In this document: one piece after another, positions 1-64,000 of the stretch
Layout: the number at the start of each line of letters is the position of its first letter
Position numbering within the stretch: the first letter of the stretch is position 1
Assembly (NCBI GenBank): GCA_944392225.1
Contig: CALXWB010000004.1
Location: forward strand, 206 to 64,205
DNA: 64,000 bases
Reading direction: 5' to 3'
Origin: an uncultured Alphaproteobacteria bacterium
GTDB taxonomy: Bacteria; Pseudomonadota; Alphaproteobacteria; RF32; CAG-239
Notes under the pieces: generated by a model
Told to the model about the DNA's origin: nothing
Seen by the model: only the letters and a program-made list of their open reading frames with translations
Database searches by the model: none
Translations under genes and position numbers: made by a program

Positions 1-1051
1 TTTCTTTAATTTCGGTAAAACCTTTTTCAATCTGTCGATTGGCTTTTTCCATATCTTCAGCTTTAATAAAATAGGTTTTGGTATTGCTGATTTTCAAAGG
101 TTGAGAAAAATCTTCATTCTGTGTTTCCGAAAAAGCAATTTCACCGTCTTTTCTTTCAATCAATCTTTCAAGGAAAGTGTTTTTGATGGCGGAAGAGAAA
201 AAGCCGGTCGGGCTGAATCTTTGCAAGATAACGTCACCTTTTTTAAGGTGAAGCATGAGCTTTTTCCAGGCCTCAGAAACGGGGCTTTCTTTAGTAATCA
301 TCGGTCTTGTGCCAAATTGGAAAGCAATTTTGCCGATATCCGGGTTGTTGATATAATCATCCCATTCGTCAAGGTTCCAAACGCCGCCGGCCATAATGAT
401 TGGCAAATCATTCAAGCCAAGGTTATTTAAAGTTTTTCTGAGCTCAACCAAGCGTTCATAAGGAGATTGCGGCTTAGTCGGATCTTCGGCATTAGATAAG
501 CCGTTATGGCCGCCGGCCAACCAAGGATCTTCATAAACCACGCCGCCCAAAAATTCTTTAAAATTGGCATAAGCGCGTTTCCACAAGATTTGAAAAGCTC
601 TGGCAGAAGAAACAATCGGGTAATAATAAACACCGAAGCGAGCCGCAATTTCGCCGAGTTTATAAGGTAAACCGGCACCGCAGGTCACGCCGTGAATCAA
701 GCCTTTGGCTTTTTCCAAGACGCCGTTTAAAATCTGCTCCGAGCCGCCGAGCTCCCACAGCATGTTCATGTGGATTCTTCCGTTTCCGGCAGAGACTTCA
801 TGGGCAATTTGAGCTTGAGCCACACCGCCTTTGATAGCCTGTTCAATCATTTCCTGATGGCGTTCTTTGCGGTCTTTTTTCAAATATTGTTCCAAGATGA
901 CGTTGCCGTTTTCATCATAAAAGTCGGGGCTGACGCCGGAAAAAGTTCCGACACAGTTTTCATGAGCCCAAGCGCCGGAAGTTCTGCCATCGGAAATATT
1001 AATTCCCTTACCGCCCTCAATCAGCGGATAAACCTCTTTTCCGGAAATCAT
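1..1051 (-). CDS. Nitronate monooxygenase (NMO / 2-nitropropane dioxygenase)-family FMN oxidoreductase; the 3' end runs off the window
   Basis: Absent from the ORF track because the window edge truncates it. My reverse-strand translation from ATG 1051 (alternative TTG 1072 behind AAGGA) stays open to base 1: MISGKEVYPLIEGGKGINISDGRTSGAWAHENCVGTFSGV...GVTCGAGLPY...DPWLAGGHNG...IIMAGGV. The AGGHxG motif is typical of NMO TIM-barrel enzymes. Plus-strand ORFs 101..430 and 770..1099 are antisense to it. Confidence 0.6.
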   Translation of the reverse strand, partial: MISGKEVYPLIEGGKGINISDGRTSGAWAHENCVGTFSGVSPDFYDENGNVILEQYLKKDRKERHQEMIEQAIKGGVAQAQIAHEVSAGNGRIHMNMLWELGGSEQILNGVLEKAKGLIHGVTCGAGLPYKLGEIAARFGVYYYPIVSSARAFQILWKRAYANFKEFLGGVVYEDPWLAGGHNGLSNAEDPTKPQSPYERLVELRKTLNNLGLNDLPIIMAGGVWNLDEWDDYINNPDIGKIAFQFGTRPMITKESPVSEAWKKLMLHLKKGDVILQRFSPTGFFSSAIKNTFLERLIERKDGEIAFSETQNEDFSQPLKISNTKTYFIKAEDMEKANRQIEKGFTEIKE

Positions 1052-1181
1052 AATCGGGTTAAGCTGTTTCAAAGTTTTTATCCTTACATCAAATTATAAA
1101 ACACATCTGCACAGCAAGATAACATAAAAAATTTTTTTTGTAGAGAAAAAAATGATGTTTACGCCGAGTTTTTTTGCGTTT

Positions 1182-2681
1182 TTATTCAAGCGGCAAAGCC
1201 AAAGAAAGCAAATTCTTTGGAATATCATTAATTGAAACAAGGGCGATAATGATACAAATAAGTGCATAAACCTGAATCATTTGCATAACAGCTTTGTTTT
1301 TGAGCACCGGCAGATAAGCATAATATTTATTAATGGCAAAGTTAATTCCGAGCATAATCAATGTAACAATAATGGCTTGCAGCCCGATTCCCACGGATAA
1401 GATAAAATCTGCGGCAAAGGACAAAATTTTGTAAAGAAAAGTAAAAAAGAGCATATAAACAGCCAAAATCACCCCGGAAATAATTTGCATTTTGTGGTTA
1501 AGGGCTTCTTTTTCTTCTTTGTTTTTCTGAGCATGTTCTAAGGTTAAAGCTTCAACCGTCATACCGCGAATGGTTTCCGGTGTTTCTTTTTGTTTTTTAA
1601 TGTCTGACAAATTGTGATAGAACTTATCTTCCACCATGCACAGACCACAGCCTTTAGAGGTAAAATAAACATGATTGTGATTTTTTTTGCAAATTTTCAA
1701 ATTGTGCATCAACTTCCACAAATGTTCTTGCCATTCATGGGCGGTTGGGCGGTTTCCGCTTTTGGTGAAGGCGCGTTCAAACAGCTCCAAGGTTGCTTTG
1801 TCAAAATATTCATGAATGGAGTAGGGGTGCGGCGCTTGATAAGCATCGGGCCAAAGGCCGTAAGCATAATGATATTGTTCGATTCGCTCCTGAATGGTGA
1901 GCATTTTTTCGCCGCTTTTTCGCGGTGTTCCGGAAAAAGGATGGATTCCGTTATTCAGCAAACGAAAGATGATAACGGCCAGGGCAAATTTATCTTGTTC
2001 TTCGCCCATATCGGCACAATTTTGCTCCATCCCTTCAGGGTAAATATATTCTTCACTGACAAATTCAGCCGGATAGCGTCCATGTTCTCCTTTGATGGAA
2101 AATCCGTCACAATCCACCATGGCCACCATCATATTGTTTTTATAAACCGAAACATTGGATGGCTTTAAATCCACGATATAGTGCTCACATTTGTGCAATG
2201 CGGCCACCATGGAAGCCAGGTTATAAGCGGCAAAAATGCGATAAGCATAGCTTTCGGGCAGGTTGAGTTTTTTGCGAATGGCTTTTTGCATCAAATGGTC
2301 AAGAGAGACGGCATCATCCATTTTAATCAAGGGCATCAGATAGCCGACGCAAAATCCGTTTTCATCTTCCAAAAGGGCTTCCGGCCAAGCAATCTGCACA
2401 TAGTTGATTCCATCAATCACGGCATCGGGAAAATGCGGCCGATTAAGAAGCATGGCCTCAAGTTTTTGGCGGTTGGTGGCGGATTTGTTTTTGGAATGAA
2501 AAAGTTTCACCACCTGGTTGGGGTTATCGGCATTAAGATAAATCTTTCCGGCAGCGCCGCCTTTGTTAACAAGTTTTCCGACGCGGATTTTTTCAAAATG
2601 TCCGTCGCCGTAAACAGCGTTAAATTCCAAATTTTCAAAAGATTCCGTATTCTTTTCCATAATGCTTACAACCTTGCCCAT
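1182..2681 (-). CDS. Membrane-anchored Ser/Thr protein-kinase-like protein (kinase arm of a vWA/PP2C/kinase triad)
   Basis: 499 aa. Has a Gly-loop/Lys region 'GGAAGKIY...VVKLF', a catalytic-loop-like 'HYIVDLKPSNV' and a DFG-equivalent 'VDCDGF'. Also a Cys/His cluster 'CKKNHNH..GCGLC' and several hydrophobic helices in the last ~120 aa. Overlaps the upstream PP2C gene by 16 nt (alternative ATG at 2660). Confidence 0.75.
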   Translation of the reverse strand: MGKVVSIMEKNTESFENLEFNAVYGDGHFEKIRVGKLVNKGGAAGKIYLNADNPNQVVKLFHSKNKSATNRQKLEAMLLNRPHFPDAVIDGINYVQIAWPEALLEDENGFCVGYLMPLIKMDDAVSLDHLMQKAIRKKLNLPESYAYRIFAAYNLASMVAALHKCEHYIVDLKPSNVSVYKNNMMVAMVDCDGFSIKGEHGRYPAEFVSEEYIYPEGMEQNCADMGEEQDKFALAVIIFRLLNNGIHPFSGTPRKSGEKMLTIQERIEQYHYAYGLWPDAYQAPHPYSIHEYFDKATLELFERAFTKSGNRPTAHEWQEHLWKLMHNLKICKKNHNHVYFTSKGCGLCMVEDKFYHNLSDIKKQKETPETIRGMTVEALTLEHAQKNKEEKEALNHKMQIISGVILAVYMLFFTFLYKILSFAADFILSVGIGLQAIIVTLIMLGINFAINKYYAYLPVLKNKAVMQMIQVYALICIIIALVSINDIPKNLLSLALPLE

Positions 2682-3412
2682 AAAAGAGTTTTATCATCAG
2701 AATTAAGTTTTCTGGCTTGAGAATTGTTTAAAGTATTGGCCAAAGCGCGTCTGGCTTTGAGCTTGCTTTTTTCCTGATTAAGAAAATTATGAATTGGCAA
2801 AAGAAAATTTTTTTCAATATTTCTAAAATCGGCAGAAAAAGAAAAGTTAGTCAGCCCATCGCTCATTAAAAACACGGCATCGGCATTTTCAAAAGATGTG
2901 AAGCGCAAATTTTCTTTCCAATTTTCTTGGGTGTAGAAAAAAGTTTCGCAAGAAAAATTGCCGTTAGACGGAGGGGAGACAATAAAATTATTATAATTTT
3001 CTTCAGATAAAGCCAAGGCAGCACCGTCACCGATATGGAAGAAGATGCCTTTATTTTGATAATAAACCACCCCGACGATTGTGGCAGAAAAATCCATCAT
3101 TCCTTTGGCGCAATGTGTTTTGTTAAGGCGGTGGCGCAAAACTTTGGCGCGTGCAATTTCAATGGCGTGGCAAATCTGATCCTGAATATTATCAAAGGCT
3201 GAATTTTTGAGCAAATCGATGAGGGTATCGCAGGCAATTTTGGCGCCGATTTTGCCAAATTTTGCCGAGCCGGCTCCGTCAGAAACAATGGCCACAAAAT
3301 TTTTGCTTTTGGTAGAATGTTTGCAAAAATCCTGGCAGGGCAAGTTTTTGTTAAGGTGCAACGGGCCTTGGATTGTTGCAGAAACAACCTTGATATTATT
3401 GGTTTTCTTCAT
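2666..3412 (-). CDS. PP2C-family Ser/Thr protein phosphatase
   Basis: Asp-rich metal-binding motifs 'AIVSDGAGSA', 'FFHIGDGA' and 'VFLMSDGL' are typical of bacterial PP2C_2-type phosphatases. I moved the start from 3448 to ATG 3412 (MKKTNN..., GGAG 7 nt upstream). It overlaps the vWA gene stop. Confidence 0.75.
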   Translation of the reverse strand: MKKTNNIKVVSATIQGPLHLNKNLPCQDFCKHSTKSKNFVAIVSDGAGSAKFGKIGAKIACDTLIDLLKNSAFDNIQDQICHAIEIARAKVLRHRLNKTHCAKGMMDFSATIVGVVYYQNKGIFFHIGDGAALALSEENYNNFIVSPPSNGNFSCETFFYTQENWKENLRFTSFENADAVFLMSDGLTNFSFSADFRNIEKNFLLPIHNFLNQEKSKLKARRALANTLNNSQARKLNSDDKTLLWARL

Positions 3413-4088
3413 CCCAATCTCCGGTATCTTCAAGCAAGTCGGGCACATTGGGCGCAGCTTTGGAAATGCAAGAAACCGAGCGGCTGAGCCAGAGGAAAAA
3501 TTCGGTAAATTTCAAGCCGGTCAAACGTTTGGGTGACAAGGTTGAAAATTTGGCCAATTTTTCGAGGTTGGCATCTTGTGTTCCCACGGCATGAATCACC
3601 ACCTTTTTGTTTTGTTGTGCATAGCGGCATTTTTCAGCCACAATCTCCCAGTCATAATCCGTAGGTTCACCATCGCTGATGAGAAAAATCCAGGGCCGTT
3701 TTGAGGTGATACCGCAGCTGTCATAAAGACATTTTTGTTCCTCAATTTTTTGCAAAGCAAGTTCCATGGCTTTGCCAAGCGGGGTGAGGCCGCCGGCTTC
3801 CATAGTAGGTGCGGTAAAGTTCATGGCATCGGTCCAATCGGAAGAAACAACGGCTTCATCTTTGCCAAAGGCTTTAATGATAAGGAGTTGCACGCGAGAG
3901 CTGGCATCAATGTCTTCTTTGAGTTCTTTTTCCAGAGCTTTCAAGCCGGCGTTGAGCTGTTTGATAGGTTCGCCGCGCATGGAGCCGGAACAATCAAGCA
4001 CCAAAACGCAAGGTGTGCGTTCATTGGCATTATCGGCAAATTCCACATAGGGAATCATTTCATCAATAAAATCATTATCGGCAACCAT
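3396..4088 (-). CDS. von Willebrand factor A (TerY-like) domain protein
   Basis: 230 aa with a MIDAS motif 'VLVLDCSGSM' (DxSxS) and a later 'FLISDGEPTD'. No signal peptide. First gene of the three overlapping genes vWA > PP2C > kinase. Confidence 0.8.
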   Translation of the reverse strand: MVADNDFIDEMIPYVEFADNANERTPCVLVLDCSGSMRGEPIKQLNAGLKALEKELKEDIDASSRVQLLIIKAFGKDEAVVSSDWTDAMNFTAPTMEAGGLTPLGKAMELALQKIEEQKCLYDSCGITSKRPWIFLISDGEPTDYDWEIVAEKCRYAQQNKKVVIHAVGTQDANLEKLAKFSTLSPKRLTGLKFTEFFLWLSRSVSCISKAAPNVPDLLEDTGDWDEENQ

Positions 4089-4110
4089 GGTTTAACTCCT
4101 GAAAAAAACT

Positions 4111-4251
4111 TTAATGTCTGGGATAAGTATGCGGATATCCGCTGCCTTCAATCGGCATGGGTGCAGAAACTTTTCCGCAGCCGGCCAAGTTAAAACACAT
4201 TAAAAGCACCAAAACCAGGCACGAGAATTTGCACAAATTTTTCATCATCAT
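4111..4251 (-). CDS. Small (46 aa) lipoprotein
   Basis: Below the ORF-track size cutoff. My translation is MMMKNLCKFSCLVLVLLMCFNLAGCGKVSAPMPIEGSGYPHTYPRH, a signal peptide plus lipobox L-A-G-C. It sits directly upstream of the vWA gene on the same strand. Confidence 0.45.
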   Translation of the reverse strand: MMMKNLCKFSCLVLVLLMCFNLAGCGKVSAPMPIEGSGYPHTYPRH

Positions 4252-4337
4252 TCCTTATAAATTCATCTTTTATTTATATATTATCTATATACTCTTAAAT
4301 AGAGTTTAACAAAGCCAAAAAAGAAGTTATCAAGAAG

Positions 4338-4865
4338 ATGAAAAAAAACATTTTAACTTTTTTGTTTACCTTAAGCTGGTGCTTCAATCTGCAGGCGGCG
4401 GAGCGAGCTGTTAATATATATGACATAGCAAGAGAAACCCCGCAAAGAGAGATCATTAACGAACAAGGAAAAAAGGTCAAATTGCAATCCTTCAAAGGAA
4501 ACTTTGTTTTGCTGATGTTGTGGTCAAGAAACTGTGTTCCTTGCGTCAAAGAGCTGGATAACCTCAATGGATTTGTCAATAAAATCAAAGATGAAAACAT
4601 CAAAGTTGTCATGTTGTCGCCAAGCAAAGAGTGGAACTCTTCTGCCGAGCAACGCGCTTTTGTGACCAAGTTTCATGCCCCTGATTTAGATTTATATACC
4701 GATGAAGACGGCAAATTGGCAGAAGATTTTGGGGTGTTTACCTCGCCGCACACGGTTTTGATAGATAAAAACGGCATGGAGGTTGGGCGTATCCGCGGTG
4801 CTGCCGAGTGGGATGATGACAAAGTTGTTGAATATATTAAAAATTTGAAAGAAAAGTTTGAATAA
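4338..4865 (+). CDS. TlpA/ResA-like periplasmic thiol:disulfide oxidoreductase (redoxin)
   Basis: Signal peptide MKKNILTFLFTLSWCFNLQA. Thioredoxin-fold CxxC active site in 'LLMLWSRNCVPCVKEL'. Size (175 aa) is typical of the family. Confidence 0.8.
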   Translation: MKKNILTFLFTLSWCFNLQAAERAVNIYDIARETPQREIINEQGKKVKLQSFKGNFVLLMLWSRNCVPCVKELDNLNGFVNKIKDENIKVVMLSPSKEWNSSAEQRAFVTKFHAPDLDLYTDEDGKLAEDFGVFTSPHTVLIDKNGMEVGRIRGAAEWDDDKVVEYIKNLKEKFE

Positions 4866-4866
4866 T

Positions 4867-5301
4867 ATGTCGGAAAAATTATACATCACTTGGGAAGATT
4901 TTCATCAACACGTTAAAGAGCTCTGCAAAAAGATAAAAGCAAGCGGCAGTTATAACAAAATTGTGGCGGTGAGCCGTGGCGGCCTGATTCCCGTCGGGAT
5001 AATTGCCTATGAGTTGGATATAAAAAACAATGAAACCATCAATTTTTCCAGCTATGACGATTCGCAACACCAATTATCCGATGAAAAAATCAAAATCTCG
5101 GCAAATATAGGCATTGTCGATGAAAAAACTTTGATTGTTGATGATTTGTCCGATACCGGGCGCACCTTAAAAATTTTGCGCCAAATATATCCTTCCGCCA
5201 CCTATGTCACGGTTTATGCCAAAGAGCAGGGCGCATCACAAGTAGATATCCACGCCTTAGACCTGCCCAATCAATGGGTGGTTTTCCCTTGGGATATATA
5301 G
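4867..5301 (+). CDS. gpt: Xanthine-guanine phosphoribosyltransferase
   Basis: MSEKLYITWEDFHQH...IVAVSRGGLIPVGIIAYEL...LIVDDLSDTGRTL...QWVVFPWD is collinear with E. coli Gpt (MSEKYIVTWDML...IIAVSRGGLVP...VIDDLVDTGGT...WIEQPWD). The start is placed at ATG 4867 rather than the track's TTG 4858. Confidence 0.9.
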   Translation: MSEKLYITWEDFHQHVKELCKKIKASGSYNKIVAVSRGGLIPVGIIAYELDIKNNETINFSSYDDSQHQLSDEKIKISANIGIVDEKTLIVDDLSDTGRTLKILRQIYPSATYVTVYAKEQGASQVDIHALDLPNQWVVFPWDI

Positions 5302-5306
5302 TTTTT

Positions 5307-6272
5307 CTAAGATAAATCAGGAAAAATGCTGATTCCCTTATGCATACGGGTCATTTGTGTTTCAATGGCGGTTCCGAGGTTAAGACTTCCCGTTTTAATA
5401 ATACCGCGCACCTGGTCGCCTTTGGTTGTATCGGGGTTGGCAAAAAGATAAGTAACTGCAGGCGTTTTAACATCTACGCCGCTCAAGGTTTGGTGCAACA
5501 CGCCGAGCATACCGCGAGAAAACAGGTCATAGGCCAAATCTTCGCTCATAGATGTTGCCGAAGCATATTTCACCACGGAATAAATGGCATCTGTAATATT
5601 GTTGGCGTGGATGGAAGACAAAACCAAGTGCCCTGAGGTTGCCGCACGCAAAACCTCACTGGCGGTTTCCGGCGTTCTGATCTCGCCCACCAGAATATAG
5701 CGCGGTTTAGAGCGCAAAGCTGATTTGAGTGAATCCCCCCAATTTTCATTAATGGGTTGTGTTTGTTTGCAAAGCCCCAACCCGCCTTTAATAGACTTAT
5801 ACACGCCGTCAAGCGGCATTTCCGAAGGGTCTTCAATGGTGTAGGCAAAGCCGCCTTCCATGGTGAGATATTCTTTGAGCAGAGCCGAAATTGAGGTGGT
5901 TTTGCCGGCGCCGGTCGGCCCTGACCACAAAATAAGTCCGCTGGCGTTGCTCAAAGACAACAAATGACGAGTGAGCTCTCGAGGAAAGCTGAGAGAGCCC
6001 AGAGGCGGAACTTTTTCAGGCATTTTTCTACAGCAATATTGGATTCCGTAGATGGTGACCGAGCGCTCGATACGATAATAAATATTTTCATATAAAACAG
6101 AATAGCTCGGATTCTCTCCAGACCAAGATTCTTCCAGCAAAGTATAAAAAATGTCCATATCTTCGGGCTTAATAATATTCAAACCGTTTTCTGTTCTGCC
6201 ATCGGGGATAAAGAAAGTTCTGTCCGGCGTGATATATAAATCAGAAAAATAAATACTATTGAGCTTTGTCAT
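5307..6272 (-). CDS. PilT/DotB(TraJ)-like hexameric secretion ATPase (GspE superfamily, short form)
   Basis: 321 aa. Walker A 'WSGPTGAGKTTS', Asp box / Walker B 'RYILVGEIR' and His box 'HLVLSSIHAN'. It lacks the long N-terminal domains and the Zn-finger of assembly ATPases. Confidence 0.7.
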   Translation of the reverse strand: MTKLNSIYFSDLYITPDRTFFIPDGRTENGLNIIKPEDMDIFYTLLEESWSGENPSYSVLYENIYYRIERSVTIYGIQYCCRKMPEKVPPLGSLSFPRELTRHLLSLSNASGLILWSGPTGAGKTTSISALLKEYLTMEGGFAYTIEDPSEMPLDGVYKSIKGGLGLCKQTQPINENWGDSLKSALRSKPRYILVGEIRTPETASEVLRAATSGHLVLSSIHANNITDAIYSVVKYASATSMSEDLAYDLFSRGMLGVLHQTLSGVDVKTPAVTYLFANPDTTKGDQVRGIIKTGSLNLGTAIETQMTRMHKGISIFPDLS

Positions 6273-6361
6273 TTTTATACACTTTCAGATATGAAAATAT
6301 TGCCATATTTCTTTAGATTTAATAATATTCAAACAGCGTAAACAAAAGGTAAACTAAAGCC

Positions 6362-7843
6362 ATGCAAAACAAAGATTGGACAATAAAAAACAACATTTTT
6401 CTGATTTTAATATCTGCTTTTGAGCTGGTTTTGGCACATAGCATGTTTTTTTCAGACAAAGTTTCTGTTCTGAGTCTCAACGGTGCGGTGGTGTTTATTC
6501 AGGCATTTCTGTTTTATGGTCTGATAACAAGCCTTGGCAAAAAAACAACCCTGATAATACATTTTTTAGTAAATATATTGCTGATATTGCTTTTGGTATA
6601 TCATCGCGTTTTTGACGAGCCGATATATTTGGGCGTGGTCAAACAACAATATAAAGAGGGGCTGGCCTATCTTTGGCGCTCTTTTTCGGTTTTTTTCAAC
6701 CGAAACATTCTCACCATCAGCCTATATTTTGTTTTCTCCGAGCTGTTAATTTGGAAATTTTATCAGGACACGGAGAAAAAACTGACAAAAATTTTGATTT
6801 TTGCCGTGCCGTTAATAATTTTTTACGGCCAATCTTTTCGCGATTTCAATCATCAACGTTTTGATAAAGGATATTTCAACACCGCGGTAGAAATCTTTGG
6901 TTATCCGCAAGGCTGGATTTATGAATTTGTCACGAACTACGGTGAACAGGAACAAATTGATAAGGTTATAAAAATGTCCAATGAAGAGGCGCTCCCTCTG
7001 CCCAAAGAATTATCCGGCTTAAAAAAACACAAACATATATATGTCGTGCAAATGGAGAGCATGCATTATGAGGCTTTTGCCAAAGAAGTAAATGGAAAAA
7101 AAGTCATGCCATTTTTGCAATCAATCAGCAAAGATGCTGCGGTATACAAGCTTTTTAAGAGAATTCCCAATCCATCGGCCAACAGCGATTTTGCCGTCAT
7201 GCACGGCGTTCATCACATTTCGGATTATTATTATGTTATCTATCAGATTGTCTCTCCGAAGGATCTATATCAAAAAATAAATCCTTGGGCGTGGAAATAC
7301 AAACAACAAGGGTATTATCTGGATTTTTATCATGGTTTCATCGGCGGGTTTTATAATCGTCGACCGTTTATTGAGGCGCAAAATTTTGATGAGATTTATT
7401 TTTATGAAGAGCTCAAAGACAAGCTTCCGAACTATGGCGATGAATGGGGTGTGGCCGATTTTGAGCTTTCCAACTTTATCATACAAAATCAGCAACAACG
7501 CAAACAGGAAAAAAGCCTTACCTTATATATAACGGTGACACCGCATGATCCGTTTGCTGTAGGCAAAAGATACCATCAGATATATCAAAATCCGCAAAAT
7601 CTTTTAGAACGATATTTCAATGCATATAACTATATGGATGGTGTTTTGCAAAACATCATCAGCCAAGCGCCGCAAGATTCTTTGTTTATCATATATTCAG
7701 ATCACCCTGTGGTCAAAGAGTTGTCTTCGGAAACGTTTTTCATGGTTTATTCCAACAGCCAAAATCTGAGTAGTCAAAAAAACATAAGCTTTGACAATGC
7801 TATGCAAATTATAAAAAGTATATTATCTGAACAAATACAATAA
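6362..7843 (+). CDS. Polytopic membrane protein with an extracytoplasmic sulfatase/alkaline-phosphatase-superfamily domain (LtaS / phosphoglycerol- or phosphoethanolamine-transferase-like)
   Basis: About 5 N-terminal TM helices, then 'IYVVQMESMHYEAF', 'PSANSDFAVMHG', 'TVTPHDPF' and 'IIYSDHP'. These resemble the LtaS-type 'V(I)QLESF / T.NSEF / HxPF / GDH' motifs. Confidence 0.65.
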   Translation: MQNKDWTIKNNIFLILISAFELVLAHSMFFSDKVSVLSLNGAVVFIQAFLFYGLITSLGKKTTLIIHFLVNILLILLLVYHRVFDEPIYLGVVKQQYKEGLAYLWRSFSVFFNRNILTISLYFVFSELLIWKFYQDTEKKLTKILIFAVPLIIFYGQSFRDFNHQRFDKGYFNTAVEIFGYPQGWIYEFVTNYGEQEQIDKVIKMSNEEALPLPKELSGLKKHKHIYVVQMESMHYEAFAKEVNGKKVMPFLQSISKDAAVYKLFKRIPNPSANSDFAVMHGVHHISDYYYVIYQIVSPKDLYQKINPWAWKYKQQGYYLDFYHGFIGGFYNRRPFIEAQNFDEIYFYEELKDKLPNYGDEWGVADFELSNFIIQNQQQRKQEKSLTLYITVTPHDPFAVGKRYHQIYQNPQNLLERYFNAYNYMDGVLQNIISQAPQDSLFIIYSDHPVVKELSSETFFMVYSNSQNLSSQKNISFDNAMQIIKSILSEQIQ

Positions 7844-7845
7844 TA

Positions 7846-7884
7846 AAAAAAGCCTTTTACTACACTAGGTAAAAGGCTTTTTTT
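7846..7884. terminator. Bidirectional rho-independent terminator between convergent genes
   Basis: Hairpin AAAAGCCTTTTAC (7847-7860) / loop TACACTAG / GTAAAAGGCTTTT (7869-7881), flanked by an A-run and a T-run. Confidence 0.7.
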
Positions 7885-7908
7885 CGACTGTAAAGAATAT
7901 AACTCGAC

Positions 7909-8487
7909 TTAGTAGTAAGTCCATTCAATAGTATTGCCAGGACCACCTTGATTGCATTCATTTACGGCAGTAATTGCCGAAATCGGAAGAGTATCTGTGC
8001 CAACGGTGTGAGTGTTGCTGTTAACTTTAATAGAAACCATACCATCAGAACCCCAGTCAGAAGATGCCAAGCTGGTGCAAGTTTCTTTACCTAAGCCATA
8101 ATAAGTAATAATAAAGTATGCACCAGAGTTTGTAGCTCCACTGTTAGAAATTTTTACATTTCCACCGAAAGCGTTAAGAATACCATCAGAAGTACCTACG
8201 TTAGAATAATTTCCAATACCACCGGGCAACATATCTCCCGGCACAATGTTTAATTGAACAGCGGTCTGGTTTGTTAAACCTTCATAGCTTGGCGAACCGG
8301 AGAAAGCCGTTCTGATATTAATCAACAGCATTGAAATCTGGTCTTGTGCCTTGGTCAATTTGAACTTAGCCATAGCTTTAGAATAACCGGAAATACCGCC
8401 CACAGACAGAACTCCGATAATTGCAAGAACACCGAGCATTTCAATCATCGAACGCCCTTTTTGTTCTGTCTTAAATAAATTTCTCAT
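7909..8487 (-). CDS. Type IV prepilin (major pilin candidate of the type IVb pilus locus)
   Basis: Class III signal 'MRNLFKTEQKG|RSMIEMLGVLAIIGVLSVGGISGY', with Gly at -1, Glu at +5 and a hydrophobic alpha1-N helix. Start moved to ATG 8487 (GGAGG upstream); the track start is 8499. Confidence 0.8.
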   Translation of the reverse strand: MRNLFKTEQKGRSMIEMLGVLAIIGVLSVGGISGYSKAMAKFKLTKAQDQISMLLINIRTAFSGSPSYEGLTNQTAVQLNIVPGDMLPGGIGNYSNVGTSDGILNAFGGNVKISNSGATNSGAYFIITYYGLGKETCTSLASSDWGSDGMVSIKVNSNTHTVGTDTLPISAITAVNECNQGGPGNTIEWTYY

Positions 8488-8565
8488 TTTAACCTCCATA
8501 CAGTCTTATTTTTCCTATACTATAACTATATAATATTAATAAATCTTAAACAATCCTAACTTTAG

Positions 8566-9126
8566 TCATAAATACATATACCAAATGATATCATTTTTTT
8601 CAGAACATGACTTTTGGCATATATCTTTAGACAAGGGCAAAGAATTATTTTCAGTCCAATCAAAGAGATAGGTATTTTTGTTAATGATTGAGACAGATGC
8701 CACGCCCAATAAATTTTTTTCATCAAAATCAAATTGAGCCAAAGCCACACACTCATCGTAGTTCAAATTTTTATAAATAATGGCAAAATTTCTGCTTCCC
8801 GGCATCACGGTATTTCCGTTTACATCGGCACCGATGAGAATCTCTTTGGCAAGAGCATTGATAATTTGGCCGTCTTTAAGCATATTCTGCGGCACAATAT
8901 TATTTTTTATGGCCGAAAAAGTGTTCAAGCCCCAGGCGTCAGGTTTGTTCCTATAAGCATTTCTGATATTATCGGTCAAGGTCAGAAGTTGTTTTTGTGC
9001 CGCATAGACGTTGCTATCGGAAGAAGAAAAACAAAAGAACAGAACAGCGCACAGAGCCACTATCGCCAAAACGCCGAGATATAATTTTTTGTTTTTCAGA
9101 TGATAATAAATCATATTCCAATTCAT
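8566..9126 (-). CDS. Pilin-like paralogue lacking a canonical prepilin cleavage motif
   Basis: N-terminal hydrophobic helix 'LYLGVLAIVALCAVLFF' without G-x4-E. The globular part aligns by eye to the adjacent pilin: 'AQKQLLTLTDNIRNAY..GLNT..IVPQNML..FAIIYKNLNYDECVALA..VSI' vs 'AQDQISMLLINIRTAF..GLTN..IVPGDML..FIITYYGLGKETCTSLA..VSI'. Confidence 0.5.
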   Translation of the reverse strand: MNWNMIYYHLKNKKLYLGVLAIVALCAVLFFCFSSSDSNVYAAQKQLLTLTDNIRNAYRNKPDAWGLNTFSAIKNNIVPQNMLKDGQIINALAKEILIGADVNGNTVMPGSRNFAIIYKNLNYDECVALAQFDFDEKNLLGVASVSIINKNTYLFDWTENNSLPLSKDICQKSCSEKNDIIWYMYL

Positions 9127-9132
9127 AACATA

Positions 9133-10266
9133 TTATCCGATACCCATTTGGTTTGTGATCTGATCTTGCATGGCGAAAGTTCCCATAACGGCCCAGGCAA
9201 TCACACCTGCAACACTCAAAATGGCCACCATGTTCAAAATATCTGCCTTTTGTTCAATCAAGTAGACAGATTCATCCAACCACTCATTGGCCAAAGATTC
9301 AAGAGCTTCTTCAAAATTATCCAACTCTGAATAAATTTTCAAATCGGCAATAATCTCTTTATCGGGAAAATTGAGCTTAGTTTTTTTCAAGGCCACACCC
9401 AAGTTATCACCATTATTAATAAAAACAAGCGTTTTATCAATACGTTCTTTCAAATATCTGCTGGCATCGCGGCGCAGAGCACGCATGGCGGTAGAAACCG
9501 GGGTTCCGCCTTTGACCAAAGCAGACAAAGCCAAAAGCCAGCTGATTCCGACAAATATCTTATAAAGAGAATAAGGAGGGATATTATCTACGATAGCTCT
9601 AAGCCTTCCTGTCCAGATACTAATGGTAGAATAAATAATGATCATGATAACCGGCAAAATACTAAAAGCTAGAAGCCAATTATCTTTAATCCAGGCAGAA
9701 AGGTCGACCAAATCTCTGGCCATGCCGGTCCAACGTGTGCCCGGAGCGGCATCAAGCATAGGCGGCACCATATAAATTCCGATGGCATAAATAATCAAAA
9801 CCGACATCATGAACAGAAAAGCCGGATAAGCAATAGCACCGATAATCGGTCGAATCATTTTGGAAGAGCCTTCCGTCACGCGGATAAGGTTGAGCAAAGC
9901 ACCTTCCAAGTCAGACACATCACCCACCGAAAGCATCAATCTTTCACGATCCGGAGCCCAACCTTTAAGCGCATCGGAAAAAGTCAAACCGTTATTCAAG
10001 GCTCTGGCCCAACAAGCAATGGCAATAGCCATGGGTTCGCCCGGGCTTTTTCCTCCGTCGCTGGCACTATCATGCAACATATCCAAAGCGCTCATAAGAG
10101 AAAATCTGTTTTTCATGAGGGAGGCAATTTTTTTATAGAGTTTCAATCTGGCTTTGTTAGAAAAAAGACAAATCATTTTAGCATAATATTCTTCAATAAC
10201 ATTAAGCTGGCGCATAGCGCGCTGAATAGAGTTTGAAACATTACTTTTGTCTTTATTTTCAGCCAT
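9133..10266 (-). CDS. GspF/PilC-family inner-membrane platform protein (R64 PilR-like)
   Basis: Two repeated cytoplasmic T2SS_F-like modules ('NNGLTFSDALKGW..DRERLMLSVGDVSDLEGAL' and 'NNGDNLGVALKK..PDKEIIADLKIYSELDNFEEAL') separated by TM helices. Start moved to ATG 10266 (MAENKDK, GAGG upstream), which removes the overlap with the ATPase gene. Confidence 0.8.
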   Translation of the reverse strand: MAENKDKSNVSNSIQRAMRQLNVIEEYYAKMICLFSNKARLKLYKKIASLMKNRFSLMSALDMLHDSASDGGKSPGEPMAIAIACWARALNNGLTFSDALKGWAPDRERLMLSVGDVSDLEGALLNLIRVTEGSSKMIRPIIGAIAYPAFLFMMSVLIIYAIGIYMVPPMLDAAPGTRWTGMARDLVDLSAWIKDNWLLAFSILPVIMIIIYSTISIWTGRLRAIVDNIPPYSLYKIFVGISWLLALSALVKGGTPVSTAMRALRRDASRYLKERIDKTLVFINNGDNLGVALKKTKLNFPDKEIIADLKIYSELDNFEEALESLANEWLDESVYLIEQKADILNMVAILSVAGVIAWAVMGTFAMQDQITNQMGIG

Positions 10267-10289
10267 AAATTTTACCTCACATATATATA

Positions 10290-11963
10290 TTAATAAGTCG
10301 GACGTTGATCCATCAGGCCGCACCAACGTTCCACTTCGTCCAAATCAATATATCCTTTCAGCATTTTTTCAATAGCAGCATCTTTCATCAGTCTGCCGTT
10401 CAAATCGCTGGTCCAATAGTCAATAGCTTTTCTTGTTTCTCCTTTGATGATGAGTTCCAAGAACATGGCATCCGGCAAAATAATTTCAGAAACGCAAGTT
10501 CTGCCTTTAATCCCCGTTCCGCCGCAGAATTTGCACCCCGGACCGCGAATATAAGTATTTTCCACACCAAAATCACCCAAAGCGGTTTTCAAACGTTGCA
10601 CCGAGGGCATATCGGTATGTTCTTTAACGGCAACGCGGCAATGCGGACAAAGTTTTCTAAACAAGCGTTGTCCGATCAAGCCTTTAATAAGCTCCGGGTC
10701 GCCGAGTTTAAAGCTTTCAACGCCCATATCACGCAAACGCGGAATAATTGCCGGAGCCGAGTTTGCGTGCAAGGTTGTCCAAATGCCGTGGCCGGACAAA
10801 GCCCCTTTAAAAGTCAATTGTGCGGCAGACAAAGTTCTAATCTCACCAACCATCATCACATCCGGGTCGGAACGCAAAGCTGCAGACAAAGCTTTAGTAA
10901 ATTGCTCATCTTTTTCTTCTTCGGTATTAGCGTTGGTCACCGGCATTTGTCTTGCGCCCGGAATAGGATATTCCGGCGGATCTTCCACGGTAATGAGGTT
11001 GATTTCATAATTCTTTTCCTGCAAGAGCTTAATCATATTTCTTTGCAGGGTTGTACTTTTACCGCTGCCCGTCGGCCCGGAAATAATGCTGACCCCGGTT
11101 GGCACGGCACGCAAGCGATAAAACAAATTTTCTTCATATTCTCCAAAACCCAACGAGGATAAATCGGAGCTACCATTCGGGTTGTCATCGGCATAGAGCA
11201 AGCGCATAACCAAATATTGCGAACCGAAGGCAATCGGGTTAAATTGCAGACGAATAGCCAAAATATTATGCGGCAGCATCAACTTACCTTTGGAGCCGCG
11301 CAAAGGCGTGGAACCGAGCTTTTGAGCGCCCTGAAATTCATTTTGCGTGTAGTTTGAATCGGAAATATCGGCAGAAGCAAAAGCGGCACGCACAAAAGAT
11401 TCGCCCCAATCTTTATTATATTCCATCTCAACGGCCATCATACCGTTGATTCTAAACATAATCAACGTGCTGTCTGCCACCACAACGTGAATATCGGATA
11501 CTTTTTTTTCAGCGGCACGTGTCACCACGTTGACAAAGTCTTTCTGCATTTGCAGAGCATTAAGGTCGCTATCAGCTTCAATATCAACAATATTACGCTC
11601 TGCATAATTATAAATGGCATTAATTTCGTTTTGGCTGACATAAACCGGCTTGGCAATGATGAGCTTTTTTTTGCGAGCCAAAACCTCAAAGCTCAGAACA
11701 CGACCGTCGAACTTGTGTGTTTCCGAAACCAAAAAAGACCCGTCTGAAAACAGCGCCAAAAGTCTTCTTGTATCATCATTAATGGTTAAAACCCCACCGG
11801 GGACCGTCAATAATTTTCGGTTGTTTTTAAAATAAGCTTCAACAGAATCAAAAGCTTCCGTAATTTCCGTATCTTGAGACGAGGTTGCTTGTCCTTCTTG
11901 CGGAGCATCGGAAGAAGTATTCTCATCTTTTGGTGCAATGTTTTCTTCAGATTCTTCTGCCAT
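10290..11963 (-). CDS. GspE/PilB-family pilus assembly ATPase (R64 PilQ-like)
   Basis: Walker A 'ISGPTGSGKSTT', Asp box 'VMMVGEIR', His box 'GHGIWTTLHAN', and a tetracysteine Zn motif 'CPHC...GPGCKFCGGTG'. The N-terminus is acidic. Confidence 0.9.
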   Translation of the reverse strand: MAEESEENIAPKDENTSSDAPQEGQATSSQDTEITEAFDSVEAYFKNNRKLLTVPGGVLTINDDTRRLLALFSDGSFLVSETHKFDGRVLSFEVLARKKKLIIAKPVYVSQNEINAIYNYAERNIVDIEADSDLNALQMQKDFVNVVTRAAEKKVSDIHVVVADSTLIMFRINGMMAVEMEYNKDWGESFVRAAFASADISDSNYTQNEFQGAQKLGSTPLRGSKGKLMLPHNILAIRLQFNPIAFGSQYLVMRLLYADDNPNGSSDLSSLGFGEYEENLFYRLRAVPTGVSIISGPTGSGKSTTLQRNMIKLLQEKNYEINLITVEDPPEYPIPGARQMPVTNANTEEEKDEQFTKALSAALRSDPDVMMVGEIRTLSAAQLTFKGALSGHGIWTTLHANSAPAIIPRLRDMGVESFKLGDPELIKGLIGQRLFRKLCPHCRVAVKEHTDMPSVQRLKTALGDFGVENTYIRGPGCKFCGGTGIKGRTCVSEIILPDAMFLELIIKGETRKAIDYWTSDLNGRLMKDAAIEKMLKGYIDLDEVERWCGLMDQRPTY

Positions 11964-11976
11964 TTTTTGCCCGTAA

Positions 11977-13476
11977 TTATCTTATGGTCATTTCAGCGCT
12001 CATATTGGGAATACCCTCTGCTGAATAAACGGCAGAGCTGAATTGTGTATCTTTTTTGGGTTCCTCAGGGAGATTATTTACATTTATCTGCTGTGTTTGA
12101 ACGGGCTCTTTATCTAAGATTCCGCCGGCAGAAAAATATAAATATTCTTTAGAGCCATTTCTGTCTGTTCGAACATAAGTTTGAGAAATTTCATCAACAA
12201 CATGTCCGCTTTGTAAGGTTGTCCCTTTCTTGACCCAGAAAGGTTGTCCGGAAGCATTAATCAGTTTTGCCGTAATATCAGCACCTTTACCGCGAATTTC
12301 CATAATGGCATACATGTCGCTTAGTTTGACGGCGCTTTCTTCAGCAGCAGGCTGTTCTCCGTCGGCAAAGGGGTTTTGTTGTGCGGTAGTCGCATCAAGC
12401 CTTGCATTCAGAATAGATATCTGAGTTTGCAAATCAGAAACAATTTTAGCGTGCTCGTCTCTGACTTGGATGGCATCACTGGTTGCCTGATCAGCCAATT
12501 GTTTTAACTGAACAAATCTTCCTTTGAAATCATTAATAAGCTGCGCTCTTTCTTGTCTCAAGGCGGCAAGTTCTTTATAGGTTTCTTCTTTTGATGCAAT
12601 AAAGTCCTGCATTTCTTTGAGCATTTTGTTCTTGTATGCTTTCAAGATTTTTTCTTGCCGAGCATTTTCTAAAGCAATTTCAAGGCTTTTAAGGCGTTGC
12701 TTTTCTTGCAGCAACATTTTTTCTTGTTCATTTTCCCATTCTTGCTGTTTTCTTTTTTCAGCTTCTTTACGTGCAAGTTCTTCTTGTTGCGCCTTCGAGC
12801 GTATGGCTTTTAAAGAATCAATACTGTTTTGAACTTTTTCTTTTTTGAGCTCCAAGTTAAGAATTGCCGTTTGCTTTTCCAATTCAGACATTTGGTCAAA
12901 AATTTTATCATCAACATCTTTAACCAATTGAACCTGCGCCGGAGCTGTCTTTATGGGTTGTTCGCTTTTTGCGGAAACTTCATTGCCGGATGGTGTTTGT
13001 TGCACAGATTTAACCTTTGCATTTCCGCCAAGACCGAGCTCAGCAGCAGATTTTGGTTTGGCATTTCCGCCAAGACCGAGCTCAGCAGCAGATTTTTGTT
13101 TGGCATTTCCGCCAAGACCGAGCTCAGCGGCAGATTTTGGTTTGGCATTTCCGCCAAGACCAAGCTCAGCAGCAGATTTAGGTTTGGCACTTCCGCCAAG
13201 ACCGAGCTCAGCGGCAGATTTGGGTTTGGCTTTTCCACCCAAACCGAGCTCAGCAGCAGATTTTACGCCGGAACTTGATTTTGCAGGCGTGATAACGGAG
13301 CTTTTGTTGTCATCGCCAAACAAAGAAATCTCATCAGTAAATTCTTCTGCATTTTGTGATTTAGACTTATCGTCAAGCTTAATAACGCCTTGAGCCAAGC
13401 TTAAGTTTACAAAACTTAAACTCAAAACCAAAGCCAAGGCAGACGTTCCTAAAATATTTTTTATATTATAACGCAT
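11977..13476 (-). CDS. Secreted PilP-like pilus biogenesis protein with tandem-repeat and coiled-coil extension
   Basis: Signal peptide MRYNIKNILGTSALALVLSLSFVNLSLAQG (start moved to ATG 13476 behind GAGGGAG). Six 'KSAAELGLGGNAKP' repeats and a long K/E/Q coiled coil. The C-terminal ~90 aa 'VKLSDMYAIMEIRGKGADITAKLINASGQPFWVKKGTTLQSGHVVDEISQTYVRT' resembles the PilP beta-domain pattern. Its position between the PilO-like gene and the ATPase matches R64 pilP. Confidence 0.5.
   Translation of the reverse strand: MRYNIKNILGTSALALVLSLSFVNLSLAQGVIKLDDKSKSQNAEEFTDEISLFGDDNKSSVITPAKSSSGVKSAAELGLGGKAKPKSAAELGLGGSAKPKSAAELGLGGNAKPKSAAELGLGGNAKQKSAAELGLGGNAKPKSAAELGLGGNAKVKSVQQTPSGNEVSAKSEQPIKTAPAQVQLVKDVDDKIFDQMSELEKQTAILNLELKKEKVQNSIDSLKAIRSKAQQEELARKEAEKRKQQEWENEQEKMLLQEKQRLKSLEIALENARQEKILKAYKNKMLKEMQDFIASKEETYKELAALRQERAQLINDFKGRFVQLKQLADQATSDAIQVRDEHAKIVSDLQTQISILNARLDATTAQQNPFADGEQPAAEESAVKLSDMYAIMEIRGKGADITAKLINASGQPFWVKKGTTLQSGHVVDEISQTYVRTDRNGSKEYLYFSAGGILDKEPVQTQQINVNNLPEEPKKDTQFSSAVYSAEGIPNMSAEMTIR
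13012..13263 (-). repeat. Six in-frame tandem 42-bp repeats (14-aa unit KSAAELGLGG[NSK]AK[PQV])
   Basis: Read directly: ATTTCCGCCAAGACCGAGCTCAGCAGCAGATTTTGGTTTGGC repeated head-to-tail with a few substitutions. 252 nt = 6 x 42. Confidence 0.9.
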
Positions 13477-14746
13477 AGATAGCTCCCTCATAAACCCAAT
13501 CACGACCGTTATATTCAATCACTTTAATATCAAGTCCTGAAAATTTTGTTAACAAACCTTTCCAAATCAACGGATTATAGTCGGAAGTGAACTTAAAACC
13601 GACATATCTGTATACCATTTTCTTTTCTTTAGAAACATTCTGCGTAAAAGAACCGTTCGTCAAAGATACTTTTTGCCCGATTGTCTGGAAGAAATTATTC
13701 AAAGTTTCACGCAATTTGAAAATTGTCATTTGCGGTGCGGAAGAAACAGTCGGAATATTCCTAAAATTAATTCCCACCCCGATACTGTTTCCATCCGTGG
13801 AAAAAGTTCTGAAAGAAAAATTAATTTCGGACTGATCCAAAGCCTTGTCCATCCAGGTCATTCTCCCCACTTCTCTTTTCCAAGAAGTGCTTATGCCGGT
13901 TTGCGTGCACTTAAAAGCACCTCTTTTCCATCCCGGAGCCACAATGCGCTGCATTATTTTAATATTTTCAACACACTGATCTATAATTTGGCTCGGATCT
14001 TTGAGCTTTTCCCAAGGTTTAATAATGGGGGCCTGTTCCACCTTTTTAACCACTTTGGGGCGCACGGGAACCACCACCGGGCGTTTGACCGGCGTAAAGA
14101 AAAGAGCATCAATCAAGTTTGAAAGCAGCCACAATCCAACCACGGCAGAAATACCGACCAGCATCAAAAGCTTAGCGCCTTTCAGACCTTTGATTTTCTG
14201 TAATTTTGCCGTAGCACCGCGCTGCATAAGATATTCAAGCTTGATATCTTCTGTATCTTCAATATTCCACTCTTTGGGCGCAATCTTGCGGCCCCAGTCA
14301 GGCACCGCCAGCATGGACATAAATTGGTTTTTGGCATCATCTTCATTCAAGAAGAGCATATCACCGTCAGAAAGAATAATATCATTTCTGACGCAGGTAT
14401 ACCACCAACCTTCATTGACCTTAAACACGGCAATAAAAGAAGACCTGTCGGCCAGGGCCGTAGACAAAGTAACGGCAGCGGCCATTTGTCCGCGTTTATA
14501 TCCTTCTTGCGAAACGCAAATACCAAACTGCGGTGCTTTACCCGGTTTAATACAGTATAAATCCGCACCTTCGAGGATTCCCTCAGAAGCTTCGGCAACT
14601 TCACTTAGCGGATCTTCTTGATTTTGCAGGGGTTGCCAAAACAAGCTTGTGGCATAATTTTTACCGCCGATATCCAAGCTCACACCCCAGGTGCGATTAG
14701 CCCCGGTTGTTTCATCCCCATCTATAAATTTTGCATCATCAAGCAC
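13466..14746 (-). CDS. PilO-like (type IVb, R64/PAPI-1 PilO2-like) pilus accessory protein
   Basis: 426 aa. Cytoplasmic N-domain ('SLFWQPL...'), a single central TM 'LLMLVGISAVVGLWLLSNLI', then a periplasmic domain. Size, topology and position between the secretin and the PilP-like gene match R64 pilO. No motif-level proof. Confidence 0.45.
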   Translation of the reverse strand: MLDDAKFIDGDETTGANRTWGVSLDIGGKNYATSLFWQPLQNQEDPLSEVAEASEGILEGADLYCIKPGKAPQFGICVSQEGYKRGQMAAAVTLSTALADRSSFIAVFKVNEGWWYTCVRNDIILSDGDMLFLNEDDAKNQFMSMLAVPDWGRKIAPKEWNIEDTEDIKLEYLMQRGATAKLQKIKGLKGAKLLMLVGISAVVGLWLLSNLIDALFFTPVKRPVVVPVRPKVVKKVEQAPIIKPWEKLKDPSQIIDQCVENIKIMQRIVAPGWKRGAFKCTQTGISTSWKREVGRMTWMDKALDQSEINFSFRTFSTDGNSIGVGINFRNIPTVSSAPQMTIFKLRETLNNFFQTIGQKVSLTNGSFTQNVSKEKKMVYRYVGFKFTSDYNPLIWKGLLTKFSGLDIKVIEYNGRDWVYEGAIYAL

Positions 14747-14761
14747 TTGACCATACCTTTT

Positions 14762-16381
14762 TTAATAAGTTTTCATTCTTGATTCAGGCGACAAAGGTGT
14801 TTCAAGAACGATAGGTGTTAAGATAATAACAAGCAAGCTTCTGTCCTTGGTTGCTTTTGCTGTTCCGCCCAAGAGGGAGTTATCAGCAGAGCCAACGCCG
14901 GATTTGTTTGCTTCGCTTTCCACACGTTCATAACCGCTCAAGATCAAAGATTCACCGGATTTCAAAGCCACTTCTTGTGTAAAGCCTCTGGTCTCAATAA
15001 TCGGGTTTTGAATATATTCTCCTGATGCCTCTTTGGTTGGGTCTTCACTGGTTTGCAAATAAACTTTTTCCAAAGAGATCAAATCAGAAAGCGTCAGGTT
15101 AAACATCATTAACAAACGTCCGTGTTCCAAAATTCTGGGCAAGACATTAAGCGTGAAACCTGTTTCAATTTCTTCCGTTTCGGTAGAAATATCATAATCA
15201 TAACCGCTGTCAGAGCTGCCGGAATTCGTTTTTGTAATTTCAGAAATATAATTTTCTGTTCTGGTCACCTGAATTGGTGCCGGCTTATTATTAAGTGTGG
15301 TCACGGTTCCGCTGGTTACCAAGGTTGTGTTTGTCTTTTCAGACAAAGCTTGGATAAAGGAGTTTGCATTCCAGTTTCCCGGAGCAATGGTCATATTGAT
15401 ATTTTTCTGAATCTCGTCAGACAGACCGCTCGGGCTGGCAATATTGAGTTGAGTTTTGCCATCATTGAAGCCGGCAGACAAGCTCAAGCCATACTGATCA
15501 GAGTCAGAAACGCTGACTTGCAATACTTTAACGCTGATAGCCACTTGGCGGGAGAGTCTAACGTTTTGCTCATTAATATATTTAGCAACTTTTTTAATTT
15601 CAGTCGGTGTTCCCGTCAATGTAACGGTGCCGTTTGCCGCATCAACACTGAGCTTAGAACCTTGTCCGATCATGGAGTTAATGGCTTTTTCCATATTTCC
15701 CCAAAGCTCGACATCGGCGCCGGATGTCAAAGAAGCAGAGGCATTTCCGCTTTCGCCGCTGACTTCACCGCCCATATTAACCTTTAAGGAAGGTTTGGTT
15801 GGCAAACTATAAACGGTAAACGTTCTTGTCTCATATTTATAGAAAAGGATTTGATTCTTGTCATATTTCCACCAAACACCAAATCTGGAGGCAACTTCGT
15901 TTAACAAACCGCTTAAAGATCCTTTGTAAGAAACCAACATCTTTTGCGGGTCAGTCCAGTCAACATTCATAGATTTTGCCGTGGGTTGGTTTTCTGCCGC
16001 AGTGTTACGAACAGAATCTTCCAAGCTGCTGGCATAGCGCACGTCAATAGATGTAATTTGGTTAATCATATCGCCGATTTCATACAAAGTAATCGGTCTG
16101 TTGCTGACAAGAGTAATCCCGTCAGGGGCTTCCAAATAGGCAGGCAGAGGCGCCCCGTTATATTCAATTTCCGAGGTATCACCGAGCCAAATATCATTTT
16201 TAACTCTGACCACATCTTCGGGAGCAATAGCGGTCGGAACTTTTGCTTTTTCTTTTAACTCGGTAGATGTTTTAACTTCTCTTTCAATCTCGGCATCAAG
16301 CTGAGTAGACATTGAGCAAGCTGCAATCAATGCACAAACAGAAACGCCTAAAACAAATTTTAGTGAGTTATTCATATGCAT
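14762..16381 (-). CDS. Type IVb pilus secretin, lipoprotein (PilN/BfpB/TcpC-like)
   Basis: Lipobox 'ALIAAC'. N0-like domain 'GSLSGLLNEVASRFGVWWKYDKNQILFYKYETRTFTVYSLP'. Secretin core 'VAISVKVLQVSVSD..', '..TLVTSGTVTTLNNKPAPIQV', 'GFTLNVLPRILEHGRLLMMFNL', 'GESLILSGYER...LLVIILTPIVL'. Start chosen at ATG 16381 (GGAGG 6 nt upstream); the track start is 16405. Confidence 0.8.
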   Translation of the reverse strand: MHMNNSLKFVLGVSVCALIAACSMSTQLDAEIEREVKTSTELKEKAKVPTAIAPEDVVRVKNDIWLGDTSEIEYNGAPLPAYLEAPDGITLVSNRPITLYEIGDMINQITSIDVRYASSLEDSVRNTAAENQPTAKSMNVDWTDPQKMLVSYKGSLSGLLNEVASRFGVWWKYDKNQILFYKYETRTFTVYSLPTKPSLKVNMGGEVSGESGNASASLTSGADVELWGNMEKAINSMIGQGSKLSVDAANGTVTLTGTPTEIKKVAKYINEQNVRLSRQVAISVKVLQVSVSDSDQYGLSLSAGFNDGKTQLNIASPSGLSDEIQKNINMTIAPGNWNANSFIQALSEKTNTTLVTSGTVTTLNNKPAPIQVTRTENYISEITKTNSGSSDSGYDYDISTETEEIETGFTLNVLPRILEHGRLLMMFNLTLSDLISLEKVYLQTSEDPTKEASGEYIQNPIIETRGFTQEVALKSGESLILSGYERVESEANKSGVGSADNSLLGGTAKATKDRSLLVIILTPIVLETPLSPESRMKTY

Positions 16382-17057
16382 TTTCATCCTCCAATGTCTC
16401 AACAACTAAAACTCTGTTTCCTTTATAAAACGTAGCAATAGGAGCCGGTTTTGCTCTGGCAAAAGCTCTGATCAAAGCAGAGCTAACATCGGCAAAACGG
16501 CCTCTGAACATAGCACCTGCGGTTAAGGTATAGTTTCGATTTGTGTTCCAAACCAATCTCCAACCGGCACGGTCACTCCATTCGGTCAGCAAAGTTTTCA
16601 AGGTTTTACCTTCTTCAGCCAGCCAATCTTCCACCGGGTCTTCGGCAGAGCCGTTATCTTGCCCGTTTCCGCCGTTTGCTTCCTCTGTTTCGCTTATGGA
16701 AACGCTTTCCTCATAGTCAACGACTTCTTCTTCAATACCGCCGACCGGGGGAATGGAGGCGGAAAGATTGCTTCCTGCGCCGCCGTCAACAACCAGTTGA
16801 TCTCTGGGGGTTCTTTCGCCATATTCTTTATAATCTGCAGCAACTCTGGAGTTTTCAACAAAATCATTAGTTACGGGCGGAATATTTTGAATATTCTGAG
16901 ACTGAGTTTGCTGAGACGCTGCTGCCGAAGCAGGAGCCGTCGCAGGGTGAGACATATAATATCCTGAGCAACCGGTTAAAATTAAAGCACAAGATAAAAA
17001 CAGAGATAATTTTGTTTTTTCATACATTTTTGCGGATCCTAAGCAATTTTTTTTCAT
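16368..17057 (-). CDS. PilL/TcpQ-like pilus lipoprotein
   Basis: Lipobox 'ILTGC'. Low-complexity acidic linker. The C-terminal 'TLKTLLTEWSDRAGWRLVWNTNRNYTLTAGAMFRGRFADVSSALIRAFA....ATFYKGNRVLVV' resembles the TcpQ/PilL C-terminal domain. It sits immediately upstream of the secretin, as in R64. Alternative start at ATG 17027. Confidence 0.55.
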   Translation of the reverse strand: MKKNCLGSAKMYEKTKLSLFLSCALILTGCSGYYMSHPATAPASAAASQQTQSQNIQNIPPVTNDFVENSRVAADYKEYGERTPRDQLVVDGGAGSNLSASIPPVGGIEEEVVDYEESVSISETEEANGGNGQDNGSAEDPVEDWLAEEGKTLKTLLTEWSDRAGWRLVWNTNRNYTLTAGAMFRGRFADVSSALIRAFARAKPAPIATFYKGNRVLVVETLEDENAYE

Positions 17058-17114
17058 AATTTTTACCTATCATACATACTCAAAAATAAATAATCAAGCG
17101 TAAGCAACAACTTA

Positions 17115-18830
17115 TTACCATTGGATATACTTGTTTTTATTTTGCTTCTGTAAATTTGTGTCTTTAGCATTAAATTTAATAGTCCTTAAAATAAACGAGT
17201 TTGGTTCTCTTGCCGTAAAAGTCGTTTTAATTTTTTCTGCGGGAGCTCCTTCATTGAGGAGGATATTCTGCAATAGATTAAGCCGTCTGCGCTGCAGCAA
17301 GGGAGAGCTTGTCCCGTCAATTCGAATTTCCAGGCCGACAGAAGGGTCTTCGGCTGTCTTCTGTGCAAAAGCCTTAATCCATTTAAGTGTTTGCCCGGAA
17401 ATCTCTGCCCGATTTGCCTGAAATGAAAGTCTGATTTCTGTTGGCAAAATTTTGGTAATTATTTTGTCTTTTTTGCGAGAAAAAGCCGAAAACAAAGAAT
17501 TTGTATTATCATCAGACACTTCATCGCCAATCTCGGGTAGTTTTTCGTCAGAAGAGAAAATAGCGCTTATACTTTCTAAAATACCGCTTTTTTTATTGGC
17601 ATCGTCTGTTGTATCTGCATTTTTTTCTTCTTTTTTTGCAGTGTCTTCTTCTTTTTTCGGCTCAACAATCAATCCTTTTGCTTCCAATTCTTTTTTAATT
17701 TCGGCATTCTCCGGCGAGGAAATAAGCTGCGGAGTTATATTTTCTTCCTTTAATATTTCTTCAGGAATGGGAATAAGCAAATTATCGACGGTTTCGGCCG
17801 CAAGCTGAATGGGTTTGCCGGCATCGGTCGTTGCATTTGTTTTGTTCAAAGCATCCTTGATTTGATCGGTTTCTTTTTTTTCTGGTAACAACTTGTTGGG
17901 AGAAGCGCCTCTTCGTGTGGCTACCACCCAGGGGTCGGAAGTTTGTTCTGCAGATGCCTTCTTAATATCTTTCATCTGCTGCCAGGATTTATCATCTTTT
18001 TGTGTGGCAGAAACCGCATTTTTAGGCGTTTTATCTTCCTTCTTTATACTTTTGATGGGAACATTGGCGGCGTTTAAGGCTACGGTGTTGTTTCCGATGC
18101 TTTCGGCAGCTTTAATCTCGGCATTGGCATAAAGCGGAGCATTATTTTTTTCCAAAGGGATAATACTGGAGGCTGCTTCGGGGGCTTGATCTTGCGTAAT
18201 GTCGGAATTTATTAATTTTGTGTCATCTTGCGTTGTCATAGCCACCGTTATTTCTGTTTTTTCAGCCGGAAGTTCAATGCTGTTTAAATGATTAGGCGGA
18301 GTGTCATTTTCAGCGGGAACATTCGAAGATGGTCCGTAAACCACTTTTTTAACAGTGCCGTCATTCTTGGAAACCAAAACCGTAGCGGGCTTTTGCAAAG
18401 GCGTTGATTGAGAGGGTGTTTCGGCAAGCTCTTCTTTCAAAGATAGGGAAACATCGAGAGGTATTTTTTCCTCAAGCTGAGCAACTTCAATCGGCATTTG
18501 AGAGGTGCTTTTTTCTTTTTCAAAAACCTCGGCAGAAAGATTTGCTGTTTCCAAAGGTGCAACATAAGCCAAGTCGGAAATTTTTGCAGGCTCTGAAGAA
18601 GTCTGCCTTTTAGGAGTTTTATTAAGTTGAGACAAAATAATTTTTTTTGAGGGGTAAGCCGACCGGCTTAAATCATGTTGCTTTAAGAACAACACGATGT
18701 TTTTGCTGGGAATTTTTGCTTGAGAAAAAGAAGGGTTTGCAACAGGCGCAAAAAACTTATCGGCAGAAAAAATAGCCGATAAAGATACAACAAAACTGCA
18801 AATAAATGTTTTAACCCCTGCTGTTTGCAT
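17115..18830 (-). CDS. Secreted, largely disordered protein with a possible degenerate OmpA/MotB-like C-terminal domain; first gene of the pilus operon
   Basis: 571 aa with an N-terminal hydrophobic signal and a long P/K/E/T-rich region. The C-terminal 'RLSFQANRAEISGQTLKWIKAFAQKT..GLEIRIDGTSS..LLQRRRLNLLQNILLNEGAPAEKI' follows the OmpA_C pattern (F..a.l....L..la...i.i.G....LS.RRA..v...L...G). Confidence 0.35.
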   Translation of the reverse strand: MQTAGVKTFICSFVVSLSAIFSADKFFAPVANPSFSQAKIPSKNIVLFLKQHDLSRSAYPSKKIILSQLNKTPKRQTSSEPAKISDLAYVAPLETANLSAEVFEKEKSTSQMPIEVAQLEEKIPLDVSLSLKEELAETPSQSTPLQKPATVLVSKNDGTVKKVVYGPSSNVPAENDTPPNHLNSIELPAEKTEITVAMTTQDDTKLINSDITQDQAPEAASSIIPLEKNNAPLYANAEIKAAESIGNNTVALNAANVPIKSIKKEDKTPKNAVSATQKDDKSWQQMKDIKKASAEQTSDPWVVATRRGASPNKLLPEKKETDQIKDALNKTNATTDAGKPIQLAAETVDNLLIPIPEEILKEENITPQLISSPENAEIKKELEAKGLIVEPKKEEDTAKKEEKNADTTDDANKKSGILESISAIFSSDEKLPEIGDEVSDDNTNSLFSAFSRKKDKIITKILPTEIRLSFQANRAEISGQTLKWIKAFAQKTAEDPSVGLEIRIDGTSSPLLQRRRLNLLQNILLNEGAPAEKIKTTFTAREPNSFILRTIKFNAKDTNLQKQNKNKYIQW

Positions 18831-19119
18831 AGAAACCCCTCTGAAACAGTAGATAAATCAAAATCCGAATCTTGGCAAGAAGAGAAAGAAAATACCCCCA
18901 AATTTGTGGATTCTTTTTGGTGATAAAAAATAAAAGAGGAAGTCATTTGTGCTTAAAAAACAAAAAGATAACTATGAATTTTTTGTTACAGAAAAAAAAT
19001 TTCAATTTAAACAATATGTTAACGATTTTGAACTAAAAAGAAAAGTGCTGGAAAAAAAATTAAAAATCGGATATTCTATAAGAAGAATTAAGGTTGAATT
19101 GTATGTAAGGAGAACAAAA
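18831..19119. promoter_or_regulatory. AT-rich divergent intergenic region between the type IVb pilus operon (minus strand) and the virB2-led T4SS operon (plus strand)
   Basis: About 290 bp without a convincing ORF; the track ORF 18949.. is a GTG-extended read-through into virB2. AAGGAG at 19107-19112 precedes ATG 19120. Promoter elements are not resolved by eye. Confidence 0.4.
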
Positions 19120-19473
19120 ATGCAGTTTATAAAGAAAAACATATGCACAATCCTGAGCTTGGCACTGTTTATAGTGTTAGGTTCGGTTGACAACGCGTTT
19201 GCACAAGCCGATTTGGTTAGAACCGCACAAGACAAAACCGTTGCTGTGTTTAGAGCCGTTAAAAGTATCATCTTTATCGTTGGTGGTTTCGGCTTGGTTG
19301 TTTTGGCCTTTATGGCAATCTTTGGAAAACTTGACTGGAAAAAGTTTTCAATGTTGGCCGTTGGTTTGGCCATTTTGGCTGCCGCCGGTGCCATTGTTGA
19401 TTACGCAACAGGTTCAAGCGAAGGTGAAAGCTTCAATGATAGCTTTAGCAGTTCGGCTCCGGGTAGCTACTAA
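19120..19473 (+). CDS. virB2: VirB2/TrbC-family T4SS pilin, paralogue 1
   Basis: Signal peptide ending 'NAFAQA', then two hydrophobic helices 'IIFIVGGFGLVVLAFMAIFGKLDWKKFSMLAVGLAILAAAGAIVDY'. Classic VirB2 size and topology. First gene of the T4SS operon. Confidence 0.7.
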   Translation: MQFIKKNICTILSLALFIVLGSVDNAFAQADLVRTAQDKTVAVFRAVKSIIFIVGGFGLVVLAFMAIFGKLDWKKFSMLAVGLAILAAAGAIVDYATGSSEGESFNDSFSSSAPGSY

Positions 19474-19519
19474 GGCATAACATCTGAGTTTTATTGTAAT
19501 ATAAAAAAGGAGACTGATT

Positions 19520-19909
19520 ATGAAAAAAAACATCAAAAATTTTTCAGGCAGTCTCCTTTTTACTTTAATTAACAATAGAAATATATTTCCGATTTTAATA
19601 TTTCTTTTCTTTATGTTTTTCACGCAAGCAGCTTTTGCGGCAGCTGCAACAACAAGCACTTCAACAGGTTTGTTTTCAGAGCTCATAAGCCGTGGAGCAG
19701 AAATTTTTAATGGCATGCGAGACATTATATATGTTGTATCCGGATTTGGCATCATCGGTGTTTCCGTTGGTGGCTTTTTTGGAAACATGAACTGGAAATG
19801 GCTGGGTGCAATTGTCATTGCACTGATGGTCATTGGCTTAACGGGAAGCATACTGAACTTTGTTGTTGGAGGCGAAAGTCAAACCGGCATTACCAATACA
19901 TTAAAATGA
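19520..19909 (+). CDS. virB2: VirB2/TrbC-family T4SS pilin, paralogue 2
   Basis: Signal 'FFTQAAFAAA', then 'IIYVVSGFGIIGVSVGGFFGNMNWKWLGAIVIALMVIGLTGSILNFV'. Shares the GFG...FG..(N/D)WKW core with paralogues 1 and 3. AAGGAG RBS. Confidence 0.65.
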   Translation: MKKNIKNFSGSLLFTLINNRNIFPILIFLFFMFFTQAAFAAAATTSTSTGLFSELISRGAEIFNGMRDIIYVVSGFGIIGVSVGGFFGNMNWKWLGAIVIALMVIGLTGSILNFVVGGESQTGITNTLK

Positions 19910-19923
19910 TGGGGAGAAAACAG

Positions 19924-21093
19924 ATGAAATTCAATTCAAAATCATTTTGGTGTTCAGCCTTTATAATCTTGGCGGTATGTTTATTTGCGTTGGATGCATC
20001 AGCTGCAAGCAACAACATATTGGTTCAGGTAAGGAACCGGGCCGTAAGTCTTCTGATTGCACTCCGTCCTTTAATTTTCCTCATTGCAGGTTTTGGCTTG
20101 ATAGGTTTTGCTTGGGGAGCCATTTTTGGTAAAATAAACTGGAAATGGTTTGCCAACATAGCCATCGGTTTGTTTTTGGTAGCTAATGTCGGCTTGTTTA
20201 TTGACTATTTTGCTTCCAACAATGGCAAATATGAAGAGCTGGGTTATGGAAAATATTTGGATACAGGCTACAATGCCACTGAAGGGAGTTCTGATGATCC
20301 GAAATCGCAGGAAGATCCGGGAGAGGGAACAGCAGGAGAGTCTGAAAGCGGAGAAAATTCGGATTGTGTTCCCGGAACGGGTGTAAACTGCGGAGATAAC
20401 AATGGTTTGATAAATATGGACGTTTCTCCGATAGTGACTGATGAAGATGAAGAAAATATTATAGAAAGCAAGCAAGAAAAACAAGACAGAGAGGATTGTC
20501 AGATTTTGGGCGGAACCTGGAATGGTGCAAGTTGCGATTTTGGAAATGATGTGATTGATGAAGATGCCTTGAAAGACGCAGAAAAAGATTTAGACAAAGA
20601 CCAAAAAGCTTGGGATAAAGAACAGAAAGAACAACAAAAAGAAGAAGAAAAGGCACAAAAAGAGGCTGAAAAAGCTGAAAAAAAGAAAAGAGAAGAAGAA
20701 TATAAGCAGATGAAAGAAAAGGTTGATCAGCAGACAGATGCTTTGAAAGATCAAATCAAGGTTTTGGAAAACCAAGCAAAAGAAGCAGAAAAAGCCTGCA
20801 AAGAGCAGAATAAAGAATGTGAAAATAATGTGGATTTGAAGGTCAGACAAAGTGAAGTCAATTGTGCCAACAATTATGCCAAAACGGAAAATGGAAGTGA
20901 CTATAATAACTCCAGCTATAAAAATTGTATCAATGCGCTGAACTATATGCGAAATAATCTTTCCAACCAATGTTCTCGTCAAAATGACAGTTGTATGAAC
21001 GGTGTAAAAAGCACCCAGCAGCAAATACAAGATTTGGAAAGCCGAATTGAAGATTTGAACAATTCGCTGAAAGAGCTGAAAAATTCAATATAA
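19924..21093 (+). CDS. VirB2-like pilin domain fused to a ~290-aa acidic/Lys-rich, Cys-containing C-terminal extension
   Basis: The N-terminal 110 aa 'ALDASAAS..LIFLIAGFGLIGFAWGAIFGKINWKWFANIAIGLFLVANVGLFIDY' is paralogous to the two preceding pilins. It then has D/E/G-rich, coiled-coil 'KEQKEQQKEEEKAQKEAEKAEKKKREEE' and Cys-spaced segments. Start at ATG 19924 (GGAG upstream); the track start is 19798. Confidence 0.6.
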   Translation: MKFNSKSFWCSAFIILAVCLFALDASAASNNILVQVRNRAVSLLIALRPLIFLIAGFGLIGFAWGAIFGKINWKWFANIAIGLFLVANVGLFIDYFASNNGKYEELGYGKYLDTGYNATEGSSDDPKSQEDPGEGTAGESESGENSDCVPGTGVNCGDNNGLINMDVSPIVTDEDEENIIESKQEKQDREDCQILGGTWNGASCDFGNDVIDEDALKDAEKDLDKDQKAWDKEQKEQQKEEEKAQKEAEKAEKKKREEEYKQMKEKVDQQTDALKDQIKVLENQAKEAEKACKEQNKECENNVDLKVRQSEVNCANNYAKTENGSDYNNSSYKNCINALNYMRNNLSNQCSRQNDSCMNGVKSTQQQIQDLESRIEDLNNSLKELKNSI

Positions 21094-21110
21094 ATTAACT
21101 GATTTTTTAT

Positions 21111-21151
21111 AAAAAAAAGATACATTCAAAATAAGAATGTATCTTTTTTTT
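21111..21151 (+). terminator. Rho-independent terminator/attenuator after the pilin genes
   Basis: Hairpin AAGATACATTC (21117-21127) / loop AAAATAA / GAATGTATCTT (21135-21145), followed by a T-run to 21151. Confidence 0.7.
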
Positions 21152-21233
21152 GTTATAAGTGAATAAAAACAGGTTTTTATTGCAAAGAACATACAAAAAG
21201 ATATCATGATAAAAACAACAAAGGCATGTCAAA

Positions 21234-21524
21234 ATGAGGGAAATGATTCTTAAAGCAGTGGCAAACCCGCCCAAGATATTGTGGGGGCCGTTTTTGCCTG
21301 TTTTGTTGAATCTCGGGCTGCAATTTCCGTTTATGTTCATGGCAATTGGATTGTTTGACATGAACCCGATATTTTTCTTGCTCAGCATTTTGATAGTGCA
21401 CATCATAATAATAAGCTTGGGCTTAAAAGAACCACATTTGTCCACCATGTTGCAAGCATATGGACAAACATATAGAAGAACCACCAACCTGTATAAAGTA
21501 AAGGGGACGAAATTTGCACCCTGA
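21234..21524 (+). CDS. virB3: VirB3-like T4SS inner-membrane protein
   Basis: 96 aa with two TM helices. 'LKAVANPPKILWGPFLPVLLNLGLQF' resembles the VirB3 'L.KA.TRPA...GVP' N-terminus. It overlaps the virB4 start, the usual virB3-virB4 arrangement. Confidence 0.7.
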   Translation: MREMILKAVANPPKILWGPFLPVLLNLGLQFPFMFMAIGLFDMNPIFFLLSILIVHIIIISLGLKEPHLSTMLQAYGQTYRRTTNLYKVKGTKFAP

Positions 21525-23943
21525 TAGTTTTTTTAGTATATTTGTAGAAGGGCTTTCAAGCGTTGAAGTGCTTGTGGCCGTAATAGGTTTTGTTTCGGCG
21601 GCAGCCTTTGCCGGATTTTGGGCCACCAAATTCGGGCGCTTGGTTTTGCCTCAGCCAAATGAGTCTCAAGTTTCAGATTTTCTGCCGTTTAACAAAATTT
21701 TGTCAGACGGTATCACCATAAAATGCTATAACGGCTCTTTTGTCAGAATATTCAGAGTTGAAGGTGTTGATTTGGCCTTTGCCACGGAAGAAAAAGTAAG
21801 CTCTATGCTTGAGGCCAGAAAATCATGGGTAGACGGCATGTCAGACTTGCAGGTTATATGCCGTGTCATCACCTTAAGAGAGCGCATACCGTTGGAAGAA
21901 GACGAAGGCGATTTCGGCAACCAACTTTTGGAGCAAATTTCTCAGGTTTGGGCACAAAACATCAACCGTGTATTTTCAAATACGCATTATATTGTTCTTT
22001 CTGTTCCGGATAGGACGGATGCGCTCAAAGATTTGAACTATGCTTCGCAGGCTCTTTTAGCCACGTTAAACGATTATGGCGTAAAAACCATGTATGAAAC
22101 GCCGGACAGTCCGGCAACGGATAGCCCCTTATATGTTTATTCCAGGATTTGCAGCCCGATAAGCAAACCCCAACCGAAGATTCGCAACGCCGAAGGGGTG
22201 ATGCTCAACCAAATGCTGACGGCAGACCATATTCATTTTACGGGAGAAAACGGCATAATCAAGTTTTTCTCCGGGGATAAGGAAGTTTATGAGATTGTGA
22301 TGGGAATTCGCACCTCGGGAGACTATATGGACGAAGCCATGATAGCTTCCCTGCTGTCAATAGATTGCGAATTGACTTTGTTGCACAACATTAAGCCGAT
22401 TTTTAGGGCCAATGCCAGAGCTTTGTTGATGCAACAACAAAAAATGGCAGGCATCACAAGCTTTTCGCAAGAAGTTGTAGACCAATATAGTTATGCCTTG
22501 GCCGCAATTGAAGAAAGTGATGCCAATTATCAAGCCCTGACGGAATATTCCATGTCTATCATTATTCGCGGTGAGAGTATCGATGAAGTTGAGTTTGGAG
22601 AAAGCGAAGTCCAAAGAATATGCCGTTTGTTCAGTGTTACGCCGGTCAGAGAGGGTTGGGTATCTCAGGCCACGTTTTTCAATCAATTTCCAACATATGA
22701 CACCTATCCCAGAACATATCGCTATTTATCGCGTGTTGTGGCCACGGCGGTGTGCTTTGACAAACCTTCGGAAGGTTTCAGCAAGAGCGATTGGGGGCCG
22801 GGAGCCATCAGCATTTTCCGCACCACGTCAGGCTCGCCGTATCGTTTTCAATTCCACGTATCATCAGAAGAGTCAGCCGTGGCACACTGTTGTATTATTG
22901 GTCCGACCGGACAAGGTAAAACAACCTTGCTGACCTTTTTGGCCGGCCAAGCCATGCGACATCATGACTTGAAAGTGTTTTTCTTTGACAGACACCGTGG
23001 TGCCGAGATCTTCACCCGTTCCATCGGCGGCGCATATATCGGTTTTGACGGAGACGAGAAGAACGTATCCTTAAACCCGTTTGATTGCGAAGATATTCCA
23101 AACAACCGTGCCTTTTTGCGAAGATGGCTCAAAGCCATAACCATGGTTGATGATGCCTTGTCTGAAAAAGAGATTTCCCGCGCGGTCACCACAGCGTTTG
23201 ATTATCTGCGCCCGGAAGAAAGGGTGATGAAAAACCTATACAAGAGCTGTTTTTCCCCGACGGGAAACATGCGCCGAGAGCTTTTCAAATGGGTTAACCC
23301 GGATCAATACGGCAACATTTTCAACGCCGACACGGATAGTTTGGATTTGAAAAGCAAACGTTTTATGGCTTTTGACTTCACACACATATTTGAAGATGAA
23401 AATTTGGCTCCGGCCGTGATTAGCTATATCATGCACCGAATTATGTCAGAAACGGGCGATGCCGGTATTCCGGCGCTGATTATGATTGATGAGACCGCGC
23501 CGATGCTGAAGCACCCCATGTTTAGAGATTATTTCATTATCGGCTTGCAAGAAGGACGAAAAAAACGTCAAGCTTATTTGTGTGCCTTCCAACAACCCAA
23601 CATCATTGATAAATTGGGCATAGGCGAGGTTGTAAGAGGTCAGTGTCAGACGGTTATATTCTTTAGAAACCCGCAAGCACAATTGGAAGATTATGCAAAC
23701 TGGAATTTGACCCAAAGTGAGTTGGATTTTGTCTTTGGCAAAAGCTATCGCGATTTTCCGTATGCCATATTATTGTCGCGTCCGGCAACGGGAGAGTCGG
23801 TGATTTTGGATGTTGATTTAAGCGGTTTGGGACCATATTTGAAACTATATAATTCTGGCAGAAAGAATGTTTTGTTGGTTGAAAACCTAATCAAAGAATA
23901 TGGTGAAAACAACTTTGTTACAAAATATTTAAATATTGCCTAA
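21514..23943 (+). CDS. virB4: VirB4/TrbE/CagE-family T4SS ATPase
   Basis: 809 aa. Walker A 'IIGPTGQGKTTLL' and Walker B region 'ALIMIDETAPML', with the downstream 'RKKRQAYLCAFQQP' motif block typical of VirB4. Confidence 0.95.
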   Translation: MHPDSFFSIFVEGLSSVEVLVAVIGFVSAAAFAGFWATKFGRLVLPQPNESQVSDFLPFNKILSDGITIKCYNGSFVRIFRVEGVDLAFATEEKVSSMLEARKSWVDGMSDLQVICRVITLRERIPLEEDEGDFGNQLLEQISQVWAQNINRVFSNTHYIVLSVPDRTDALKDLNYASQALLATLNDYGVKTMYETPDSPATDSPLYVYSRICSPISKPQPKIRNAEGVMLNQMLTADHIHFTGENGIIKFFSGDKEVYEIVMGIRTSGDYMDEAMIASLLSIDCELTLLHNIKPIFRANARALLMQQQKMAGITSFSQEVVDQYSYALAAIEESDANYQALTEYSMSIIIRGESIDEVEFGESEVQRICRLFSVTPVREGWVSQATFFNQFPTYDTYPRTYRYLSRVVATAVCFDKPSEGFSKSDWGPGAISIFRTTSGSPYRFQFHVSSEESAVAHCCIIGPTGQGKTTLLTFLAGQAMRHHDLKVFFFDRHRGAEIFTRSIGGAYIGFDGDEKNVSLNPFDCEDIPNNRAFLRRWLKAITMVDDALSEKEISRAVTTAFDYLRPEERVMKNLYKSCFSPTGNMRRELFKWVNPDQYGNIFNADTDSLDLKSKRFMAFDFTHIFEDENLAPAVISYIMHRIMSETGDAGIPALIMIDETAPMLKHPMFRDYFIIGLQEGRKKRQAYLCAFQQPNIIDKLGIGEVVRGQCQTVIFFRNPQAQLEDYANWNLTQSELDFVFGKSYRDFPYAILLSRPATGESVILDVDLSGLGPYLKLYNSGRKNVLLVENLIKEYGENNFVTKYLNIA

Positions 23944-24024
23944 AAAATCAAATAACCCTTTATAAAACATATGTTTTTTGATATAATAAAAAGAATAAAC
24001 AACAACACAAGACGGAGGCAAAAA

Positions 24025-24969
24025 ATGGGAAATGTAAAAAAAATTATGGCAGTGCTGATAGTCGGCGCCTTAATCTCATCCGTTGCTCCGAGGGCAAGCT
24101 TTGCCTTTGGCATTCCGTCGATTGATGTTCAGAGCATGGTTCAAGCCGTTAAGCGAGCCATTACCGATGTCCAAAATTCGACCCAATTAGCTTGGGCAAC
24201 AAAATCTGTCAAAGGGGTGCAGAGTGCATTAGGTAAATTTAATGATGCCATGAACGGTTTTATTAAAAACAATATCACCAACAGGCTTGATACCATAAAA
24301 GGGTGGAAAGAAAAGTATGATGAGAAGGTCGAGGCAGCCAAAAACAACAAATGGTATAAAAAAGGAAAAGAGGCGCTGGACACGGCCAAAGAAGCCAAAG
24401 ATCTGTATGAGCGCGGTCAAAATCTGTTAGATGATGCCAATAGTTTGAAAGAACAGGCAGAAAGATATAAAAACGATGCACAAAAAGCCCTGAAAGATGC
24501 CGAGATTTTGCAGCAAAAATGGGATAATCTGCAGCAAAAAGCTACCGATTTGACAGAAACGGCAAAAAATTATGCCCAAAAGGGTCCCCAACTTGTTGAA
24601 GAAGGGCAAAACTTGCTGAAAGAGTCAGAAAAACTGATTGAAGAATCAGAAAGAATCAAAGCGGAGAATGTGAGCGGAACATATCAAAATGCGTCAGATA
24701 TGTATGACGAGGGAATGAGAAAAAAACGCGAAGCAGAATCTCTGATTGCACAAGGGCAACAATATATTGATGATGCCGGAAAATTGGAAAAAGAAGCCAA
24801 TGATTATTTGGAAGACGGCTTGGGTATTAAAAGCGAGATAGATAGTCTTATGAACCAAGCGGAGAGTTATGCCAAACGGGCAGATAGCCTCATAGATCAG
24901 GCAAATAACCTGATTGAAGAAGCCAACGAGCTGATGAAAGATGTAGGCAACCTGGGCTCAAAGAAATAA
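24025..24969 (+). CDS. VirB5/TrbJ-like secreted coiled-coil protein (paralogue a)
   Basis: Signal peptide ending 'ASFA'. The mature N-terminus 'FGIPSIDVQSMVQAVKRAITDVQNS' resembles the TrbJ/VirB5 'GIPV.D..N..Q.....' start. The remainder is predicted helical/coiled coil. It sits after virB4. Start at ATG 24025 behind GGAGG. Confidence 0.5.
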   Translation: MGNVKKIMAVLIVGALISSVAPRASFAFGIPSIDVQSMVQAVKRAITDVQNSTQLAWATKSVKGVQSALGKFNDAMNGFIKNNITNRLDTIKGWKEKYDEKVEAAKNNKWYKKGKEALDTAKEAKDLYERGQNLLDDANSLKEQAERYKNDAQKALKDAEILQQKWDNLQQKATDLTETAKNYAQKGPQLVEEGQNLLKESEKLIEESERIKAENVSGTYQNASDMYDEGMRKKREAESLIAQGQQYIDDAGKLEKEANDYLEDGLGIKSEIDSLMNQAESYAKRADSLIDQANNLIEEANELMKDVGNLGSKK

Positions 24970-24980
24970 GGAGACTAAAA

Positions 24981-26099
24981 ATGAGTTATAATATATTCAA
25001 ACAAAGCATAAAAAGCATTATAATCATTTTATTGCTCACATCTGTTGTCAAAGCGGAAACAACGGAAGAAAAAATAGCGCGTATTGAAGCAAGCTTGTCT
25101 CAAACGGCGGAAAAACAAAAAGAAACGGAAAGCCGGATAAAAGCGTTTGAAACAAAATATAAAGACGTATTGCCCGGAACAAAACAAAATCCATATGATG
25201 AAAAAATAGCCAAAGCCCGACAAGAAAAACAAACACAAACAAAGGCAGAAACCTCGGTAGAAGAGTCTGTGGGAGAGGAGATAAATCTTTTTGGCACGGA
25301 GCCGGCCCAAAAACCGGCGGCAGAGAAAAAGATACAAAATTATCCGCTGGAAAGACAACCGCAATATGAAAAAACACAACCAGCAGCTCAGCCGCGCGGA
25401 CGTCGTCCGTTTACGCGCAGCCAAAATGATTGGGATAAAGGCGAGCTAAATTATGCCGTAAGGAAAAATGCCGAAATTTTGTCTTTTGCAAAAGAAGAAG
25501 ATTCATCTTCATCATCTTCTTCGGAAGAGGCCTATACGGGAACAAATGAGAACAATGTGTTCATCTTTTCAGACAATATTGCAAACTATTGCAGAATAGA
25601 TACGACGTCCAGTTCAGATGAAATAGTTGCTTGTTTGAACAAGGTGTTGAAAGATAGGTCCGCCGGTTCGCAAATGGCAAAAGATAATGTCAATCAAATG
25701 TATATAGAGTCTATGCAAGACACCACTATTCATGCTGTGGCGGATGCGGCAAAATATAAAAATGATTCATCCGGGTTTGAGGCCAATGTTTTGGTTCCGT
25801 TACAAGAAAAATCAGCCAAAGCAACGGATGAACGTGGTGATATTGAAGTTTTAACATTAATAGACATGGAAAACTATAAAACATTAAACAAATTAATCCA
25901 AGTTTATGCTACCAATTTGTCCGTGCAAGCCTTTAACGATTTTGGCTCATATGAAATGAAGACGGAGGCCATAAGTGATATTAGTGATGAAAGCAATGCA
26001 GCCGCAGAGAGCAAATCATCGAGCGAGAGTCCTGACAAATCAGATAAAAAAGAAGACAGCTCAGACTCAAGCCAAGAAAAAGCAGCAACAGCGGAATAA
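24981..26099 (+). CDS. Secreted protein of unknown function (coiled-coil N-terminus, Ser/acidic-rich)
   Basis: Signal peptide 'IIIILLLTSVVKA|E'. Charged helical region, poly-Ser 'DSSSSSSSEE', acidic S/D/K tail. I recognised no family. Confidence 0.5.
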   Translation: MSYNIFKQSIKSIIIILLLTSVVKAETTEEKIARIEASLSQTAEKQKETESRIKAFETKYKDVLPGTKQNPYDEKIAKARQEKQTQTKAETSVEESVGEEINLFGTEPAQKPAAEKKIQNYPLERQPQYEKTQPAAQPRGRRPFTRSQNDWDKGELNYAVRKNAEILSFAKEEDSSSSSSSEEAYTGTNENNVFIFSDNIANYCRIDTTSSSDEIVACLNKVLKDRSAGSQMAKDNVNQMYIESMQDTTIHAVADAAKYKNDSSGFEANVLVPLQEKSAKATDERGDIEVLTLIDMENYKTLNKLIQVYATNLSVQAFNDFGSYEMKTEAISDISDESNAAAESKSSSESPDKSDKKEDSSDSSQEKAATAE

Positions 26100-26134
26100 G
26101 GCTCTAAGCTGAAAGGTCAAAAGGAGACAAGAGA

Positions 26135-26857
26135 ATGTCTGTAACAAAAAAAATAACAATCGCTATTCTGTTTTGGGTTTGTTTTTGCAAGCCGGCAGAC
26201 GCTTTTTTTCCTTTTCCCGTTCCTTTGATTGGAACAGATATTGCCAACAATGTGGCAGATTTGGGCGAAAATATGATTGTTACGGCAGATAAGCTGGAGC
26301 AACAGCAGACCACATTTCGCAAAATGAGTGAAGAGTTTAAGTCGGGACCTTTTGGCTATGATGCCATCATCAAATATCATGATGCGTTAAAAGCCATAGA
26401 TTTACCCAGAGACATTCCGGCAATAAACGCACCCAAGCAAGTTGGTGAAAATATTAACGACCCGGATGAAACGGCAAAGAACGTTGCCAATGTATATATC
26501 AACAGCTATTCCGAGAAAGGCGGCCACACGGATGAAGCCAAGAGAAACCGTCAAAAAAGGTTAGAACTATTGCAGGCCAATGTTTCATCCATGTATGCAC
26601 ATGCTTTGGCCACCAGGTTTCATTTGGCCAAAGAACGTCAAATGCCGGATTCCACGTTGCAAACGGAAAACACGCGAGAAATCATTCAAAGTATTAGGGC
26701 AATGCGACAAAAAACCACCAAACGATGGAATGAAATATTGTTTATGGAAGCTCAAATTACAGAATATAATGCCTCAAAATTGGCTACAATCATAACACTG
26801 AGCTCAGAAGAAGCCAAAGAACAAAACGTTGCGTTTCCGGAAGGAGAAAACAAATGA
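26135..26857 (+). CDS. VirB5/TrbJ-like secreted protein (paralogue b)
   Basis: Signal ending 'PADA'. The mature 'FFPFPVPLIGTDIANNVADLGENM' repeats the P-x-[IFL]-[DG]-x3-hydrophobic pattern of the neighbouring paralogues. Helical remainder. Confidence 0.35.
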   Translation: MSVTKKITIAILFWVCFCKPADAFFPFPVPLIGTDIANNVADLGENMIVTADKLEQQQTTFRKMSEEFKSGPFGYDAIIKYHDALKAIDLPRDIPAINAPKQVGENINDPDETAKNVANVYINSYSEKGGHTDEAKRNRQKRLELLQANVSSMYAHALATRFHLAKERQMPDSTLQTENTREIIQSIRAMRQKTTKRWNEILFMEAQITEYNASKLATIITLSSEEAKEQNVAFPEGENK

Positions 26858-28047
26858 GAAAATATAGTTTAATGGTTATATTATCGCTTTTGTTTTTATC
26901 AATTGTGCCGCAAAGGAGCTTAGCTCAGGTTGTGATAAAAATACCAAACATTGGAGAAGATGTTGTAACAACGTTGACCAAATGGAGGACGCAGGCGGAA
27001 AATTTATTGGATAAGGCCGGAAACTTGTCTGTTGTCAAAACCATCGGCAAAGGTTTTAATGAGACCAAAACTTGGATAAACAACAATTTGAGTGAGCTCA
27101 AGTCTTTCAGAGATCAGGTCCAATCGGAAGTAGATGAACTTAAAGGAGCCTATGATGAGGTTTCAGACTCATATGAAGAGGCTTCCAAAACATATGAAGA
27201 CACGGTCGGACAATATCAAAAAGTTTATGGTGATATAAAAGCATTGGAAGAACAATATCAAAGCATAAATAACAAGATTGAAGAATTGTCAAGTGAGTAT
27301 AATCAGCAAGTTAATGCGCAAAAGGCCGTCTGGGAAGGGGAGAAAAACACCATGACGGACAATATGGCACAGCTGGAAAAACTCATGGCGCAAGACCCTG
27401 AAAACAAAGAAACATATCAAAAACAATATGATGAAATGGCTGAACAAAAGAAACAGATAGAAGAGCAAATAGAAACTTATAGCGAAGAAGCCGAAAAAGA
27501 GTTAAATGAGATGACCGCGTCTTATCGCGAAGAAATGGCAAGCATAAAAAGTGACATTGCTCAGCTCAAGTCTGATTTGATGCAGATAGGAGGCATCCAG
27601 GAAGAGCAATCGGCGGAAGATGCATTGCGCAACACCACGGATGTCTACTTTTTGCAATATGATGAGGAGCTCAACCCAGAGCGCCAAGAGCAAATCAGGA
27701 AAAACCGTTTTCGCGAGAGAAGAAAAAGCATAATAGAGGCCTATGTCAACGCCTTAAAATATATTCCCAAAGCCAATGATAAAAACTTTACGGGAGAAGA
27801 TTTGGGCTATGGAGCCTCAACCTTTGATACATCGGTCGGAGCTTGGGGTGCCAATGCCAGATTGAATATTGAATATTTGAAATCATTGAGCGACTATGCA
27901 CATCTGCTGGTTTATGATTTGAAGCGTCAAACCGCCATAGAAATAGCCAAAATCAAATTCTATAAGCTGGAAAAAGAACAGAAAAACATTACGGAATTTA
28001 ACTTTGATGACTATGTCTATGAAGAAAAATCGAAAGGAGATAAATAA
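26854..28047 (+). CDS. VirB5/TrbJ-like secreted coiled-coil protein (paralogue c)
   Basis: ATGA start/stop overlap with the previous gene. Signal ending 'SLAQ', then 'VVIKIPNIGEDVVTTLTKW', then a long coiled coil. Confidence 0.35.
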   Translation: MRKYSLMVILSLLFLSIVPQRSLAQVVIKIPNIGEDVVTTLTKWRTQAENLLDKAGNLSVVKTIGKGFNETKTWINNNLSELKSFRDQVQSEVDELKGAYDEVSDSYEEASKTYEDTVGQYQKVYGDIKALEEQYQSINNKIEELSSEYNQQVNAQKAVWEGEKNTMTDNMAQLEKLMAQDPENKETYQKQYDEMAEQKKQIEEQIETYSEEAEKELNEMTASYREEMASIKSDIAQLKSDLMQIGGIQEEQSAEDALRNTTDVYFLQYDEELNPERQEQIRKNRFRERRKSIIEAYVNALKYIPKANDKNFTGEDLGYGASTFDTSVGAWGANARLNIEYLKSLSDYAHLLVYDLKRQTAIEIAKIKFYKLEKEQKNITEFNFDDYVYEEKSKGDK

Positions 28048-28718
28048 TGTTTGGTAAAAAAATAAAATTATTTATCTTGGTAATGATAATTTTTTCTGTG
28101 TTGACGCTTTTTTCAAAAGCGCAAGCATTTCCTTTGTTTGACCCGGGTAGTTTGGCATCACAAGTCGGCAATACGGTAACGGCAACGGCAAACAAAGTCA
28201 CCACCTTCAACAACAAAGTTGTCAAAGGTATATTGCAGACCTATAAGTCCATAGAAGATTTTTTTGCCAATTTGTTTACAAGAAAAGAGACAAAAGTTCC
28301 CGGAACAAAAGAGATAAAAGAAAGCAAAGTTGCCGATATGTCGAGCGAGGAATCAATTCGTGAAACGTTTCCTGAGCTGTTTTTCCGCTATCCGTCATTC
28401 GACCCCAATATTCAGTTGGCATATAAGCACGAAGGCAAAGAGTTTTTTGAAGACACAATGATAGAAGCCTTCACGGCAGTCAGAGAAATGGAAAAACAAT
28501 TGATAAAACTGGATGAAGAGATTGCCAAAACGGAAGAAGATTACAGCGATGCAGAAGATTTGAACGGTGGCTTGAATAATATATATATGATTTCGGCACA
28601 AACAGATAAGGTGATGACAATCATTCAGGAATTAGTTGCCATCAAGTCGCAAATGACGGCGGCTTATGCGGTTTACGGTGAGGTAGACCCGATATATGCG
28701 GCGCAAGAGAAAAAATAA
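28047..28718 (+). CDS. VirB5/TrbJ-like secreted protein (paralogue d)
   Basis: Abuts the previous stop. Signal ending 'KAQA'. Mature 'FPLFDPGSLASQVGNTVTATANKV'. Helical remainder. Confidence 0.35.
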   Translation: MFGKKIKLFILVMIIFSVLTLFSKAQAFPLFDPGSLASQVGNTVTATANKVTTFNNKVVKGILQTYKSIEDFFANLFTRKETKVPGTKEIKESKVADMSSEESIRETFPELFFRYPSFDPNIQLAYKHEGKEFFEDTMIEAFTAVREMEKQLIKLDEEIAKTEEDYSDAEDLNGGLNNIYMISAQTDKVMTIIQELVAIKSQMTAAYAVYGEVDPIYAAQEKK

Positions 28719-28737
28719 AATTTGCGGGAGAAAGAAG

Positions 28738-31700
28738 ATGATGAGAAATATAAGCAAAATATGGTCTGTGAGCGCAAGCCTTTTACTTTTGCTCGGAAAT
28801 CAGGCTTTTGCCGCGGAAGTTTCTCCCGCGAAGGCAGATTCTGCCGCCACAACAACGGCTTTGTCACAGCAAAATATTGTCAAACAAGCAGATCAAACAG
28901 AGACGGCACAACAAGAAGTTTCAGTCAAAAGCAGCAATTTTAGCGGCAGTGTGCTGAGTTATGCTCCGGCAGCCAAAACAGATCAAAAAAGTCCTTTTTC
29001 AGGTTCCGAAGAAGCAATGTCGGAGTTAGATAAACTTGAGCCGATAGAAAAAGACTTAAAAACGGCGGTAGACATTCACAATCTTATAAATCGGCTTCGC
29101 GGCTATAAAAACATTCAAAAACAATATAACAACACCAAAAGGTTATATGACAAGTCATTGCAATTGTTAAAAGATTCAGAGCAATGCACCATAGATTATC
29201 TGGGGCGCTACTTCAATAATCCGATAAAAGTTTGGTCCGGCACGGATATGAGAGAAAACCCGCAAAATCATGATCTGAGGCAAGGGCTTTCAGCTTGGGC
29301 AATTGCCATGTTTGAGACGGCCAAAGCAGCGGAAGTATCGCCGATGGATATCAGTGATGTTGTCAGCATAGAAACTCAAGAAACAGAAGTTGTGAATGAA
29401 TATGGCGATGTTGTGGAAGTGGAAACCACAATCAACAGCTCCACCTCAACAGTTGGCGTAAATGTCAATAATTCCAGCAAGGAGAGCGGCAAAGTAACTG
29501 ACATTTCAAGCCTCAACGCCTCGGGTGAGCAACAGGCAAAAGCGTTGCAAGAACAAACACAGGGCAACTATTTCAAAGAGCCCGGCCGCCAGGAAGAACT
29601 TGAGACGGAAGCCAGAAAATCACAATTGCTGAATTTAGATATCGGTGCCGAAGTTGCCGAATGGATGGCAGATTATTTGGCGTATGGTGAAAATTCGGCC
29701 ATAGACGGCACAAAACCCGGCTGGAATTATCCTGACTTGGGCGGTGTCAAAAAAAGATTCCCTGTTTGGAATGACCAAAAAGCATTCTATTCTCAATATC
29801 TTAAAAGAAAATATGACAATATCAAAAATTATATTAAAAATTACAAAATAGAAGGAGATATCAGAGATATTGTCAGCAACGCCATATTTGAGCGCCAAAA
29901 ACAATATATGAATGTGGCCGAAGAGCAAATAACCCTTGCTGCGGTAAACGCCAAAAATACGGCAAGAAAATTGTATGATGATAAAGTATCTGCGGCACAA
30001 AAGGATTATGAAGCGCAATATGATCAATTGTATGATGCTCATAGCGCGGTGATAAACAAAATCAACGCGCAAAAGAATAATCAAATTGCCAAGTATAACC
30101 AAGACATAGAAATCATAAACCAACATCGCAATGCCTATATGACACATATAAGCGATATAAATGCTCAAAACAATCGTTTGCAAAGTGATTTGCAAGAACT
30201 GGAACAAGAGTTGGCCGGATATGATAATATGCTGGCAGGGTTGAACCAAACGCCGGAACAACAGGCTGATTATCAAAATGCCAAAAAAGCGCTGGAAACA
30301 GAGATAAATCAATTAAAAAGCCAAATTGAAGAAAGCAAAAAAGAAAGAGATGAGCTGCAAAAATTATACGATGCCGAAACGGCGAAATGGGAAGAAATAA
30401 ACCAAAAAATAAAAGATGTGGAAACCAAAGCTCAAGTAGATATTGCCGAAGAAAACGACAAGTTTCAAACTGCGGTAGAGGGTTTGCAAGCAGATTTGGA
30501 AGAAAAGATTAAGCAATATAACAGAGAGTTGGAATATAAGAACAGCAACATTGACCAGGCAGAGTTGGCTGCCAAAGCCGCCATTCAAAGCAAATCCTTG
30601 ATTACGGCACAAAAAATTGTTTCTGAAGCAGATTTAAGCATGGAAGATGCCAAAGAAACGGCATATGAAAATGTGGATAAGGTTTATAATGCCATCATGG
30701 CTCTCGGAGATGATCTGTATCGGGGCAAAGCTCAAGAAACGGTTGCCGCATATCACCAAGCATTGATAGACAGTTTGAAAGGCAATCCGGCCCAAATAAA
30801 CGGAGAAGAGCTAAAATCGGCAGCAGTCAAGGTTCATGATATCAGCAATTTCAACATTGATATTGTTGTCAGTTCATACATGGATGCCTTGATGCGGGAT
30901 ATGTATTTGGAAGATTATCGCAAACAAGTTTCCAATACGAATGTTTTGCTGACGGTTTCTGTTTTTGACAAGATGTTGTCCGGGGTTGACACGAGTGCCG
31001 ACACGCAATATTTTGTCGGTTCACAGCCAAAGGTAGAAGATTTTCGGGCACCAAAGACCATGCCGGATTATAATTTACCGCCTTTGCGAGAATATGTCCG
31101 TTTGGATAATGTTGACTTGCAAAACTTGGGCAAAGATGCTCTGCAGATAACGGTTCCCGATATGGAAAACTTTGATCAAATGAACCCCAAATTCTATAAG
31201 GTGACGGCAATAGACAAAGAAAAATTCTTAAGCTACGGCGGTAAGATTCCAGAGGTTTGGAAGCTGATGCTGCAAGACAAAACCTTTGTTGACAGCGATT
31301 TTGATTTTAATTTCGACGGGAAAAATATTTTATCTTTGGGAGATGAAATGTCTCCGTTGTATCGAGGCGGCATATATCCGTGCAAACTTGTCGGCATAAA
31401 AAACTATTTAGGGCAGAGCTGCGATATTTCGGGCAAGGTTGAGAACGGAGAAGCCGTAGTCGATGTTTTGGTTGTAGACAAAGATAAGACCAATGCCGGA
31501 GAATATAAACTGACCTTGTCTTTATTGAGCGGAGATGCACGCACAACCGCCATAAACCAAGGTTTGCCGACATGTCAAAACATAACGGCAAGTTGTTTGG
31601 GCAATAAGGCACAGCTAAAGTTTTTGAACGGAGAAAGCCTGAAAAATGAAATAGGCGCAAAAATCGGCTCAGAAAATTATAGCGAGCTGGGTAGTATTTT

Positions 31701-32385
31701 GAACATATACACGGGCACTTTGTCCACCAAAGAAGACGTGAAAAACATGCTTGGCTACAGCATACCGATGCAATCTGTTGTAACATACAGCAAACGCATG
31801 GAGGAAAGAGCCAATCAGGAAGATTCGGAAGATTTAACCCCCTCGGAACAAATAAACGATGATATATATGTCGGAGCACAGTATAACAATAACCAGGTTG
31901 GTGATTTTCTGGAACATGTAGAAATGGAGCAAACCTATAAAGAAGCGCTGGATGATTTGCAAAATGAAGCCGAAGAGATGAAAACCGAACTGATAGAAAA
32001 TCTTAAGAACTATGGTTTTGAACCCAGTTCAGATTTTGATATTTCAAAAGAACAAGATTATGAATTGGCCGTAAATAAGTTAAAATCATTGAAGAACCAA
32101 TATATTACGCAAGCCAAAACACAAATAGATGATATCAAACCCGGAGAATATGATGTTTTGAAAGATTATCAAAACTCATACAATCGGATATATCAAGGTT
32201 TGTCAATGGATACGGAAGCGGTGATGACCATGACAATGGATGTTGATGATTTATCCGAGTTTTCCGAGAACTTAAAAACGGCAACGGTTAATAACACGGT
32301 AGATGAAACCTATGAAAACGAGGGTGATGAAGACTTTGAAAACACGTTAAAGTCGATGAAACCGGCCTACTGTGCAGGATATTAA
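28738..32385 (+). CDS. Very large (1215 aa) secreted coiled-coil protein, T4SS-associated, function unknown
   Basis: Signal peptide 'MMRNISKIWSVSASLLLLLGNQAFA|AE' (ATG 28738 behind GGGAG). Central ~300 aa is Q/N/E/K heptad-like ('QSDLQELEQELAGYDNML...'). Cys-containing C-terminal globular part. It occupies the slot between the VirB5-like genes and virB8. Confidence 0.6.
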   Translation: MMRNISKIWSVSASLLLLLGNQAFAAEVSPAKADSAATTTALSQQNIVKQADQTETAQQEVSVKSSNFSGSVLSYAPAAKTDQKSPFSGSEEAMSELDKLEPIEKDLKTAVDIHNLINRLRGYKNIQKQYNNTKRLYDKSLQLLKDSEQCTIDYLGRYFNNPIKVWSGTDMRENPQNHDLRQGLSAWAIAMFETAKAAEVSPMDISDVVSIETQETEVVNEYGDVVEVETTINSSTSTVGVNVNNSSKESGKVTDISSLNASGEQQAKALQEQTQGNYFKEPGRQEELETEARKSQLLNLDIGAEVAEWMADYLAYGENSAIDGTKPGWNYPDLGGVKKRFPVWNDQKAFYSQYLKRKYDNIKNYIKNYKIEGDIRDIVSNAIFERQKQYMNVAEEQITLAAVNAKNTARKLYDDKVSAAQKDYEAQYDQLYDAHSAVINKINAQKNNQIAKYNQDIEIINQHRNAYMTHISDINAQNNRLQSDLQELEQELAGYDNMLAGLNQTPEQQADYQNAKKALETEINQLKSQIEESKKERDELQKLYDAETAKWEEINQKIKDVETKAQVDIAEENDKFQTAVEGLQADLEEKIKQYNRELEYKNSNIDQAELAAKAAIQSKSLITAQKIVSEADLSMEDAKETAYENVDKVYNAIMALGDDLYRGKAQETVAAYHQALIDSLKGNPAQINGEELKSAAVKVHDISNFNIDIVVSSYMDALMRDMYLEDYRKQVSNTNVLLTVSVFDKMLSGVDTSADTQYFVGSQPKVEDFRAPKTMPDYNLPPLREYVRLDNVDLQNLGKDALQITVPDMENFDQMNPKFYKVTAIDKEKFLSYGGKIPEVWKLMLQDKTFVDSDFDFNFDGKNILSLGDEMSPLYRGGIYPCKLVGIKNYLGQSCDISGKVENGEAVVDVLVVDKDKTNAGEYKLTLSLLSGDARTTAINQGLPTCQNITASCLGNKAQLKFLNGESLKNEIGAKIGSENYSELGSILNIYTGTLSTKEDVKNMLGYSIPMQSVVTYSKRMEERANQEDSEDLTPSEQINDDIYVGAQYNNNQVGDFLEHVEMEQTYKEALDDLQNEAEEMKTELIENLKNYGFEPSSDFDISKEQDYELAVNKLKSLKNQYITQAKTQIDDIKPGEYDVLKDYQNSYNRIYQGLSMDTEAVMTMTMDVDDLSEFSENLKTATVNNTVDETYENEGDEDFENTLKSMKPAYCAGY

Positions 32386-32396
32386 AGAGCAAACTG

Positions 32397-33158
32397 ATGG
32401 AACAAGAGAAGACACTGACAAACAACGGAAGCAAAGTTTTGTTGCTCAATGGAAAAGGGAGCAATGAGCAGATAAACTTTATCCAAGAACAAGAAAAAGA
32501 AGCAACAAGCTTCAAATTGATATATTACATCTGGATATCAAGAATGTTTATCTTTTTTGCCACCTTGTCGCTTCTTTTCATGTTTTTAACAAACCTGTCA
32601 CTGTTTCGTCTGGCTCCATTGGTTGAGGTAGAGCCTTTTTTGATAATCCGTCAAGATGATTCGGAAAATTTGGTTCGTTCCGAGCCGATAGCCACAGACA
32701 TGAGCTCCAAAGATTTAATATTTGAAACATTTATCAAGCAATATGTTATTTTGCGCAACACCTGGATCAATGACGAGCAGGAAATGAACAGCCGTTGGAT
32801 GCCGGGAGGAATGGTTCATTTTTTGTCTTCCTGGCCGATATACAGCCAATTCAACGCCGGGGTAAAAGACACAATCATTGCCATAAAAAATAATTCGCAA
32901 GTCCGCGAGGTGGAAATAATATCAATCGGGCGTCTTGGCGGTAAAAAGAGCGAGGTATGGAAGGTTGACTTCAAAACCTATGATATGATGCCAAACAAGA
33001 CCGGAGAGAGCAAAGGTTTTGTTATGAAAGAAAGATATTGGACGGCATCTGTCACGGCCAGACTATATCCCGAGAGAGTTTTCATGGGAAGAAGGTTAAT
33101 AAATCCGCTCGGGTTTACGGTCATCAGATACTCTCAATCTGAGGTTGAAATCTTCTAA
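32397..33158 (+). CDS. virB8: VirB8-family T4SS protein, paralogue 1
   Basis: Bitopic, with TM 'MFIFFATLSLLFMFLTNLSLF'. Periplasmic NTF2-like part with 'FIKQYVILRNTW', 'VWKVDFKTY', 'YWTASVTARL' and the terminal 'INPLGFTVIRY' (VirB8 'NPLGF.V..Y'). Confidence 0.8.
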   Translation: MEQEKTLTNNGSKVLLLNGKGSNEQINFIQEQEKEATSFKLIYYIWISRMFIFFATLSLLFMFLTNLSLFRLAPLVEVEPFLIIRQDDSENLVRSEPIATDMSSKDLIFETFIKQYVILRNTWINDEQEMNSRWMPGGMVHFLSSWPIYSQFNAGVKDTIIAIKNNSQVREVEIISIGRLGGKKSEVWKVDFKTYDMMPNKTGESKGFVMKERYWTASVTARLYPERVFMGRRLINPLGFTVIRYSQSEVEIF

Positions 33159-33299
33159 AAAACAAAAAAAACACACAATTTTAATAAAAGATGTATATAA
33201 GTTGGGGATTTTCTCTGTATGATATTAGACATTTAAAAGAAAAAAGTTTAATGATTTTAAAATAACAAGACGAGTGTTTGACAACGAAAGGCCTAAGTT

Positions 33300-33488
33300 A
33301 TGAAAAAATCACTCAAACTTATATGCATCTTATCAGTTCTTTTTCTGTCAGGGTGTTTTGGCTCATATTATGAGGCAGAACCGATTGGCGTCGGAAAAGG
33401 AATAAATGAATTAAAATTATCTCCATGCGCTTGCATGCACTTGGATTTGCCGAAAAATCTGCCGGATTGGTATATAGAAACGATCTAA
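33300..33488 (+). CDS. VirB7-like small outer-membrane lipoprotein
   Basis: 62 aa with lipobox 'FLSGC'. Small Cys/Pro-containing mature peptide with 'LPKNLP'. Located just upstream of the virB8-2/virB9 genes. Confidence 0.5.
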   Translation: MKKSLKLICILSVLFLSGCFGSYYEAEPIGVGKGINELKLSPCACMHLDLPKNLPDWYIETI

Positions 33489-33504
33489 CCTTTGAGGAAA
33501 GTAA

Positions 33505-34239
33505 ATGGTTGAATCTTTACAAAAAAATCAGGTGGATCAAAAGCTCATATCCGGCCGCGCACAAGCCCCTTCGCAAAAGAAGGCTCAAAATGCGCCAAAA
33601 GATATTTTTGTAGCCAACATTGCTGAAAAAAGATATTTGTGGACAGCCAGAGCTTTTGCCGTTATCACGGCAATAAGCATTTGCTGCAACATTGTTTTGT
33701 TTTTGGCTATAATGCAGGTTATTCCGCTGTTTCGCGTAGAGCCGTTTTTGCTTTCATTTCAAGATAAACAGGAGCAAGTATACAACATTGTTCCGCTGCA
33801 AAATTTAGAAGATCAAAAAGCCATCAGCGAGATTTTTGTTCGTCAATATGTTTTGTTGAGAAGTTCGTTTTCTTCAGATATCCCGGAGATGGAAGCGCGT
33901 TGGATGCCGGGTGGTCCGGTGCAAGAAATGTCTTCTCCCGTGGTATATGAAGATTTTCAAAAAAACACGGCGCTCAGAGCGTTGGATATTATAAAATCCA
34001 AAGGCTTGACCAGAAGTGTAAAGATTATTTCCGCTAACGAGCTCACGCGCGGCTTGTGGCAGGTTGAATATGAAACAAGAGATATGTATCCAGATTCAAA
34101 GGCCCCGGAAGTCAATTACTGGACGGCATCTTTAAGAATAAGATACAGAGGAAAATCGGTAAAATACGGAGAACGACTGAAAAACCCGATAGGCTTTACG
34201 GTAGACAGATATTCTTTGACATATAACAAAGTTCAATAA
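33505..34239 (+). CDS. virB8: VirB8-family T4SS protein, paralogue 2
   Basis: TM 'FAVITAISICCNIVLFLAIM'. 'FVRQYVLLRSSF', 'LWQVEYETR', 'YWTASLRIRY' and 'KNPIGFTVDRY' are collinear with paralogue 1. Confidence 0.8.
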   Translation: MVESLQKNQVDQKLISGRAQAPSQKKAQNAPKDIFVANIAEKRYLWTARAFAVITAISICCNIVLFLAIMQVIPLFRVEPFLLSFQDKQEQVYNIVPLQNLEDQKAISEIFVRQYVLLRSSFSSDIPEMEARWMPGGPVQEMSSPVVYEDFQKNTALRALDIIKSKGLTRSVKIISANELTRGLWQVEYETRDMYPDSKAPEVNYWTASLRIRYRGKSVKYGERLKNPIGFTVDRYSLTYNKVQ

Positions 34240-34256
34240 GTAGAATGGTGTAAAAT

Positions 34257-35894
34257 ATGATTCAAAAAATAAGGAAAATATTTTTCTTCAACATAATGGC
34301 GATTTTTGTAAGCGTGCCATGTGTTTTTGCGCAAAATAACAGCCTCGATCAAAGTGCAGACCAAGATCAAGGTCAATACCGTTCTATGGATATGTCTTAT
34401 GCCGGGTTCGGCTCAATCGGAATGATGCAAAGTGCCTGGCTTGATCCGTTGCAAAATTTGGGCGAAGGACAAAGCAAGCCGGCATATTCCAAATATTATT
34501 GGTCGCCGGATTTGGTGCTGCCGGTGCGTTTGCGTGAAGGCATGATAACCATGATCAATTTCCCTGATTGGGAGATGGTGGAAGATGTTTATATCGGTGA
34601 CAATTCAACCTTTGACGGCCAAATTTCCGGGCCCAATACGGTTCTTTTATATCCCAAAAAAGGAGCCAATGTGGGTGTTGATACCAACGTGATTATCTTT
34701 GGCCGCTCCGGGAACAGATATGTCTTTTATGTCAGAAGTGAAGGTGTAAACACGGAAAGATTGACAAACTCAATCATAGATATTGAAGTTATTGGCGCCG
34801 ATGATACCGGCAGCCTGGGAAATTCTTCATCCGTGTCAAACGGTGGAAAAGGGGCATCGGCCGGTAGCGGCAACAGCAAATCTTTGGCTTCGACTTATAC
34901 CAAGCGCAACCAAAAGGACGATTGGCTGAAAAGCATTCCCGTAGACCCGGAAAAGTTCAGATTTGATATAGAGGTCTATGTTCCCAATCCCGATGATGTG
35001 GTAATTGCGCCGGAACGTGTTTGGAGAGATGATATTTTCACTTATATAGATTTTGGCAACAAAGCCGTAAATATGACGCAACGCCCGATTGTTACTCTGA
35101 TAAGTGAAAGGGTGGAAACCCCGGTCGGCTTTAGGACCAAAGGTCCAAACAATCGTCTGATGGTTGTTGAGGCCGTTGGTGATATGGTTTTGAGAAACGG
35201 CAAAAGAATAATCTGTCTGAAATTAAGACGTTCGGATGCGGCCGGGCTGGAATATGGCATTTATGCAGATGATGCCGCTCCGGGATGGGATGTTCCGCCT
35301 CCGCTGAAAAAAGGCGATTTGGAAGCTGCGTTTAACACGCAAATGGGAAGCGGAGGAGATTCTGTTCGTGAACAAACCTTTGACACGCAAAACGGCGGAG
35401 AATTTATCTTTCCGCAATACGGACAACAGGGAAGCAATTCCGGCTATGGAAATGGAGCGGGAGCACAATATGGCGGCTATGGCAACAATGCGCCGAGCAT
35501 GCAAAATTCCGCAGCCGGAGCGTATGATTATTCCAAAATGCAAAGGTTGCCGAACCAAACCAATGCCAACATAAACAGCGGCAACAGCAAATATTTGCAG
35601 CAATACGGCTATGGCAGCGGTTTTTCGGATACCAACACCAACATATCAATAGAGCTGGGCACAGATGCTAATGTTGAAAAGTTGGAAACGCTTTGGAACA
35701 CGCTGAACTCAAAATATGGTGCAGACCTTGGCAGATATGAGCCGTTTTATTCCGTGGATGCTCCGGCAGACGGACAAGGCAAAGAGCTGTTTCATTTGCG
35801 GGTCGGGCCGGTCAAGAGTTTGGAAGAAGGCGATGCTGTTTGCTCAAAATTAGGACGTAACGGAATATTTTGTAGTGTAGTAAGAACGCAATGA
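34257..35894 (+). CDS. virB9: VirB9/CagX/TrbG-family outer-membrane core protein with a G/Y/N/Q-rich linker and C-terminal SPOR domain
   Basis: Signal 'PCVFAQN'. VirB9 N-domain 'MITMINFPDWEMVEDVYIGD...VLLYPKK..VDTNVIIFGRSGNRYVFYVRS'. C-domain '..DIFTYIDFG..RPIVTLISE..GPNNRLMVVEAVG'. The last ~84 aa 'ISIELGTDANVEKLETLW..LFHLRVGPVKSLEEGDAVCSKLGRNGIFCSVV' fits the SPOR pattern. Confidence 0.8.
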   Translation: MIQKIRKIFFFNIMAIFVSVPCVFAQNNSLDQSADQDQGQYRSMDMSYAGFGSIGMMQSAWLDPLQNLGEGQSKPAYSKYYWSPDLVLPVRLREGMITMINFPDWEMVEDVYIGDNSTFDGQISGPNTVLLYPKKGANVGVDTNVIIFGRSGNRYVFYVRSEGVNTERLTNSIIDIEVIGADDTGSLGNSSSVSNGGKGASAGSGNSKSLASTYTKRNQKDDWLKSIPVDPEKFRFDIEVYVPNPDDVVIAPERVWRDDIFTYIDFGNKAVNMTQRPIVTLISERVETPVGFRTKGPNNRLMVVEAVGDMVLRNGKRIICLKLRRSDAAGLEYGIYADDAAPGWDVPPPLKKGDLEAAFNTQMGSGGDSVREQTFDTQNGGEFIFPQYGQQGSNSGYGNGAGAQYGGYGNNAPSMQNSAAGAYDYSKMQRLPNQTNANINSGNSKYLQQYGYGSGFSDTNTNISIELGTDANVEKLETLWNTLNSKYGADLGRYEPFYSVDAPADGQGKELFHLRVGPVKSLEEGDAVCSKLGRNGIFCSVVRTQ

Positions 35895-38800
35895 CAAAAA
35901 AAGAAACGGAACAACAAGTTTTAACACATTCTGAAGCTTATGTGAAGAAAACCAACAGAATCATATTGATTGTTGGTTTTACTTCGTTGTTTTTGTTTAT
36001 TGTCGGTGTGGTTTTATTATTAACGGAAGATACCTCAAATTATGAATATGAGGAGCCAAACTTCACGGATAATGCCGATGCCTTGAACATTGGGCAGCAA
36101 AGTCCGCTGTTAAATAACAATATCGAATTTCAAACCATAGAAGAAGATGAGATTCCGATAACATTGACGCCAAATCCTGTGCCGCTCGGTTCGGTTGTTT
36201 TGGGCACGGATGCGCAAAATGTTTTGACCTTGGGAACCAACGGCAAAGCCTCAATCGTCATAACGGCCGTGTTTTTGGCAGAACCGCCGGTAGATGGTTT
36301 TAGTTTTGAAGACAAATGCACGGGGCGGACGTTAACGGGAAAAGACACTTGCCATATTAGCATAAAATGGGTTCCGGTTTTGGCGGGAAATGTTCAAAAT
36401 AACTTTATTATATCTTGGCGAGAGACCAATTTGTCGGCACAGAGCATAAAATCGGAAAAAGTCCCGGTGATCGGAAGCGCCATCACGCAAGAAGAATGCA
36501 ACTATTGTGAAACGCCGATAACATCATCGCCGGCAACATCAAACCAAGGAAAAAAAGTGAGACAAGCCATCGGCCCGGACGGCAAAGTAATTGGTTGGAT
36601 TGATGAAGAAGGCATTGTCAGGGACGAAACCGGCAAGATTATCGGCCGCGTAAACAGCAATGGATTGATTGTTGATGACAATGGCAATGTCATAGGTATT
36701 GCCGACAATCAAAAAATTGTCGTGGATGAAAACGGCAATGTCATCGGCTATGTCGGGGCAGACGGACAAGTGGTGGACAAAAACGGCAATGTTATAGGCA
36801 AAGTTTTGCCGGACGGAACAGTGGTTGATAAAAATGGCAATCTTTTGGGCAAGGTTGTCGAAACGGGCTATGTATATGATGAAAACGGCAATATAATCGG
36901 CCGAGTTTTACCCGATGGCAGTGTTGTTGATGAAAATAATAATGTTATCGGCCGTGTCAATGCAAACGGAGAAGTTGTTGATTTGAACGGCAAAAGGCTG
37001 GGCTATGTCTCCAAGCAAGGCCGTGTTGCCGTAGATAAAAACGGCAATCGCTTGGGCGTTGTTATGCCCAACGGCTCCATTGTTGACAGCAATGGCAACA
37101 TAACCGGCAATTTAGATGATAACGGCAATGTGATAAGAGACAAATTTGTTGGTGTTGTCGGCAATAAGGGCACAATTGCACGAGATGAAAACGGCAATAT
37201 AATCGGCTATGTAAACGGCAAAAATGAGGTCGTAGACGGAGATGGAAAGATTATCGGAAGTGTTGATTCTTCAGGAAAAATCATAGATAAAGACAAAAAA
37301 ATAATCGGAAATGCAGATACCGGGGTCAACTTGGCATTAGACGGCAATGGCAAGGTGATTGGTTATGTAAATTCTCAAGGCCGAACATATGGGTTAAACG
37401 GAGAATTTTTGGGTGAAGCAGATAAAAACGGAAAAATAATTTCCAACATTCCCGAGATTGTGGGCAGCCTGGTAGATACGAGTTTGCTTGCCATAACGCC
37501 TAAAGGCCTGGTTCTTGGAAAAATACAAAATGACGGCACGGTTTTGAATGCGCAAGAGCAAATTGTGGGCAGAGTATTGTCCAACGGCTTGGTCAAAGAC
37601 GTTTCCGGCTCTGAAGTTATCGCCCGAACGCTCAGAGGCGGCACTGTTGTTGGATATGGCTGCACCCAAGTCGGTTCGTTGGATGAAAACGGAAAAATAA
37701 CCAAAAACGGTGCCGACATAGGCGCAAAAGTCAATTTTGACGGCACAATAGTCAGTAACAACGGCGCATTTTTAGGTGCGGTTGTTCCGACGGGAAAAGT
37801 TTTAGATGACAAATGCCAAATTTTGGGTATGGCGGCAGCCGATGGTTTGGTTCGCGATAATGTCGGAAAATATGTTGGTTGTGTCAACCCCGACGGCACG
37901 GTATTAAACGAGCAGGGGACAATTATCGGTAAGGTTTTGGAAAAAGGTTATGCGGCAGACATCAACGATCGCTATTTGGGAAAAATAGGCGATGACGGCT
38001 TTGTTAAAGACAAAGATTCTCGGTCATTGGGTTGTGTCGGCATTTTTGGTGATGTTTTGGATATCAACGGCAAATATATCGGTTCAAGAGTTTCTCAGAA
38101 ATATGCTTTTGATATAGACGGAAACTTTTTGGATATTGTTGACAACACCGGCATGGTTTCATTAACGGGAGAAAATCCGGCGCATCTTTCTTCCAACAAC
38201 TTGGTGATGGATGAAAATAACAAGATTATTGGTTTTGCCATAGACAATCAATCCTTTGTCACGGATGCTGCGGGACAGGTTAAGGGCAGACCTTTTTATG
38301 ATGGCAAGATATATGATTTCAAGGGTGTAAACATCGGCAAAATCAAAGGAAGCAAAAATATCTTTTTAAGCCGAAAGCTAAATGCGCTTCAAAATGCAGA
38401 AATCATAGTTGATTTTGATGGAAAAATTTTAGGAAAGAGCACTCCTGATGGCAAGGTCGTGAGTCGTTTTGGTGAAAAGTTAGGTAAAATAGACGGCAAA
38501 GGCAGATTCTTCAACCAAGAAGGCATCTATCAGGGCGGATACTTGAAAAAAGGTGCTGCCATAGGCTATAACGGCGCATATCTGGGCTATGTAACCAACC
38601 GCGGCATTGTGAAAGATTTGGACGGTCAAGACAACGGCAAAGTGACTTCTGATGGAAAAGTTTTGGACAATAAAGGCAAAATAGCCGGAGAGGTTGTTCC
38701 CAAAGGAGCCGTAATTGACAGCAACGGCCATTATGTCGGCACGTCTGACGGCTTGGGCGAAATATTGAATATGAAAGATGAAACAATCGGCATTATATTG

Positions 38801-39328
38801 CCCGGTGGTTTTTCAGAGCAAAGCTATAGCGTCATAAAAGAAGGCGGCATTATGGACTATTCCGGCAACATTGCGGGAAGTATTTTACCAAATGGTAAAA
38901 TTATCGATATCAATAATATGCAAGTTGGGCAGATTCTTCCCGATGGCAGCGCCATAAGTGAAAACGGCAAACTTTATGGCGAGATATTAGACGGGGACAT
39001 TGTCATCGGAAATGATGATAAAGTTGTGGGTTATGTGAATATTGATGGTACAATAATTGCAAAAGATGGTAATATCATTGGCAGAACCCTGTCGCGAGAC
39101 TTGGCCGTGAGTAACAACGGAGAAATATTGGGCCGCATTTTCAAGCTTGGTGTGAGCATATTAAATGACAAAGGAGAATATGTCGGCCGTTTGTCACCTC
39201 AGGGAGAAGTTCTTGATATGCAAGGAAAAACAATAGGTTATATAAAGAACAACGGCTCTTTTATAAATTTGGATAAAAAAATTGCAGGATATGCACTGCA
39301 AGAGGTGGCAAAAAACCGGAGGAATTAA
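35891..39328 (+). CDS. Giant (1145 aa) bitopic protein: N-terminal TM, Ig-like (choice-of-anchor-D/ASH-like) domain, then dozens of 17-residue repeats
   Basis: ATGA overlap with virB9. TM 'IILIVGFTSLFLFIVGVVLLL'. 'PLGSVVLGTDAQNVLTLGTNGKASIVI...FSFEDKCTGRTLTGKDTCHISIKWVPVLAGN'. The repeats then run 'DENGNVIGYVGADGQVV/DKNGNVIGKVLPDGTVV/DENGNIIGRVLPDGSVV...' to the C-terminus. Confidence 0.7.
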   Translation: MTKKETEQQVLTHSEAYVKKTNRIILIVGFTSLFLFIVGVVLLLTEDTSNYEYEEPNFTDNADALNIGQQSPLLNNNIEFQTIEEDEIPITLTPNPVPLGSVVLGTDAQNVLTLGTNGKASIVITAVFLAEPPVDGFSFEDKCTGRTLTGKDTCHISIKWVPVLAGNVQNNFIISWRETNLSAQSIKSEKVPVIGSAITQEECNYCETPITSSPATSNQGKKVRQAIGPDGKVIGWIDEEGIVRDETGKIIGRVNSNGLIVDDNGNVIGIADNQKIVVDENGNVIGYVGADGQVVDKNGNVIGKVLPDGTVVDKNGNLLGKVVETGYVYDENGNIIGRVLPDGSVVDENNNVIGRVNANGEVVDLNGKRLGYVSKQGRVAVDKNGNRLGVVMPNGSIVDSNGNITGNLDDNGNVIRDKFVGVVGNKGTIARDENGNIIGYVNGKNEVVDGDGKIIGSVDSSGKIIDKDKKIIGNADTGVNLALDGNGKVIGYVNSQGRTYGLNGEFLGEADKNGKIISNIPEIVGSLVDTSLLAITPKGLVLGKIQNDGTVLNAQEQIVGRVLSNGLVKDVSGSEVIARTLRGGTVVGYGCTQVGSLDENGKITKNGADIGAKVNFDGTIVSNNGAFLGAVVPTGKVLDDKCQILGMAAADGLVRDNVGKYVGCVNPDGTVLNEQGTIIGKVLEKGYAADINDRYLGKIGDDGFVKDKDSRSLGCVGIFGDVLDINGKYIGSRVSQKYAFDIDGNFLDIVDNTGMVSLTGENPAHLSSNNLVMDENNKIIGFAIDNQSFVTDAAGQVKGRPFYDGKIYDFKGVNIGKIKGSKNIFLSRKLNALQNAEIIVDFDGKILGKSTPDGKVVSRFGEKLGKIDGKGRFFNQEGIYQGGYLKKGAAIGYNGAYLGYVTNRGIVKDLDGQDNGKVTSDGKVLDNKGKIAGEVVPKGAVIDSNGHYVGTSDGLGEILNMKDETIGIILPGGFSEQSYSVIKEGGIMDYSGNIAGSILPNGKIIDINNMQVGQILPDGSAISENGKLYGEILDGDIVIGNDDKVVGYVNIDGTIIAKDGNIIGRTLSRDLAVSNNGEILGRIFKLGVSILNDKGEYVGRLSPQGEVLDMQGKTIGYIKNNGSFINLDKKIAGYALQEVAKNRRN
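36536..39310 (+). repeat. Degenerate in-frame 51-bp (17-codon) repeat array inside the 1145-aa ORF
   Basis: The periodicity is seen in the translation: consensus about D-x-[ND]-G-x-[VI]-[IL]-G-x-[VI]-x-x-[DN]-G-x-V-[VI]. The DNA copies are diverged. Boundaries are approximate. Confidence 0.7.
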
Positions 39329-39334
39329 ACTTTA

Positions 39335-42300
39335 ATGCTGCAAACCCGAAAAATACAAAGCCAAATAAAGAAAATAAACCAAATATTGATTTGTTGTTTG
39401 GTTTGTTTGCTTTTAAATGTAAACAGCACGCAGGCGCAGGAGATCACGGCCATAAATTTTAACGGCGATTTGCTTGGAAAAGTGATTCCCGACGGCAACG
39501 TAATAGGTTTTGATAACAGCATTATCGGCAAGGTAACGGCAGATAGTTTCATTGTTGACTTCAACGAAGAAATAATCGGCGGTATTGTTCCGCAGGGTGT
39601 TGCCATTGGAAATGATACCAAACTTTTGGGCAAAATAAATACAGACGGGACGGTCCGTTCTCCAAGCGGCAATATAATCGGCAAGACCTTGCCCAACGGT
39701 ATGGTTGTTAATGACTATTATGAGATTTTGGGAGCTGTTTTGTTCCCGGGTTTGGTTTATGGAGATTCCGGGCAAACGGTTGGTCGTTTGACCGGCGACG
39801 GAGATTATGTCAACCTCAAGGGACAAAAAATTGGTTTCATCACCCCGGATGGATATGCTTATCGCAAGGTGGCGGAAGATTATGTTCTTGATGGACGGTT
39901 AATATCATCAAAGATGGTCGTTTCATCAGAAGGCGAGTTTTTGGGAAGTGTTTCTCCCGGCGGCGAAGTTTATGACTTTGACGGCAAAAAAATCGGAAAT
40001 CTGAAAGCCAATGGCTACGTTTATAATGAGCAAGGCCGGGTAATCGGTGGTATTGTAAAATCGGGATACGCTTTTGACAATTTTGGCAGCTATTTGGGTT
40101 ACATCAGCTACAACGGCTTTGTGTTAGACAAAGGCAAACAGGTTGGCAGGTTGCGTGCAGACGGAAAAATAATCAATGATAAAAAAGAAGTTATTGGTAT
40201 TTTTGTCGGTGCCGATACGGCCGCAACGGATTCTAAAGGAAAATATTTGGGTCGCTTGCTTCCCAATGGCAAAATTGCTCCGGCCAATGAAGGAAAATAT
40301 ACGCTTTCGGCAAGAAAAAACGTTGTTGATGCGCAAGGTTCATCCCTTGGCAAACTAGTTGCCTCAGGCCCGATTATCAACTACTTAGGCAAAAATATAG
40401 CGCATGCCCTTCCTTGCGGAAAAATAATTTCTTTTGCCGGCAACACCATGGGATATACTAAGGGAGAAGATGCCTACAACACGCAGGGAAAAATTATGGG
40501 CAAAGTTTCTCAGCCGATGTTGGCTTGGCTCCAAAATGACGGATTAGCAACTCTGAGCGGAATTTCTGCACAAGTGGAAATGGCCGGCAATGTTTATTAT
40601 CTGTCTCCTTTTGGTTATAGCATTAGTGCAGAGGGAAACTTTGGTGGAAAAACATTTGCCCCGCAACCGATATATAATCAAATCGGGGCAATTCCCGGAG
40701 AGATAACACTTAACGGAGAGCTAAGCAGTGCGGATAACACGGCAAAATTATATCCTTCGGGCTATATTTTTACACCGCAGGGAGAAATGTTCGGAAAGCT
40801 GATTTCTGCATCATATGCACAAAATTTTGCAGATGTTTCGGCCGGTGTGCTTTCAGAAAATAATTTAGTTCTGGATAAAGAAAAAAAGATCATCGGAAAA
40901 ATTTTGCCCGGGTTGGATGTTGTATCAACAGATAAAGAAAACAGCACCAATATTCGCCCGATTATGGGAAAAGCCTCAGATTCAAACATGGCCATTTCAT
41001 TTGAGGGCATTTTGAACGGATATGTAAATGAAGAAGGCAACGTGCTTGATTTTTCATCAAACAAAATCGGCCAAATCAGTTCGGAAGGCTGGTTGATAGA
41101 CAACAACGGCACAATAACGGGCTTTACCGAAAAAGTAAAACCGATCAGAGATGAAAATTGTGCCTTTTTGGGGGTGCTCACACCAAGCGGAGATGTAAAA
41201 AATACCAAAGACATTTATATGGGGAAAATACTTGGTAACGGTCAAGTAATAAATGATTCGGAAACTATCATCGGCTATGGTGACACACCTCAAGCCCTGA
41301 TTGATGAAAACGGAAAAATAATAGGAACTTCGGATTCTTTGGGGCAGGCAAAAGATTTAAAAGGCAATGTTTTGGGTTGCCTGTCCACACAGGGATATTT
41401 ATATAGCAAAGATAATCAGTTGTTGGGCGGTAAAATAATTTTTGGCAACGTGATAGATTTTTCAAATCAAATTATCGGCAGTGTCAATGCCACCGGCCAA
41501 ATAGACGATGCCAACGGCACCAACATAGGCCATGTTCAACCGCAAGGCAACGTGGTTAACAAAGCCGGCAAAACATTGGGACAAATTATGCAATATGCGG
41601 TTGCTTTCAGAAATGATGGCCGCTATTTGGGATATGTCCGAGCCTCAACGGCAGAAGTTTTGAATGGCAAAAAAGAGGTTGTCGGCAAAGTCAATTTTGA
41701 CGGAAGCATCGTATTAGATAAAAAGAAAATAGGCTTTGCTCTTTATGATATGTATATCTATGACCAAAACAAAAAAGCCATCGGCATTATTGGGCGCGAT
41801 GGTGTTGTCCGCAGCTTTAATAATCGGATTCTCGGTGAAATAAAACGCGGGTTTGTCGTAGATAAAAACGACAAGGTTATAGCGCGTGGCAACCGAGATT
41901 ATTTTATCCGCAATGCAGATAAAGAAATAATCGGAGAGCTGGGCTTAGACGGAAGGGTCCTGGATTCTGAGGGGCGTGAAGTTGGAAAACTTGGAATAGC
42001 CGGAGAAATTGTTTCTGCCGAAAAAGGAAAAATAGCACAAGCTTATCCTCTGCAATATTATAGCAAAATCAGTGCGGAAGACGATTCTCGCGGTGATATT
42101 GCGTTGTCTGCAGATGGCAAAATTTTAGGCTATGTTGACGAGGATAAAAACGTCATAGATGCCAACGGCAACCTGATAGGAACGCAAGATGCAAAAGGTT
42201 TTATAAGAAACGGAAATAATGAAATTATCGGCCGAGTAATAAATCCGAACAATGTGGTAGACCAAGAAGGCAACATCATTGGCAAAAAAGATGAAAATGG

Positions 42301-44383
42301 TGTTGTGAGAGATGAAACTGGGGTTGAAATCGGCAGGATAGATGCCTCTGGTTTTATGAAAAACGGTGAGGGAAAGGTTACCGGTTTTGGTGCCGATAGC
42401 AATAACATTTATAATGAAGACGGAAACATCATCGGTCGTTTGAACGAGATGGGCAATGTTATAAATACCGAAGGTAAGAAGATTGGCGAAAAAGATTCAA
42501 ACAACAACATTGTTGATGAAAAAGGCAACGTCATCGGCATATTAGATGACAGCAATGCCGTAAGAGACAAAGACGGAAAAATCATAGCACATGTTCAACC
42601 CGATAATCAGGTTGCAGATTTTGCCGGCAAAATCATCGGCACGAAAAATGCTGCCGGAAAAATAGTCGATTCTTTGGGCGAAATCATCGGTCAAGTTTTT
42701 GCAGATGGCCGAGTTTTTGATGAAAGGGGCAACTTTGTCGGTCAAATCCAAGGAGATGGTTCGGTTAAAGATATCAACCAAAAAACAATAGGCAAACTCA
42801 ATGCCGACGGCACGGTTGTAAACGCCAACAACAGCATAATCGGCGGCATAGGTCGCGGTTGGTATGAAAAAGTCACCCCGCTTGAGAAGAAAGAAGAATC
42901 AGATGTTTTGCCGATAGGAACGCTTGGCAATACAGGTTCGGTCGGCCAAGGTGGAAAATATAGAAAATCATTGAACATAGCCTTAACGCCGGATGGAGAT
43001 TATCTGGGAGATATAATGGAAGATGGCAGTGTTGTTAATAAAAACGGCAAGGTCATTGGTCAAAAAACGCCAGATGGGCTGATTATTGATAAAGACGGCA
43101 CGTTGATAGGCATAGAAGAAATAAAGAAACCTGCGGGAGGAGATATTTTTGTTCCGGCCGGCACATTTGGCCAAGGTTCAGCCTACGGCATCGGAACAGG
43201 TCCGGGGGATAACTTAGGGCCAGGCGGCGGCTATGGCCCCGGAGAAAGATACAATGCGCAAAGGAGTGCGGCTTTGGCGGTAGCACAAGGGCAAAGACGT
43301 CAAAATATGCAAGTAGGCAAAATCAGCTCTTCAATCAGGAAAGAAGCTTTTGACGGCATGCAAAAAGATTGGAGCGACCAAGGTATTGATAAAATCTTGT
43401 CTTCATGGCGTGTAGACATGAGCGAAATGATATTGGCAGACAAGCCGATTCCGGCAGTCTTAGCCCGTTCAATTGATTCATCCAACCCCACCCCGGTTAC
43501 AGCATTTGTTGAAAGAAACGTTTATGCCGAAGAAGGCAGAAACGTGTTGATTCCTGCCGGCAGCCGGTTGATTGGTGAGTTTAACAGCATGGGGGCAGAG
43601 CAAGAAGCATCATCTGAAGCCGTCAAAGTTCAAATTAGTTGGCAGAGGCTGATTCGCCCGGATGGTTCAATGTTTAAGTTTGATGGTGTAACGGCAGATG
43701 CTCAAGGCAGAGGCGGTGCATTGGGATATTTGGACAGACAATTGTTCAGTCGATACAGTATGCCTTTGTTAACCACAGTTCTAACCAGCACAACGGCATA
43801 TTTGATGGCAGATGATTCAGAAACATCTGGAGAAACGGAATCCTCAAAGCAGCAAGCAGCTAATGATGCAAGACAAAATTTCTTAGATCAGATGAATCAA
43901 GTCTTTTCAAAAATTTTGGATGATAAAGCAGACATTGTTCCTTTGTCATATGTTCCGGCCGGCACCAGAATTATTGTCTTTCCAAAATCAGATTTATGGT
44001 TAAGAAGCATTGATCGTGATAAAGAAGAAAGCAGTGCCGCGATGGAGCGTCCGAAAGTTTTGATTGATGACCAAGCAAGATTGAGAGATGATAACAATAA
44101 TGGAAGCAGATCAGGACAAAGCAGCACAAGCAGCGGTTCTTCATCAGATAATGGTCAGGTTACCTATGAAGAAAATCAGACAAAATCCCGCCCGTTGATT
44201 GCACCGGAAAGATACAGTAAATCAAACAATAACACGCAACAACGCCAGGTTATAGTTCCGCCGCCGCCGCCGTCAACATCGGGAGCAACCTCAAGCAGAG
44301 CAAGTTCGGGTTCAGGCAACAGCAGCGCAAACAGTAGTTCTGGAAATTCAAATAAAAATAATTCTGTCCCGCAATTGTTTTAA
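39335..44383 (+). CDS. virB10: Repeat-expanded VirB10/TrbI-family protein (1682 aa; CagY/DotG-like architecture)
   Basis: N-terminal hydrophobic segment 'ILICCLVCLLLNV', then >1000 aa of the same 17-residue repeat. Next a Gly-rich segment, then a canonical TrbI/VirB10 core: 'ILADKPIPAVLARSIDSSNPTPVTAFVERNVYAEEGRNVLIPAGSRLIGEF...VQISWQRLIRPDGSMFKFDGVTADAQGRGGALGYLDRQ...YVPAGTRIIVFPKSDLWL'. Ends in a Ser/Asn-rich tail with PPPPP. Confidence 0.85.
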   Translation: MLQTRKIQSQIKKINQILICCLVCLLLNVNSTQAQEITAINFNGDLLGKVIPDGNVIGFDNSIIGKVTADSFIVDFNEEIIGGIVPQGVAIGNDTKLLGKINTDGTVRSPSGNIIGKTLPNGMVVNDYYEILGAVLFPGLVYGDSGQTVGRLTGDGDYVNLKGQKIGFITPDGYAYRKVAEDYVLDGRLISSKMVVSSEGEFLGSVSPGGEVYDFDGKKIGNLKANGYVYNEQGRVIGGIVKSGYAFDNFGSYLGYISYNGFVLDKGKQVGRLRADGKIINDKKEVIGIFVGADTAATDSKGKYLGRLLPNGKIAPANEGKYTLSARKNVVDAQGSSLGKLVASGPIINYLGKNIAHALPCGKIISFAGNTMGYTKGEDAYNTQGKIMGKVSQPMLAWLQNDGLATLSGISAQVEMAGNVYYLSPFGYSISAEGNFGGKTFAPQPIYNQIGAIPGEITLNGELSSADNTAKLYPSGYIFTPQGEMFGKLISASYAQNFADVSAGVLSENNLVLDKEKKIIGKILPGLDVVSTDKENSTNIRPIMGKASDSNMAISFEGILNGYVNEEGNVLDFSSNKIGQISSEGWLIDNNGTITGFTEKVKPIRDENCAFLGVLTPSGDVKNTKDIYMGKILGNGQVINDSETIIGYGDTPQALIDENGKIIGTSDSLGQAKDLKGNVLGCLSTQGYLYSKDNQLLGGKIIFGNVIDFSNQIIGSVNATGQIDDANGTNIGHVQPQGNVVNKAGKTLGQIMQYAVAFRNDGRYLGYVRASTAEVLNGKKEVVGKVNFDGSIVLDKKKIGFALYDMYIYDQNKKAIGIIGRDGVVRSFNNRILGEIKRGFVVDKNDKVIARGNRDYFIRNADKEIIGELGLDGRVLDSEGREVGKLGIAGEIVSAEKGKIAQAYPLQYYSKISAEDDSRGDIALSADGKILGYVDEDKNVIDANGNLIGTQDAKGFIRNGNNEIIGRVINPNNVVDQEGNIIGKKDENGVVRDETGVEIGRIDASGFMKNGEGKVTGFGADSNNIYNEDGNIIGRLNEMGNVINTEGKKIGEKDSNNNIVDEKGNVIGILDDSNAVRDKDGKIIAHVQPDNQVADFAGKIIGTKNAAGKIVDSLGEIIGQVFADGRVFDERGNFVGQIQGDGSVKDINQKTIGKLNADGTVVNANNSIIGGIGRGWYEKVTPLEKKEESDVLPIGTLGNTGSVGQGGKYRKSLNIALTPDGDYLGDIMEDGSVVNKNGKVIGQKTPDGLIIDKDGTLIGIEEIKKPAGGDIFVPAGTFGQGSAYGIGTGPGDNLGPGGGYGPGERYNAQRSAALAVAQGQRRQNMQVGKISSSIRKEAFDGMQKDWSDQGIDKILSSWRVDMSEMILADKPIPAVLARSIDSSNPTPVTAFVERNVYAEEGRNVLIPAGSRLIGEFNSMGAEQEASSEAVKVQISWQRLIRPDGSMFKFDGVTADAQGRGGALGYLDRQLFSRYSMPLLTTVLTSTTAYLMADDSETSGETESSKQQAANDARQNFLDQMNQVFSKILDDKADIVPLSYVPAGTRIIVFPKSDLWLRSIDRDKEESSAAMERPKVLIDDQARLRDDNNNGSRSGQSSTSSGSSSDNGQVTYEENQTKSRPLIAPERYSKSNNNTQQRQVIVPPPPPSTSGATSSRASSGSGNSSANSSSGNSNKNNSVPQLF
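39470..43110 (+). repeat. Degenerate in-frame 17-codon repeat array inside the virB10 homologue
   Basis: Examples: 'NDTKLLGKINTDGTVRS/PSGNIIGKTLPNGMVVN' early and 'DEKGNVIGILDDSNAVR/DKDGKIIAHVQPDNQVA' late. Same consensus as the upstream ORF. Boundaries are approximate. Confidence 0.7.
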
Positions 44384-44392
44384 GGAGAGAAA

Positions 44393-45361
44393 ATGAGTTT
44401 TGCCGTATTAGAATCAGTTTTAAGGCCTTTGGCATATTGGTATAACCAAGACAACATTGAAGAGGTTGCCATCAATCGGTCAGGTCAAATATGGCTCAGA
44501 CTACGCGGTAAAAGGGCATATCCGTGGGTAATGTATAAAGATGAAAATTTAACCAAAGACTATTTGATTGATCTGCTTTATATCATAGCCAATACATATG
44601 AACTTCCTTTTGACCCGGTTTCCGGCAACCCGGTTGTATATGCCACGATTCCGGGAGAGCACCGTTTTTCGGCCATAGCCGGAAAAAACGTCATGTATGA
44701 CCAAGATGACTTGACAGGCGGAGTGGCCTTGACCATCCGTGTGCATAGTGATGATGTTGCTTTCGGTTTAGGTGATTATGGCTTGAAACAAGGAGAAAAG
44801 CTGCATCAATTAAGTGCCATCAAAAAGATAAAAGACCCGGATGATCCTTATGAAAAATTGCTTTTGAGCATCAAGCGCGGGGACCACATATTGGTTTCCG
44901 GCGCCACGGCAACGGGTAAAACAACTTTTTTAAACAATTTGTTGAAAATATTAGACATTCACAAAAGAATATTGACCATAGAAGATACGCGAGAGCTGAT
45001 TGTTCCGCATCCAAACCGGGTTCACATCACCTTGTCCAGAACGGAACAAACCAACGAGTTAACCTATGCCAAAGTCATAGACTTGGTTGTCCGTTTCACA
45101 CCGGATGCCATCATCGGTGGTGAGATATCAACCAACAATGCGGCCACCATATGGGAGCTTATGGGATCAGGACACGACAACTGTTTAGCAACAATCCACG
45201 CGGAAAGTTCTGAAGCGGCATATAATGCATTTGTAGACAGAATAATGCACACAGCCCCAACAATAGATAGAAACAAAACCATAGAAGAAATGAGAAAAAA
45301 GCTGCGTGTGGTTCAAATCAACCGCGACGGCAACTTAAGAACTGTGACGGAAATCACATAG
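44393..45361 (+). CDS. virB11: VirB11-family T4SS ATPase
   Basis: 322 aa. Walker A 'ILVSGATATGKTTFLN', 'ILTIEDTRELIV', Asp box 'DAIIGGEIS', His box 'GHDNCLATIHAES'. Position after virB10. Confidence 0.9.
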   Translation: MSFAVLESVLRPLAYWYNQDNIEEVAINRSGQIWLRLRGKRAYPWVMYKDENLTKDYLIDLLYIIANTYELPFDPVSGNPVVYATIPGEHRFSAIAGKNVMYDQDDLTGGVALTIRVHSDDVAFGLGDYGLKQGEKLHQLSAIKKIKDPDDPYEKLLLSIKRGDHILVSGATATGKTTFLNNLLKILDIHKRILTIEDTRELIVPHPNRVHITLSRTEQTNELTYAKVIDLVVRFTPDAIIGGEISTNNAATIWELMGSGHDNCLATIHAESSEAAYNAFVDRIMHTAPTIDRNKTIEEMRKKLRVVQINRDGNLRTVTEIT

Positions 45362-45380
45362 GAAAATGCTTTTCACAAAA

Positions 45381-45408
45381 AAAAGACCAAAATTTTTGGT
45401 CTTTTTTT
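45381..45408. terminator. Bidirectional rho-independent terminator between convergent virB11 and the 45421..46050 gene
   Basis: AAAAGACCAAAA / TTTTTGGTCTTTTTTT palindrome (stem AGACCAA / TTGGTCT) with flanking A- and T-runs. Confidence 0.7.
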
Positions 45409-45420
45409 GTAGATAAATAA

Positions 45421-46050
45421 TTATTGCAACGGAGGAATGTTAAATTGCGCAATTTCTCCGGGTTTAATTTTTTTATTGGAATAGCGCATATTTCCCGTTT
45501 CAATGATAAAGCGTTGTCTTCCTGTGAGTTGAGAAGCCAAATCATAAAAATCGCTGGCGATCAGTTCTTGACGCTGCGGATTCATAATATACAAGACGCA
45601 GCCCTGAGTTTTTTCTGCCACGCCGCAACGAGCGCGTCCTCTTGGCACTTCTGAATTAACAACCACGCCCTGCAAGCCGTCACGCACAATAGTTTGCTGA
45701 GCAAAGAAAATTTTGGCAAAGATCAGGCCGACGACAAAGGCAACCACGCCAACAATGACTGAGATTTTATTTTCAGATATTTTTGTGAGCAGGGGTGCTT
45801 TTTGCTGTTCGGGATAAAGCTCGTTTTCGCTGATGAAATGCGGCTGATTATTATTAGCAAGATTGTCGGTATCAAAAGCAGTGATGGCTGTATGCTCGGA
45901 AAAATCAGCGGGAGCATTTTCTCTGTTTTGCGGAGCGACCTGCGGTTGATAAGGTTGTCCGGCGGCGCCTTGAGGGTTGACTCTTTTAATTGGGCGTTTA
46001 ACTTTTTTCAAGCGTTTATTATTAGCATAGATTATCTCATCATTATCCAT
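45421..46050 (-). CDS. Bitopic membrane protein of unknown function (last gene of the secretin-like module)
   Basis: 209 aa. Basic/Pro-Gln-rich cytoplasmic N-terminus, a single TM 'ISVIVGVVAFVVGLIFAKIFF', and a ~95-aa C-terminal domain with a Cys pair 'RCGVAEKTQGC'. There is a 21-nt gap after the secretin-like gene. Confidence 0.5.
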   Translation of the reverse strand: MDNDEIIYANNKRLKKVKRPIKRVNPQGAAGQPYQPQVAPQNRENAPADFSEHTAITAFDTDNLANNNQPHFISENELYPEQQKAPLLTKISENKISVIVGVVAFVVGLIFAKIFFAQQTIVRDGLQGVVVNSEVPRGRARCGVAEKTQGCVLYIMNPQRQELIASDFYDLASQLTGRQRFIIETGNMRYSNKKIKPGEIAQFNIPPLQ

Positions 46051-46071
46051 TTCAAACTCCTCGTCGCAAAA

Positions 46072-47331
46072 TTAAATTTTGTTTTGTAAATGTTGAGAAC
46101 TTTTCATAGTTCTGATAATTCTAGGCACCATAAACACAATAGATTGTGAATTTTTGCCCTGGATACCAAAGATTTCATTAGGAATACCGATAATCAAGAA
46201 ATTTTCCCCGAGTTGGCTGCGAATGGAAAATTGGGTAATTTCGCCGCCGGTTGAATCGAGTGTGATATTAGAAAAAATCTTATTATTTTGTTCCAAAGAA
46301 GCTTTAGCCAAGATAGAAAGGTTGGCGTCGATATCTTTTCTGTTGCCGCATTTACCGACATCAAAACGGGCATACCAGAGGTTTGGCACAACAAATTTAC
46401 CCTGAGCAACGGGTTCAACGCGCCCTTGCCGGCTGAGAAAAGCAACCAACGAGCTGATATTGAGGTCATTAGAGGCGGTCAAAACGCGGCCGATAACACC
46501 GCTTTTGGCAGATTTAATTGTGCCATAGTCAAAAGTGTTGAGCAGTTTTTGCCATTCAATATCGTTATGTTTTGTGTTGGGATAAACTTTCAAGACATAA
46601 ACATCGAAAGCAATCAATGTTGGATTTTCTTCAAAATATCCGATGAGGGTAAGAATTTTGTTTCTCAGCTCAAAATCTGCATCAAAAGTAATGGAATAGT
46701 CGTCCCAATTTGAGGTCACATCGGTGATTCCGGCTCCGCGCAAAACATCAAGCAAAGCAAGCAAAATGGGGCGGGACTTTGGCACATAAAGACTAAAATT
46801 TGCTTTTCGGCTGATACGCAGTGTTTTATTATGCGCATCATAAGAATAATAAATTTCGGCGGCATCGGCAATCATCTTAATCACTTCAGAAAGTTCTCCG
46901 CGCAAGTTTTCGGCAGAAATACTGGCATACGGGGCATCTTTTGCCACCAGCTTGATTCCGGCCTCTTTGGTAAGTTTGAGCAGTGCTTTTTCGGCAGGCA
47001 TCATACCGAAAGAAAAGCCGGTAACTTCGAACCTGGGCAGCATATCATTATTGCCGTTTTGCACCAAATTAAAAGCCTTAACATTATAAGGAATGGTTGT
47101 AATCATTTGCTGTGTCTGCCAGTTGACGGAACAGCGTAACGGTGTTTCAAGGTCAAACATACTGGCGCCTTTAGGGGTTCTAATCATATTAGGGTTTTGC
47201 GGCAAAGAGATTTTGGCCTCAAGGCCTGATTTTTTAAAATTAATGGCGGGTTCTTGAGTTTTTTGAGCCTGGCAGGCGCACAAGAAGAAAAGGAGCAAAA
47301 ACAATGTATATTTTTTGAGTGTATCAAACAT
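46072..47331 (-). CDS. Short secretin-family outer-membrane (lipo)protein, second secretin in the window
   Basis: Signal with 'FFLCAC'. N0-like 'GELSEVIKMIADAAEIYYSYDAHNKTLRISRKANFSLYVP' parallels the pilus secretin's 'GSLSGLLNEVASRFGVWWKYDKNQILFYKYETRTFTVYSLP'. Secretin-core pattern: 'IAFDVYVLKVYPNTKHNDIEWQ', 'LVAFLSRQGRVEPVAQGKFVVPNLWYARFDVG', 'LSILAKASLEQNNKIFSNITLD', 'GENFLIIGIP...SIVFMVPRII'. Confidence 0.6.
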   Translation of the reverse strand: MFDTLKKYTLFLLLFFLCACQAQKTQEPAINFKKSGLEAKISLPQNPNMIRTPKGASMFDLETPLRCSVNWQTQQMITTIPYNVKAFNLVQNGNNDMLPRFEVTGFSFGMMPAEKALLKLTKEAGIKLVAKDAPYASISAENLRGELSEVIKMIADAAEIYYSYDAHNKTLRISRKANFSLYVPKSRPILLALLDVLRGAGITDVTSNWDDYSITFDADFELRNKILTLIGYFEENPTLIAFDVYVLKVYPNTKHNDIEWQKLLNTFDYGTIKSAKSGVIGRVLTASNDLNISSLVAFLSRQGRVEPVAQGKFVVPNLWYARFDVGKCGNRKDIDANLSILAKASLEQNNKIFSNITLDSTGGEITQFSIRSQLGENFLIIGIPNEIFGIQGKNSQSIVFMVPRIIRTMKSSQHLQNKI

Positions 47332-47334
47332 TTT

Positions 47335-47919
47335 TTATTGACCTTTGTCAGAAACATTTTGCGGTTGCGGCCGAGGTTGAGGTTGCGGCTGAGGTTGCGG
47401 CTTTGGTTGCAAGGGGTCAGGTTCAGCAGGGGCTGCATCGGGAGCAATATTTTGTTTGAGCATCAATTTTTCAATAACCTCATCCATACTCATACCGGCA
47501 CCGACGGTGGGATCCTGAGATTTATCAACGGAGCCGAGAGCCTCTCTCATTTTTTCAAGCTCTTGAGCCGTATCTTGTTTGATCATATCCGGCGTAGAAT
47601 TACTGCGCAATTCGGTTTTATATTCATTCAAATTTTTTTTGAAAGCATTCATGCCGCCGGCAATTTTCTTTTCAACATAAGGGTAAAGTTCTTTATGTTC
47701 CAAAATAAAATCTCCGCTTTCGCTGATTTCTTCCAAAACATCCAAAATATAATTATAAAAAGGATATTCTTCAATGGCAATATTTCCTTTGCGCACGCAG
47801 CGTGCAGCAATTCTGGAGATGGTTCTGTCCAGATAATCTTTGAGCAAGATATAGTTATCCAAGACCCATAAAACGTCTTTGCTGACAGGCGGCAGATTAT
47901 TATTTTGTTGTTCCGGCAT
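47335..47919 (-). CDS. Soluble hypothetical protein with a C-terminal (PQ)n tract
   Basis: 194 aa with no signal peptide or TM. Helical acidic body. Ends 'PDPLQPKPQPQPQPQPRPQPQ'. There is a 3-nt gap to the secretin-like gene. Confidence 0.5.
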   Translation of the reverse strand: MPEQQNNNLPPVSKDVLWVLDNYILLKDYLDRTISRIAARCVRKGNIAIEEYPFYNYILDVLEEISESGDFILEHKELYPYVEKKIAGGMNAFKKNLNEYKTELRSNSTPDMIKQDTAQELEKMREALGSVDKSQDPTVGAGMSMDEVIEKLMLKQNIAPDAAPAEPDPLQPKPQPQPQPQPRPQPQNVSDKGQ

Positions 47920-48011
47920 TTAAAACTCCCTAATATCCGACTATTAATGTAATGTAGCTCACGGTTTTTGTAAATTGTTATTTTAAGATTTTATATATTA
48001 TGTGTATGTTC

Positions 48012-55778: not shown

Positions 55779-58700
55779 TTAAGAATCAGAACGATTGCGC
55801 TCTTCTTCTTCTCTTCGACGCTCTTCCTCCTCTCTTCGGCGTTCCTCTTCTTCTCTTCGACGCTCTTCCTCCTCTCTTCGGCGTTCCTCTTCTTCTCTTC
55901 GGCGTTCTTCCTCGCGCTGTCTTCGTTGTTCACGTTCGTCTCTGCGCTCTCTTTCTTTTTGCTCACGTTCTTGGCGTCGTTTTTCTTCTCGGCGTTGCCG
56001 TTTTTCTTGTTGTTTTCTTTCTTGTTCTTTGGCTTTGTTTGTAAAGTCGCGATCCTCAAAATCACGGTGTTCGCCTGCTGCAGCCAAGATAACATTTCTG
56101 CCGATATTGAGAAAACTAGCGGCAGATCTGAGAGATTTTCCGCCCACGTGCATGGTTTTGGTATAAGCGCGTCCGACTTTTGTTTTGGCCTTAAATCCGC
56201 GGTAGAGTGTTTTCATGCCCAATCCAACAACTCTGCCTGTAGTAGAAATGGGTTTAACGGTTGCACCATAAGCAAGGCCAAAAGCGGTATCAACGGTTTT
56301 AGCCGCCAAACCGACAGGAATTCCCACCGCAGTCATAAGCGGTCGTGTTAAAAATTTGGTGGATTGAAAAGCCGTATCAGCAAGATTAACAACATTTCCG
56401 CCGGCCTGCAAAACAGGATCAATAACCATACGAGCCGCATCATTAATCACCAATCCGGCATGCCCCACGGGACGAGCCACATATTTTCCGAACGCGCCGA
56501 TGGTTTTTGCTGTATCAAGAGCTGTAAGAATTGTTCTTTCGCTTAAATTATATGAGGTATCAACCAAGTCGTTCGTAACGGCGCTGACGGATTTAATCAA
56601 GGCAACGCCGGGGCGGACAACACGTCCGAGACCTCTGGAATCTCTGACATAATCCGAATTGGCCTCAAGAGTTTGTTCTGTGCGCTTGTTGGCCACAAGG
56701 GGACCGGATTCTTTCCAAGTTTCTCTAAAACCTGTAACCCCTCGTTTGAGATCTTTGCCCAAGTTGCGCAAATGAAAGGCAGAAATAATATTGGCAGCAT
56801 CTGTTTGAATATTTTGTTGTGCGCGTTTTTCGGCACGAGCCACGTTTTTAACATAATTTTGTAGGCCGCCTTGGAAGTGTTGTCGGCTACGTGTAAAATC
56901 TTGAGCGCTGGATGTAAAATCAGCCTTAAAAGCAGCGCCGGAATTTTTAACACCTTGAATAACGGAAGATTTTGCTGATTGCAGATAAGACTTAAGATTG
57001 GCTTTAGAGAAAGCCTTTTTAATATTTTCTGCTTTGGGCAGAGTCACGGCTTGTTTGAGCTGAGCCAGACTCTCGGCATATTTGGCATCATCTTGAGGCT
57101 GTGTGCTCGGAGTTTGCCCCGTAATCTCGTTTTTAACGTCGGCAAGCGTTCCGACAAATTGTTGTTTGCTTGAAACAAAAGCATCTTTAATATCAGAGAA
57201 AGGAACAGCGCCCGTGGCGGCAGCCTTATCGCCGGCTTTTTCAACACCGCTTGCCAAAGATTGAGCCGCTTTAGCCAAACTGACATTTATATTGGCTCCC
57301 AATTGGCCGAATTTTCCGCCGATAACATCTCTCATTCCGGCATGGTTAATCCTGTTATGTTGATCCAAAGAATCAGCCACGTTTTTAAGTTCATTTGCGC
57401 CTTTAACCCATTTTTGCGTTGCTCTTTGAACAAAGCGCCCGGTTCCGCCGGCAATTTTTCCGGCAGCAAAAGTTGCCGCGCCGCCGGCGACATTAATCCC
57501 GGCCTTGGCAACGGTTGTAGCAGCCTTGCCGGCTTGATAAGAGACAATATTGGCCGCAGTTTTAAAAGGCTTTGAAATTTTGTTAGATAGCCACATTGTG
57601 GCAGCGGTTGCCATATGGTGCATCGGGGATCCGGCATTTTGTGTCATGCTGCCGCCAAAGAACATATTTGGATATTTATTTGTGATATCTCCGATAAGTT
57701 TATAGGCATAAATATAGCAAAATAGAAGAATCAAGAATGATGGTCCGGTAAAGTCAAACAGACCGTCAATATATTCCACATTATCATTTTTAAAAGCCTC
57801 AAAAATGGCATCTTTGCCGCTGAGAGCCGTTCCGTTTTCATCAGTAATTTGCTGTTCGCTGACAAAGGCCTGAGAAATCAACCTAATGGCATAAGAAGAT
57901 GAAAGCGCCAGGAATAAGAAGGTTCCGGCAGCATTGACGGCAATCATCACCACGGATTTAAGTTTACTTTTGGTCAAATTGAAAGGCCACAGGCCGATAA
58001 CCACCGGCAAAGCAATAATGGCAAAGCCGATTTTGAACGGAATATCAATAAGATAATAACACACACAAAGCACCAGCATAAAGCCGATACACCAAATGGC
58101 AGCTCCGCAGAGCCAAATCCAAATATCGGGGATATGAATATCAATCAACGGTGCAGAAATATTAAAGCCGGCAATGACGGAATAGCAGGTCAAGCCATTG
58201 CCGATAATAAGGTTTGTGGCCACTTCGTTGCTGACGGCTTCAGAAAGGCGCAAAACCTTATCCATCACGCTTTTAGAGATAATTTCCGTTGGTCCCTGAT
58301 ATTGGTTTTCGGGTTGAGGCGGGGTGCTCACATCAATATTTTCGGTTTCCAACAAGAGGGCGGTTCCAAAGTCTGCCCCGGCAGCCAAAATCGGGTTAAT
58401 GGCCAAGCTGACCAAAGCGCCGATCCCGGCATTGATAAAACAAAAAGCAACGATGACTTTGCCGATAAAGACCAAAATTTCTTGCACGGAAGAAGCCGGC
58501 TCAACATTGGCAAAGGAAGAAACTTTTTTCATGGCCCAAAAAGCAAGCCATAAGAAAGTTCCGAGCAAAAGGAGCTTATTACCGGCTTCTTTGGAAACAT
58601 CATAGACTTTGCTGCAGGCCGTCATAAAAGATTTAAGCAAAACATTAACAATCTCGCAAGGGAAACAATCTCCCTGATACCTTTCTTGCAAAACGGTAAG

Positions 58701-58841
58701 ACTTGGGCATTCTTCGGAATAAGAGGCAGCCGAAGCAGAAGAAATGTCGGAGCCGAAAGAAAACAACATCAGCAAAGCAAGGAACAATAAGATATTGTGC
58801 CTTTTTTGAAGATTAAATATGTCAAACAAAGAGTTTATCAT
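55779..58841 (-). CDS. virB6: VirB6/TrbL-like polytopic protein with a long C-terminal extension ending in an E/R-repeat helix (1020 aa)
   Basis: Signal-like N-terminus. 'GDCFPCEIVNVL' + TM + 'KKVSSFANVEP' block is shared with the paralogues. Multiple TM helices up to aa ~400. Then a long soluble Ala/Gly/Lys-rich region. It ends '(EERRREEE)n'. Confidence 0.6.
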   Translation of the reverse strand: MINSLFDIFNLQKRHNILLFLALLMLFSFGSDISSASAASYSEECPSLTVLQERYQGDCFPCEIVNVLLKSFMTACSKVYDVSKEAGNKLLLLGTFLWLAFWAMKKVSSFANVEPASSVQEILVFIGKVIVAFCFINAGIGALVSLAINPILAAGADFGTALLLETENIDVSTPPQPENQYQGPTEIISKSVMDKVLRLSEAVSNEVATNLIIGNGLTCYSVIAGFNISAPLIDIHIPDIWIWLCGAAIWCIGFMLVLCVCYYLIDIPFKIGFAIIALPVVIGLWPFNLTKSKLKSVVMIAVNAAGTFLFLALSSSYAIRLISQAFVSEQQITDENGTALSGKDAIFEAFKNDNVEYIDGLFDFTGPSFLILLFCYIYAYKLIGDITNKYPNMFFGGSMTQNAGSPMHHMATAATMWLSNKISKPFKTAANIVSYQAGKAATTVAKAGINVAGGAATFAAGKIAGGTGRFVQRATQKWVKGANELKNVADSLDQHNRINHAGMRDVIGGKFGQLGANINVSLAKAAQSLASGVEKAGDKAAATGAVPFSDIKDAFVSSKQQFVGTLADVKNEITGQTPSTQPQDDAKYAESLAQLKQAVTLPKAENIKKAFSKANLKSYLQSAKSSVIQGVKNSGAAFKADFTSSAQDFTRSRQHFQGGLQNYVKNVARAEKRAQQNIQTDAANIISAFHLRNLGKDLKRGVTGFRETWKESGPLVANKRTEQTLEANSDYVRDSRGLGRVVRPGVALIKSVSAVTNDLVDTSYNLSERTILTALDTAKTIGAFGKYVARPVGHAGLVINDAARMVIDPVLQAGGNVVNLADTAFQSTKFLTRPLMTAVGIPVGLAAKTVDTAFGLAYGATVKPISTTGRVVGLGMKTLYRGFKAKTKVGRAYTKTMHVGGKSLRSAASFLNIGRNVILAAAGEHRDFEDRDFTNKAKEQERKQQEKRQRREEKRRQEREQKERERRDEREQRRQREEERRREEEERRREEEERRREEEERRREEEERRREEEERNRSDS
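55791..56040 (-). repeat. Charged E/R/K/Q tract with a 24-bp periodic core encoding (EERRREEE)x5
   Basis: CTCTTCGACGCTCTTCCTCCTCTCTTCGGCGTTCCTCTTCTT... repeats between about 55797 and 55915. The plus-strand 'SSSLRR' ORF 55795..56166 is its antisense shadow. Confidence 0.85.
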
Positions 58842-58844
58842 GGT

Positions 58845-60221
58845 TTAATCTTTCCCCTGCAGAGAATTAAGCTTATCACTAATTCTTTTATGTGCATCTT
58901 TGGCATCTTGATATTTTTTGTTCACGGCCATAGCGGCTTTGCCGATTTTTGTTTTTTTGGCCTTTTCCATGGCTTCCTGAACTTTTTTCATGCGTTGCAG
59001 TCCGTCAATAACTTTACTTCCGCCGGCGGTAAGCCAAGCAAGAACGGCCTTACCAAGCCCCATAACCAAGGCTTCCAATTTTTTCTGAAAATTAGCTTTG
59101 ACGGATTCGCCGATAATGGCAGAAACCATTTTTTGCGCTACGGAGAGCGTATTTTTGATAAGAAAAGCCAAAAGCAACAAGCCCATAACGGCGGGGTTAA
59201 GCTCTTTAAAGGCGGCTTCTTGTTCTTCGCCCTGCGGGTTAAATGTTTCTGGGTTGTCTTGCAAAATCTGCGTAACAGCCAGAAGCGCCATGGCAATAAG
59301 CAAAGCAATCACCATCATAAAGGCGGCAGAAGTAAATATGGAAACAACACCTTTGTTGGTCCAGTTTCTTGTTTGCTGAAAAGCATAGGCCATAATCAAG
59401 AGCGGCAAAATAACCACCATAATGGTAAATTTAAATATGGTATCCACCAGATAGAAGACAAAGCCGAGCTTGATTATGGTAAAGCAAACCAAAATGAGCA
59501 GACCGACAATGGTGGCCATAAAGCCTTCCATTTTCATAACGCGAAAAGCCAGATAATTTCCCAGTGTCAATCTTTCATTGACCGAGCAAATCATACATTC
59601 CATAAGGTTTCTCGGAGATTCTGGAAAGCCCGTCAAAGAGGCTGTGGCGATTCCGTCAGAGCGGCAAATGATGTTTTGTCCGCCGGTAATGGTTTCGCCA
59701 AACACGGTAATGGTGTTATTACCTTGGGCATCGGGGATGGAAGAAGCCTCCAAAATCTTGCTGCCGAACTCAAGAAAAGCATTATAAACAGGGAAAATGA
59801 CCATATTTAAGATCCACAACAATCCCTCGGTAGAAGAGGCCAGATAGCCGCAAATAAAGCATAGCAATAGCTTCTGCAGCACTTCGTTCCACATTTCCAA
59901 ATGTTCGCCGGAAGCATCTTTGAAAGAACTGACAAATTTCAGGAGTCTGAAAGCAAACCACACGGCAAAGGCAACCATCATAAAAGAAAGAGCTCCTTGC
60001 GTAATTTTGCTATACATGCCCATAGCCACTTTTCCCATGGTGTCATAAAGCAAAGAAAGAACTTCTTTTTGCCAACATTGCCGATGTTCTTCCGCCAAAG
60101 ATTTTTCGTCTTGATCTTCAGGCATAGCCCCTTCTTTAGAGCAGCCGGACAAGGTAAAAGCTACCGCAATCAAGAGCAGTGCCATTCCTAAAAATCTCAA
60201 TATTTTTACCTTGTTCAACAT
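58845..60221 (-). CDS. virB6: VirB6/TrbL-like polytopic protein (458 aa, minimal paralogue, lipobox-bearing N-terminus)
   Basis: 'FTLSGC' lipobox. 'RQCWQKEV...' + TM + 'LKFVSSFKDASGEHL' block as in the paralogues. About 6-7 TM helices. Short Lys-rich C-terminus. Confidence 0.6.
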   Translation of the reverse strand: MLNKVKILRFLGMALLLIAVAFTLSGCSKEGAMPEDQDEKSLAEEHRQCWQKEVLSLLYDTMGKVAMGMYSKITQGALSFMMVAFAVWFAFRLLKFVSSFKDASGEHLEMWNEVLQKLLLCFICGYLASSTEGLLWILNMVIFPVYNAFLEFGSKILEASSIPDAQGNNTITVFGETITGGQNIICRSDGIATASLTGFPESPRNLMECMICSVNERLTLGNYLAFRVMKMEGFMATIVGLLILVCFTIIKLGFVFYLVDTIFKFTIMVVILPLLIMAYAFQQTRNWTNKGVVSIFTSAAFMMVIALLIAMALLAVTQILQDNPETFNPQGEEQEAAFKELNPAVMGLLLLAFLIKNTLSVAQKMVSAIIGESVKANFQKKLEALVMGLGKAVLAWLTAGGSKVIDGLQRMKKVQEAMEKAKKTKIGKAAMAVNKKYQDAKDAHKRISDKLNSLQGKD

Positions 60222-60239
60222 ATTTATGCCTTATTTTCT

Positions 60240-62252
60240 TTAATCATTACTTTCAGAACTATTTCTGTTGTTCAATTCAGAATTAAGGTTCTGGCCTTGA
60301 GTCGTGTCGGTATGAGAGTTCCCGCCGGCACCGCCTTTATCGCCACAGGCACCGCCTTTATCGCCACCGGCACCGCCTTTATCGCCGCCGGCACCGCCTT
60401 TATCGCCGCCGGCACCGCCTTTATCGCCACCGGCACCGCCGCTACCGCTGCCGGCACCGCCTTTGTTTCCGGTTTTGCCGCCATATTTACCCAAGCCAAG
60501 CTTTTGTCCAATGGCGGCTCCGGCTTTTCCTGTCAGTTCGTTAGCTTTGTCTGCCACAGCCTTACGTGCAGGTTGGGTGGCTTTTTTGGCCAAGTCGCTG
60601 GCACCTTTGGCCGCCATACCGCCGATTTGAGAGCCGATACCGCTGATTCCGCCGCCGGACATTTTAGAAGCAAGTTGTGTTGCTTGTGAGGTAAATTTGA
60701 AACCGAAAATGCAGCAGAATAGTAAAATTAAAAATCCGCCGAAACCAATGTCAGTCACTTCTCTTAAAACTTCAACATTATCTTCAGCCATGGCATTAAT
60801 AATGGCGTTCAAACCACCGGCCGTGTCGGAACTGGTTGGTGCCGTTGATGTTGAAGATGTGGAGGTTTCGGTTGTCGTTGTTTCTGTTGTTGTGGTGGTA
60901 GAGGTGGTCTCTGTCTTCGTGCCGGAATCATCGGAAGAGGCAGCCGGAGCGGCGGCAGTGGCCGTATTTCCGCCTGTCAAAGCCTGTCCCACAAGTTGCA
61001 GGTTGATACTGACCACAATACCGATAAATATAAAGGTGAAAACAACGTTGAGAAACATTTCAATTCCCTTTTTAGAATAACCGGTAGTCAGTTTGAAAGG
61101 CCAACAAGCAATCAGGAAGGGCATCAGAGCGCCAACCAAGCCCAAGGTCACCACGGCATCAATCAAATAGAAAGCAAAAGCCAAAGAAAGCATAATTGCA
61201 AAAGCCCAGATGAACAGCCCTTGAAACACCAAACTAAAATCCCAAAAACCAAGAATATCCGTTGCGGCATGTCTGCCCACACACATCAAAGAAGAACCAA
61301 TGGCCTGTGCAACGGAAATTTCCATTTGCACGGAACGGATAAAACAGTCAAGTTTTACATACAAAGAAGTCGGCAAAGTGCTTGTATCATTGGTAATAGT
61401 AACACTTTGAACACACTGGTTCAGAAAGTCTGGAGAATTAAAAAGCATAGCATTGCCAAATTCCAACCCGGCACCCAAAACCGGGGTTATAAAATAATGG
61501 TATATTTGGTCGCGGTTCATCAAAAGCAGAAAGGCAATAACAACCTTAAAAGTCTGCACCAAAAGTTCATTAATAAATTTTGGGGCATCTTGTCTTGTAA
61601 AAGAGCTGACATGGGCCAAGACCTTAAAGGCAATGTAGATGGCAAAACCGACAGCCATCACGGTTGCAATGCTTTTGGCCAATTTATCAAAAGAGAGTTC
61701 GGTCATTTGCTGAGCAGCGGCGTATAAGACGGCAAACAAAGGGCAAAAAGTGCAACTTGAGGCATCGACAATGGCAATCGGTACGGGAGGACAATCTTTC
61801 ATGGTGCCTTTTGTAGCCACGGCGCCGCCCCAAATAGTTTTAACATATTCAATGGTCTCGCCCGTGGTTGGGTCGGTATATGTATAAACATCCTTTCCGG
61901 TATTTTTCAGGTTATCCATGGTGTTGAAGAGAACTTTGAAATTATAAGTAAATCTATTCCACGCTTTCCCCCAAAAGCCATCGGCATTTTCAATATCTTG
62001 CTGCGCATCATAAGTGGCATCATTATAAGCATCAGAAATGCCATAATTTTCACCGCTGTCTGACCCGCTGCCGGTGTCCAATCTTTCATCTTCGCTCTGT
62101 TGCTGTTGTTTCAACACATCATAAGGTGATAAAGAAGAGGAAGAAGAATCTCCGGGGGCAGAAGTTTGGGCAAAGCAGATTCCTCCGGCAAAGAGATATA
62201 ATCCGAGAGCTAAAATAAAGAAAAAAAACTTTTTTGTTTTACTCATCATCAT
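60240..62252 (-). CDS. virB6: VirB6/TrbL-like polytopic protein with a Thr-rich insert and Gly-rich repeat tail (670 aa)
   Basis: Signal 'GGICFAQT'. 'SSCTFCPLFAVL' + TM + 'AHVSSFTRQDAPKFINELL', nearly identical in pattern to the 1195-aa paralogue ('CMLCPLFQVI...SFVSSFSTKDAPTLIKTLL'). Also 'TETTSTTTTTETTTTETSTSSTSTAPTSS' and 'GIGSQIGGMAAKGASDLAKKA'. Tail is (GGAGGDK)x5. Confidence 0.7.
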   Translation of the reverse strand: MMMSKTKKFFFFILALGLYLFAGGICFAQTSAPGDSSSSSLSPYDVLKQQQQSEDERLDTGSGSDSGENYGISDAYNDATYDAQQDIENADGFWGKAWNRFTYNFKVLFNTMDNLKNTGKDVYTYTDPTTGETIEYVKTIWGGAVATKGTMKDCPPVPIAIVDASSCTFCPLFAVLYAAAQQMTELSFDKLAKSIATVMAVGFAIYIAFKVLAHVSSFTRQDAPKFINELLVQTFKVVIAFLLLMNRDQIYHYFITPVLGAGLEFGNAMLFNSPDFLNQCVQSVTITNDTSTLPTSLYVKLDCFIRSVQMEISVAQAIGSSLMCVGRHAATDILGFWDFSLVFQGLFIWAFAIMLSLAFAFYLIDAVVTLGLVGALMPFLIACWPFKLTTGYSKKGIEMFLNVVFTFIFIGIVVSINLQLVGQALTGGNTATAAAPAASSDDSGTKTETTSTTTTTETTTTETSTSSTSTAPTSSDTAGGLNAIINAMAEDNVEVLREVTDIGFGGFLILLFCCIFGFKFTSQATQLASKMSGGGISGIGSQIGGMAAKGASDLAKKATQPARKAVADKANELTGKAGAAIGQKLGLGKYGGKTGNKGGAGSGSGGAGGDKGGAGGDKGGAGGDKGGAGGDKGGACGDKGGAGGNSHTDTTQGQNLNSELNNRNSSESND
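60322..60440 (-). repeat. Five in-frame 21-bp tandem repeats encoding GGAGGDK
   Basis: GGCACCGCCTTTATCGCC(A/G)CC is repeated head-to-tail. Alternative-frame ORFs 60272..60511 and 60297..60689 are artefacts of it. Confidence 0.9.
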
Positions 62253-62427
62253 CTTTATCCTTATGAAAGGGGTTGCCCAAAACCTTAACCCCGATTAAAA
62301 GCATGACAATCACTAATAAAAATGAGAAAACCAGTGCTTTTTTCCCGACAAACAATTCAAAAATATCCAAATAGTATGCCAGCAAGATCAAGAGCAAAAT
62401 AAATATATTAATTAAGTAATTTTTCAT
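62239..62427 (-). CDS. Small two-TM membrane protein, first ORF of the virB6-paralogue operon
   Basis: 62 aa, with 'INIFILLLILLAYYL' and 'LVFSFLLVIVMLLIGV', and an acidic tail KDKDDDE. Overlaps the start of the next gene by 14 nt. No family recognised. Confidence 0.4.
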   Translation of the reverse strand: MKNYLINIFILLLILLAYYLDIFELFVGKKALVFSFLLVIVMLLIGVKVLGNPFHKDKDDDE

Positions 62428-62484
62428 CTTGTTTATCTCATTTCATATTAGCACAAAAAACGCAGCTAAAATGTTACAGTTTCA

Positions 62485-63339
62485 TTATTTCTTATCAAAT
62501 TTGCCGTTTTTCAAAAAATAAATAACCTGGTGGCAGATTTCTTCGTTTTTAAAAGGATTAAAATGTCGATTATCCATAGAGATAACCTGAGCATGTTTTT
62601 CCAAAACGGCTTCATTTTTGTCGTGCAATTCTGAAGATGTTTTGGCGCCGAAAAGCTTAAAAAGCTTCAAAAAGGGGTTTCCGCAGTCAATAACGCCGAG
62701 CGGATATTTTTCATCAATTTCAGAAAGGTAGATTACTTTTTTCGGGGTTGCATTTTTGAGCATCGGCCCGAATATAAGGTTGCAAGTTTTATATTGTGCC
62801 AAATAAGCAAAAAGTTTTGAGCCGCGGTTAGGCGGTGCAACTTCCACAATTTTGTTCACCTTAATTTTGGCTTGCCATTTTTGGTTTGTTCGGCTGAGCA
62901 ATTCGCGCACGATAAGTGCGCCCACGCCTTTGGTCACAAAAGAAATCTCGTTCACATCAATCAAATTATTCAAGAATGTATTCATTTGTGCCACATGAGA
63001 TTCCAAATTTTTTTGAGAAGAAGGATAGTTCAGAGCTGCGGCCATAAAACCGTTTTTGAGGGCCAAACGCCAAAGAGGTTTGAAAATATTTTTAGAATCA
63101 TAAAGTCCGTGCAGCATAATAATCATATGGCCTTTTTGTCTGGGCATTTCATAAACCTCAATAAACTTATAAAAGGCTTTTGAGCATTTTTCAAAAGAGC
63201 CTTCGCAACGTTTAATATCCCAGGGGTCCAAGAGCCGACATTTTCTTGATTCGAAATAGCGCTGGATTCGCCATTTTTGATAAAAGAAGATATCTTCCCA
63301 GAATTGGCTTCCGCCGAGTGTAAAAAAATCAAACCTCAT
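62485..63339 (-). CDS. Alpha/beta-hydrolase-fold-like protein with a non-canonical nucleophile elbow
   Basis: 'HMIIMLHGLYDS' (oxyanion-hole-type HG motif) and 'ISFVTKGVGALIV' where GxSxG is expected. 284 aa. Confidence 0.45.
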   Translation of the reverse strand: MRFDFFTLGGSQFWEDIFFYQKWRIQRYFESRKCRLLDPWDIKRCEGSFEKCSKAFYKFIEVYEMPRQKGHMIIMLHGLYDSKNIFKPLWRLALKNGFMAAALNYPSSQKNLESHVAQMNTFLNNLIDVNEISFVTKGVGALIVRELLSRTNQKWQAKIKVNKIVEVAPPNRGSKLFAYLAQYKTCNLIFGPMLKNATPKKVIYLSEIDEKYPLGVIDCGNPFLKLFKLFGAKTSSELHDKNEAVLEKHAQVISMDNRHFNPFKNEEICHQVIYFLKNGKFDKK

Positions 63340-63348
63340 ATTAGTTCC

Positions 63349-63801
63349 TTATTTATAAATATTTTGATTCGGGATCGCCGTAATGGTCACTTTAGAAGAA
63401 TCGGATCCAGTCGATTCTATAAGAATCTGCACCACACGATTGTTTCGGCCATAAGTCATCTGGCTGAATTTTGCGCGCACGGTAGCCACTTCAATCCAGT
63501 TGAGCTTTGGCATTTCAGACATATAGAAGTCAAAGATATTGCTTGCATTGTAAGGAGAATCAAAGACCAGAGAGCCAATCCAGTTTTCGCCGCTGCCCAA
63601 GGCTTTTGTTTCTTCAATGTCAACATACGATTCTTGCGGAAACGGAATATCGGGAAATTGTGCAAAAGCGGGCGGAATCGCCGAACCGTCAACGCCAAGC
63701 AATTTTGGCTTTTCGGAGGCACAACCGATTAAACAACACATAAATAAGACTAATATACTGTTTTTCAACATTTTATTTTTCCTGAATTTAATTTTTTTCA
63801 A
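63349..63801 (-). CDS. Lipoprotein of unknown function
   Basis: 150 aa. Signal plus lipobox 'CLIGC'. Soluble ~125-aa domain. There is a 9-nt gap to the downstream hydrolase-like gene. Confidence 0.5.
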   Translation of the reverse strand: MKKIKFRKNKMLKNSILVLFMCCLIGCASEKPKLLGVDGSAIPPAFAQFPDIPFPQESYVDIEETKALGSGENWIGSLVFDSPYNASNIFDFYMSEMPKLNWIEVATVRAKFSQMTYGRNNRVVQILIESTGSDSSKVTITAIPNQNIYK

Positions 63802-64000
63802 AAACTTTTAAAGCATTATATATTGTATAGGTTAAAAAAAAGAAAACGCGGAGTCTAAAAAAATAAAAGGTAAAATTGTGGCAAAATAAGCCCGAAAGCG
63901 GAGCAAAACAAAGAAAAAAAGAATTAAAAACAAAAAAAATAAATCAAGAAATCAAAGCATTGCGCCAAAAATGCAAAAAAAAGTAAAAAATAATAAAAAA

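What the first reader, a model, noticed from the sequence alone, without database searches (positions are those of the whole stretch)
19120..62427. VirB/Trb-type T4SS with extensive paralogue proliferation, split into two arms
Seen in sequence: the plus arm carries three VirB2-like genes, VirB3, VirB4 and four VirB5/TrbJ-like secreted proteins. It continues with two VirB8 genes flanking a VirB7-like lipoprotein, then VirB9, VirB10 and VirB11. Four tandem VirB6/TrbL-like genes lie on the opposite strand 7 kb downstream.

Established knowledge: tandem virB6 arrays together with duplicated virB8 (also virB4 and virB9) are the hallmark of the Rickettsiales vir-homologue (rvh) effector-translocating T4SS. 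Multiple virB2 copies occur in Anaplasmataceae. rvh systems lack VirB5, whereas this locus appears to have several.

No VirD4 coupling protein, relaxase, VirB1, integrase or oriT-like feature is visible in 64 kb. Conjugative versus effector function therefore cannot be decided from this window.

Inference: this is a host-interaction T4SS of an unusual mosaic type, in a host-associated, probably alphaproteobacterium-like organism.
Basis: partly seen in the sequence, partly recalled or inferred. Interest (0 to 1): 0.65.

Follow-up and report, generated by a model that had tools for sequence, protein, structure and literature searches.

The report
Domesticated, paralogue-rich type IV secretion system
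An uncultured gut alphaproteobacterium carries, fixed in its chromosome, a heavily rebuilt DNA-transfer-type secretion machine with no DNA-transfer genes beside it and a block of surface-protein genes that is swapped between strains, so it most likely serves cell contact rather than conjugation.

Summary
The gene inventory is largely real. The locus has three VirB2 paralogues, VirB3 and VirB4. It has two VirB8 genes flanking a VirB7 lipoprotein, then VirB9, VirB10 and VirB11, and four tandem VirB6 paralogues on the opposite strand. Of the "four VirB5-like" genes, only the first has indirect support as VirB5.

The whole 45-kb layout is conserved in 61 species-level gut Alphaproteobacteria MAGs from human, ruminant and chicken. 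It sits beside a type IVb pilus cluster. Its nearest outside relatives are ordinary single-copy conjugative VirB systems on alphaproteobacterial plasmids, which carry a MobA/MobL relaxase and VirD4. Neither gene is found in the window or in 1.4 Mb of related loci.

The VirB8 duplication arose in the stem of this lineage, so the likeness to rickettsial rvh is probably convergent.

Unreported features:
- one VirB6 paralogue fused to peptidoglycan hydrolase domains;
- a 1682-aa VirB10 packed with beta-flower repeats;
- a VirB9 with a SPOR domain;
- a 4.25-kb allelic island covering the VirB5-slot genes, exchanged between otherwise about 99% identical strains.

Best reading: a domesticated, non-conjugative contact and surface organelle, functionally closest to Bartonella Trw. 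It is a new variant of a known kind.

The parts
19120..19473 (+). VirB2 paralogue a. About 117 aa from the ATG at 19120; the mechanical ORF starts at the GTG at 18949.
   Evidence: Pfam TrbC E 3.8e-10. Signal peptide plus two membrane helices. Hits Microvirga VirB2 at 3e-17.
19520..19909 (+). VirB2 paralogue b (129 aa)
   Evidence: Pfam TrbC E 1e-4, below the gathering score. blastp to paralogues a and c at 4e-9 and 9e-14. Hits Microvirga VirB2 at 8e-17.
19906..21093 (+). VirB2 paralogue c. A pilin domain followed by a ~290-aa acidic, Cys-rich, coiled-coil extension. The likely start ATG at 19906 overlaps the stop of paralogue b.
   Evidence: Pfam TrbC E 8e-6 on the N-terminal part. In relatives the pilin domain lies inside proteins of up to 2058 aa.
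21234..21524 (+). VirB3 (96 aa, two membrane helices)
   Evidence: Hits the annotated VirB3 of Microvirga at 1.3e-10. 59-89% identical in 60 related loci.
21514..23943 (+). VirB4 ATPase (809 aa), Walker A and B intact
   Evidence: TIGR00929 E 4e-114. TrwK in the PDB at 3e-44. Motifs checked.
23971..24969 (+). Probable VirB5: first ORF of the VirB5 slot (332 aa as an ORF, signal peptide, helical)
   Evidence: No direct HMM hit. A profile of its N-terminal family aligns to the N-terminus of the Erythrobacter ORF that follows VirB4 and passes Pfam PF07996: hhalign probability 89%, E 2e-6. A shallower alignment with signal peptides removed gave only 11.5%. By my reading of the sequences printed, the IPxxD-to-[AT][IL]G spacing is the same.
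24981..28718 (+). Four further secreted helical proteins (372, 240, 397 and 223 aa) in the VirB5 slot. VirB5 homology is unproven.
   Evidence: Signal peptides. No VirB5 HMM hit in 122 such proteins. Weak hhalign to plasmid VirB5, probability 1-33%. AF2 model of the 240-aa protein has pLDDT 54 and no fold match.
24000..28250 (.). Strain-variable allelic island covering the VirB5-slot genes
   Evidence: Against same-species strain L075 this stretch is 71-91% nt identical, while 17000-24000 and 28250-36881 are >=97%. Within the island dS is 0.6-1.2 and dN/dS 0.12-0.19; flanking genes have dS 0.00-0.06.
28696..32385 (+). 1229-aa secreted coiled-coil protein. In distant relatives it is fused to the preceding 223-aa ORF into one ORF of ~1240-1410 aa.
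   Evidence: Signal peptide. Fused ORFs in L037, L045 and others. No Pfam or PDB hit.
32397..33158 (+). VirB8 paralogue a
   Evidence: Pfam VirB8 E 1.5e-13. Forms its own clade, 100/100.
33300..33488 (+). VirB7 lipoprotein (62 aa)
   Evidence: Lipobox LSGC. Hits the VirB7-slot ORFs of Erythrobacter and Microvirga at 8e-13 and 6e-11.
33505..34239 (+). VirB8 paralogue b
   Evidence: Pfam VirB8 E 2.2e-22. Agrobacterium VirB8 in the PDB at 5e-7.
34257..35894 (+). VirB9 with a C-terminal SPOR (peptidoglycan-binding) domain
   Evidence: Pfam CagX E 3.7e-14 and SPOR at 24.8 bits against a cut-off of 21.
35891..39328 (+). 1145-aa membrane-anchored array of beta-flower repeats; paralogue of the N-terminal part of VirB10
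   Evidence: Pfam PF21785 E 2.5e-61, 9 stretches. blastp to VirB10 at 3e-47.
39335..44383 (+). Giant VirB10 (1682 aa): ~1300 aa of beta-flower repeats, then the TrbI/VirB10 domain at residues 1366-1556
   Evidence: Pfam PF21785 E 5.5e-71 and TrbI E 1.4e-36. NCBIfam VirB10 and ComB10 score equally. 1512-1692 aa in relatives.
44393..45361 (+). VirB11 ATPase
   Evidence: TIGR02788 E 2e-42. Brucella VirB11 in the PDB at 5e-19. Walker A GATATGKT.
45421..47919 (-). Three conserved accessory genes of unknown function: a 209-aa single-pass membrane protein, a 419-aa lipoprotein and a 194-aa cytoplasmic protein
   Evidence: No family hits. Same order in L069, L070 and L071. 60-84% identical in L069 and L071, where VirB11 is 91-93%; 48-64% in the more distant L070, where VirB11 is 86%.
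48012..50438 (-). 808-aa protein with no signal peptide and six C-terminal acidic repeats carrying DWDWEYEE
   Evidence: 108-nt tandem repeat at 48055-48719. The motif [DE]W[DEQ]WEYE[DE] is kept 4-7 times in distant homologues.
50583..51991 (-). 140-aa secreted protein and a double-HTH (XRE-type) regulator
   Evidence: Pfam HTH_3 E 3e-27, two copies. The regulator is 78-91% identical in relatives. The 140-aa gene is absent from L070 and L071.
52126..55713 (-). VirB6 paralogue (1195 aa) with N-terminal M23 endopeptidase and VgrG3-like_C hydrolase domains, a polytopic region at residues 559-831, and a 360-aa tail
   Evidence: Pfam E 3e-29 and 2e-23. HxxxD and HxH motifs intact. blastp to the 670-aa VirB6 at 5e-36. 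Fusion variants in relatives.
55779..62252 (-). Three further VirB6 paralogues (1020, 458 and 670 aa)
   Evidence: Pfam TrbL at 29.4 and 33.3 bits against a cut-off of 25.9 for the 458- and 670-aa copies. The 1020-aa copy hits the 670-aa copy at 1e-22. 5-7 hydrophobic segments each.
62239..63801 (-). Conserved head of the minus arm: a 62-aa two-helix membrane protein, a 284-aa protein and a 150-aa lipoprotein
   Evidence: Same genes in the same order in L001-L004, L069 and L070. Translation.
5307..18830 (-). Adjacent type IVb pilus cluster, transcribed divergently from the T4SS. It holds a TcpQ/PilL-like lipoprotein, secretin, PilO, a PilP-domain protein, an assembly ATPase, a platform protein, two PilS/bundlin pilins and a PilT-like ATPase. 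One plus-strand gene, a sulfatase/LtaS-family enzyme at 6362-7843, is interleaved.
   Evidence: Pfam and NCBIfam. The PilL, PilN and PilO genes are adjacent to the T4SS in 25-37 of the related loci.

Best explanation
This is a chromosomal, lineage-fixed VirB-type (MPF-T) type IV secretion system of uncultured gut Alphaproteobacteria. It descends from ordinary conjugative plasmid systems of the VirB2-to-VirB11 plus VirD4 plus MobA/MobL kind. It has lost its linkage to the DNA-processing genes and has been rebuilt into a contact-dependent surface organelle.

Shown:
- the core machine (VirB3, 4, 7, 8, 9, 10, 11) is intact and conserved;
- VirB2 (x3), VirB8 (x2) and VirB6 (x4) were duplicated before the lineage radiated;
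- a block of four to five secreted helical proteins in the VirB5 position is exchanged as an allelic cassette between near-identical strains.

Inferred:
- the three pilins, the VirB5-slot proteins and the ~1450-aa secreted protein build variant pilus or tip structures that bind a polymorphic target, as in Bartonella Trw;
- the hydrolase domains on one VirB6 paralogue replace the missing VirB1 by opening the cell's own wall;
- the SPOR domain of VirB9 and the beta-flower arrays of VirB10 anchor an enlarged periplasmic scaffold to the wall;
- the neighbouring type IVb pilus supplies the first attachment.

Whether proteins are also translocated, without VirD4 as in Brucella or Bordetella Ptl, is open.
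For: Lineage conservation:
- 61 species-level loci have VirB4 at 67-91% identity.
- The plus-arm order is the same throughout. The minus-arm order is the same in three relatives down to 32% identity of the hydrolase-VirB6.
- Contigs reach up to 531 kb. G+C matches the flanks. Housekeeping genes lie next to the pilus cluster.

Origin:
- The best outside VirB4 matches are on plasmids of Microvirga (37.6%), Erythrobacter, Sphingosinicella and Paracaedimonas.
- The Microvirga and Erythrobacter systems carry annotated MobA/MobL and VirD4 genes. In all three the ORFs matching the window's VirB proteins occur once each. The Paracaedimonas plasmid is typed MOBQ.
- All core proteins match that one family.

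Loss of conjugation genes:
- VirD4 and relaxase queries from those relatives hit nothing in the window plus 71 loci (1.42 Mb). The VirB4 and VirB11 control queries hit strongly.

Timing of duplication: the VirB8 tree.

Surface variability:
- Between species the VirB5-slot proteins are 25-50% identical or undetectable, where VirB4 is 81-91%.
- Within a species there is a 4.25-kb island with dS 0.6-1.2 between flanks with dS 0.00-0.06.

Other:
- Intact ATPase and M23 motifs.
- Some peptidoglycan hydrolase module is always present on this VirB6 paralogue: M23 plus VgrG3C, M23 only, or VgrG3C only.
- Weak transcript signal in one gut metatranscriptome.
- Functional precedent: Bartonella Trw (PMC2883598).
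Against: - No experiment or structure supports any step of the mechanism.
- VirB5 identity rests on one indirect profile match. That match fell to 11% probability with a shallower alignment stripped of signal peptides.
- VirD4 could be encoded elsewhere in the genome; whole MAGs could not be searched.
- The high dS in the island shows recombination or an old polymorphism. It does not by itself prove selection by a target or by immunity.
- The hydrolase domains could have another role.
- The target cell type is unknown.
Confidence: 0.55

Rival explanations
1. It is still a conjugation or DNA-transfer machine (ICE or chromosomal Hfr-like), with its coupling protein and relaxase encoded elsewhere and acting in trans.
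For: Its nearest relatives are conjugative, with MobA/MobL and VirD4. VirB11 and all channel parts are intact. A type IVb pilus next to a transfer system is known from the R64 thin pilus (my knowledge, not tested here).
Against: No VirD4, relaxase or integrase in 64 kb or in 1.42 Mb of related loci. The position and layout are fixed in 61 species. There is no compositional island. The giant VirB10, the four VirB6 copies and the allelic VirB5-slot cassette have no counterpart in the conjugative relatives.
Confidence: 0.1
2. It is an interbacterial killing system, like the Xanthomonadales X-T4SS, that delivers wall-degrading toxins into neighbouring bacteria.
For: M23 endopeptidase and VgrG3-like hydrolase domains are encoded in the locus. 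It is a dense gut community. The surface parts are variable.
Against: The hydrolase domains are N-terminal parts of a polytopic VirB6 paralogue, not free effectors. VirD4, which X-T4SS effectors need (my knowledge), is absent. No consistent immunity partner exists: the 140-aa secreted neighbour is missing in L070 and L071, and L071 still has the VgrG3C module.
Confidence: 0.1
3. It is a DNA uptake or release system of the ComB or GGI kind.
For: No coupling protein. The VirB10 domain scores equally with the ComB10 and VirB10 models, 112.6 against 113.3 bits. A type IV pilus lies next door.
Against: From my knowledge, ComB systems lack VirB11 and VirB5-like proteins; both are present here. Nothing in DNA uptake explains an allelic cassette of secreted proteins, four VirB6 copies or pilin fusions of up to 2058 aa.
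Confidence: 0.07
4. It is an effector-translocating system aimed at eukaryotic cells (host epithelium or gut protists). It would be the functional equivalent of rvh or Cag, with the 808-aa di-tryptophan repeat protein and the VirB6 tails as substrates.
For: The lineage is host-associated. It shares rvh-like features: tandem large VirB6 copies and the virB8-virB7-virB8 order. The giant repeat-bearing VirB10 recalls CagY (my knowledge). The conserved acidic WxW arrays resemble the eukaryotic delta-COP ligand class (PMC7145657).
Against: No coupling protein. No known effector domain in the locus. The motif likeness is only a resemblance. There is no evidence that these bacteria contact eukaryotic cells.
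Confidence: 0.15

Closest known systems
Conjugative VirB/VirD4 (MPF-T) systems of alphaproteobacterial plasmids, e.g. Microvirga sp. VF16 pMVF16-3 and the Erythrobacter aureus YH-07 plasmid
   Same: They hold the best outside homologues of VirB2, 3, 4, 7, 8, 9, 10 and 11: VirB4 35-38% identical, VirB11 ~42%. The basic order is the same: B2-B3-B4-B5...B7-B8-B9-B10-B11.
   Different: The plasmid systems match each window VirB protein with a single ORF. They have a ~590-aa VirB10 without beta-flower repeats, and a MobA/MobL relaxase and VirD4 beside the operon. The window has duplications, giant fusions, an inverted VirB6 arm and no DNA-processing genes.
Bartonella Trw type IV secretion system
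   Same: It derives from a conjugation system and lacks the coupling protein. Its VirB2 and VirB5 (with VirB6 and VirB7) genes are amplified, and those surface parts diversify far more than the core. It is interpreted as a maker of variant pili for adhesion (PMC2883598).
   Different: It is not a close relative: TrwK matches VirB4 only at 3e-44. Trw has no VirB8 duplication, giant VirB10, hydrolase-VirB6 fusion or linked type IVb pilus. Trw copies are recent tandem repeats, whereas the paralogues here are old (22-36% identical).
Rickettsiales vir homologue (rvh) system
   Same: Tandem array of large VirB6 paralogues. VirB8 duplicated, in the order virB8-virB7-virB8-virB9-virB10-virB11. Vertically inherited and chromosomal (PMC2653234).
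   Different: rvh lacks VirB5, has a second VirB4 and VirB9, keeps VirD4 after VirB11 and is split into five islets. Here a probable VirB5 is present and no extra VirB4 or VirB9 and no VirD4 are seen. The VirB8 duplication postdates the split from plasmid relatives.
Helicobacter pylori Cag system (CagY)
   Same: A VirB10 homologue enlarged to more than 1600 aa by a long repeat region ahead of the VirB10 domain. The comparison rests on my knowledge of CagY and was not tested here.
   Different: The repeats here are 17-aa beta-hairpin units of the beta-flower fold (Pfam PF21785; PMC10584680). They are only 60-73% alike at the DNA level, so they are not obvious recombination substrates. There is no sequence kinship to Cag beyond the shared VirB10 and VirB11 domains.

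Membership tests
VirB-type (MPF-T) type IV secretion system | Homologues of VirB2, VirB3, VirB4, VirB6, VirB8, VirB9, VirB10 and VirB11 | tested here: met
   Pfam and NCBIfam hits, most below the NCBIfam equivalog cut-offs, so the system is divergent. VirB3 and VirB7 are shown through plasmid homologues. VirB4 scores higher with the VirB4 models than with the TrbE or TraC models.
VirB-type (MPF-T) type IV secretion system | VirB5 minor pilin | tested here: inconclusive
   No direct HMM or structure match. There is an indirect match of the first ORF's family to a PF07996-positive plasmid protein: probability 89%, but 11% with another alignment.
VirB-type (MPF-T) type IV secretion system | VirB1 lytic transglycosylase | tested here: not met
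   No SLT-type domain in any ORF scanned. M23 and VgrG3-like_C hydrolase domains on a VirB6 paralogue may substitute.
Conjugative element (plasmid or ICE) | Relaxase and type IV coupling protein (VirD4) | tested here: not met
   No Pfam hit in the window. tblastn with the relatives' VirD4 and MobA/MobL finds nothing in the window or 71 loci, and the controls are positive. The rest of the genome was not searchable.
Conjugative element (plasmid or ICE) | Integrase, att or tRNA border, patchy distribution | tested here: not met
   No tRNA and no integrase domain. Present in 61 species-level genomes with the same layout.
Rickettsiales vir homologue (rvh) | Tandem array of three or more large VirB6 genes | tested here: met
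   Four paralogues of 458-1195 aa.
Rickettsiales vir homologue (rvh) | VirB8 duplicated around VirB7 | tested here: met
   The order virB8a-virB7-virB8b is seen and is the same as in rvh islet C. The tree suggests an independent duplication. No rvh sequences were available to include.
Rickettsiales vir homologue (rvh) | Duplicated VirB4 and VirB9; VirD4 following VirB11; absence of VirB5 | tested here: not met
   One VirB4 and one VirB9 in 64 kb. VirB11 is followed by a convergent gene. A probable VirB5 is present. Copies elsewhere in the genome cannot be excluded.
Bartonella Trw-like adhesion system (functional class) | Amplified, hypervariable VirB2 and VirB5 together with loss of the coupling protein | tested here: met
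   Three VirB2 copies. Four to five secreted proteins in the VirB5 slot form a strain-variable island. No VirD4. Adhesion itself is not testable here.
Xanthomonadales-type bacteria-killing T4SS | Free effectors with an XVIPCD domain, VirD4, and paired immunity proteins | tested here: not met
   The hydrolases are fused to VirB6. No VirD4. No consistent neighbour that could serve as an immunity gene. XVIPCD was not searched with a dedicated model.

The most novel reading that the evidence does not exclude
The type IV secretion system and its linked type IVb pilus together form the attachment and delivery apparatus of a dependent lifestyle, epibiotic or eukaryote-associated, that defines this reduced gut alphaproteobacterial lineage. 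On this reading the system arose independently of rvh by domestication of a plasmid conjugation system. The 808-aa protein, with its conserved arrays of acidic di-tryptophan motifs, would be a translocated effector that mimics eukaryotic delta-COP ligands.
Probability: 0.12. Interest if true: 0.85.

Novelty: new variant of a known kind. Interest (0 to 1): 0.62.

Why it matters
This would be a third independent case, after rickettsial rvh and Bartonella Trw, of a conjugation machine turned into a fixed cell-contact organelle by duplicating its pilus and channel parts.

It occurs in a widespread, uncultured gut lineage whose biology is almost unknown.

It gives concrete parts to test:
- a VirB6 that carries its own wall hydrolases;
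- a VirB10 built largely from the recently described beta-flower fold, whose function is unknown;
- a VirB9 with a SPOR domain;
- pilin-domain fusion proteins of up to 2058 aa;
- a sharply bounded allelic cassette that marks which proteins face the outside world.

The conjugative plasmid relatives provide the "before" state for tracing how such rebuilding happens.

Tried and rejected
VirB5 tests that gave nothing
- Direct proof failed. Tried: Pfam and NCBIfam on the window proteins; Pfam on 122 slot proteins from 32 genomes; three profile searches against PDB sequences; a profile search of the 5.8-billion protein set, which returned only fragments.
- An AlphaFold model of the 240-aa protein had pLDDT 54 and no Foldseek match.
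- Single-linkage clustering of the slot proteins merged everything through coiled-coil noise and was discarded. My first hhalign run was accidentally global and was redone.

Accessory genes
- A single-sequence AlphaFold model of the 419-aa lipoprotein was useless (pLDDT 38). Its secretin-like C-terminal tail found no support in blastp against the pilus secretin or in the PDB.
- I tested whether the 140-aa secreted protein is an immunity partner of the VgrG3-like domain. I rejected this because it is absent where the domain is present.

Repeats
- CagY-style recombining DNA repeats in VirB10 are rejected: the units are only 60-73% alike.

Other
- No Rfam family or tRNA explains why several assemblies break just beyond the 150-aa lipoprotein gene.
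- Promoter and terminator scans were no better than shuffled sequence.
- The literature searches found no paper on a secretion system in this lineage.
- Assigning the lineage to GTDB order RF32 rests on my memory of CAG-495 and was not tested.

Full report
WHAT IS THERE

The window has about 42% G+C, with no compositional break at the locus.

Plus arm, as shown by Pfam, NCBIfam and pairwise comparisons:
- Three VirB2 paralogues: 19120-19473, 19520-19909 and 19906-21093.
- VirB3 (21234-21524) and VirB4 (21514-23943).
- Five secreted helical proteins of 332, 372, 240, 397 and 223 aa (23971-28718).
- A 1229-aa secreted coiled-coil protein (28696-32385).
- VirB8a (32397-33158), a 62-aa VirB7 lipoprotein (33300-33488) and VirB8b (33505-34239).
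- VirB9 with a C-terminal SPOR domain (34257-35894).
- An 1145-aa membrane-anchored beta-flower repeat protein (35891-39328).
- A 1682-aa VirB10 whose first ~1300 residues are beta-flower repeats (39335-44383).
- VirB11 (44393-45361).

The minus arm converges directly on VirB11. Read in its own direction of transcription it holds:
- A 150-aa lipoprotein, a 284-aa protein and a 62-aa two-helix membrane protein.
- Four VirB6 paralogues of 670, 458, 1020 and 1195 aa.
- A double-HTH regulator and a 140-aa secreted protein.
- An 808-aa acidic-repeat protein.
- A 194-aa protein, a 419-aa lipoprotein and a 209-aa single-pass membrane protein.

VirB4 has intact Walker A and B motifs and VirB11 an intact Walker A.

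The paralogue sets are real. The three VirB2 copies hit each other at 6e-16 to 4e-9. The two VirB8 copies hit each other at 2e-37. All four VirB6 proteins hit one another, and each has five to seven hydrophobic segments. VirB3 and VirB7 have no family-library hits, but they match the corresponding genes of plasmid systems.

The weak point is VirB5. No protein in that slot matches VirB5 (PF07996) in Pfam or passes any TrbJ model. That holds for the five window proteins and for 117 counterparts from 31 relatives. Three profile searches against PDB sequences found no VirB5, TraC or TrwJ. A model of the 240-aa protein was of low confidence and matched nothing.

Indirect support exists only for the first ORF. 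In the Erythrobacter plasmid system, the gene after VirB4 passes PF07996 at 30.3 bits. A profile of the N-termini of the first-slot family, which includes the window's 332-aa protein, aligns to its N-terminus with 89% probability and E 2e-6. By my reading of the printed sequences, the spacing from IPxxD to [AT][IL]G is identical. A shallower alignment gave only 11%. I therefore call this ORF a probable VirB5 and the other four unproven.

WHERE IT COMES FROM AND HOW IT IS DISTRIBUTED

VirB4 has relatives at 67-91% identity in 61 species-representative genomes. All are uncultured gut Alphaproteobacteria or Proteobacteria MAGs, from human (Hadza, Nepal, Brazil), deer, sheep and rumen, on contigs of up to 531 kb. 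The window's own sequence occurs in chicken gut metagenomes.

The plus-arm order is the same in all of them. The minus-arm order is the same in three relatives, down to 32% identity of the hydrolase-VirB6.

A type IVb pilus cluster lies upstream and is transcribed divergently. It holds a TcpQ/PilL-like lipoprotein, secretin, PilO, a PilP-domain protein, an ATPase, a platform protein, two PilS/bundlin pilins and a PilT-like ATPase. Its nearest genes are adjacent to the T4SS in 25-37 of the loci whose flank reaches that far. Beyond it lie ordinary chromosomal genes.

Outside the lineage, the best VirB4 matches are on plasmids of Microvirga (37.6%), Erythrobacter, Sphingosinicella and the amoeba symbiont Paracaedimonas. 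The Microvirga and Erythrobacter systems are compact, with one ORF matching each window VirB protein and annotated MobA/MobL and VirD4 genes beside the operon. The Paracaedimonas plasmid is typed MOBQ. Every core protein of the window matches that family. The system therefore has one origin and is not a mosaic.

VirD4 and relaxase queries from these relatives find nothing in the window or in 71 related loci (1.42 Mb). The VirB4 and VirB11 control queries hit strongly.

RELATION TO rvh

Rickettsial islet C reads virB9a, virB8a, virB7, virB8b, virB9b, virB10, virB11, virD4 (PMC2653234). So the virB8-virB7-virB8 order is shared, as are the tandem large VirB6 genes.

Against kinship:
- In a neighbour-joining tree, VirB8a and VirB8b each form a clade (100/100). 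Together they exclude the plasmid VirB8s (98/100). This places the duplication in the stem of the gut lineage, after it left its conjugative relatives.
- VirB8b matches Agrobacterium and Bartonella VirB8 structures, and no Rickettsia VirB8 chain was among the ten PDB matches at E<=0.01 (that one is deposited is my recollection).
- There is no second VirB4 or VirB9, and no VirD4 after VirB11.

I conclude the likeness is convergent.

NEW OBSERVATIONS

1. Hydrolase-VirB6 fusion. The 1195-aa VirB6 paralogue carries an M23 endopeptidase domain, with HxxxD and HxH intact, and a VgrG3-like_C hydrolase domain ahead of its membrane region. Full-length homologues appeared only among the unnamed metagenome and MAG proteins at the top of the search. 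All lower hits share just the M23 domain. The homologues carry M23 plus VgrG3C, VgrG3C alone or M23 alone, and three whose context was checked lie in the same T4SS arm. With no VirB1 present, a built-in wall-opening function is the simplest reading.

2. Enlarged VirB10. VirB10 and the 1145-aa protein before it consist largely of 17-aa hairpin units of the beta-flower fold. This fold was described only in 2023 and has no known function (PMC10584680). The Microvirga VirB10 lacks them. Together with the SPOR domain on VirB9, this suggests an enlarged, wall-anchored periplasmic scaffold.

3. Pilin-domain fusions. The third VirB2 paralogue is a pilin domain plus a ~290-aa extension. In relatives, the pilin domain sits inside secreted proteins of up to 2058 aa.

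4. Allelic island. In strain L075 of the same species, VirB4, VirB8 and VirB9 are 99.6-100% identical and VirB3 is 100% identical to the window. The stretch 24000-28250 is only 71-91% identical at the DNA level. It covers the first four slot proteins and the start of the fifth. The proteins there are 76-82% identical. Within the island dS is 0.6-1.2 and dN/dS 0.12-0.19. Flanking genes have dS 0.00-0.06. This is an old allele exchanged by recombination, the pattern expected for surface parts under diversifying or frequency-dependent selection. It is not recent point-mutation adaptation.

5. Conserved di-tryptophan motif. The 808-aa protein carries 4-7 copies of [DE]W[DEQ]WEYE[DE] in every relative examined, while the spacers vary.

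MECHANISM AND RIVALS

The best-supported reading is a domesticated, non-conjugative contact organelle. Variant pilins, a probable VirB5 and other exposed proteins would mediate binding to a polymorphic target. The type IVb pilus would assist. Protein translocation without a coupling protein is possible.

The closest functional precedent is Bartonella Trw. It lost TrwB, amplified trwL and trwJ-I-H, and mediates host-specific adhesion (PMC2883598).

Rivals:
- Conjugation with trans-acting VirD4 and relaxase is unlikely, given fixation in the lineage and the absence of those genes nearby.
- Bacterial killing is unlikely, because the hydrolases are part of a membrane protein and no immunity partner co-varies with them.
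- DNA uptake does not explain the cassette or the fusions.
- Effector delivery to eukaryotic cells is possible. The di-tryptophan repeats resemble delta-COP ligands (PMC7145657), but this is only a resemblance.

A gut metatranscriptome holds short contigs over several genes of the plus arm. This is weak evidence of expression.

VERDICT

The VirB5 count is not established. The rvh analogy is convergent rather than ancestral. The system is a new variant of a known kind and is of real interest to secretion-system specialists.

Noticed in passing
window 5307-18830 (minus strand, with one plus-strand gene at 6362-7843): A type IVb pilus cluster of the R64/TCP/BFP kind lies divergently next to the T4SS. 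It has a TcpQ/PilL-like lipoprotein, secretin, PilO, a PilP-domain protein, an assembly ATPase, a platform protein, two PilS/bundlin pilins and a PilT-like ATPase. Its nearest genes stay next to the T4SS in relatives. No prepilin peptidase was seen.
   Followed up: partly
window 6362-7843 (+): A sulfatase/LtaS-family membrane enzyme sits between the pilin genes and the PilT-like ATPase. It could modify the pilin with a phospho-form (my speculation) or act on lipids.
   Followed up: no
window 1182-4088 (-): A Ser/Thr protein kinase, a PP2C phosphatase and a von Willebrand A protein form a three-gene module at the left edge.
   Followed up: no
window 48055-48719: A 108-nt tandem repeat (6.2 copies, 90% matches) encodes the acidic DWDWEYEE repeats of the 808-aa protein. 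Homologues have 4-7 copies with different spacers, so copy number probably varies.
   Followed up: partly
window 60325-60464 and 55797-55913: Short in-frame tandem repeats of 21 nt lie in the C-terminal tails of two VirB6 paralogues, encoding GDKGGAG-like and charged units. The 670-aa paralogue is 655-665 aa in same-species contigs L001-L004.
   Followed up: no
window ~63800-64000; L001-L004, L069, L070 ends: Contigs from several assemblies and at least three species all end 260-400 nt beyond the 150-aa lipoprotein gene. This suggests a repeat or hard-to-assemble element there. No rRNA, tRNA or Rfam family was found in what is held.
   Followed up: partly
window 28047-32385; L037, L045 and others: The 223-aa and 1229-aa ORFs overlap by 23 nt here and in close relatives. 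In more distant relatives they form one ORF of ~1240-1410 aa. The 1229-aa ORF has its own signal peptide, so this looks like a gene fission rather than an error.
   Followed up: partly
L073 (Candidatus Paracaedimonas acanthamoebae plasmids CP008937, CP008938, CP008940): Three plasmids of an amoeba endosymbiont carry a related VirB4 (29-31% identical) in a compact T4SS annotated entirely as hypothetical proteins.
   Followed up: partly

What the first reader, a model, noticed from the sequence alone, without database searches (positions are those of the whole stretch)
35891..44383. Two tandem giant 17-residue-repeat proteins, the second being a >1600-aa VirB10 homologue (CagY/DotG-like architecture with a different repeat)
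Seen in sequence: two ORFs sit directly after virB9. The first overlaps it in an ATGA motif; the second starts 6 nt after the first ends. They are 1145 and 1682 aa long.

Both are built mostly from a degenerate 17-aa repeat. Examples are 'DENGNVIGYVGADGQVV DKNGNVIGKVLPDGTVV DKNGNLLGKVVETGYVY DENGNIIGRVLPDGSVV'. The consensus is about D-x-N-G-x-V-I-G-x-V-x-x-D-G-x-V-V.

Only the second ORF ends in a textbook TrbI/VirB10 core ('IPAVLARSIDS...LIPAGSRLIGEF...WQRLIRPDGS...DAQGRGGALGYLD...VPAGTRIIVFP'). The first ORF instead has a TM anchor plus an Ig-like domain.

Established knowledge: ordinary VirB10 proteins are ~400-500 aa and carry a Pro-rich periplasm-spanning linker. The known repeat-inflated homologues are H. 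pylori CagY and Legionella/Coxiella DotG (IcmE). As far as I recall, their repeats are not this motif.

Inference: more than 2000 residues of probable beta-hairpin/solenoid repeat are attached to, or partnered with, the T4SS core. This suggests an elongated periplasmic or surface structure such as a sheath, spacer or adhesive fibre. The DNA copies are diverged, which argues for a structural role rather than recent slippage.
Basis: partly seen in the sequence, partly recalled or inferred. Interest (0 to 1): 0.85.

Follow-up and report, generated by a model that had tools for sequence, protein, structure and literature searches.

The report
Giant VirB10 split into two genes
The two huge repeat proteins are the inner-membrane half and the outer-membrane half of one greatly enlarged type IV secretion component (VirB10) that has split into two genes, conserved in many uncultured gut Alphaproteobacteria and apparently undescribed.

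Summary
ORF1 (35891-39328, 1145 aa) and ORF2 (39335-44383, 1682 aa) lie between virB9 and virB11. Both consist mostly of a 17-residue beta-hairpin unit (lag-17 z = 15.5 and 12.4). ORF2 ends in a TrbI/VirB10 domain (Pfam E 1.4e-36).

The repeat is a known but uncharacterised Pfam kind (Bflower_2 PF21785, DUF3659). I found no paper linking it to T4SS.

ORF1 is not an accessory partner. Its tail, TM helix and Ig-like domain align colinearly with the N-termini of single-chain 1930-2406-aa repeat-VirB10 proteins (E down to 3e-24). The Ig-like domain matches the N-terminal domain of ordinary-sized relatives (hhalign 99.2%, E 8e-20).

ORF2 carries a cleavable Sec signal peptide instead of the usual membrane anchor. 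A TrbI-domain tree gives one origin of the repeat insertion (99/100) and one later fission (94/100).

The split pair is syntenic in 51 of 56 species-level gut MAGs. Sizes differ between species but are stable within 90% clusters.

Inferred mechanism: the hairpin arrays replace the Pro-rich linker and form a large periplasmic scaffold that joins the two membranes non-covalently. Verdict: a new variant of a known kind.

The parts
34257..35894 (+). virB9 homologue (CagX domain) with a C-terminal SPOR domain. It is the gene immediately upstream, and its stop overlaps the ORF1 start (ATGA).
   Evidence: Pfam CagX E 3.7e-14 and SPOR E 2.9e-5. Junction sequence read directly.
35891..39328 (+). ORF1 (1145 aa): the N-terminal, inner-membrane half of the split giant VirB10.
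   Evidence: ORF list and translation. Colinear with the N-terminal half of single-chain 1930-2406-aa repeat-VirB10 proteins. Orthologues of 1037-1345 aa in 51 genomes and up to 1581 aa in metagenomes.
35891..36037 (+). ORF1 aa 1-49: conserved cytoplasmic tail (LTHSExYxKKTNRIIL) followed by a transmembrane helix.
   Evidence: Kyte-Doolittle maximum 2.95 over aa 20-49, conserved in 51 orthologues. AF2 helix 13-44.
36137..36487 (+). ORF1 aa 83-199: Ig-like (ASH/PapD-like) beta-sandwich with an invariant Cys pair (C143, C154). A CxxC (C203, C206) follows.
   Evidence: AF2 pLDDT about 80-88. Foldseek hits to ASH/PapD-like domains, prob 1.00. Weak Pfam ASH hit. hhalign against the N-terminal domain of ordinary-sized VirB10 relatives: 99.2%, E 8e-20. 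Invariant Cys columns.
36560..39295 (+). ORF1 aa 224-1135: array of about 50 17-residue beta-hairpin units (Bflower_2/DUF3659 type), with invariant Cys at 591, 642, 664 and 715.
   Evidence: Pfam Bflower_2 E 2.5e-61, DUF3659 E 1.5e-22. Lag-17 z = 15.5. At least 43 HMM units. AF2 all-beta, pLDDT 75-92, pTM 0.66.
39296..39328 (+). ORF1 C-terminal short helix and near-invariant end ...EVAKNRRN, plus the stop codon. The ORF2 Shine-Dalgarno GGAGG (39318-39322) lies inside it.
   Evidence: AF2 helix 1136-1144. The C-terminus is identical or nearly so in 51 orthologues and in metagenomic orthologues. Sequence read directly.
39335..44383 (+). ORF2 (1682 aa): the C-terminal, outer-membrane half of the split giant VirB10.
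   Evidence: Best HSP maps to the C-terminal part of the single-chain giants.
39335..39436 (+). ORF2 aa 1-34: Sec-type signal peptide, with the predicted cut after TQA34. The mature N-terminus QEITAI(D/N)F is conserved.
   Evidence: In 55 sequences position -1 is A (53) or S (2), and -3 is A/V/T/S in 52. The h-region median is 13 aa. Sequence is variable before the site and conserved after it.
39437..43138 (+). ORF2 aa 35-1268: array of about 70 17-residue beta-hairpin units. The most regular stretch is aa 924-1165.
   Evidence: Pfam Bflower_2 E 5.5e-71, DUF3659 E 1.4e-21. Lag-17 z = 12.4. At least 48 HMM units. AF2 hairpins with pLDDT 63-85 in aa 861-1260, with dips in loops.
43139..43420 (+). 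ORF2 aa 1269-1362: highly conserved Gly-rich linker (GPGGGYGPGERY) and a short helix before the barrel.
   Evidence: Invariant columns in alignment A2. AF2 helix at model residues 448-463, which is aa 1308-1323.
43421..44023 (+). ORF2 aa 1363-1563: TrbI/VirB10 C-terminal barrel domain, including the two-helix antenna (aa ~1464-1529, nt 43724-43921).
   Evidence: Pfam TrbI 126.6 bits, E 1.4e-36. ComB10 2bhv E 5e-20, plus TrwE, TraF, CagY and VirB10. The top 20 Foldseek hits are all VirB10 homologues. AF2 helices at model residues 604-630 and 643-669, low confidence.
44024..44383 (+). ORF2 aa 1564-1682: low-complexity Ser/Asn/Gly tail with PPPPP and an invariant C-terminal VP(Q/A)LF, plus the stop codon.
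   Evidence: Translation. C-termini of 56 orthologues. The single-chain giants mostly end in [LMI]F as well.
44393..45361 (+). virB11-type ATPase, the gene immediately downstream.
   Evidence: Pfam T2SSE E 2.4e-23. 86-93% identical in nearly all related loci.

Best explanation
ORF1 and ORF2 are the two halves of one repeat-inflated VirB10, the T4SS subunit that normally links the inner membrane to the outer-membrane pore.

Evolutionary path (shown by homology and tree):
- The ancestral protein of this VirB10 subfamily had a cytoplasmic tail, a TM helix, an Ig-like domain, a Pro-rich linker and a TrbI barrel.
- In one lineage of Alphaproteobacteria, known only from gut and rumen metagenome assemblies, the linker was replaced by a long array of 17-residue beta-hairpin units of the beta-flower/DUF3659 type. 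This gave single-chain proteins of 1930-2406 aa.
- In the window's clade that gene then became two cistrons. ORF1 keeps the tail, TM helix, Ig-like domain and about 50 hairpins. ORF2 gained a cleavable Sec signal peptide and keeps about 70 hairpins, a Gly-rich linker, the TrbI barrel with its antenna, and a tail ending in VPxLF.

Mechanism (inferred from topology):
- Both hairpin arrays lie in the periplasm. ORF1's array rises from the inner membrane and ORF2's hangs from the outer-membrane core complex.
- Together, in the usual multi-copy ring, they would form a very large rigid all-beta scaffold. This would be analogous to the collar proposed for the DotG and CagY repeats.
- The scaffold would couple the inner-membrane ATPase complex to the outer-membrane gate without a covalent link. 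Coupling could occur through array-array packing or through the invariant ORF1 C-terminus and ORF2 N-terminus.
For: Domains:
- Both ORFs score as Bflower_2/DUF3659, and ORF2 also as TrbI.
- PDB sequence hits to ComB10, TrwE, TraF, CagY and VirB10. Foldseek returns VirB10 homologues only.

ORF1 as the VirB10 N-terminal half:
- ORF1 aa 1-230 aligns colinearly with residues 1-~220 of 18 of 19 sampled single-chain giants, E 3e-24 to 2e-4 (the 19th, P0325, only E 0.055).
- ORF1's best HSP covers the N-terminal half and ORF2's the C-terminal half of those proteins.
- In the giants' loci virB9 is followed directly by the single gene and then virB11. In a second locus the gene is interrupted by what looks like a frameshift.
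- The Ig-like domain is homologous to the N-terminal domain of 440-660-aa relatives, hhalign 99.2%, E 8e-20. Those relatives carry a Cys pair at the matching position and mostly an N-terminal hydrophobic segment and Pro-rich stretches.

Topology:
- ORF1 has a strong TM helix with KKTNR on the inner side and an acidic stretch outside.
- ORF2 has a signal peptide with -1 A/S in 55 of 55 and -3 A/V/T/S in 52 of 55.
- Invariant Cys residues in ORF1 fit an oxidising compartment.

Evolution:
- In an NJ tree of the TrbI domain the giants form one clade apart from the ordinary-sized relatives (99/100). The split type is one clade (94/100). The fused type forms its own clade in only 6/100.

The two genes are independent cistrons:
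- They share a reading frame in 17 of 51 loci, which is the chance expectation. All three stop codons are used.

Conservation:
- The order VirB8-VirB8-VirB9-ORF1-ORF2-VirB11 holds in 51 of 56 species-level genomes. The other five loci are contig-truncated.

Structure:
- The ORF1 AF2 model has mean pLDDT 79.8 and pTM 0.66 over 1145 residues, all short-strand hairpins.
Against: - No experiment or coordinate-level model shows that the two arrays touch. I could not inspect the AF2 coordinates or run a multimer prediction.
- The repeats make it impossible to place the break point. A partial tandem duplication followed by reciprocal loss would give the same picture as a simple fission. ORF1 plus ORF2 is about 400-900 aa longer than the fused forms.
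- Signal-peptide cleavage is inferred from the -3/-1 rule and the conservation pattern, not from a dedicated predictor.
- The TrbI part of the ORF2 model has low confidence.
- The tree is a simple NJ tree on 220 columns.
- Neither a VirD4 coupling protein nor a relaxase was found in the window, so the function of the whole machine is unknown.
Confidence: 0.75

Rival explanations
1. ORF2 alone is the VirB10, and ORF1 is an unrelated accessory repeat protein. Together the arrays would make an external sheath or adhesive fibre.
For: - ORF1 has no TrbI domain.
- The two arrays are only about 25-27% identical to each other.
- The CagY repeats have been proposed to be surface-exposed (from memory).
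Against: - ORF1's non-repeat N-terminus is homologous to the N-termini of single-chain giant VirB10s and of ordinary-sized relatives.
- In fused-type loci no separate ORF1 exists.
- ORF1 is anchored in the inner membrane, and ORF2's array is N-terminal to a barrel that is entered from the periplasmic side. Both arrays therefore start in the periplasm.
Confidence: 0.1
2. The hairpin units fold into many separate closed beta-flower barrels, like beads on a string. These would act as ligand-binding modules for peptidoglycan or lipid, fixing or spacing the machine in the cell wall rather than forming a rigid coupling scaffold.
For: - The units match Pfam Bflower_2 and Bflower above the gathering score.
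[quoted passage not shown] Many of them enclose a C-terminal helix. ORF1 ends in a conserved short helix.
- The neighbouring VirB9 carries a peptidoglycan-binding SPOR domain.
Against: - There is no 85-aa (5-unit) or other super-period. The lag signal decays monotonically.
- A pTM of 0.66 for a 1145-residue chain is hard to reconcile with ten independently mobile 85-aa domains.
- No ligand-binding residues are known for this fold.
Confidence: 0.25
3. The repeats are a contingency or antigenic-variation device, as in CagY. Recombination among repeat DNA would change copy number to tune or hide the machine.
For: Length differs between species: ORF1 1037-1581 aa and ORF2 1407-2366 aa.
Against: - The DNA copies are diverged. 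Only one weak 51-nt x 2.4 array is found.
- Units are positionally conserved between orthologues, with invariant Gly and Asp columns and 55% mean column identity.
- Lengths are essentially constant within 90%-identity clusters. The listed members of one 141-member cluster are 2201 aa (one is 2202), and another cluster is 1514/1515/1497.
Confidence: 0.05
4. The split is an artefact: a sequencing or assembly error, or a pseudogenised single gene.
For: - One related contig (L058) does show a fused gene broken into overlapping 276-aa and 1906-aa ORFs.
- In this window ORF1 and ORF2 happen to be in the same reading frame.
Against: - The same split occurs in 51 independent genomes, with the same ORF1 end (EVAKNRRN), a signal peptide and the same mature ORF2 start.
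- The frame relation is random (17 of 51) and all three stop codons are used.
- A Shine-Dalgarno sequence precedes ORF2.
Confidence: 0.02

Closest known systems
Helicobacter pylori CagY (VirB10 homologue of the Cag T4SS)
   Same: It is a giant protein with a C-terminal VirB10 domain preceded by a very long repeat region. It sits next to the virB9 homologue. The TrbI part aligns with CagY chain 8cb2.
   Different: - The repeat type is unrelated, and no similarity exists outside aa 1367-1554.
- From memory, the CagY repeats are maintained as DNA direct repeats that recombine to vary function. Here the DNA copies are diverged and lengths are stable within clusters.
- CagY is a single chain, whereas this protein is split into two.
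Legionella/Coxiella DotG (IcmE)
   Same: A VirB10 C-terminal domain is preceded by a repeat region of variable number. That region has been proposed to form a periplasmic collar between the outer-membrane complex and the inner membrane.
   Different: - The DotG repeat is a 10-residue unit, [KR]-x-A-G-[FY]-[STND]-x-x-x-[LI], with only a low-confidence structure prediction.
- The unit here is a 17-residue beta-hairpin predicted with pLDDT about 80-90.
- DotG is a single chain with its own membrane anchor.
- The system here is VirB-like (type IVA) in gene content, not Dot/Icm.
Canonical VirB10 / TraF(pKM101) / TrwE(R388) / ComB10
   Same: - TrbI barrel with antenna helices.
- Gene position between virB9 and virB11.
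- A short cytoplasmic tail and one TM helix at the N-terminus, here carried on ORF1.
   Different: - Ordinary proteins are about 380-630 aa with a Pro-rich linker.
- Here the linker is replaced by about 120 hairpin units (about 2100 aa) and the polypeptide is divided.
- This subfamily also has an Ig-like domain after the TM helix.
- NCBIfam VirB10 and ComB10 equivalog cut-offs are not reached: 110 bits against 220 and 300.
Beta-flower / DUF3659 repeat families (Pfam PF21785, PF21784, PF12396; Durairaj et al. 2023)
   Same: - The sequence matches are well above the gathering scores.
- The units share the [DNEQ]xxG hairpin-tip motif and the short antiparallel strands.
   Different: - The described beta-flowers are small closed barrels of about 96 residues, known only from AlphaFold models, with no assigned function and no stated link to secretion systems.
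- Here 50-70 units run on without any 5-unit super-period.

Membership tests
VirB10/TrbI (PF03743) | C-terminal TrbI domain scoring above the Pfam gathering score | tested here: met
   ORF2 aa 1366-1556 scores 126.6 bits against a cut-off of 35, E 1.4e-36. PDB hits are ComB10, TrwE, TraF, CagY and VirB10.
VirB10/TrbI (PF03743) | NCBIfam equivalog-level match (T4SS_VirB10, ComB10) | tested here: not met
   110 and 109.5 bits against cut-offs of 220 and 300. This is a divergent family member, not an equivalog of the characterised proteins.
VirB10/TrbI (PF03743) | Gene located between virB9 and virB11 within a virB-type cluster | tested here: met
   The cluster contains two VirB2-like genes, VirB4, two VirB8, VirB9, ORF1, ORF2 and VirB11. 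The order is conserved in related loci.
VirB10/TrbI (PF03743) | Two-helix antenna projection within the barrel | tested here: inconclusive
   AF2 predicts two long helices at aa ~1464-1490 and 1503-1529, but with pLDDT below 50. The HMM alignment to ComB10 spans this region.
VirB10/TrbI (PF03743) | N-terminal cytoplasmic tail and TM anchor on the same polypeptide as the barrel | tested here: not met
   ORF2 has a cleavable-type signal peptide. The tail and TM helix are on ORF1. Single-chain relatives do meet this feature.
VirB10/TrbI (PF03743) | Pro-rich periplasmic linker | tested here: not met
   The position is occupied by the hairpin arrays. Only a short Gly/Pro-rich stretch remains at aa ~1280-1300. 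Many ordinary-sized relatives have Pro-rich stretches.
Beta-flower (PF21785 Bflower_2 / PF21784) and DUF3659 (PF12396) | Sequence match above the gathering score | tested here: met
   ORF1 scores 204.9, 66.3 and 79.7 bits. ORF2 scores 236, 78.7 and 76.6 bits. The cut-offs are 38, 25 and 24.8.
Beta-flower (PF21785 Bflower_2 / PF21784) and DUF3659 (PF12396) | [DNEQ]xxG motif at the hairpin tip, repeated | tested here: met
   The units read D-x-N-G-x-(V/I)-(I/L)-G-x-V-x-x-D-G-x-V-V. The motif is as described.
Beta-flower (PF21785 Bflower_2 / PF21784) and DUF3659 (PF12396) | Closed barrel of 4, 5 or 6 hairpins (about 96 residues) | not testable with these tools
Indirect signs point to a continuous array: there is no 85-aa super-period, and pTM is 0.66 for the whole chain.
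CagY-type repeat VirB10 | CagY repeat modules, with DNA direct repeats that allow recombination | tested here: not met
   There is no similarity outside the TrbI domain. TRF finds one weak 2.4-copy array only. The defining features themselves are recalled from memory.
DotG-type repeat VirB10 | 10-residue [KR]xAG[FY][STND]xxx[LI] repeat | tested here: not met
   The period here is 17 with a different motif.
RHS/YD repeat proteins | RHS_repeat (PF05593) above the gathering score | tested here: not met
   ORF1 scores 20.9 bits against a cut-off of 22, with no stretch passing on its own. The NCBIfam YD_repeat_2x whole-protein score is 26.4 bits, but again no single stretch passes. The 'YD repeat' names given by JGI reflect a similar hairpin motif only.

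The most novel reading that the evidence does not exclude
This would be a natural experiment on VirB10. The subunit is thought to transmit ATP-driven conformational change from the inner membrane to the outer-membrane gate. Here it works as two separate polypeptides, joined only by non-covalent association of two long, rigid beta-hairpin arrays. If so, these uncultured gut Alphaproteobacteria build a new, very large periplasmic T4SS superstructure. With the usual ~14-fold stoichiometry it would hold roughly 30,000 residues of hairpin per machine. Covalent continuity of VirB10 across the periplasm would then not be required for function.
Probability: 0.35. Interest if true: 0.8.

Novelty: new variant of a known kind. 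Interest (0 to 1): 0.66.

Why it matters
- **A third repeat-inflated VirB10.** Only two kinds were known, CagY and DotG. What their repeats do is still open because they are unresolved in all structures. This third, independent case uses a repeat that AlphaFold2 predicts with good confidence, so its architecture may be easier to solve.
- **A test of the coupling model.** The split into an inner-membrane half and a secreted outer-membrane half bears on whether VirB10 needs to be one chain to couple the membranes. The fused and split natural variants supply the controls.
- **A clue to an unknown biology.** The system is chromosomal, syntenic and present in at least 56 species-level genomes of uncultured Alphaproteobacteria from human, primate, rodent and ruminant guts. 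Nothing is known of how these organisms live, so a conserved and unusually elaborate T4SS hints at how they interact with hosts or other cells.
- **A first functional context for the repeat.** The beta-flower/DUF3659 repeat had no functional setting before.

Tried and rejected
- **ORF1 N-terminus search.** A word-indexed search with ORF1 aa 1-230 returned only short fragments from the same clade. The link to VirB10 came instead from the exhaustive representative search with the TrbI region.
- **Solved structures for the repeat.** The PDB sequence search for ORF1 found nothing meaningful. Foldseek on the ORF1 model hit only the Ig-like domain. No solved analogue of the repeat array was found.
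- **ORF2 segment model.** The TrbI part had low confidence, so it was used only for secondary structure. Foldseek still listed VirB10 homologues first, but with poor TM-scores.
- **Higher-order periodicity.** I looked for a 5-unit (85-aa) period that would indicate discrete 5-fold beta-flowers. None was found.
- **Readthrough or frameshift joining the ORFs.** Rejected. The frame relation is random across 51 loci.
- **Plasmids.** A tblastn search found 393 records, all matching only the TrbI domain and covering at most 15% of the query.
- **Neighbouring unknown genes.** The 571-, 808- and 419-aa proteins gave no Pfam, NCBIfam or PDB sequence match, so no VirD4 or relaxase was identified.
- **Literature.** Searches for DUF3659, Bflower/PF21785, RF32 or CAG-239/CAG-495 with secretion terms, and VirB10 with beta-hairpin repeat, found no paper describing this.
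- **Bootstrap.** A first run with Biopython BLOSUM distances timed out. It was redone with Kimura distances.
- **Taxonomy.** Assigning the clade to GTDB order RF32 rests only on my memory of how 'CAG:495' and 'Azospirillum sp. CAG' genomes are classified. It was not tested.
Full report
**1. Observation**

The window holds two long + strand ORFs at exactly the stated coordinates: 35891..39328 (1145 aa) and 39335..44383 (1682 aa).

- The upstream gene (34257..35894) is a VirB9/CagX homologue. Its TGA overlaps the ORF1 ATG as ATGA.
- ORF1 ends in TAA at 39328. Six bases later comes the ORF2 ATG, preceded by GGAGG at 39318-39322.

Residue identity at lag 17 is 0.235 in ORF1 aa 231-1145 (z = 15.5 against 200 shuffles) and 0.174 in ORF2 aa 35-1290 (z = 12.4). 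Harmonics appear at 34 and 51, and the ORF2 C-terminal 392 aa show no period.

An iterated 17-residue HMM recognises at least 43 units in ORF1 and at least 48 in ORF2, with consensus DKNGKIIGKVNPDGKV. By length, the arrays hold about 50 and about 70 units.

At the DNA level the copies are old. Tandem Repeats Finder reports only a 51-nt x 2.4 array at 76% matches (36722-36841).

**2. What the domains are**

- Pfam assigns both arrays to Bflower_2 (PF21785, E 2.5e-61 and 5.5e-71), Bflower (PF21784) and DUF3659 (PF12396). All are far above the gathering scores.
- ORF2 aa 1366-1556 is assigned to TrbI (E 1.4e-36).
- The TrbI region matches ComB10 (2bhv, E 5e-20), TrwE, TraF, CagY and Xanthomonas VirB10 among solved structures. 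It stays below NCBIfam's equivalog cut-offs, so it is a divergent VirB10.

The beta-flower families were created in 2023 from AlphaFold models of small closed barrels of 4-6 beta-hairpins carrying a [DNEQ]xxG tip motif. The paper found no PDB relative, assigned no function and made no mention of secretion systems.

I found no paper linking these families, DUF3659 or this bacterial group to a T4SS.

**3. Context**

The two genes sit in a virB-type cluster:
- two TrbC/VirB2-like genes (18949-19473, 19798-21093);
- VirB4 (21514-23943);
- five proteins without family matches;
- a 1229-aa protein in the VirB6 position;
- two VirB8 paralogues;
- VirB9 with a SPOR domain;
- ORF1 and ORF2;
- VirB11 (44393-45361).

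A type IVb pilus cluster lies upstream on the other strand. Two further TrbL/VirB6-like genes and a 1195-aa M23-peptidase/VgrG3-like protein lie downstream. No VirD4 or relaxase was recognised in the window.

**4. Relatives**

ORF2 has 991 relatives at E <= 1e-5. The top 120 are all 1470-1770 aa with the same Bflower + DUF3659 + TrbI architecture. The few that are named are hypothetical, 'YD repeat' or 'trbI family' proteins of uncultured Alphaproteobacteria.

A scan of one genome per GTDB species gave 56 loci. All are MAGs of uncultured Alphaproteobacteria or proteobacteria, and many isolate names indicate human, mouse, rabbit or deer gut; they include 'Proteobacteria bacterium CAG:495'.

Wherever the contig is long enough, the order is VirB6-position gene, VirB8, VirB8, VirB9, ORF1, ORF2, VirB11. 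Four conserved genes on the opposite strand usually follow.

- ORF1 orthologues measure 1037-1345 aa (n = 51), and up to 1581 aa in metagenomes.
- ORF2 orthologues measure 1420-2366 aa (n = 54).
- Within 90%-identity clusters the length is essentially fixed. The listed members of one 141-member cluster are 2201 aa (one is 2202), and another cluster is 1514/1515/1497.

So copy number differs between species but not detectably between close strains. In 72,556 plasmids only the TrbI domain finds matches.

**5. The key result: ORF1 is the other half of VirB10**

An exhaustive HMMER search with ORF2's TrbI region found the 1400-1900-aa proteins and also a set of 1930-2406-aa proteins. These too are Bflower_2 + DUF3659 + TrbI.

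Their N-termini are not signal peptides. They carry a short charged tail (for example SSSEQYVKKSNR), a strongly hydrophobic helix, and a domain with a C-x(9-14)-C...W-x-P signature. This is the same layout as ORF1's N-terminus.

- BLASTP of ORF1 aa 1-230 against 19 such proteins gives colinear matches to their first ~220 residues. E-values run from 3e-24 to 2e-4 for 18 of them; one (P0325) reaches only E 0.055.
- ORF1's best HSP covers the N-terminal half of each giant, for example 8-1133 against 3-1158 of 2201.
- ORF2's best HSP covers the C-terminal part, 40-1682 against 473-2201.
- In the genome carrying the 1930-aa protein, virB8 and virB9 are followed directly by that single gene and then virB11. 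A second locus shows the 2201-aa type broken by an apparent frameshift.

The closest ordinary-sized relatives (440-660 aa) have a Cys pair at the equivalent position, and most have an N-terminal hydrophobic segment and Pro-rich stretches before the TrbI domain. Profile-profile comparison of their N-terminal domain with ORF1 aa 83-199 gives 99.2% probability, E 8e-20.

An NJ tree of 220 TrbI columns gives these supports:
- the giants form one clade apart from the ordinary-sized proteins (99/100);
- the split type forms one clade (94/100);
- the fused type forms its own clade in only 6/100, so it is usually paraphyletic around the split clade.

The simplest history has three stages. First, a subfamily with TM, Ig-like domain, Pro-rich linker and barrel. 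Second, one insertion and expansion of hairpin repeats in the linker position. Third, one fission.

Because ORF1 + ORF2 (2827 aa) exceeds the fused forms, further expansion or a partial duplication accompanied the split. The repeats prevent locating the break.

**6. Topology**

ORF1 has a conserved cytoplasmic tail (LTHSExYxKKTNRIIL), a TM helix (aa 20-49, hydropathy 2.95) and an acidic stretch after it. It is therefore anchored in the inner membrane with the rest in the periplasm.

ORF2 and 54 orthologues start with a variable, positively charged and then apolar segment (median apolar run 13 aa). The segment ends in A (53) or S (2) at -1 and A/V/T/S (52) at -3. Immediately after it comes the highly conserved start (Q/E)EI(T/S)A(I/V)(D/N)F. 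That pattern is the signature of a cleaved Sec signal peptide, so the barrel-bearing half has no membrane anchor of its own.

The two ORFs share a reading frame in 17 of 51 loci, which is chance, and all three stop codons are used. Readthrough fusion is therefore not conserved.

Other conserved features:
- ORF1 always ends ...EVAKNRRN.
- ORF2 always ends ...VP(Q/A)LF, after a low-complexity tail.
- Eight Cys residues of ORF1 are invariant, which fits a periplasmic location.

**7. Structure prediction**

With a 26-sequence alignment, AlphaFold2 models full-length ORF1 at mean pLDDT 79.8 and pTM 0.66. The model has a helix at 13-44, a beta-sandwich at 90-198, an uninterrupted run of short-strand hairpins (alternating 5- and 3-residue strands) from 224 to 1135, and a short terminal helix.

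Foldseek against the PDB matches only the Ig-like domain, to ASH/PapD-like domains. The array has no solved counterpart.

A pTM this high for such a long chain implies that the model treats the array as one rigid body rather than as many mobile domains. I could not inspect the coordinates, so whether it is a superhelical ribbon or a stack of barrels is open. No 5-unit super-period is visible in the sequence.

The ORF2 segment 861-1600 is modelled as hairpins (pLDDT mostly 63-85, with dips in loops) through about aa 1260. The barrel has low confidence but shows two long helices where the antenna should be. Foldseek's top 20 hits are all VirB10 homologues, though with poor TM-scores.

**8. Mechanism**

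Shown here:
- homology of ORF1 + ORF2 to one VirB10;
- the repeat family;
- the membrane anchor on ORF1 and the signal-peptide pattern on ORF2;
- conservation and evolutionary order.

Inferred:
- Both arrays are periplasmic and occupy the position of the VirB10 linker.
- In the multi-copy ring of a T4SS core they would build a very large all-beta scaffold between the inner-membrane complex and the outer-membrane core. This parallels the collar proposed for the DotG and CagY repeats.
- The two halves must associate non-covalently if VirB10's bridging role is retained. Candidates are array-array packing or the invariant ORF1 C-terminus with the invariant mature ORF2 N-terminus.

A ligand-binding, beads-on-a-string role (peptidoglycan or lipid) remains a serious alternative. 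CagY-like contingency variation and assembly artefact are poorly supported.

**9. Novelty**

This is a member of the VirB10 family by its barrel and gene position. It fails the 'single bitopic chain with Pro-rich linker' description. It is not a CagY- or DotG-type protein by repeat, and the repeat belongs to an uncharacterised Pfam clan.

I rate it a new variant of a known kind. It is a third, independent repeat-inflated VirB10, and as far as I could find the first that is naturally divided into an inner-membrane and an outer-membrane polypeptide.

Noticed in passing
window 34257-35894 (+), aa 465-543: The VirB9 homologue carries a C-terminal SPOR (peptidoglycan-binding) domain, which is unusual for VirB9. 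It suggests the core complex is tied to the cell wall.
   Followed up: no
window 28696-32385 (+); 58845-60221 (-); 60240-62252 (-); 55779-58841 (-): A 1229-aa protein with no Pfam match (only weak SMC-like coiled-coil hits) occupies the VirB6 position. Two TrbL/VirB6-like genes (458 and 670 aa) and a 1020-aa unknown lie about 10 kb downstream on the other strand. Multiple and enlarged VirB6-like genes together with duplicated VirB8 recall the Rickettsiales rvh system (from memory).
   Followed up: partly
window 32397-33158 and 33505-34239 (+): There are two VirB8 paralogues in tandem. They are conserved in the related loci that extend far enough upstream.
   Followed up: partly
window 52126-55713 (-): A 1195-aa protein has an M23 peptidase domain and a VgrG3-like C-terminal (peptidoglycan hydrolase-type) domain. 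It could be a cell-wall remodelling enzyme for the machine or an antibacterial effector.
   Followed up: no
window 5307-17057 (-): A complete-looking type IVb pilus cluster lies directly next to the T4SS cluster. It includes bundlin/PilS-type pilins, TcpQ, a secretin, PilO, two T2SSE ATPases and a T2SSF.
   Followed up: no
window 18949-19473 and 19798-21093 (+): There are two TrbC/VirB2-like pilin genes. The second is 431 aa, several times the usual pilin length.
   Followed up: no
window 45421-50438 (-): Four genes (209, 419, 194 and 808 aa) have no Pfam hit; the 419- and 808-aa products also have no NCBIfam or significant PDB hit. They are syntenic with the T4SS cluster in nearly all related genomes with enough downstream sequence. 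They could be unrecognised machine parts or effectors.
   Followed up: partly
window 1182-4088 (-): A Ser/Thr protein kinase, a PP2C phosphatase and a VWA-domain protein lie in a row at the left edge of the window.
   Followed up: no
window 44024-44380 (+), ORF2 aa 1564-1682: After the barrel comes a 119-aa low-complexity Ser/Asn/Gly tail with a PPPPP run and an invariant terminal VP(Q/A)LF. Most single-chain giants also end in [LMI]F, whereas the two ordinary-sized relatives I read do not. A C-terminal Phe recalls outer-membrane protein sorting signals (from memory).
   Followed up: partly
L016 2992-10092: One split-type orthologue of ORF2 reaches 2366 aa while keeping the signal peptide and the QEITAIDF start. 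This is the largest array seen in the split clade.
   Followed up: no

What the first reader, a model, noticed from the sequence alone, without database searches (positions are those of the whole stretch)
45421..47919. Orphan secretin-like lipoprotein module next to a VirB-type T4SS
Seen in sequence: the 419-aa protein (46072..47331) has a signal/lipobox. It also has an N0-like domain that parallels the pilus secretin N0 in the same window. Its C-terminal half follows the secretin-core pattern ('IAFDVYVLKV...', '...GRVEPVAQGKFVVPNLWYARFDVG', 'GENFLIIGIP...SIVFMVPRII').

A soluble 194-aa (PQ)n-tailed protein sits tightly on one side of it. A 209-aa bitopic protein sits on the other. The unit ends at a strong terminator shared with virB11.

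Established knowledge: secretins serve T2SS, T3SS, type IV pili and filamentous phage. VirB-type T4SSs do not use them, because VirB7/9/10 form the outer-membrane channel.

The type IVb pilus locus 30 kb away already has its own, longer secretin. This module contains no ATPase, platform or pilin.

Inference: this is either a minimal, undescribed secretin-based export or uptake unit, or an accessory outer-membrane pore recruited to the T4SS or its neighbouring acidic repeat protein.
Basis: partly seen in the sequence, partly recalled or inferred. Interest (0 to 1): 0.75.

Follow-up and report, generated by a model that had tools for sequence, protein, structure and literature searches.

The report
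Gate-less mini-secretin lipoprotein cassette
The 419-aa lipoprotein is a real but very divergent secretin that has lost the two hairpins that normally close the channel, and it belongs to a large undescribed family in uncultured Alphaproteobacteria that sits beside a type IV secretion system in this gut lineage but beside the lipoprotein-sorting genes lolCE-lolD in others.

Summary
In detail: three tightly packed minus-strand genes (194, 419 and 209 aa) end at a bidirectional terminator shared with virB11. Pfam and NCBIfam secretin models miss the 419-aa protein. A family profile nevertheless reaches true secretins, and profile-profile comparison aligns residues 73-415 with BfpB/PilN-type lipoprotein secretins (probability 99.95%, E 1e-38). 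The 34 best fold matches are all secretins.

N0 and N3 are full length, but all 36 diverse family members lack the distal GATE1 hairpin (9-11 residues against 30-38) and the GATE2 loop (7-8 against 28-32).

The gene is not an orphan. Relatives were found at 326 places in a one-genome-per-species collection, always with a p194-like gene. In the gut lineage it has p209 downstream (69/69 loci) and T4SS genes nearby (69/72). In a distant subgroup, lolCE-lolD follow directly (60/60) and no T4SS gene lies within 10 kb (0/52).

The T4SS has its own VirB7/9/10, and I found no link to phage.

Most likely this is a Lol-sorted outer-membrane ring that cannot close by the canonical gate, here embedded in and perhaps co-opted by an rvh-like T4SS locus. 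Its cargo or role is unknown. I rate it a new variant of a known kind.

The parts
46072..47331 (-). p419: gate-less lipoprotein mini-secretin (signal peptide/lipobox, linker, N0, N3, shortened secretin core)
   Evidence: The ORF is. There is no Pfam or NCBIfam hit. The family profile reaches Pfam-Secretin proteins. hhalign of A3 against A2 gives probability 99.95%, E 1.3e-38 over residues 73-415. The top 34 Foldseek matches are all secretins.
47272..47331 (-). Signal peptide and lipobox of p419 (residues 1-20, MFDTLKKYTLFLLLFFLCAC; Cys20 is the putative lipidated residue)
   Evidence: The sequence is. Cys20 is invariant in the A1 and A4 alignments, and a Cys lies at the end of the hydrophobic region in most of A3.
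46795..47037 (-). N0-like domain of p419 (about residues 99-179)
   Evidence: It aligns with the N0 region of true lipoprotein secretins. Length is 78-79 residues in the family against 78-86 in true secretins. The direct match to the window's PilN-type secretin is weak.
46615..46782 (-). N3-like ring-building domain of p419 (about residues 184-239)
   Evidence: Based on the hhalign alignment. Length is 53-54 residues against 54-56. The model shows an alpha/beta pattern, H187-199 E205-208 E213-218 H220-235.
46123..46605 (-). Shortened secretin core of p419 (about residues 243-403; family 145-170 residues, median 158.5, against 209-246, median 226, in true secretins)
   Evidence: Model pLDDT is 70-86 over most of this region.
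46318..46356 (-). GATE1 stump (G326-L338). The hinge glycine of the 'F-x-V-G' motif is followed by only 11 residues, including the invariant Cys328.
   Evidence: The segment is 9-11 residues in all 36 family members against 30-38 in 27 true secretins. The gate definitions come from PMC6155069. Cys328 is invariant.
45421..46050 (-). p209: bitopic inner-membrane protein. It has a basic N-terminus, a TM helix at 88-117, and a C-terminal domain of about 90 aa with invariant Cys142 and Cys151.
   Evidence: It is present directly downstream in 69/69 gut-lineage loci and in L082, L083, L086 and L091. It has no Pfam hit and no profile link to TcpQ, PilO or PilP-type partners.
47335..47919 (-). p194: soluble helical protein with a (PQ)n tail; the invariant partner gene of the family
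   Evidence: It lies upstream in 80/80 gut-lineage loci and in at least 53/70 distant loci. In other lineages it is the C-terminal domain of 300-498-aa proteins, or is reduced to about 107 aa. It has no Pfam family.
48012..50438 (-). p808: acidic repeat protein. It is the first gene of the four-gene block, with a conserved N-terminal domain and 6.2 copies of a 36-aa Trp/acid-rich repeat (48055-48719).
   Evidence: It moves together with p194-p419-p209 when the block is inverted in L077. Its N-domain is conserved in L086 and L090.
51020..51991 (-). Double-HTH (XRE-type) regulator that travels with the cassette
   Evidence: Pfam HTH_3 twice. It is found in 57/60 gut-lineage loci and directly upstream of the cassette in L086, L089 and L090 and in L092, L094 and L125.
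45378..45410 (.). Bidirectional intrinsic terminator between p209 and virB11
   Evidence: -15.4 kcal/mol, z = -4.9.

Best explanation
p419 is a divergent member of the secretin superfamily, descended from BfpB/PilN-type lipoprotein secretins of type IVb pili. It keeps the lipobox, an N-terminal linker, N0, N3 and the double-barrel core. It has lost the distal GATE1 hairpin and the GATE2 loop, the parts that close canonical secretins.

Proposed mechanism:
1. Export by Sec, lipidation at Cys20, and delivery to the outer membrane by the Lol pathway, i.e. self-piloting as in BfpB (inferred).
2. Oligomerisation through N3 and the barrel strands into an outer-membrane ring whose lumen cannot be sealed by the canonical gate (inferred).
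3. Tethering to the inner membrane by the bitopic p209 through its periplasmic two-cysteine domain, by analogy with GspC or PilP binding to N0 (inferred).

Shown here: p194, p419 and p209, together with p808 and the double-HTH regulator, form a conserved cassette. In this gut lineage the cassette is embedded between the virB6-like and virB8-11 gene sets of an rvh-like T4SS, and it is probably co-regulated with or co-opted by that T4SS (inferred). The family as a whole is not T4SS-dependent: its most widespread context is directly upstream of lolCE-lolD. What passes through the ring, or what it supports, is not known.
For: Homology:
- The family profile finds 201 representatives. The distant ones tested (10 of 10) carry Pfam Secretin.
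- hhalign of family A3 against true secretins A2 gives probability 99.95%, E 1.3e-38 over residues 73-415.
- The best solved relative of A2 is BfpB, E 3e-35. BfpB has an LG-N0-N3-secretin architecture, is a lipoprotein and has no S domain (PMC12531336).
- Foldseek: the top 34 PDB matches are all secretins, E 3e-8 to 1e-3.

Gate loss:
- GATE1 is 9-11 residues against 30-38.
- GATE2 is 7-8 against 28-32.
- N0 and N3 are unchanged.
- Gate roles are taken from PMC6155069.

A conserved gene, not a decaying one:
- 925 homologues and relatives at 326 places in a one-genome-per-species collection.
- Invariant residues, including Cys67 and Cys328, across 36 members that are 25-84% identical to p419.

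Cassette:
- p194 upstream in 80/80 loci, p209 downstream in 69/69, HTH regulator in 57/60.
- The cassette is conserved in 25-42% identity relatives.
- The four-gene block is inverted as a unit in L077 and still abuts virB11.

T4SS embedding:
- 69/72 loci.
- VirB6/TrbL paralogues lie upstream and virB8-virB11 lie convergent downstream.

Lol link:
- lolCE lies within 1.1 kb downstream in 60/60 distant loci.
- LolCE scores 442 bits against a cutoff of 362.
Against: - Curated secretin HMMs do not detect the protein.
- The monomer model is only moderate (mean pLDDT 60.8; residues 48-146 below 50), and global TM-scores to secretin subunits are about 0.2.
- Ring formation, outer-membrane location and lipidation are untested.
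- An ungated channel some 7 nm wide would be leaky, so either something else plugs it or it is not an open pore.
- p209's fold could not be predicted (pLDDT about 50 in the periplasmic domain), and it shows no similarity to known secretin partners.
- Nothing links p419 physically to the T4SS, which has its own VirB7 candidate, VirB9 and VirB10.
- The adjacency to lolCE-lolD could reflect conserved gene order and not function.
Confidence: 0.55

Rival explanations
1. Dedicated T4SS accessory. The ring is a structural or conduit component of the rvh-like T4SS, for example an extra outer-membrane portal for the VirB2-type pilus or for large effectors, and that is the function of the family.
For: - T4SS genes flank the cassette on both sides in the window.
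- Adjacency is seen in 69/72 gut-lineage loci, and it persists after inversion of the block in L077.
- VirB6-like genes lie upstream in the 31%-identity relative L086.
- The nearest true secretin, P0229, sits directly after VirB8 and CagX genes in L088.
- There are precedents for N0 domains in T4SS lipoproteins: Xanthomonas VirB7 (PMC3093366) and DotD (PMC2951367).
Against: - 0/52 distant-subgroup loci have any T4SS gene within 10 kb, although the probes detect an unrelated T4SS in the control.
- Those loci lie in housekeeping neighbourhoods.
- This T4SS already has a VirB7 candidate, VirB9 and VirB10.
- Secretins are absent from a systematic survey of T4SS-associated families (PMC4027160).
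- The gut-lineage loci are all closely related (>=62% identity), so their shared synteny is weak evidence.
Confidence: 0.2
2. Autonomous minimal export or uptake unit. p419 and p209 form a two-membrane conduit that exports the neighbouring acidic proteins (p808, p194) or takes up a substrate, independently of the T4SS.
For: - The four genes move as one block.
- p194-like proteins always accompany the secretin-like gene.
- p808 and p194-like proteins carry long acidic, low-complexity tails.
Against: - The cassette has no ATPase or other energy source.
- p808 and p194 have no signal peptide or hydrophobic segment, so they have no evident route across the inner membrane.
- p808 and p209 are absent from the distant subgroup, and there p194 is reduced to about 107 aa.
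Confidence: 0.12
3. Envelope-biogenesis factor tied to lipoprotein trafficking. The gate-less ring works with LolCDE, for example in inserting or surface-exposing outer-membrane lipoproteins in bacteria that lack LolB.
For: - lolCE-lolD follow directly in 60/60 distant loci, with overlapping stop and start codons in L089 and L090.
- LolCE scores above the curated cutoff.
- The neighbourhood there is housekeeping.
- No lolB can be identified outside beta- and gamma-Proteobacteria (PMC9963962).
Against: - A bifunctional LolA already explains LolB-less trafficking in Caulobacter (PMC9963962).
- The gut lineage has the gene away from lol genes, with p209 instead.
- Operon linkage could simply reflect that p419 is itself a Lol client.
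- Nothing in secretin biology suggests lipoprotein insertase activity.
Confidence: 0.1
4. A decaying remnant of a pilus or filamentous-phage (pIV-type) secretin with no current function.
For: - The size (419 aa) is close to that of the f1 phage export secretin (PDB 7ofh chain, 414 aa).
- The nearest true secretins are pilus-type.
- The adjacent regulator weakly resembles the phage RstR and CI repressors.
Against: - 925 homologues with intact reading frames and many invariant residues.
- The deletions are identical in extent across the whole family.
- IMG/VR has no relatives.
- The only 'phage' record is a misclassified bacterial contig colinear with the window.
- No Zot or pI-like gene and no coat genes are nearby.
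Confidence: 0.02

Closest known systems
BfpB / PilN / TcpC-type lipoprotein secretins of type IVb pili (BfpB-BfpG structure, PDB 9u5s; PMC12531336)
   Same: - N-terminal lipobox, followed by a linker, N0, a single N3 and the secretin domain, with no S domain and so no need for a pilotin.
- These are the closest sequence relatives through the bridging clade.
- The gene after the secretin encodes a small envelope protein.
   Different: - p419 is about 115-130 residues shorter.
- The GATE1 and GATE2 hairpins and the post-GG loop are deleted.
- No TcpQ/BfpG-like partner was detected.
- No pilin, ATPase or platform gene is in the cassette.
- The Pfam Secretin and NCBIfam PilN models do not recognise it.
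Xanthomonas VirB7 (XAC2622) with a C-terminal N0 domain, and Legionella DotD (PMC3093366, PMC2951367)
   Same: These are outer-membrane lipoproteins encoded in T4SS loci that carry a secretin-type N0 domain. They are a precedent for secretin modules in T4SS outer-membrane complexes.
   Different: They have only an N0 domain and no N3 or secretin barrel. This window already has a small canonical VirB7 candidate between the two virB8 genes. The p419 family also occurs without neighbouring T4SS genes.
Filamentous-phage pIV (f1 virion export protein, PDB 7ofh)
   Same: Similar overall size and a minimal N0-N3-secretin layout.
   Different: - pIV is not a lipoprotein and has functional GATE1 and GATE2 (leaky mutants map there; PMC6155069).
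- It works with the phage pI/pXI ATPase.
- It is a weaker relative of the bridging clade (E 1e-10, against 3e-35 for BfpB).
- There is no phage context here.
Rickettsiales vir homologue (rvh) T4SS (PMC2653234)
   Same: This describes the surrounding system. It has duplicated virB8 with a small virB7 between the copies, several large VirB6-like paralogues, multiple VirB2-like genes, and the order virB9-virB10-virB11. The comparison with rvh layout rests on my own knowledge.
   Different: No secretin-like gene is described for rvh systems. Here VirB10 (1682 aa) and a 1145-aa neighbour carry beta-flower repeats.

Membership tests
Secretin superfamily (Pfam PF00263 Secretin) | C-terminal secretin domain recognised by the curated family model | tested here: not met
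   There is no Pfam or NCBIfam hit at E <= 1 for p419, and none for the distant members P0121, P0138 and P0170.
Secretin superfamily (Pfam PF00263 Secretin) | Homology of the C-terminal domain to secretin cores at profile or fold level | tested here: met
   - hhalign probability 99.95%, E 1.3e-38, aligned through the whole core.
- Profile hits to 10 of 10 tested Pfam-Secretin proteins.
- The top 34 Foldseek PDB matches are secretins.
Secretin superfamily (Pfam PF00263 Secretin) | Periplasmic N0 and N3 ring-building domains | tested here: met
   Both align with the N0 and N3 of true secretins and have the same lengths. The secondary-structure pattern in the model agrees.
Secretin superfamily (Pfam PF00263 Secretin) | Inner-barrel GATE1 and GATE2 hairpins forming the periplasmic gate | tested here: not met
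   GATE1 is 9-11 residues against 30-38, and GATE2 is 7-8 against 28-32, in all 36 members. This is alignment-based; the definitions come from PMC6155069.
Secretin superfamily (Pfam PF00263 Secretin) | Assembly into a 12-17-mer outer-membrane ring | not testable with these tools
   Only monomer prediction was available. Multimer prediction or cryo-EM is needed.
Secretin superfamily (Pfam PF00263 Secretin) | Works with a T2SS, T3SS, type IV pilus or phage assembly machine encoded alongside | tested here: not met
   No ATPase, platform or pilin lies in the cassette or in 160 related loci. The contexts are T4SS plus p209, or lolCE-lolD.
BfpB/PilN-type lipoprotein T4bP secretins (NCBIfam TIGR02520) | Lipobox and an LG-N0-N3-secretin order without an S domain | tested here: met
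   Cys20 lipobox, domain order by alignment, and the protein ends about 10 residues after the last barrel strand. The LG-like linker is low-confidence in the model.
BfpB/PilN-type lipoprotein T4bP secretins (NCBIfam TIGR02520) | Recognised by the PilN-family model, with a TcpQ/BfpG-type N0-like partner | tested here: not met
   There is no TIGR02520 hit, whereas the window's own pilus secretin scores 3.5e-79. p209 shows no profile similarity to TcpQ-domain proteins.
VirB7-type T4SS lipoproteins (including the Xanthomonas VirB7-N0 and DotD) | Small lipoprotein, with or without an N0 domain, that caps VirB9 and is encoded in the virB operon | tested here: not met
   p419 has N3 and a full barrel core. 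It is encoded convergently to virB11. A separate 62-aa lipoprotein with an LSGC lipobox lies between the two virB8 genes at 33300-33488.
   None appears among the Foldseek matches with E <= 0.001, which are 32 secretins. There is no CagX, TraK or LolA Pfam hit.

The most novel reading that the evidence does not exclude
The family may be a previously unrecognised kind of secretin-derived outer-membrane ring that has permanently lost its gate and acts in envelope biogenesis together with LolCDE, for example by inserting or surface-exposing lipoproteins in LolB-less Alphaproteobacteria. On this reading the gut lineage secondarily moved it, with a new inner-membrane partner (p209), into an rvh-like T4SS locus.
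Probability: 0.1. Interest if true: 0.9.

Novelty: new variant of a known kind. Interest (0 to 1): 0.66.

Why it matters
Every secretin with a solved structure closes its lumen with the GATE1 and GATE2 hairpins, and every one serves a filament-assembly machine (T2SS, T3SS, type IV pili or filamentous phage). Here a family is conserved at 326 places in a one-genome-per-species collection, keeps the ring-building and barrel parts, has uniformly deleted both gates, and has no such machine.

That would extend what a secretin scaffold can be used for. It also raises the question of how an ungated ring is kept from leaking.

The two alternative genomic partnerships each point to testable biology in a poorly known group of human and animal gut Alphaproteobacteria. 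One is with lolCE-lolD. The other is with a bitopic protein inside a T4SS locus.

There is also a practical point: curated HMMs miss the family entirely, so it is annotated everywhere as 'hypothetical protein'.

Tried and rejected
- Pfam and NCBIfam scans of p419, p194, p209, p808 and their distant orthologues gave no informative family.
- Sequence search of PDB with the family profiles A1 and A3 gave only chance hits such as flavodoxin and TRUB1. The bridge through the true-secretin clade A2 was needed.
- Direct BLASTP and hhalign against the window's own pilus secretin and the 571-aa neighbour gave a weak N0-only match or nothing.
- Structure prediction of p209 was low-confidence outside the TM helix, so no fold search was run on it.
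- hhalign of the p209 family against TcpQ-domain proteins, PilO-like proteins and the small proteins that follow true secretins gave no similarity.
- The first genome-collection scan with the diverse alignment A3 failed for lack of a conserved stretch. It was repeated with A4.
- The phage hypothesis was rejected. IMG/VR holds no relatives, and the single INPHARED hit is an 'UNVERIFIED' contig colinear with the bacterial locus.
- 'p419 is the VirB7' was rejected, because a canonical small VirB7 candidate exists.
- 'The ABC system in L089 and L090 is a MacB-type exporter that uses the secretin as its exit duct' was rejected. It is LolCE (above the curated cutoff) plus a LolD-like ATPase, and there is no membrane-fusion protein.
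- Literature searches for gate-less, minimal or T4SS-associated secretins, and for the T4SS of this gut lineage, found nothing relevant.


Full report
**1. The observation**

The three minus-strand ORFs exist exactly as described: p209 at 45421-46050, p419 at 46072-47331 and p194 at 47335-47919. The quoted peptide strings are present.

- p419 begins MFDTLKKYTLFLLLFFLCAC, a signal peptide with a lipobox-like LCAC. The cysteine is invariant in close relatives.
- p194 has no hydrophobic segment and ends in a PQ repeat.
- p209 has one TM helix (residues 88-117), which is the only confident element of its model.
- The genes are tightly packed: 3 nt between p194 and p419, and 21 nt with a GAGGAG Shine-Dalgarno sequence before p209.
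- The unit ends at a hairpin flanked by A- and U-tracts (about 45378-45410; -15.4 kcal/mol, z = -4.9) that faces the convergent virB11.
- The window also holds an R64-like type IVb pilus cluster with its own 547-aa PilN-family secretin.

**2. Is p419 a secretin?**

Curated models say no. There is no Pfam or NCBIfam hit even at E <= 1, and no sequence match in PDB. Deeper methods say yes.

- The protein has 925 homologues, none with a Pfam annotation.
- A profile of 40 of them, searched against 1.8 billion representatives, found 201 proteins. The most distant ones (440-845 aa, E 1e-15 to 1e-7) are bona fide secretins: all ten tested have Pfam Secretin, and some also carry STN or a C-terminal TcpQ fusion.
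- A profile-profile comparison of 36 diverse family members with 27 of those secretins gives probability 99.95% and E 1.3e-38. It aligns p419 residues 73-415 through N0, N3 and the entire secretin core.
- The AlphaFold model is moderate (mean pLDDT 60.8; 70-86 over most of the C-terminal half). Its 34 best PDB matches are all secretins: ExeD, GspD, XcpQ, PulD, PilQ, InvG, MxiD and RcpA, with E from 3e-8 to 1e-3. Global TM-scores are low (about 0.2), as expected for a monomer model compared with subunits taken from assembled rings.
- The bridging clade's best solved relative is BfpB (E 3e-35). BfpB is the lipoprotein secretin of the bundle-forming pilus, and its LG-N0-N3-secretin architecture without an S domain (PMC12531336) matches p419's domain order.

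**3. What is different: the gates are gone**

In canonical secretins GATE1 is the inner-barrel hairpin that kinks at the residue equivalent to GspD Gly453 and forms the physical barrier. GATE2 is the next hairpin and buttresses it. When the gate opens, the InvG pore widens from about 15 to about 75 Angstrom (PMC6155069).

I used the hhalign register to measure the segments in 36 family members and 27 true secretins.

| Segment | Family (residues) | True secretins (residues) |
|---|---|---|
| GATE1 distal hairpin (p419 G326-L338) | 9-11 | 30-38 |
| GATE2 loop | 7-8 | 28-32 |
| Loop after the 'GG' strand | 8-21 | 21-37 |
| N0 | 78-79 | 78-86 |
| N3 | 53-54 | 54-56 |
| Whole core | 145-170 | 209-246 |

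The deletions are uniform across members that are only 25-84% identical to p419, so this is a conserved design and not decay. Two cysteines are invariant: Cys67 in the N-terminal linker (motif LETPLRC) and Cys328, two residues after the GATE1 hinge glycine. Their role is unexplained.

**4. Genomic context in the gut lineage**

A scan of a one-genome-per-species collection found 326 places that encode a relative. The best 80 loci are all MAGs of human or animal gut Alphaproteobacteria, such as 'Proteobacteria bacterium CAG:495', 'Azospirillum sp. 51_20' and Candidatus Scatocola.

Across these 80 loci plus L001 (81 in all):
- p194 lies directly upstream in 80/80.
- p209 lies directly downstream in 69/69.
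- The double-HTH regulator is present in 57/60.
- T4SS genes lie within 10 kb in 69/72.

In the window the cassette sits between two T4SS gene sets. On one side are two VirB6/TrbL paralogues (670 and 458 aa), a 1020-aa protein and a 1195-aa protein with M23-peptidase and VgrG3-C-like domains. On the other side is the convergent virB8-virB7-virB8-virB9-(beta-flower protein)-virB10-virB11 string.

A 62-aa lipoprotein with an LSGC lipobox at 33300-33488, between the two virB8 genes, is a canonical VirB7 candidate. So the T4SS has its own VirB7/9/10 set, in a layout like that of Rickettsiales rvh systems (this comparison rests on my own knowledge; compare PMC2653234).

In L077 the block p808-p194-p419-p209 is inverted as a unit and lies directly after virB11 on the same strand. 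This shows that p808 belongs to the unit and that the unit stays next to the T4SS in this lineage.

**5. Genomic context in distant relatives**

Relatives at 25-42% identity keep the cassette. The order is a p808-N-like gene, a p194-like gene (as the C-terminal domain of 300-498-aa acidic proteins), the secretin-like gene and a p209-like gene. In L086 the same regulator and two VirB6-like genes lie upstream.

On long chromosomal contigs (L089, L090) the secretin-like gene is instead followed, with overlapping stop and start codons, by lolCE (442 bits, cutoff 362) and a lolD-like gene. No T4SS gene lies within 10 kb.

A metagenome scan seeded with this subgroup returned 80 more loci.
- lolCE lies within 1.1 kb downstream in 60/60.
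- A p194-like gene lies upstream in at least 53/70.
- p209 is never present.
- T4SS probes hit 0/52 loci, and 0/18 of those with at least 9 kb on both sides. The same probes detect VirB8 and VirB9 in an unrelated control locus.

The neighbourhood there is housekeeping: uvrB, tsaE and ftsA/ftsQ-like genes. The invariant core of the system is therefore the p194-like gene plus the secretin-like gene. The T4SS association is specific to the gut lineage and L086.

**6. Origin**

The nearest true secretins sit in pilus-type clusters (secretin, a small protein, a T2SSE ATPase). One of these clusters lies directly after VirB8 and CagX genes.

No relative occurs in IMG/VR. The single hit in the phage collection is an 'UNVERIFIED' faecal contig colinear with the window.

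A remote member (377 aa; E 2.4e-15 against the family profile, and it retains the Gly-Cys stump) is encoded on a megaplasmid of the cultured Erythrobacter aureus YH-07.

**7. Interpretation**

The best-supported reading is that p419 is a Lol-sorted, self-piloting lipoprotein that assembles, like its BfpB-type relatives, into an outer-membrane ring. That ring cannot be closed by the canonical gate.
- Shown here: homology, domain content, gate deletion, conservation and the context statistics.
- Inferred: lipidation, ring formation, an open or otherwise-plugged lumen, tethering by p209, and any functional coupling to the T4SS.

The unit is undescribed and secretin-based. However, it has no energy source and no exportable neighbour, which counts against an autonomous exporter. 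And the family is mostly not next to a T4SS, which counts against a dedicated T4SS pore.

The strict linkage to lolCE-lolD in the distant subgroup is the most intriguing lead, because no lolB can be identified outside beta- and gamma-Proteobacteria (PMC9963962). It may still only reflect that the protein is a Lol client.

I found no prior description of gate-less secretins or of secretins as T4SS-associated families.

**8. Verdict**

This is a real feature and a new variant of a known kind: a gate-less mini-secretin family with new partners. Its function is unresolved. Interest is moderately high.

Noticed in passing
window 35891-44383 (+): The VirB10 homologue is 1682 aa (TrbI domain at residues 1366-1556), and the preceding 1145-aa protein is also very large. 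Both are filled with 'beta-flower' repeats (Pfam Bflower_2, E 5.5e-71 and 2.5e-61). This is an unusually elaborate periplasmic or outer part for a VirB-type T4SS.
   Followed up: no
window 33300-33488 (+): A 62-aa lipoprotein (MKKSLKLICILSVLFLSGC...) lies between two virB8 paralogues and is a canonical VirB7 candidate. Together with the multiple VirB6-like genes and two VirB2-like genes (18949-19473 and 19798-21093), the layout resembles Rickettsiales rvh T4SSs. No VirD4 was found among the ORFs scanned.
   Followed up: partly
window 52126-55713 (-): A 1195-aa protein combines an M23 peptidase domain (3e-29) with a VgrG3-C-like peptidoglycan-hydrolase domain (2e-23). Its remainder is similar to the VirB6-like paralogues. 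It could be a cell-wall-degrading T4SS component or an antibacterial effector. The 140-aa secreted protein at 50583-51005 could be an immunity factor.
   Followed up: no
window 48055-48719 (-), within p808: There are 6.2 tandem copies of a 108-nt (36-aa) unit encoding acidic Trp-rich repeats (...SDEDWDWEYEEVPDD...), 90% identical to each other. p808 has no signal peptide. Its N-terminal domain (motif NIFRQ.H) is conserved in distant cassettes, while the repeats are seen only in this lineage.
   Followed up: partly
p419 residues 67 and 328 (window about 47131-47133 and 46348-46350): Two cysteines are invariant across all 36 diverse family members. One is in the N-terminal linker (LETPLRC) and one is at the GATE1 stump (RFDxGxC). 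A disulfide between them would place the linker at the position of the missing gate. This is untested.
   Followed up: no
L088 (metagenome contig SRR24236066_10262) 101-6142: A bona fide Pfam-Secretin lipoprotein (571 aa) lies directly after VirB8 and CagX/VirB9 genes and before a T2SSE-type ATPase. It may be a T4SS locus fused to a pilus-type secretin and ATPase module.
   Followed up: no
L173 = GenBank MT835708.1: This record is labelled 'UNVERIFIED: Bacteriophage sp.' and comes from human faeces. It is colinear with the window (VirB6-like genes, HTH regulator, p808, p194, p419, p209), so it is a misclassified bacterial contig.
   Followed up: yes
L172 11728-12861 (Erythrobacter aureus YH-07 megaplasmid NZ_CP031358.1, WP_115418396.1): A remote 377-aa family member in a cultured alphaproteobacterium. 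It has a plain signal peptide with no lipobox, follows a 1304-aa hypothetical protein, and sits among hypothetical genes.
   Followed up: partly
L092-L171, about 0.8 kb upstream of the secretin-like gene, opposite strand: In the lol-linked subgroup a 126-aa lipoprotein (MRIKFLCLFLLLGAC...) is conserved divergently upstream in 34 of 35 long loci, next to ftsQ-like and ftsA-like genes.
   Followed up: no
L038 and L066: Two different copies of the p419 gene (66% and 68% identical to the window's) lie on two contigs of the same MAG (MGYG-HGUT-03859). This could be a paralogue pair or a bin that mixes strains.
   Followed up: no
window 1182-6272: The left end of the window encodes a protein with weak similarity to lanthionine-synthetase (LanL/LanKC-type) models, a PP2C phosphatase, a TlpA-like thiol-disulfide oxidoreductase and a PilT-like ATPase (5307-6272). 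They lie next to the type IVb pilus cluster.
   Followed up: no
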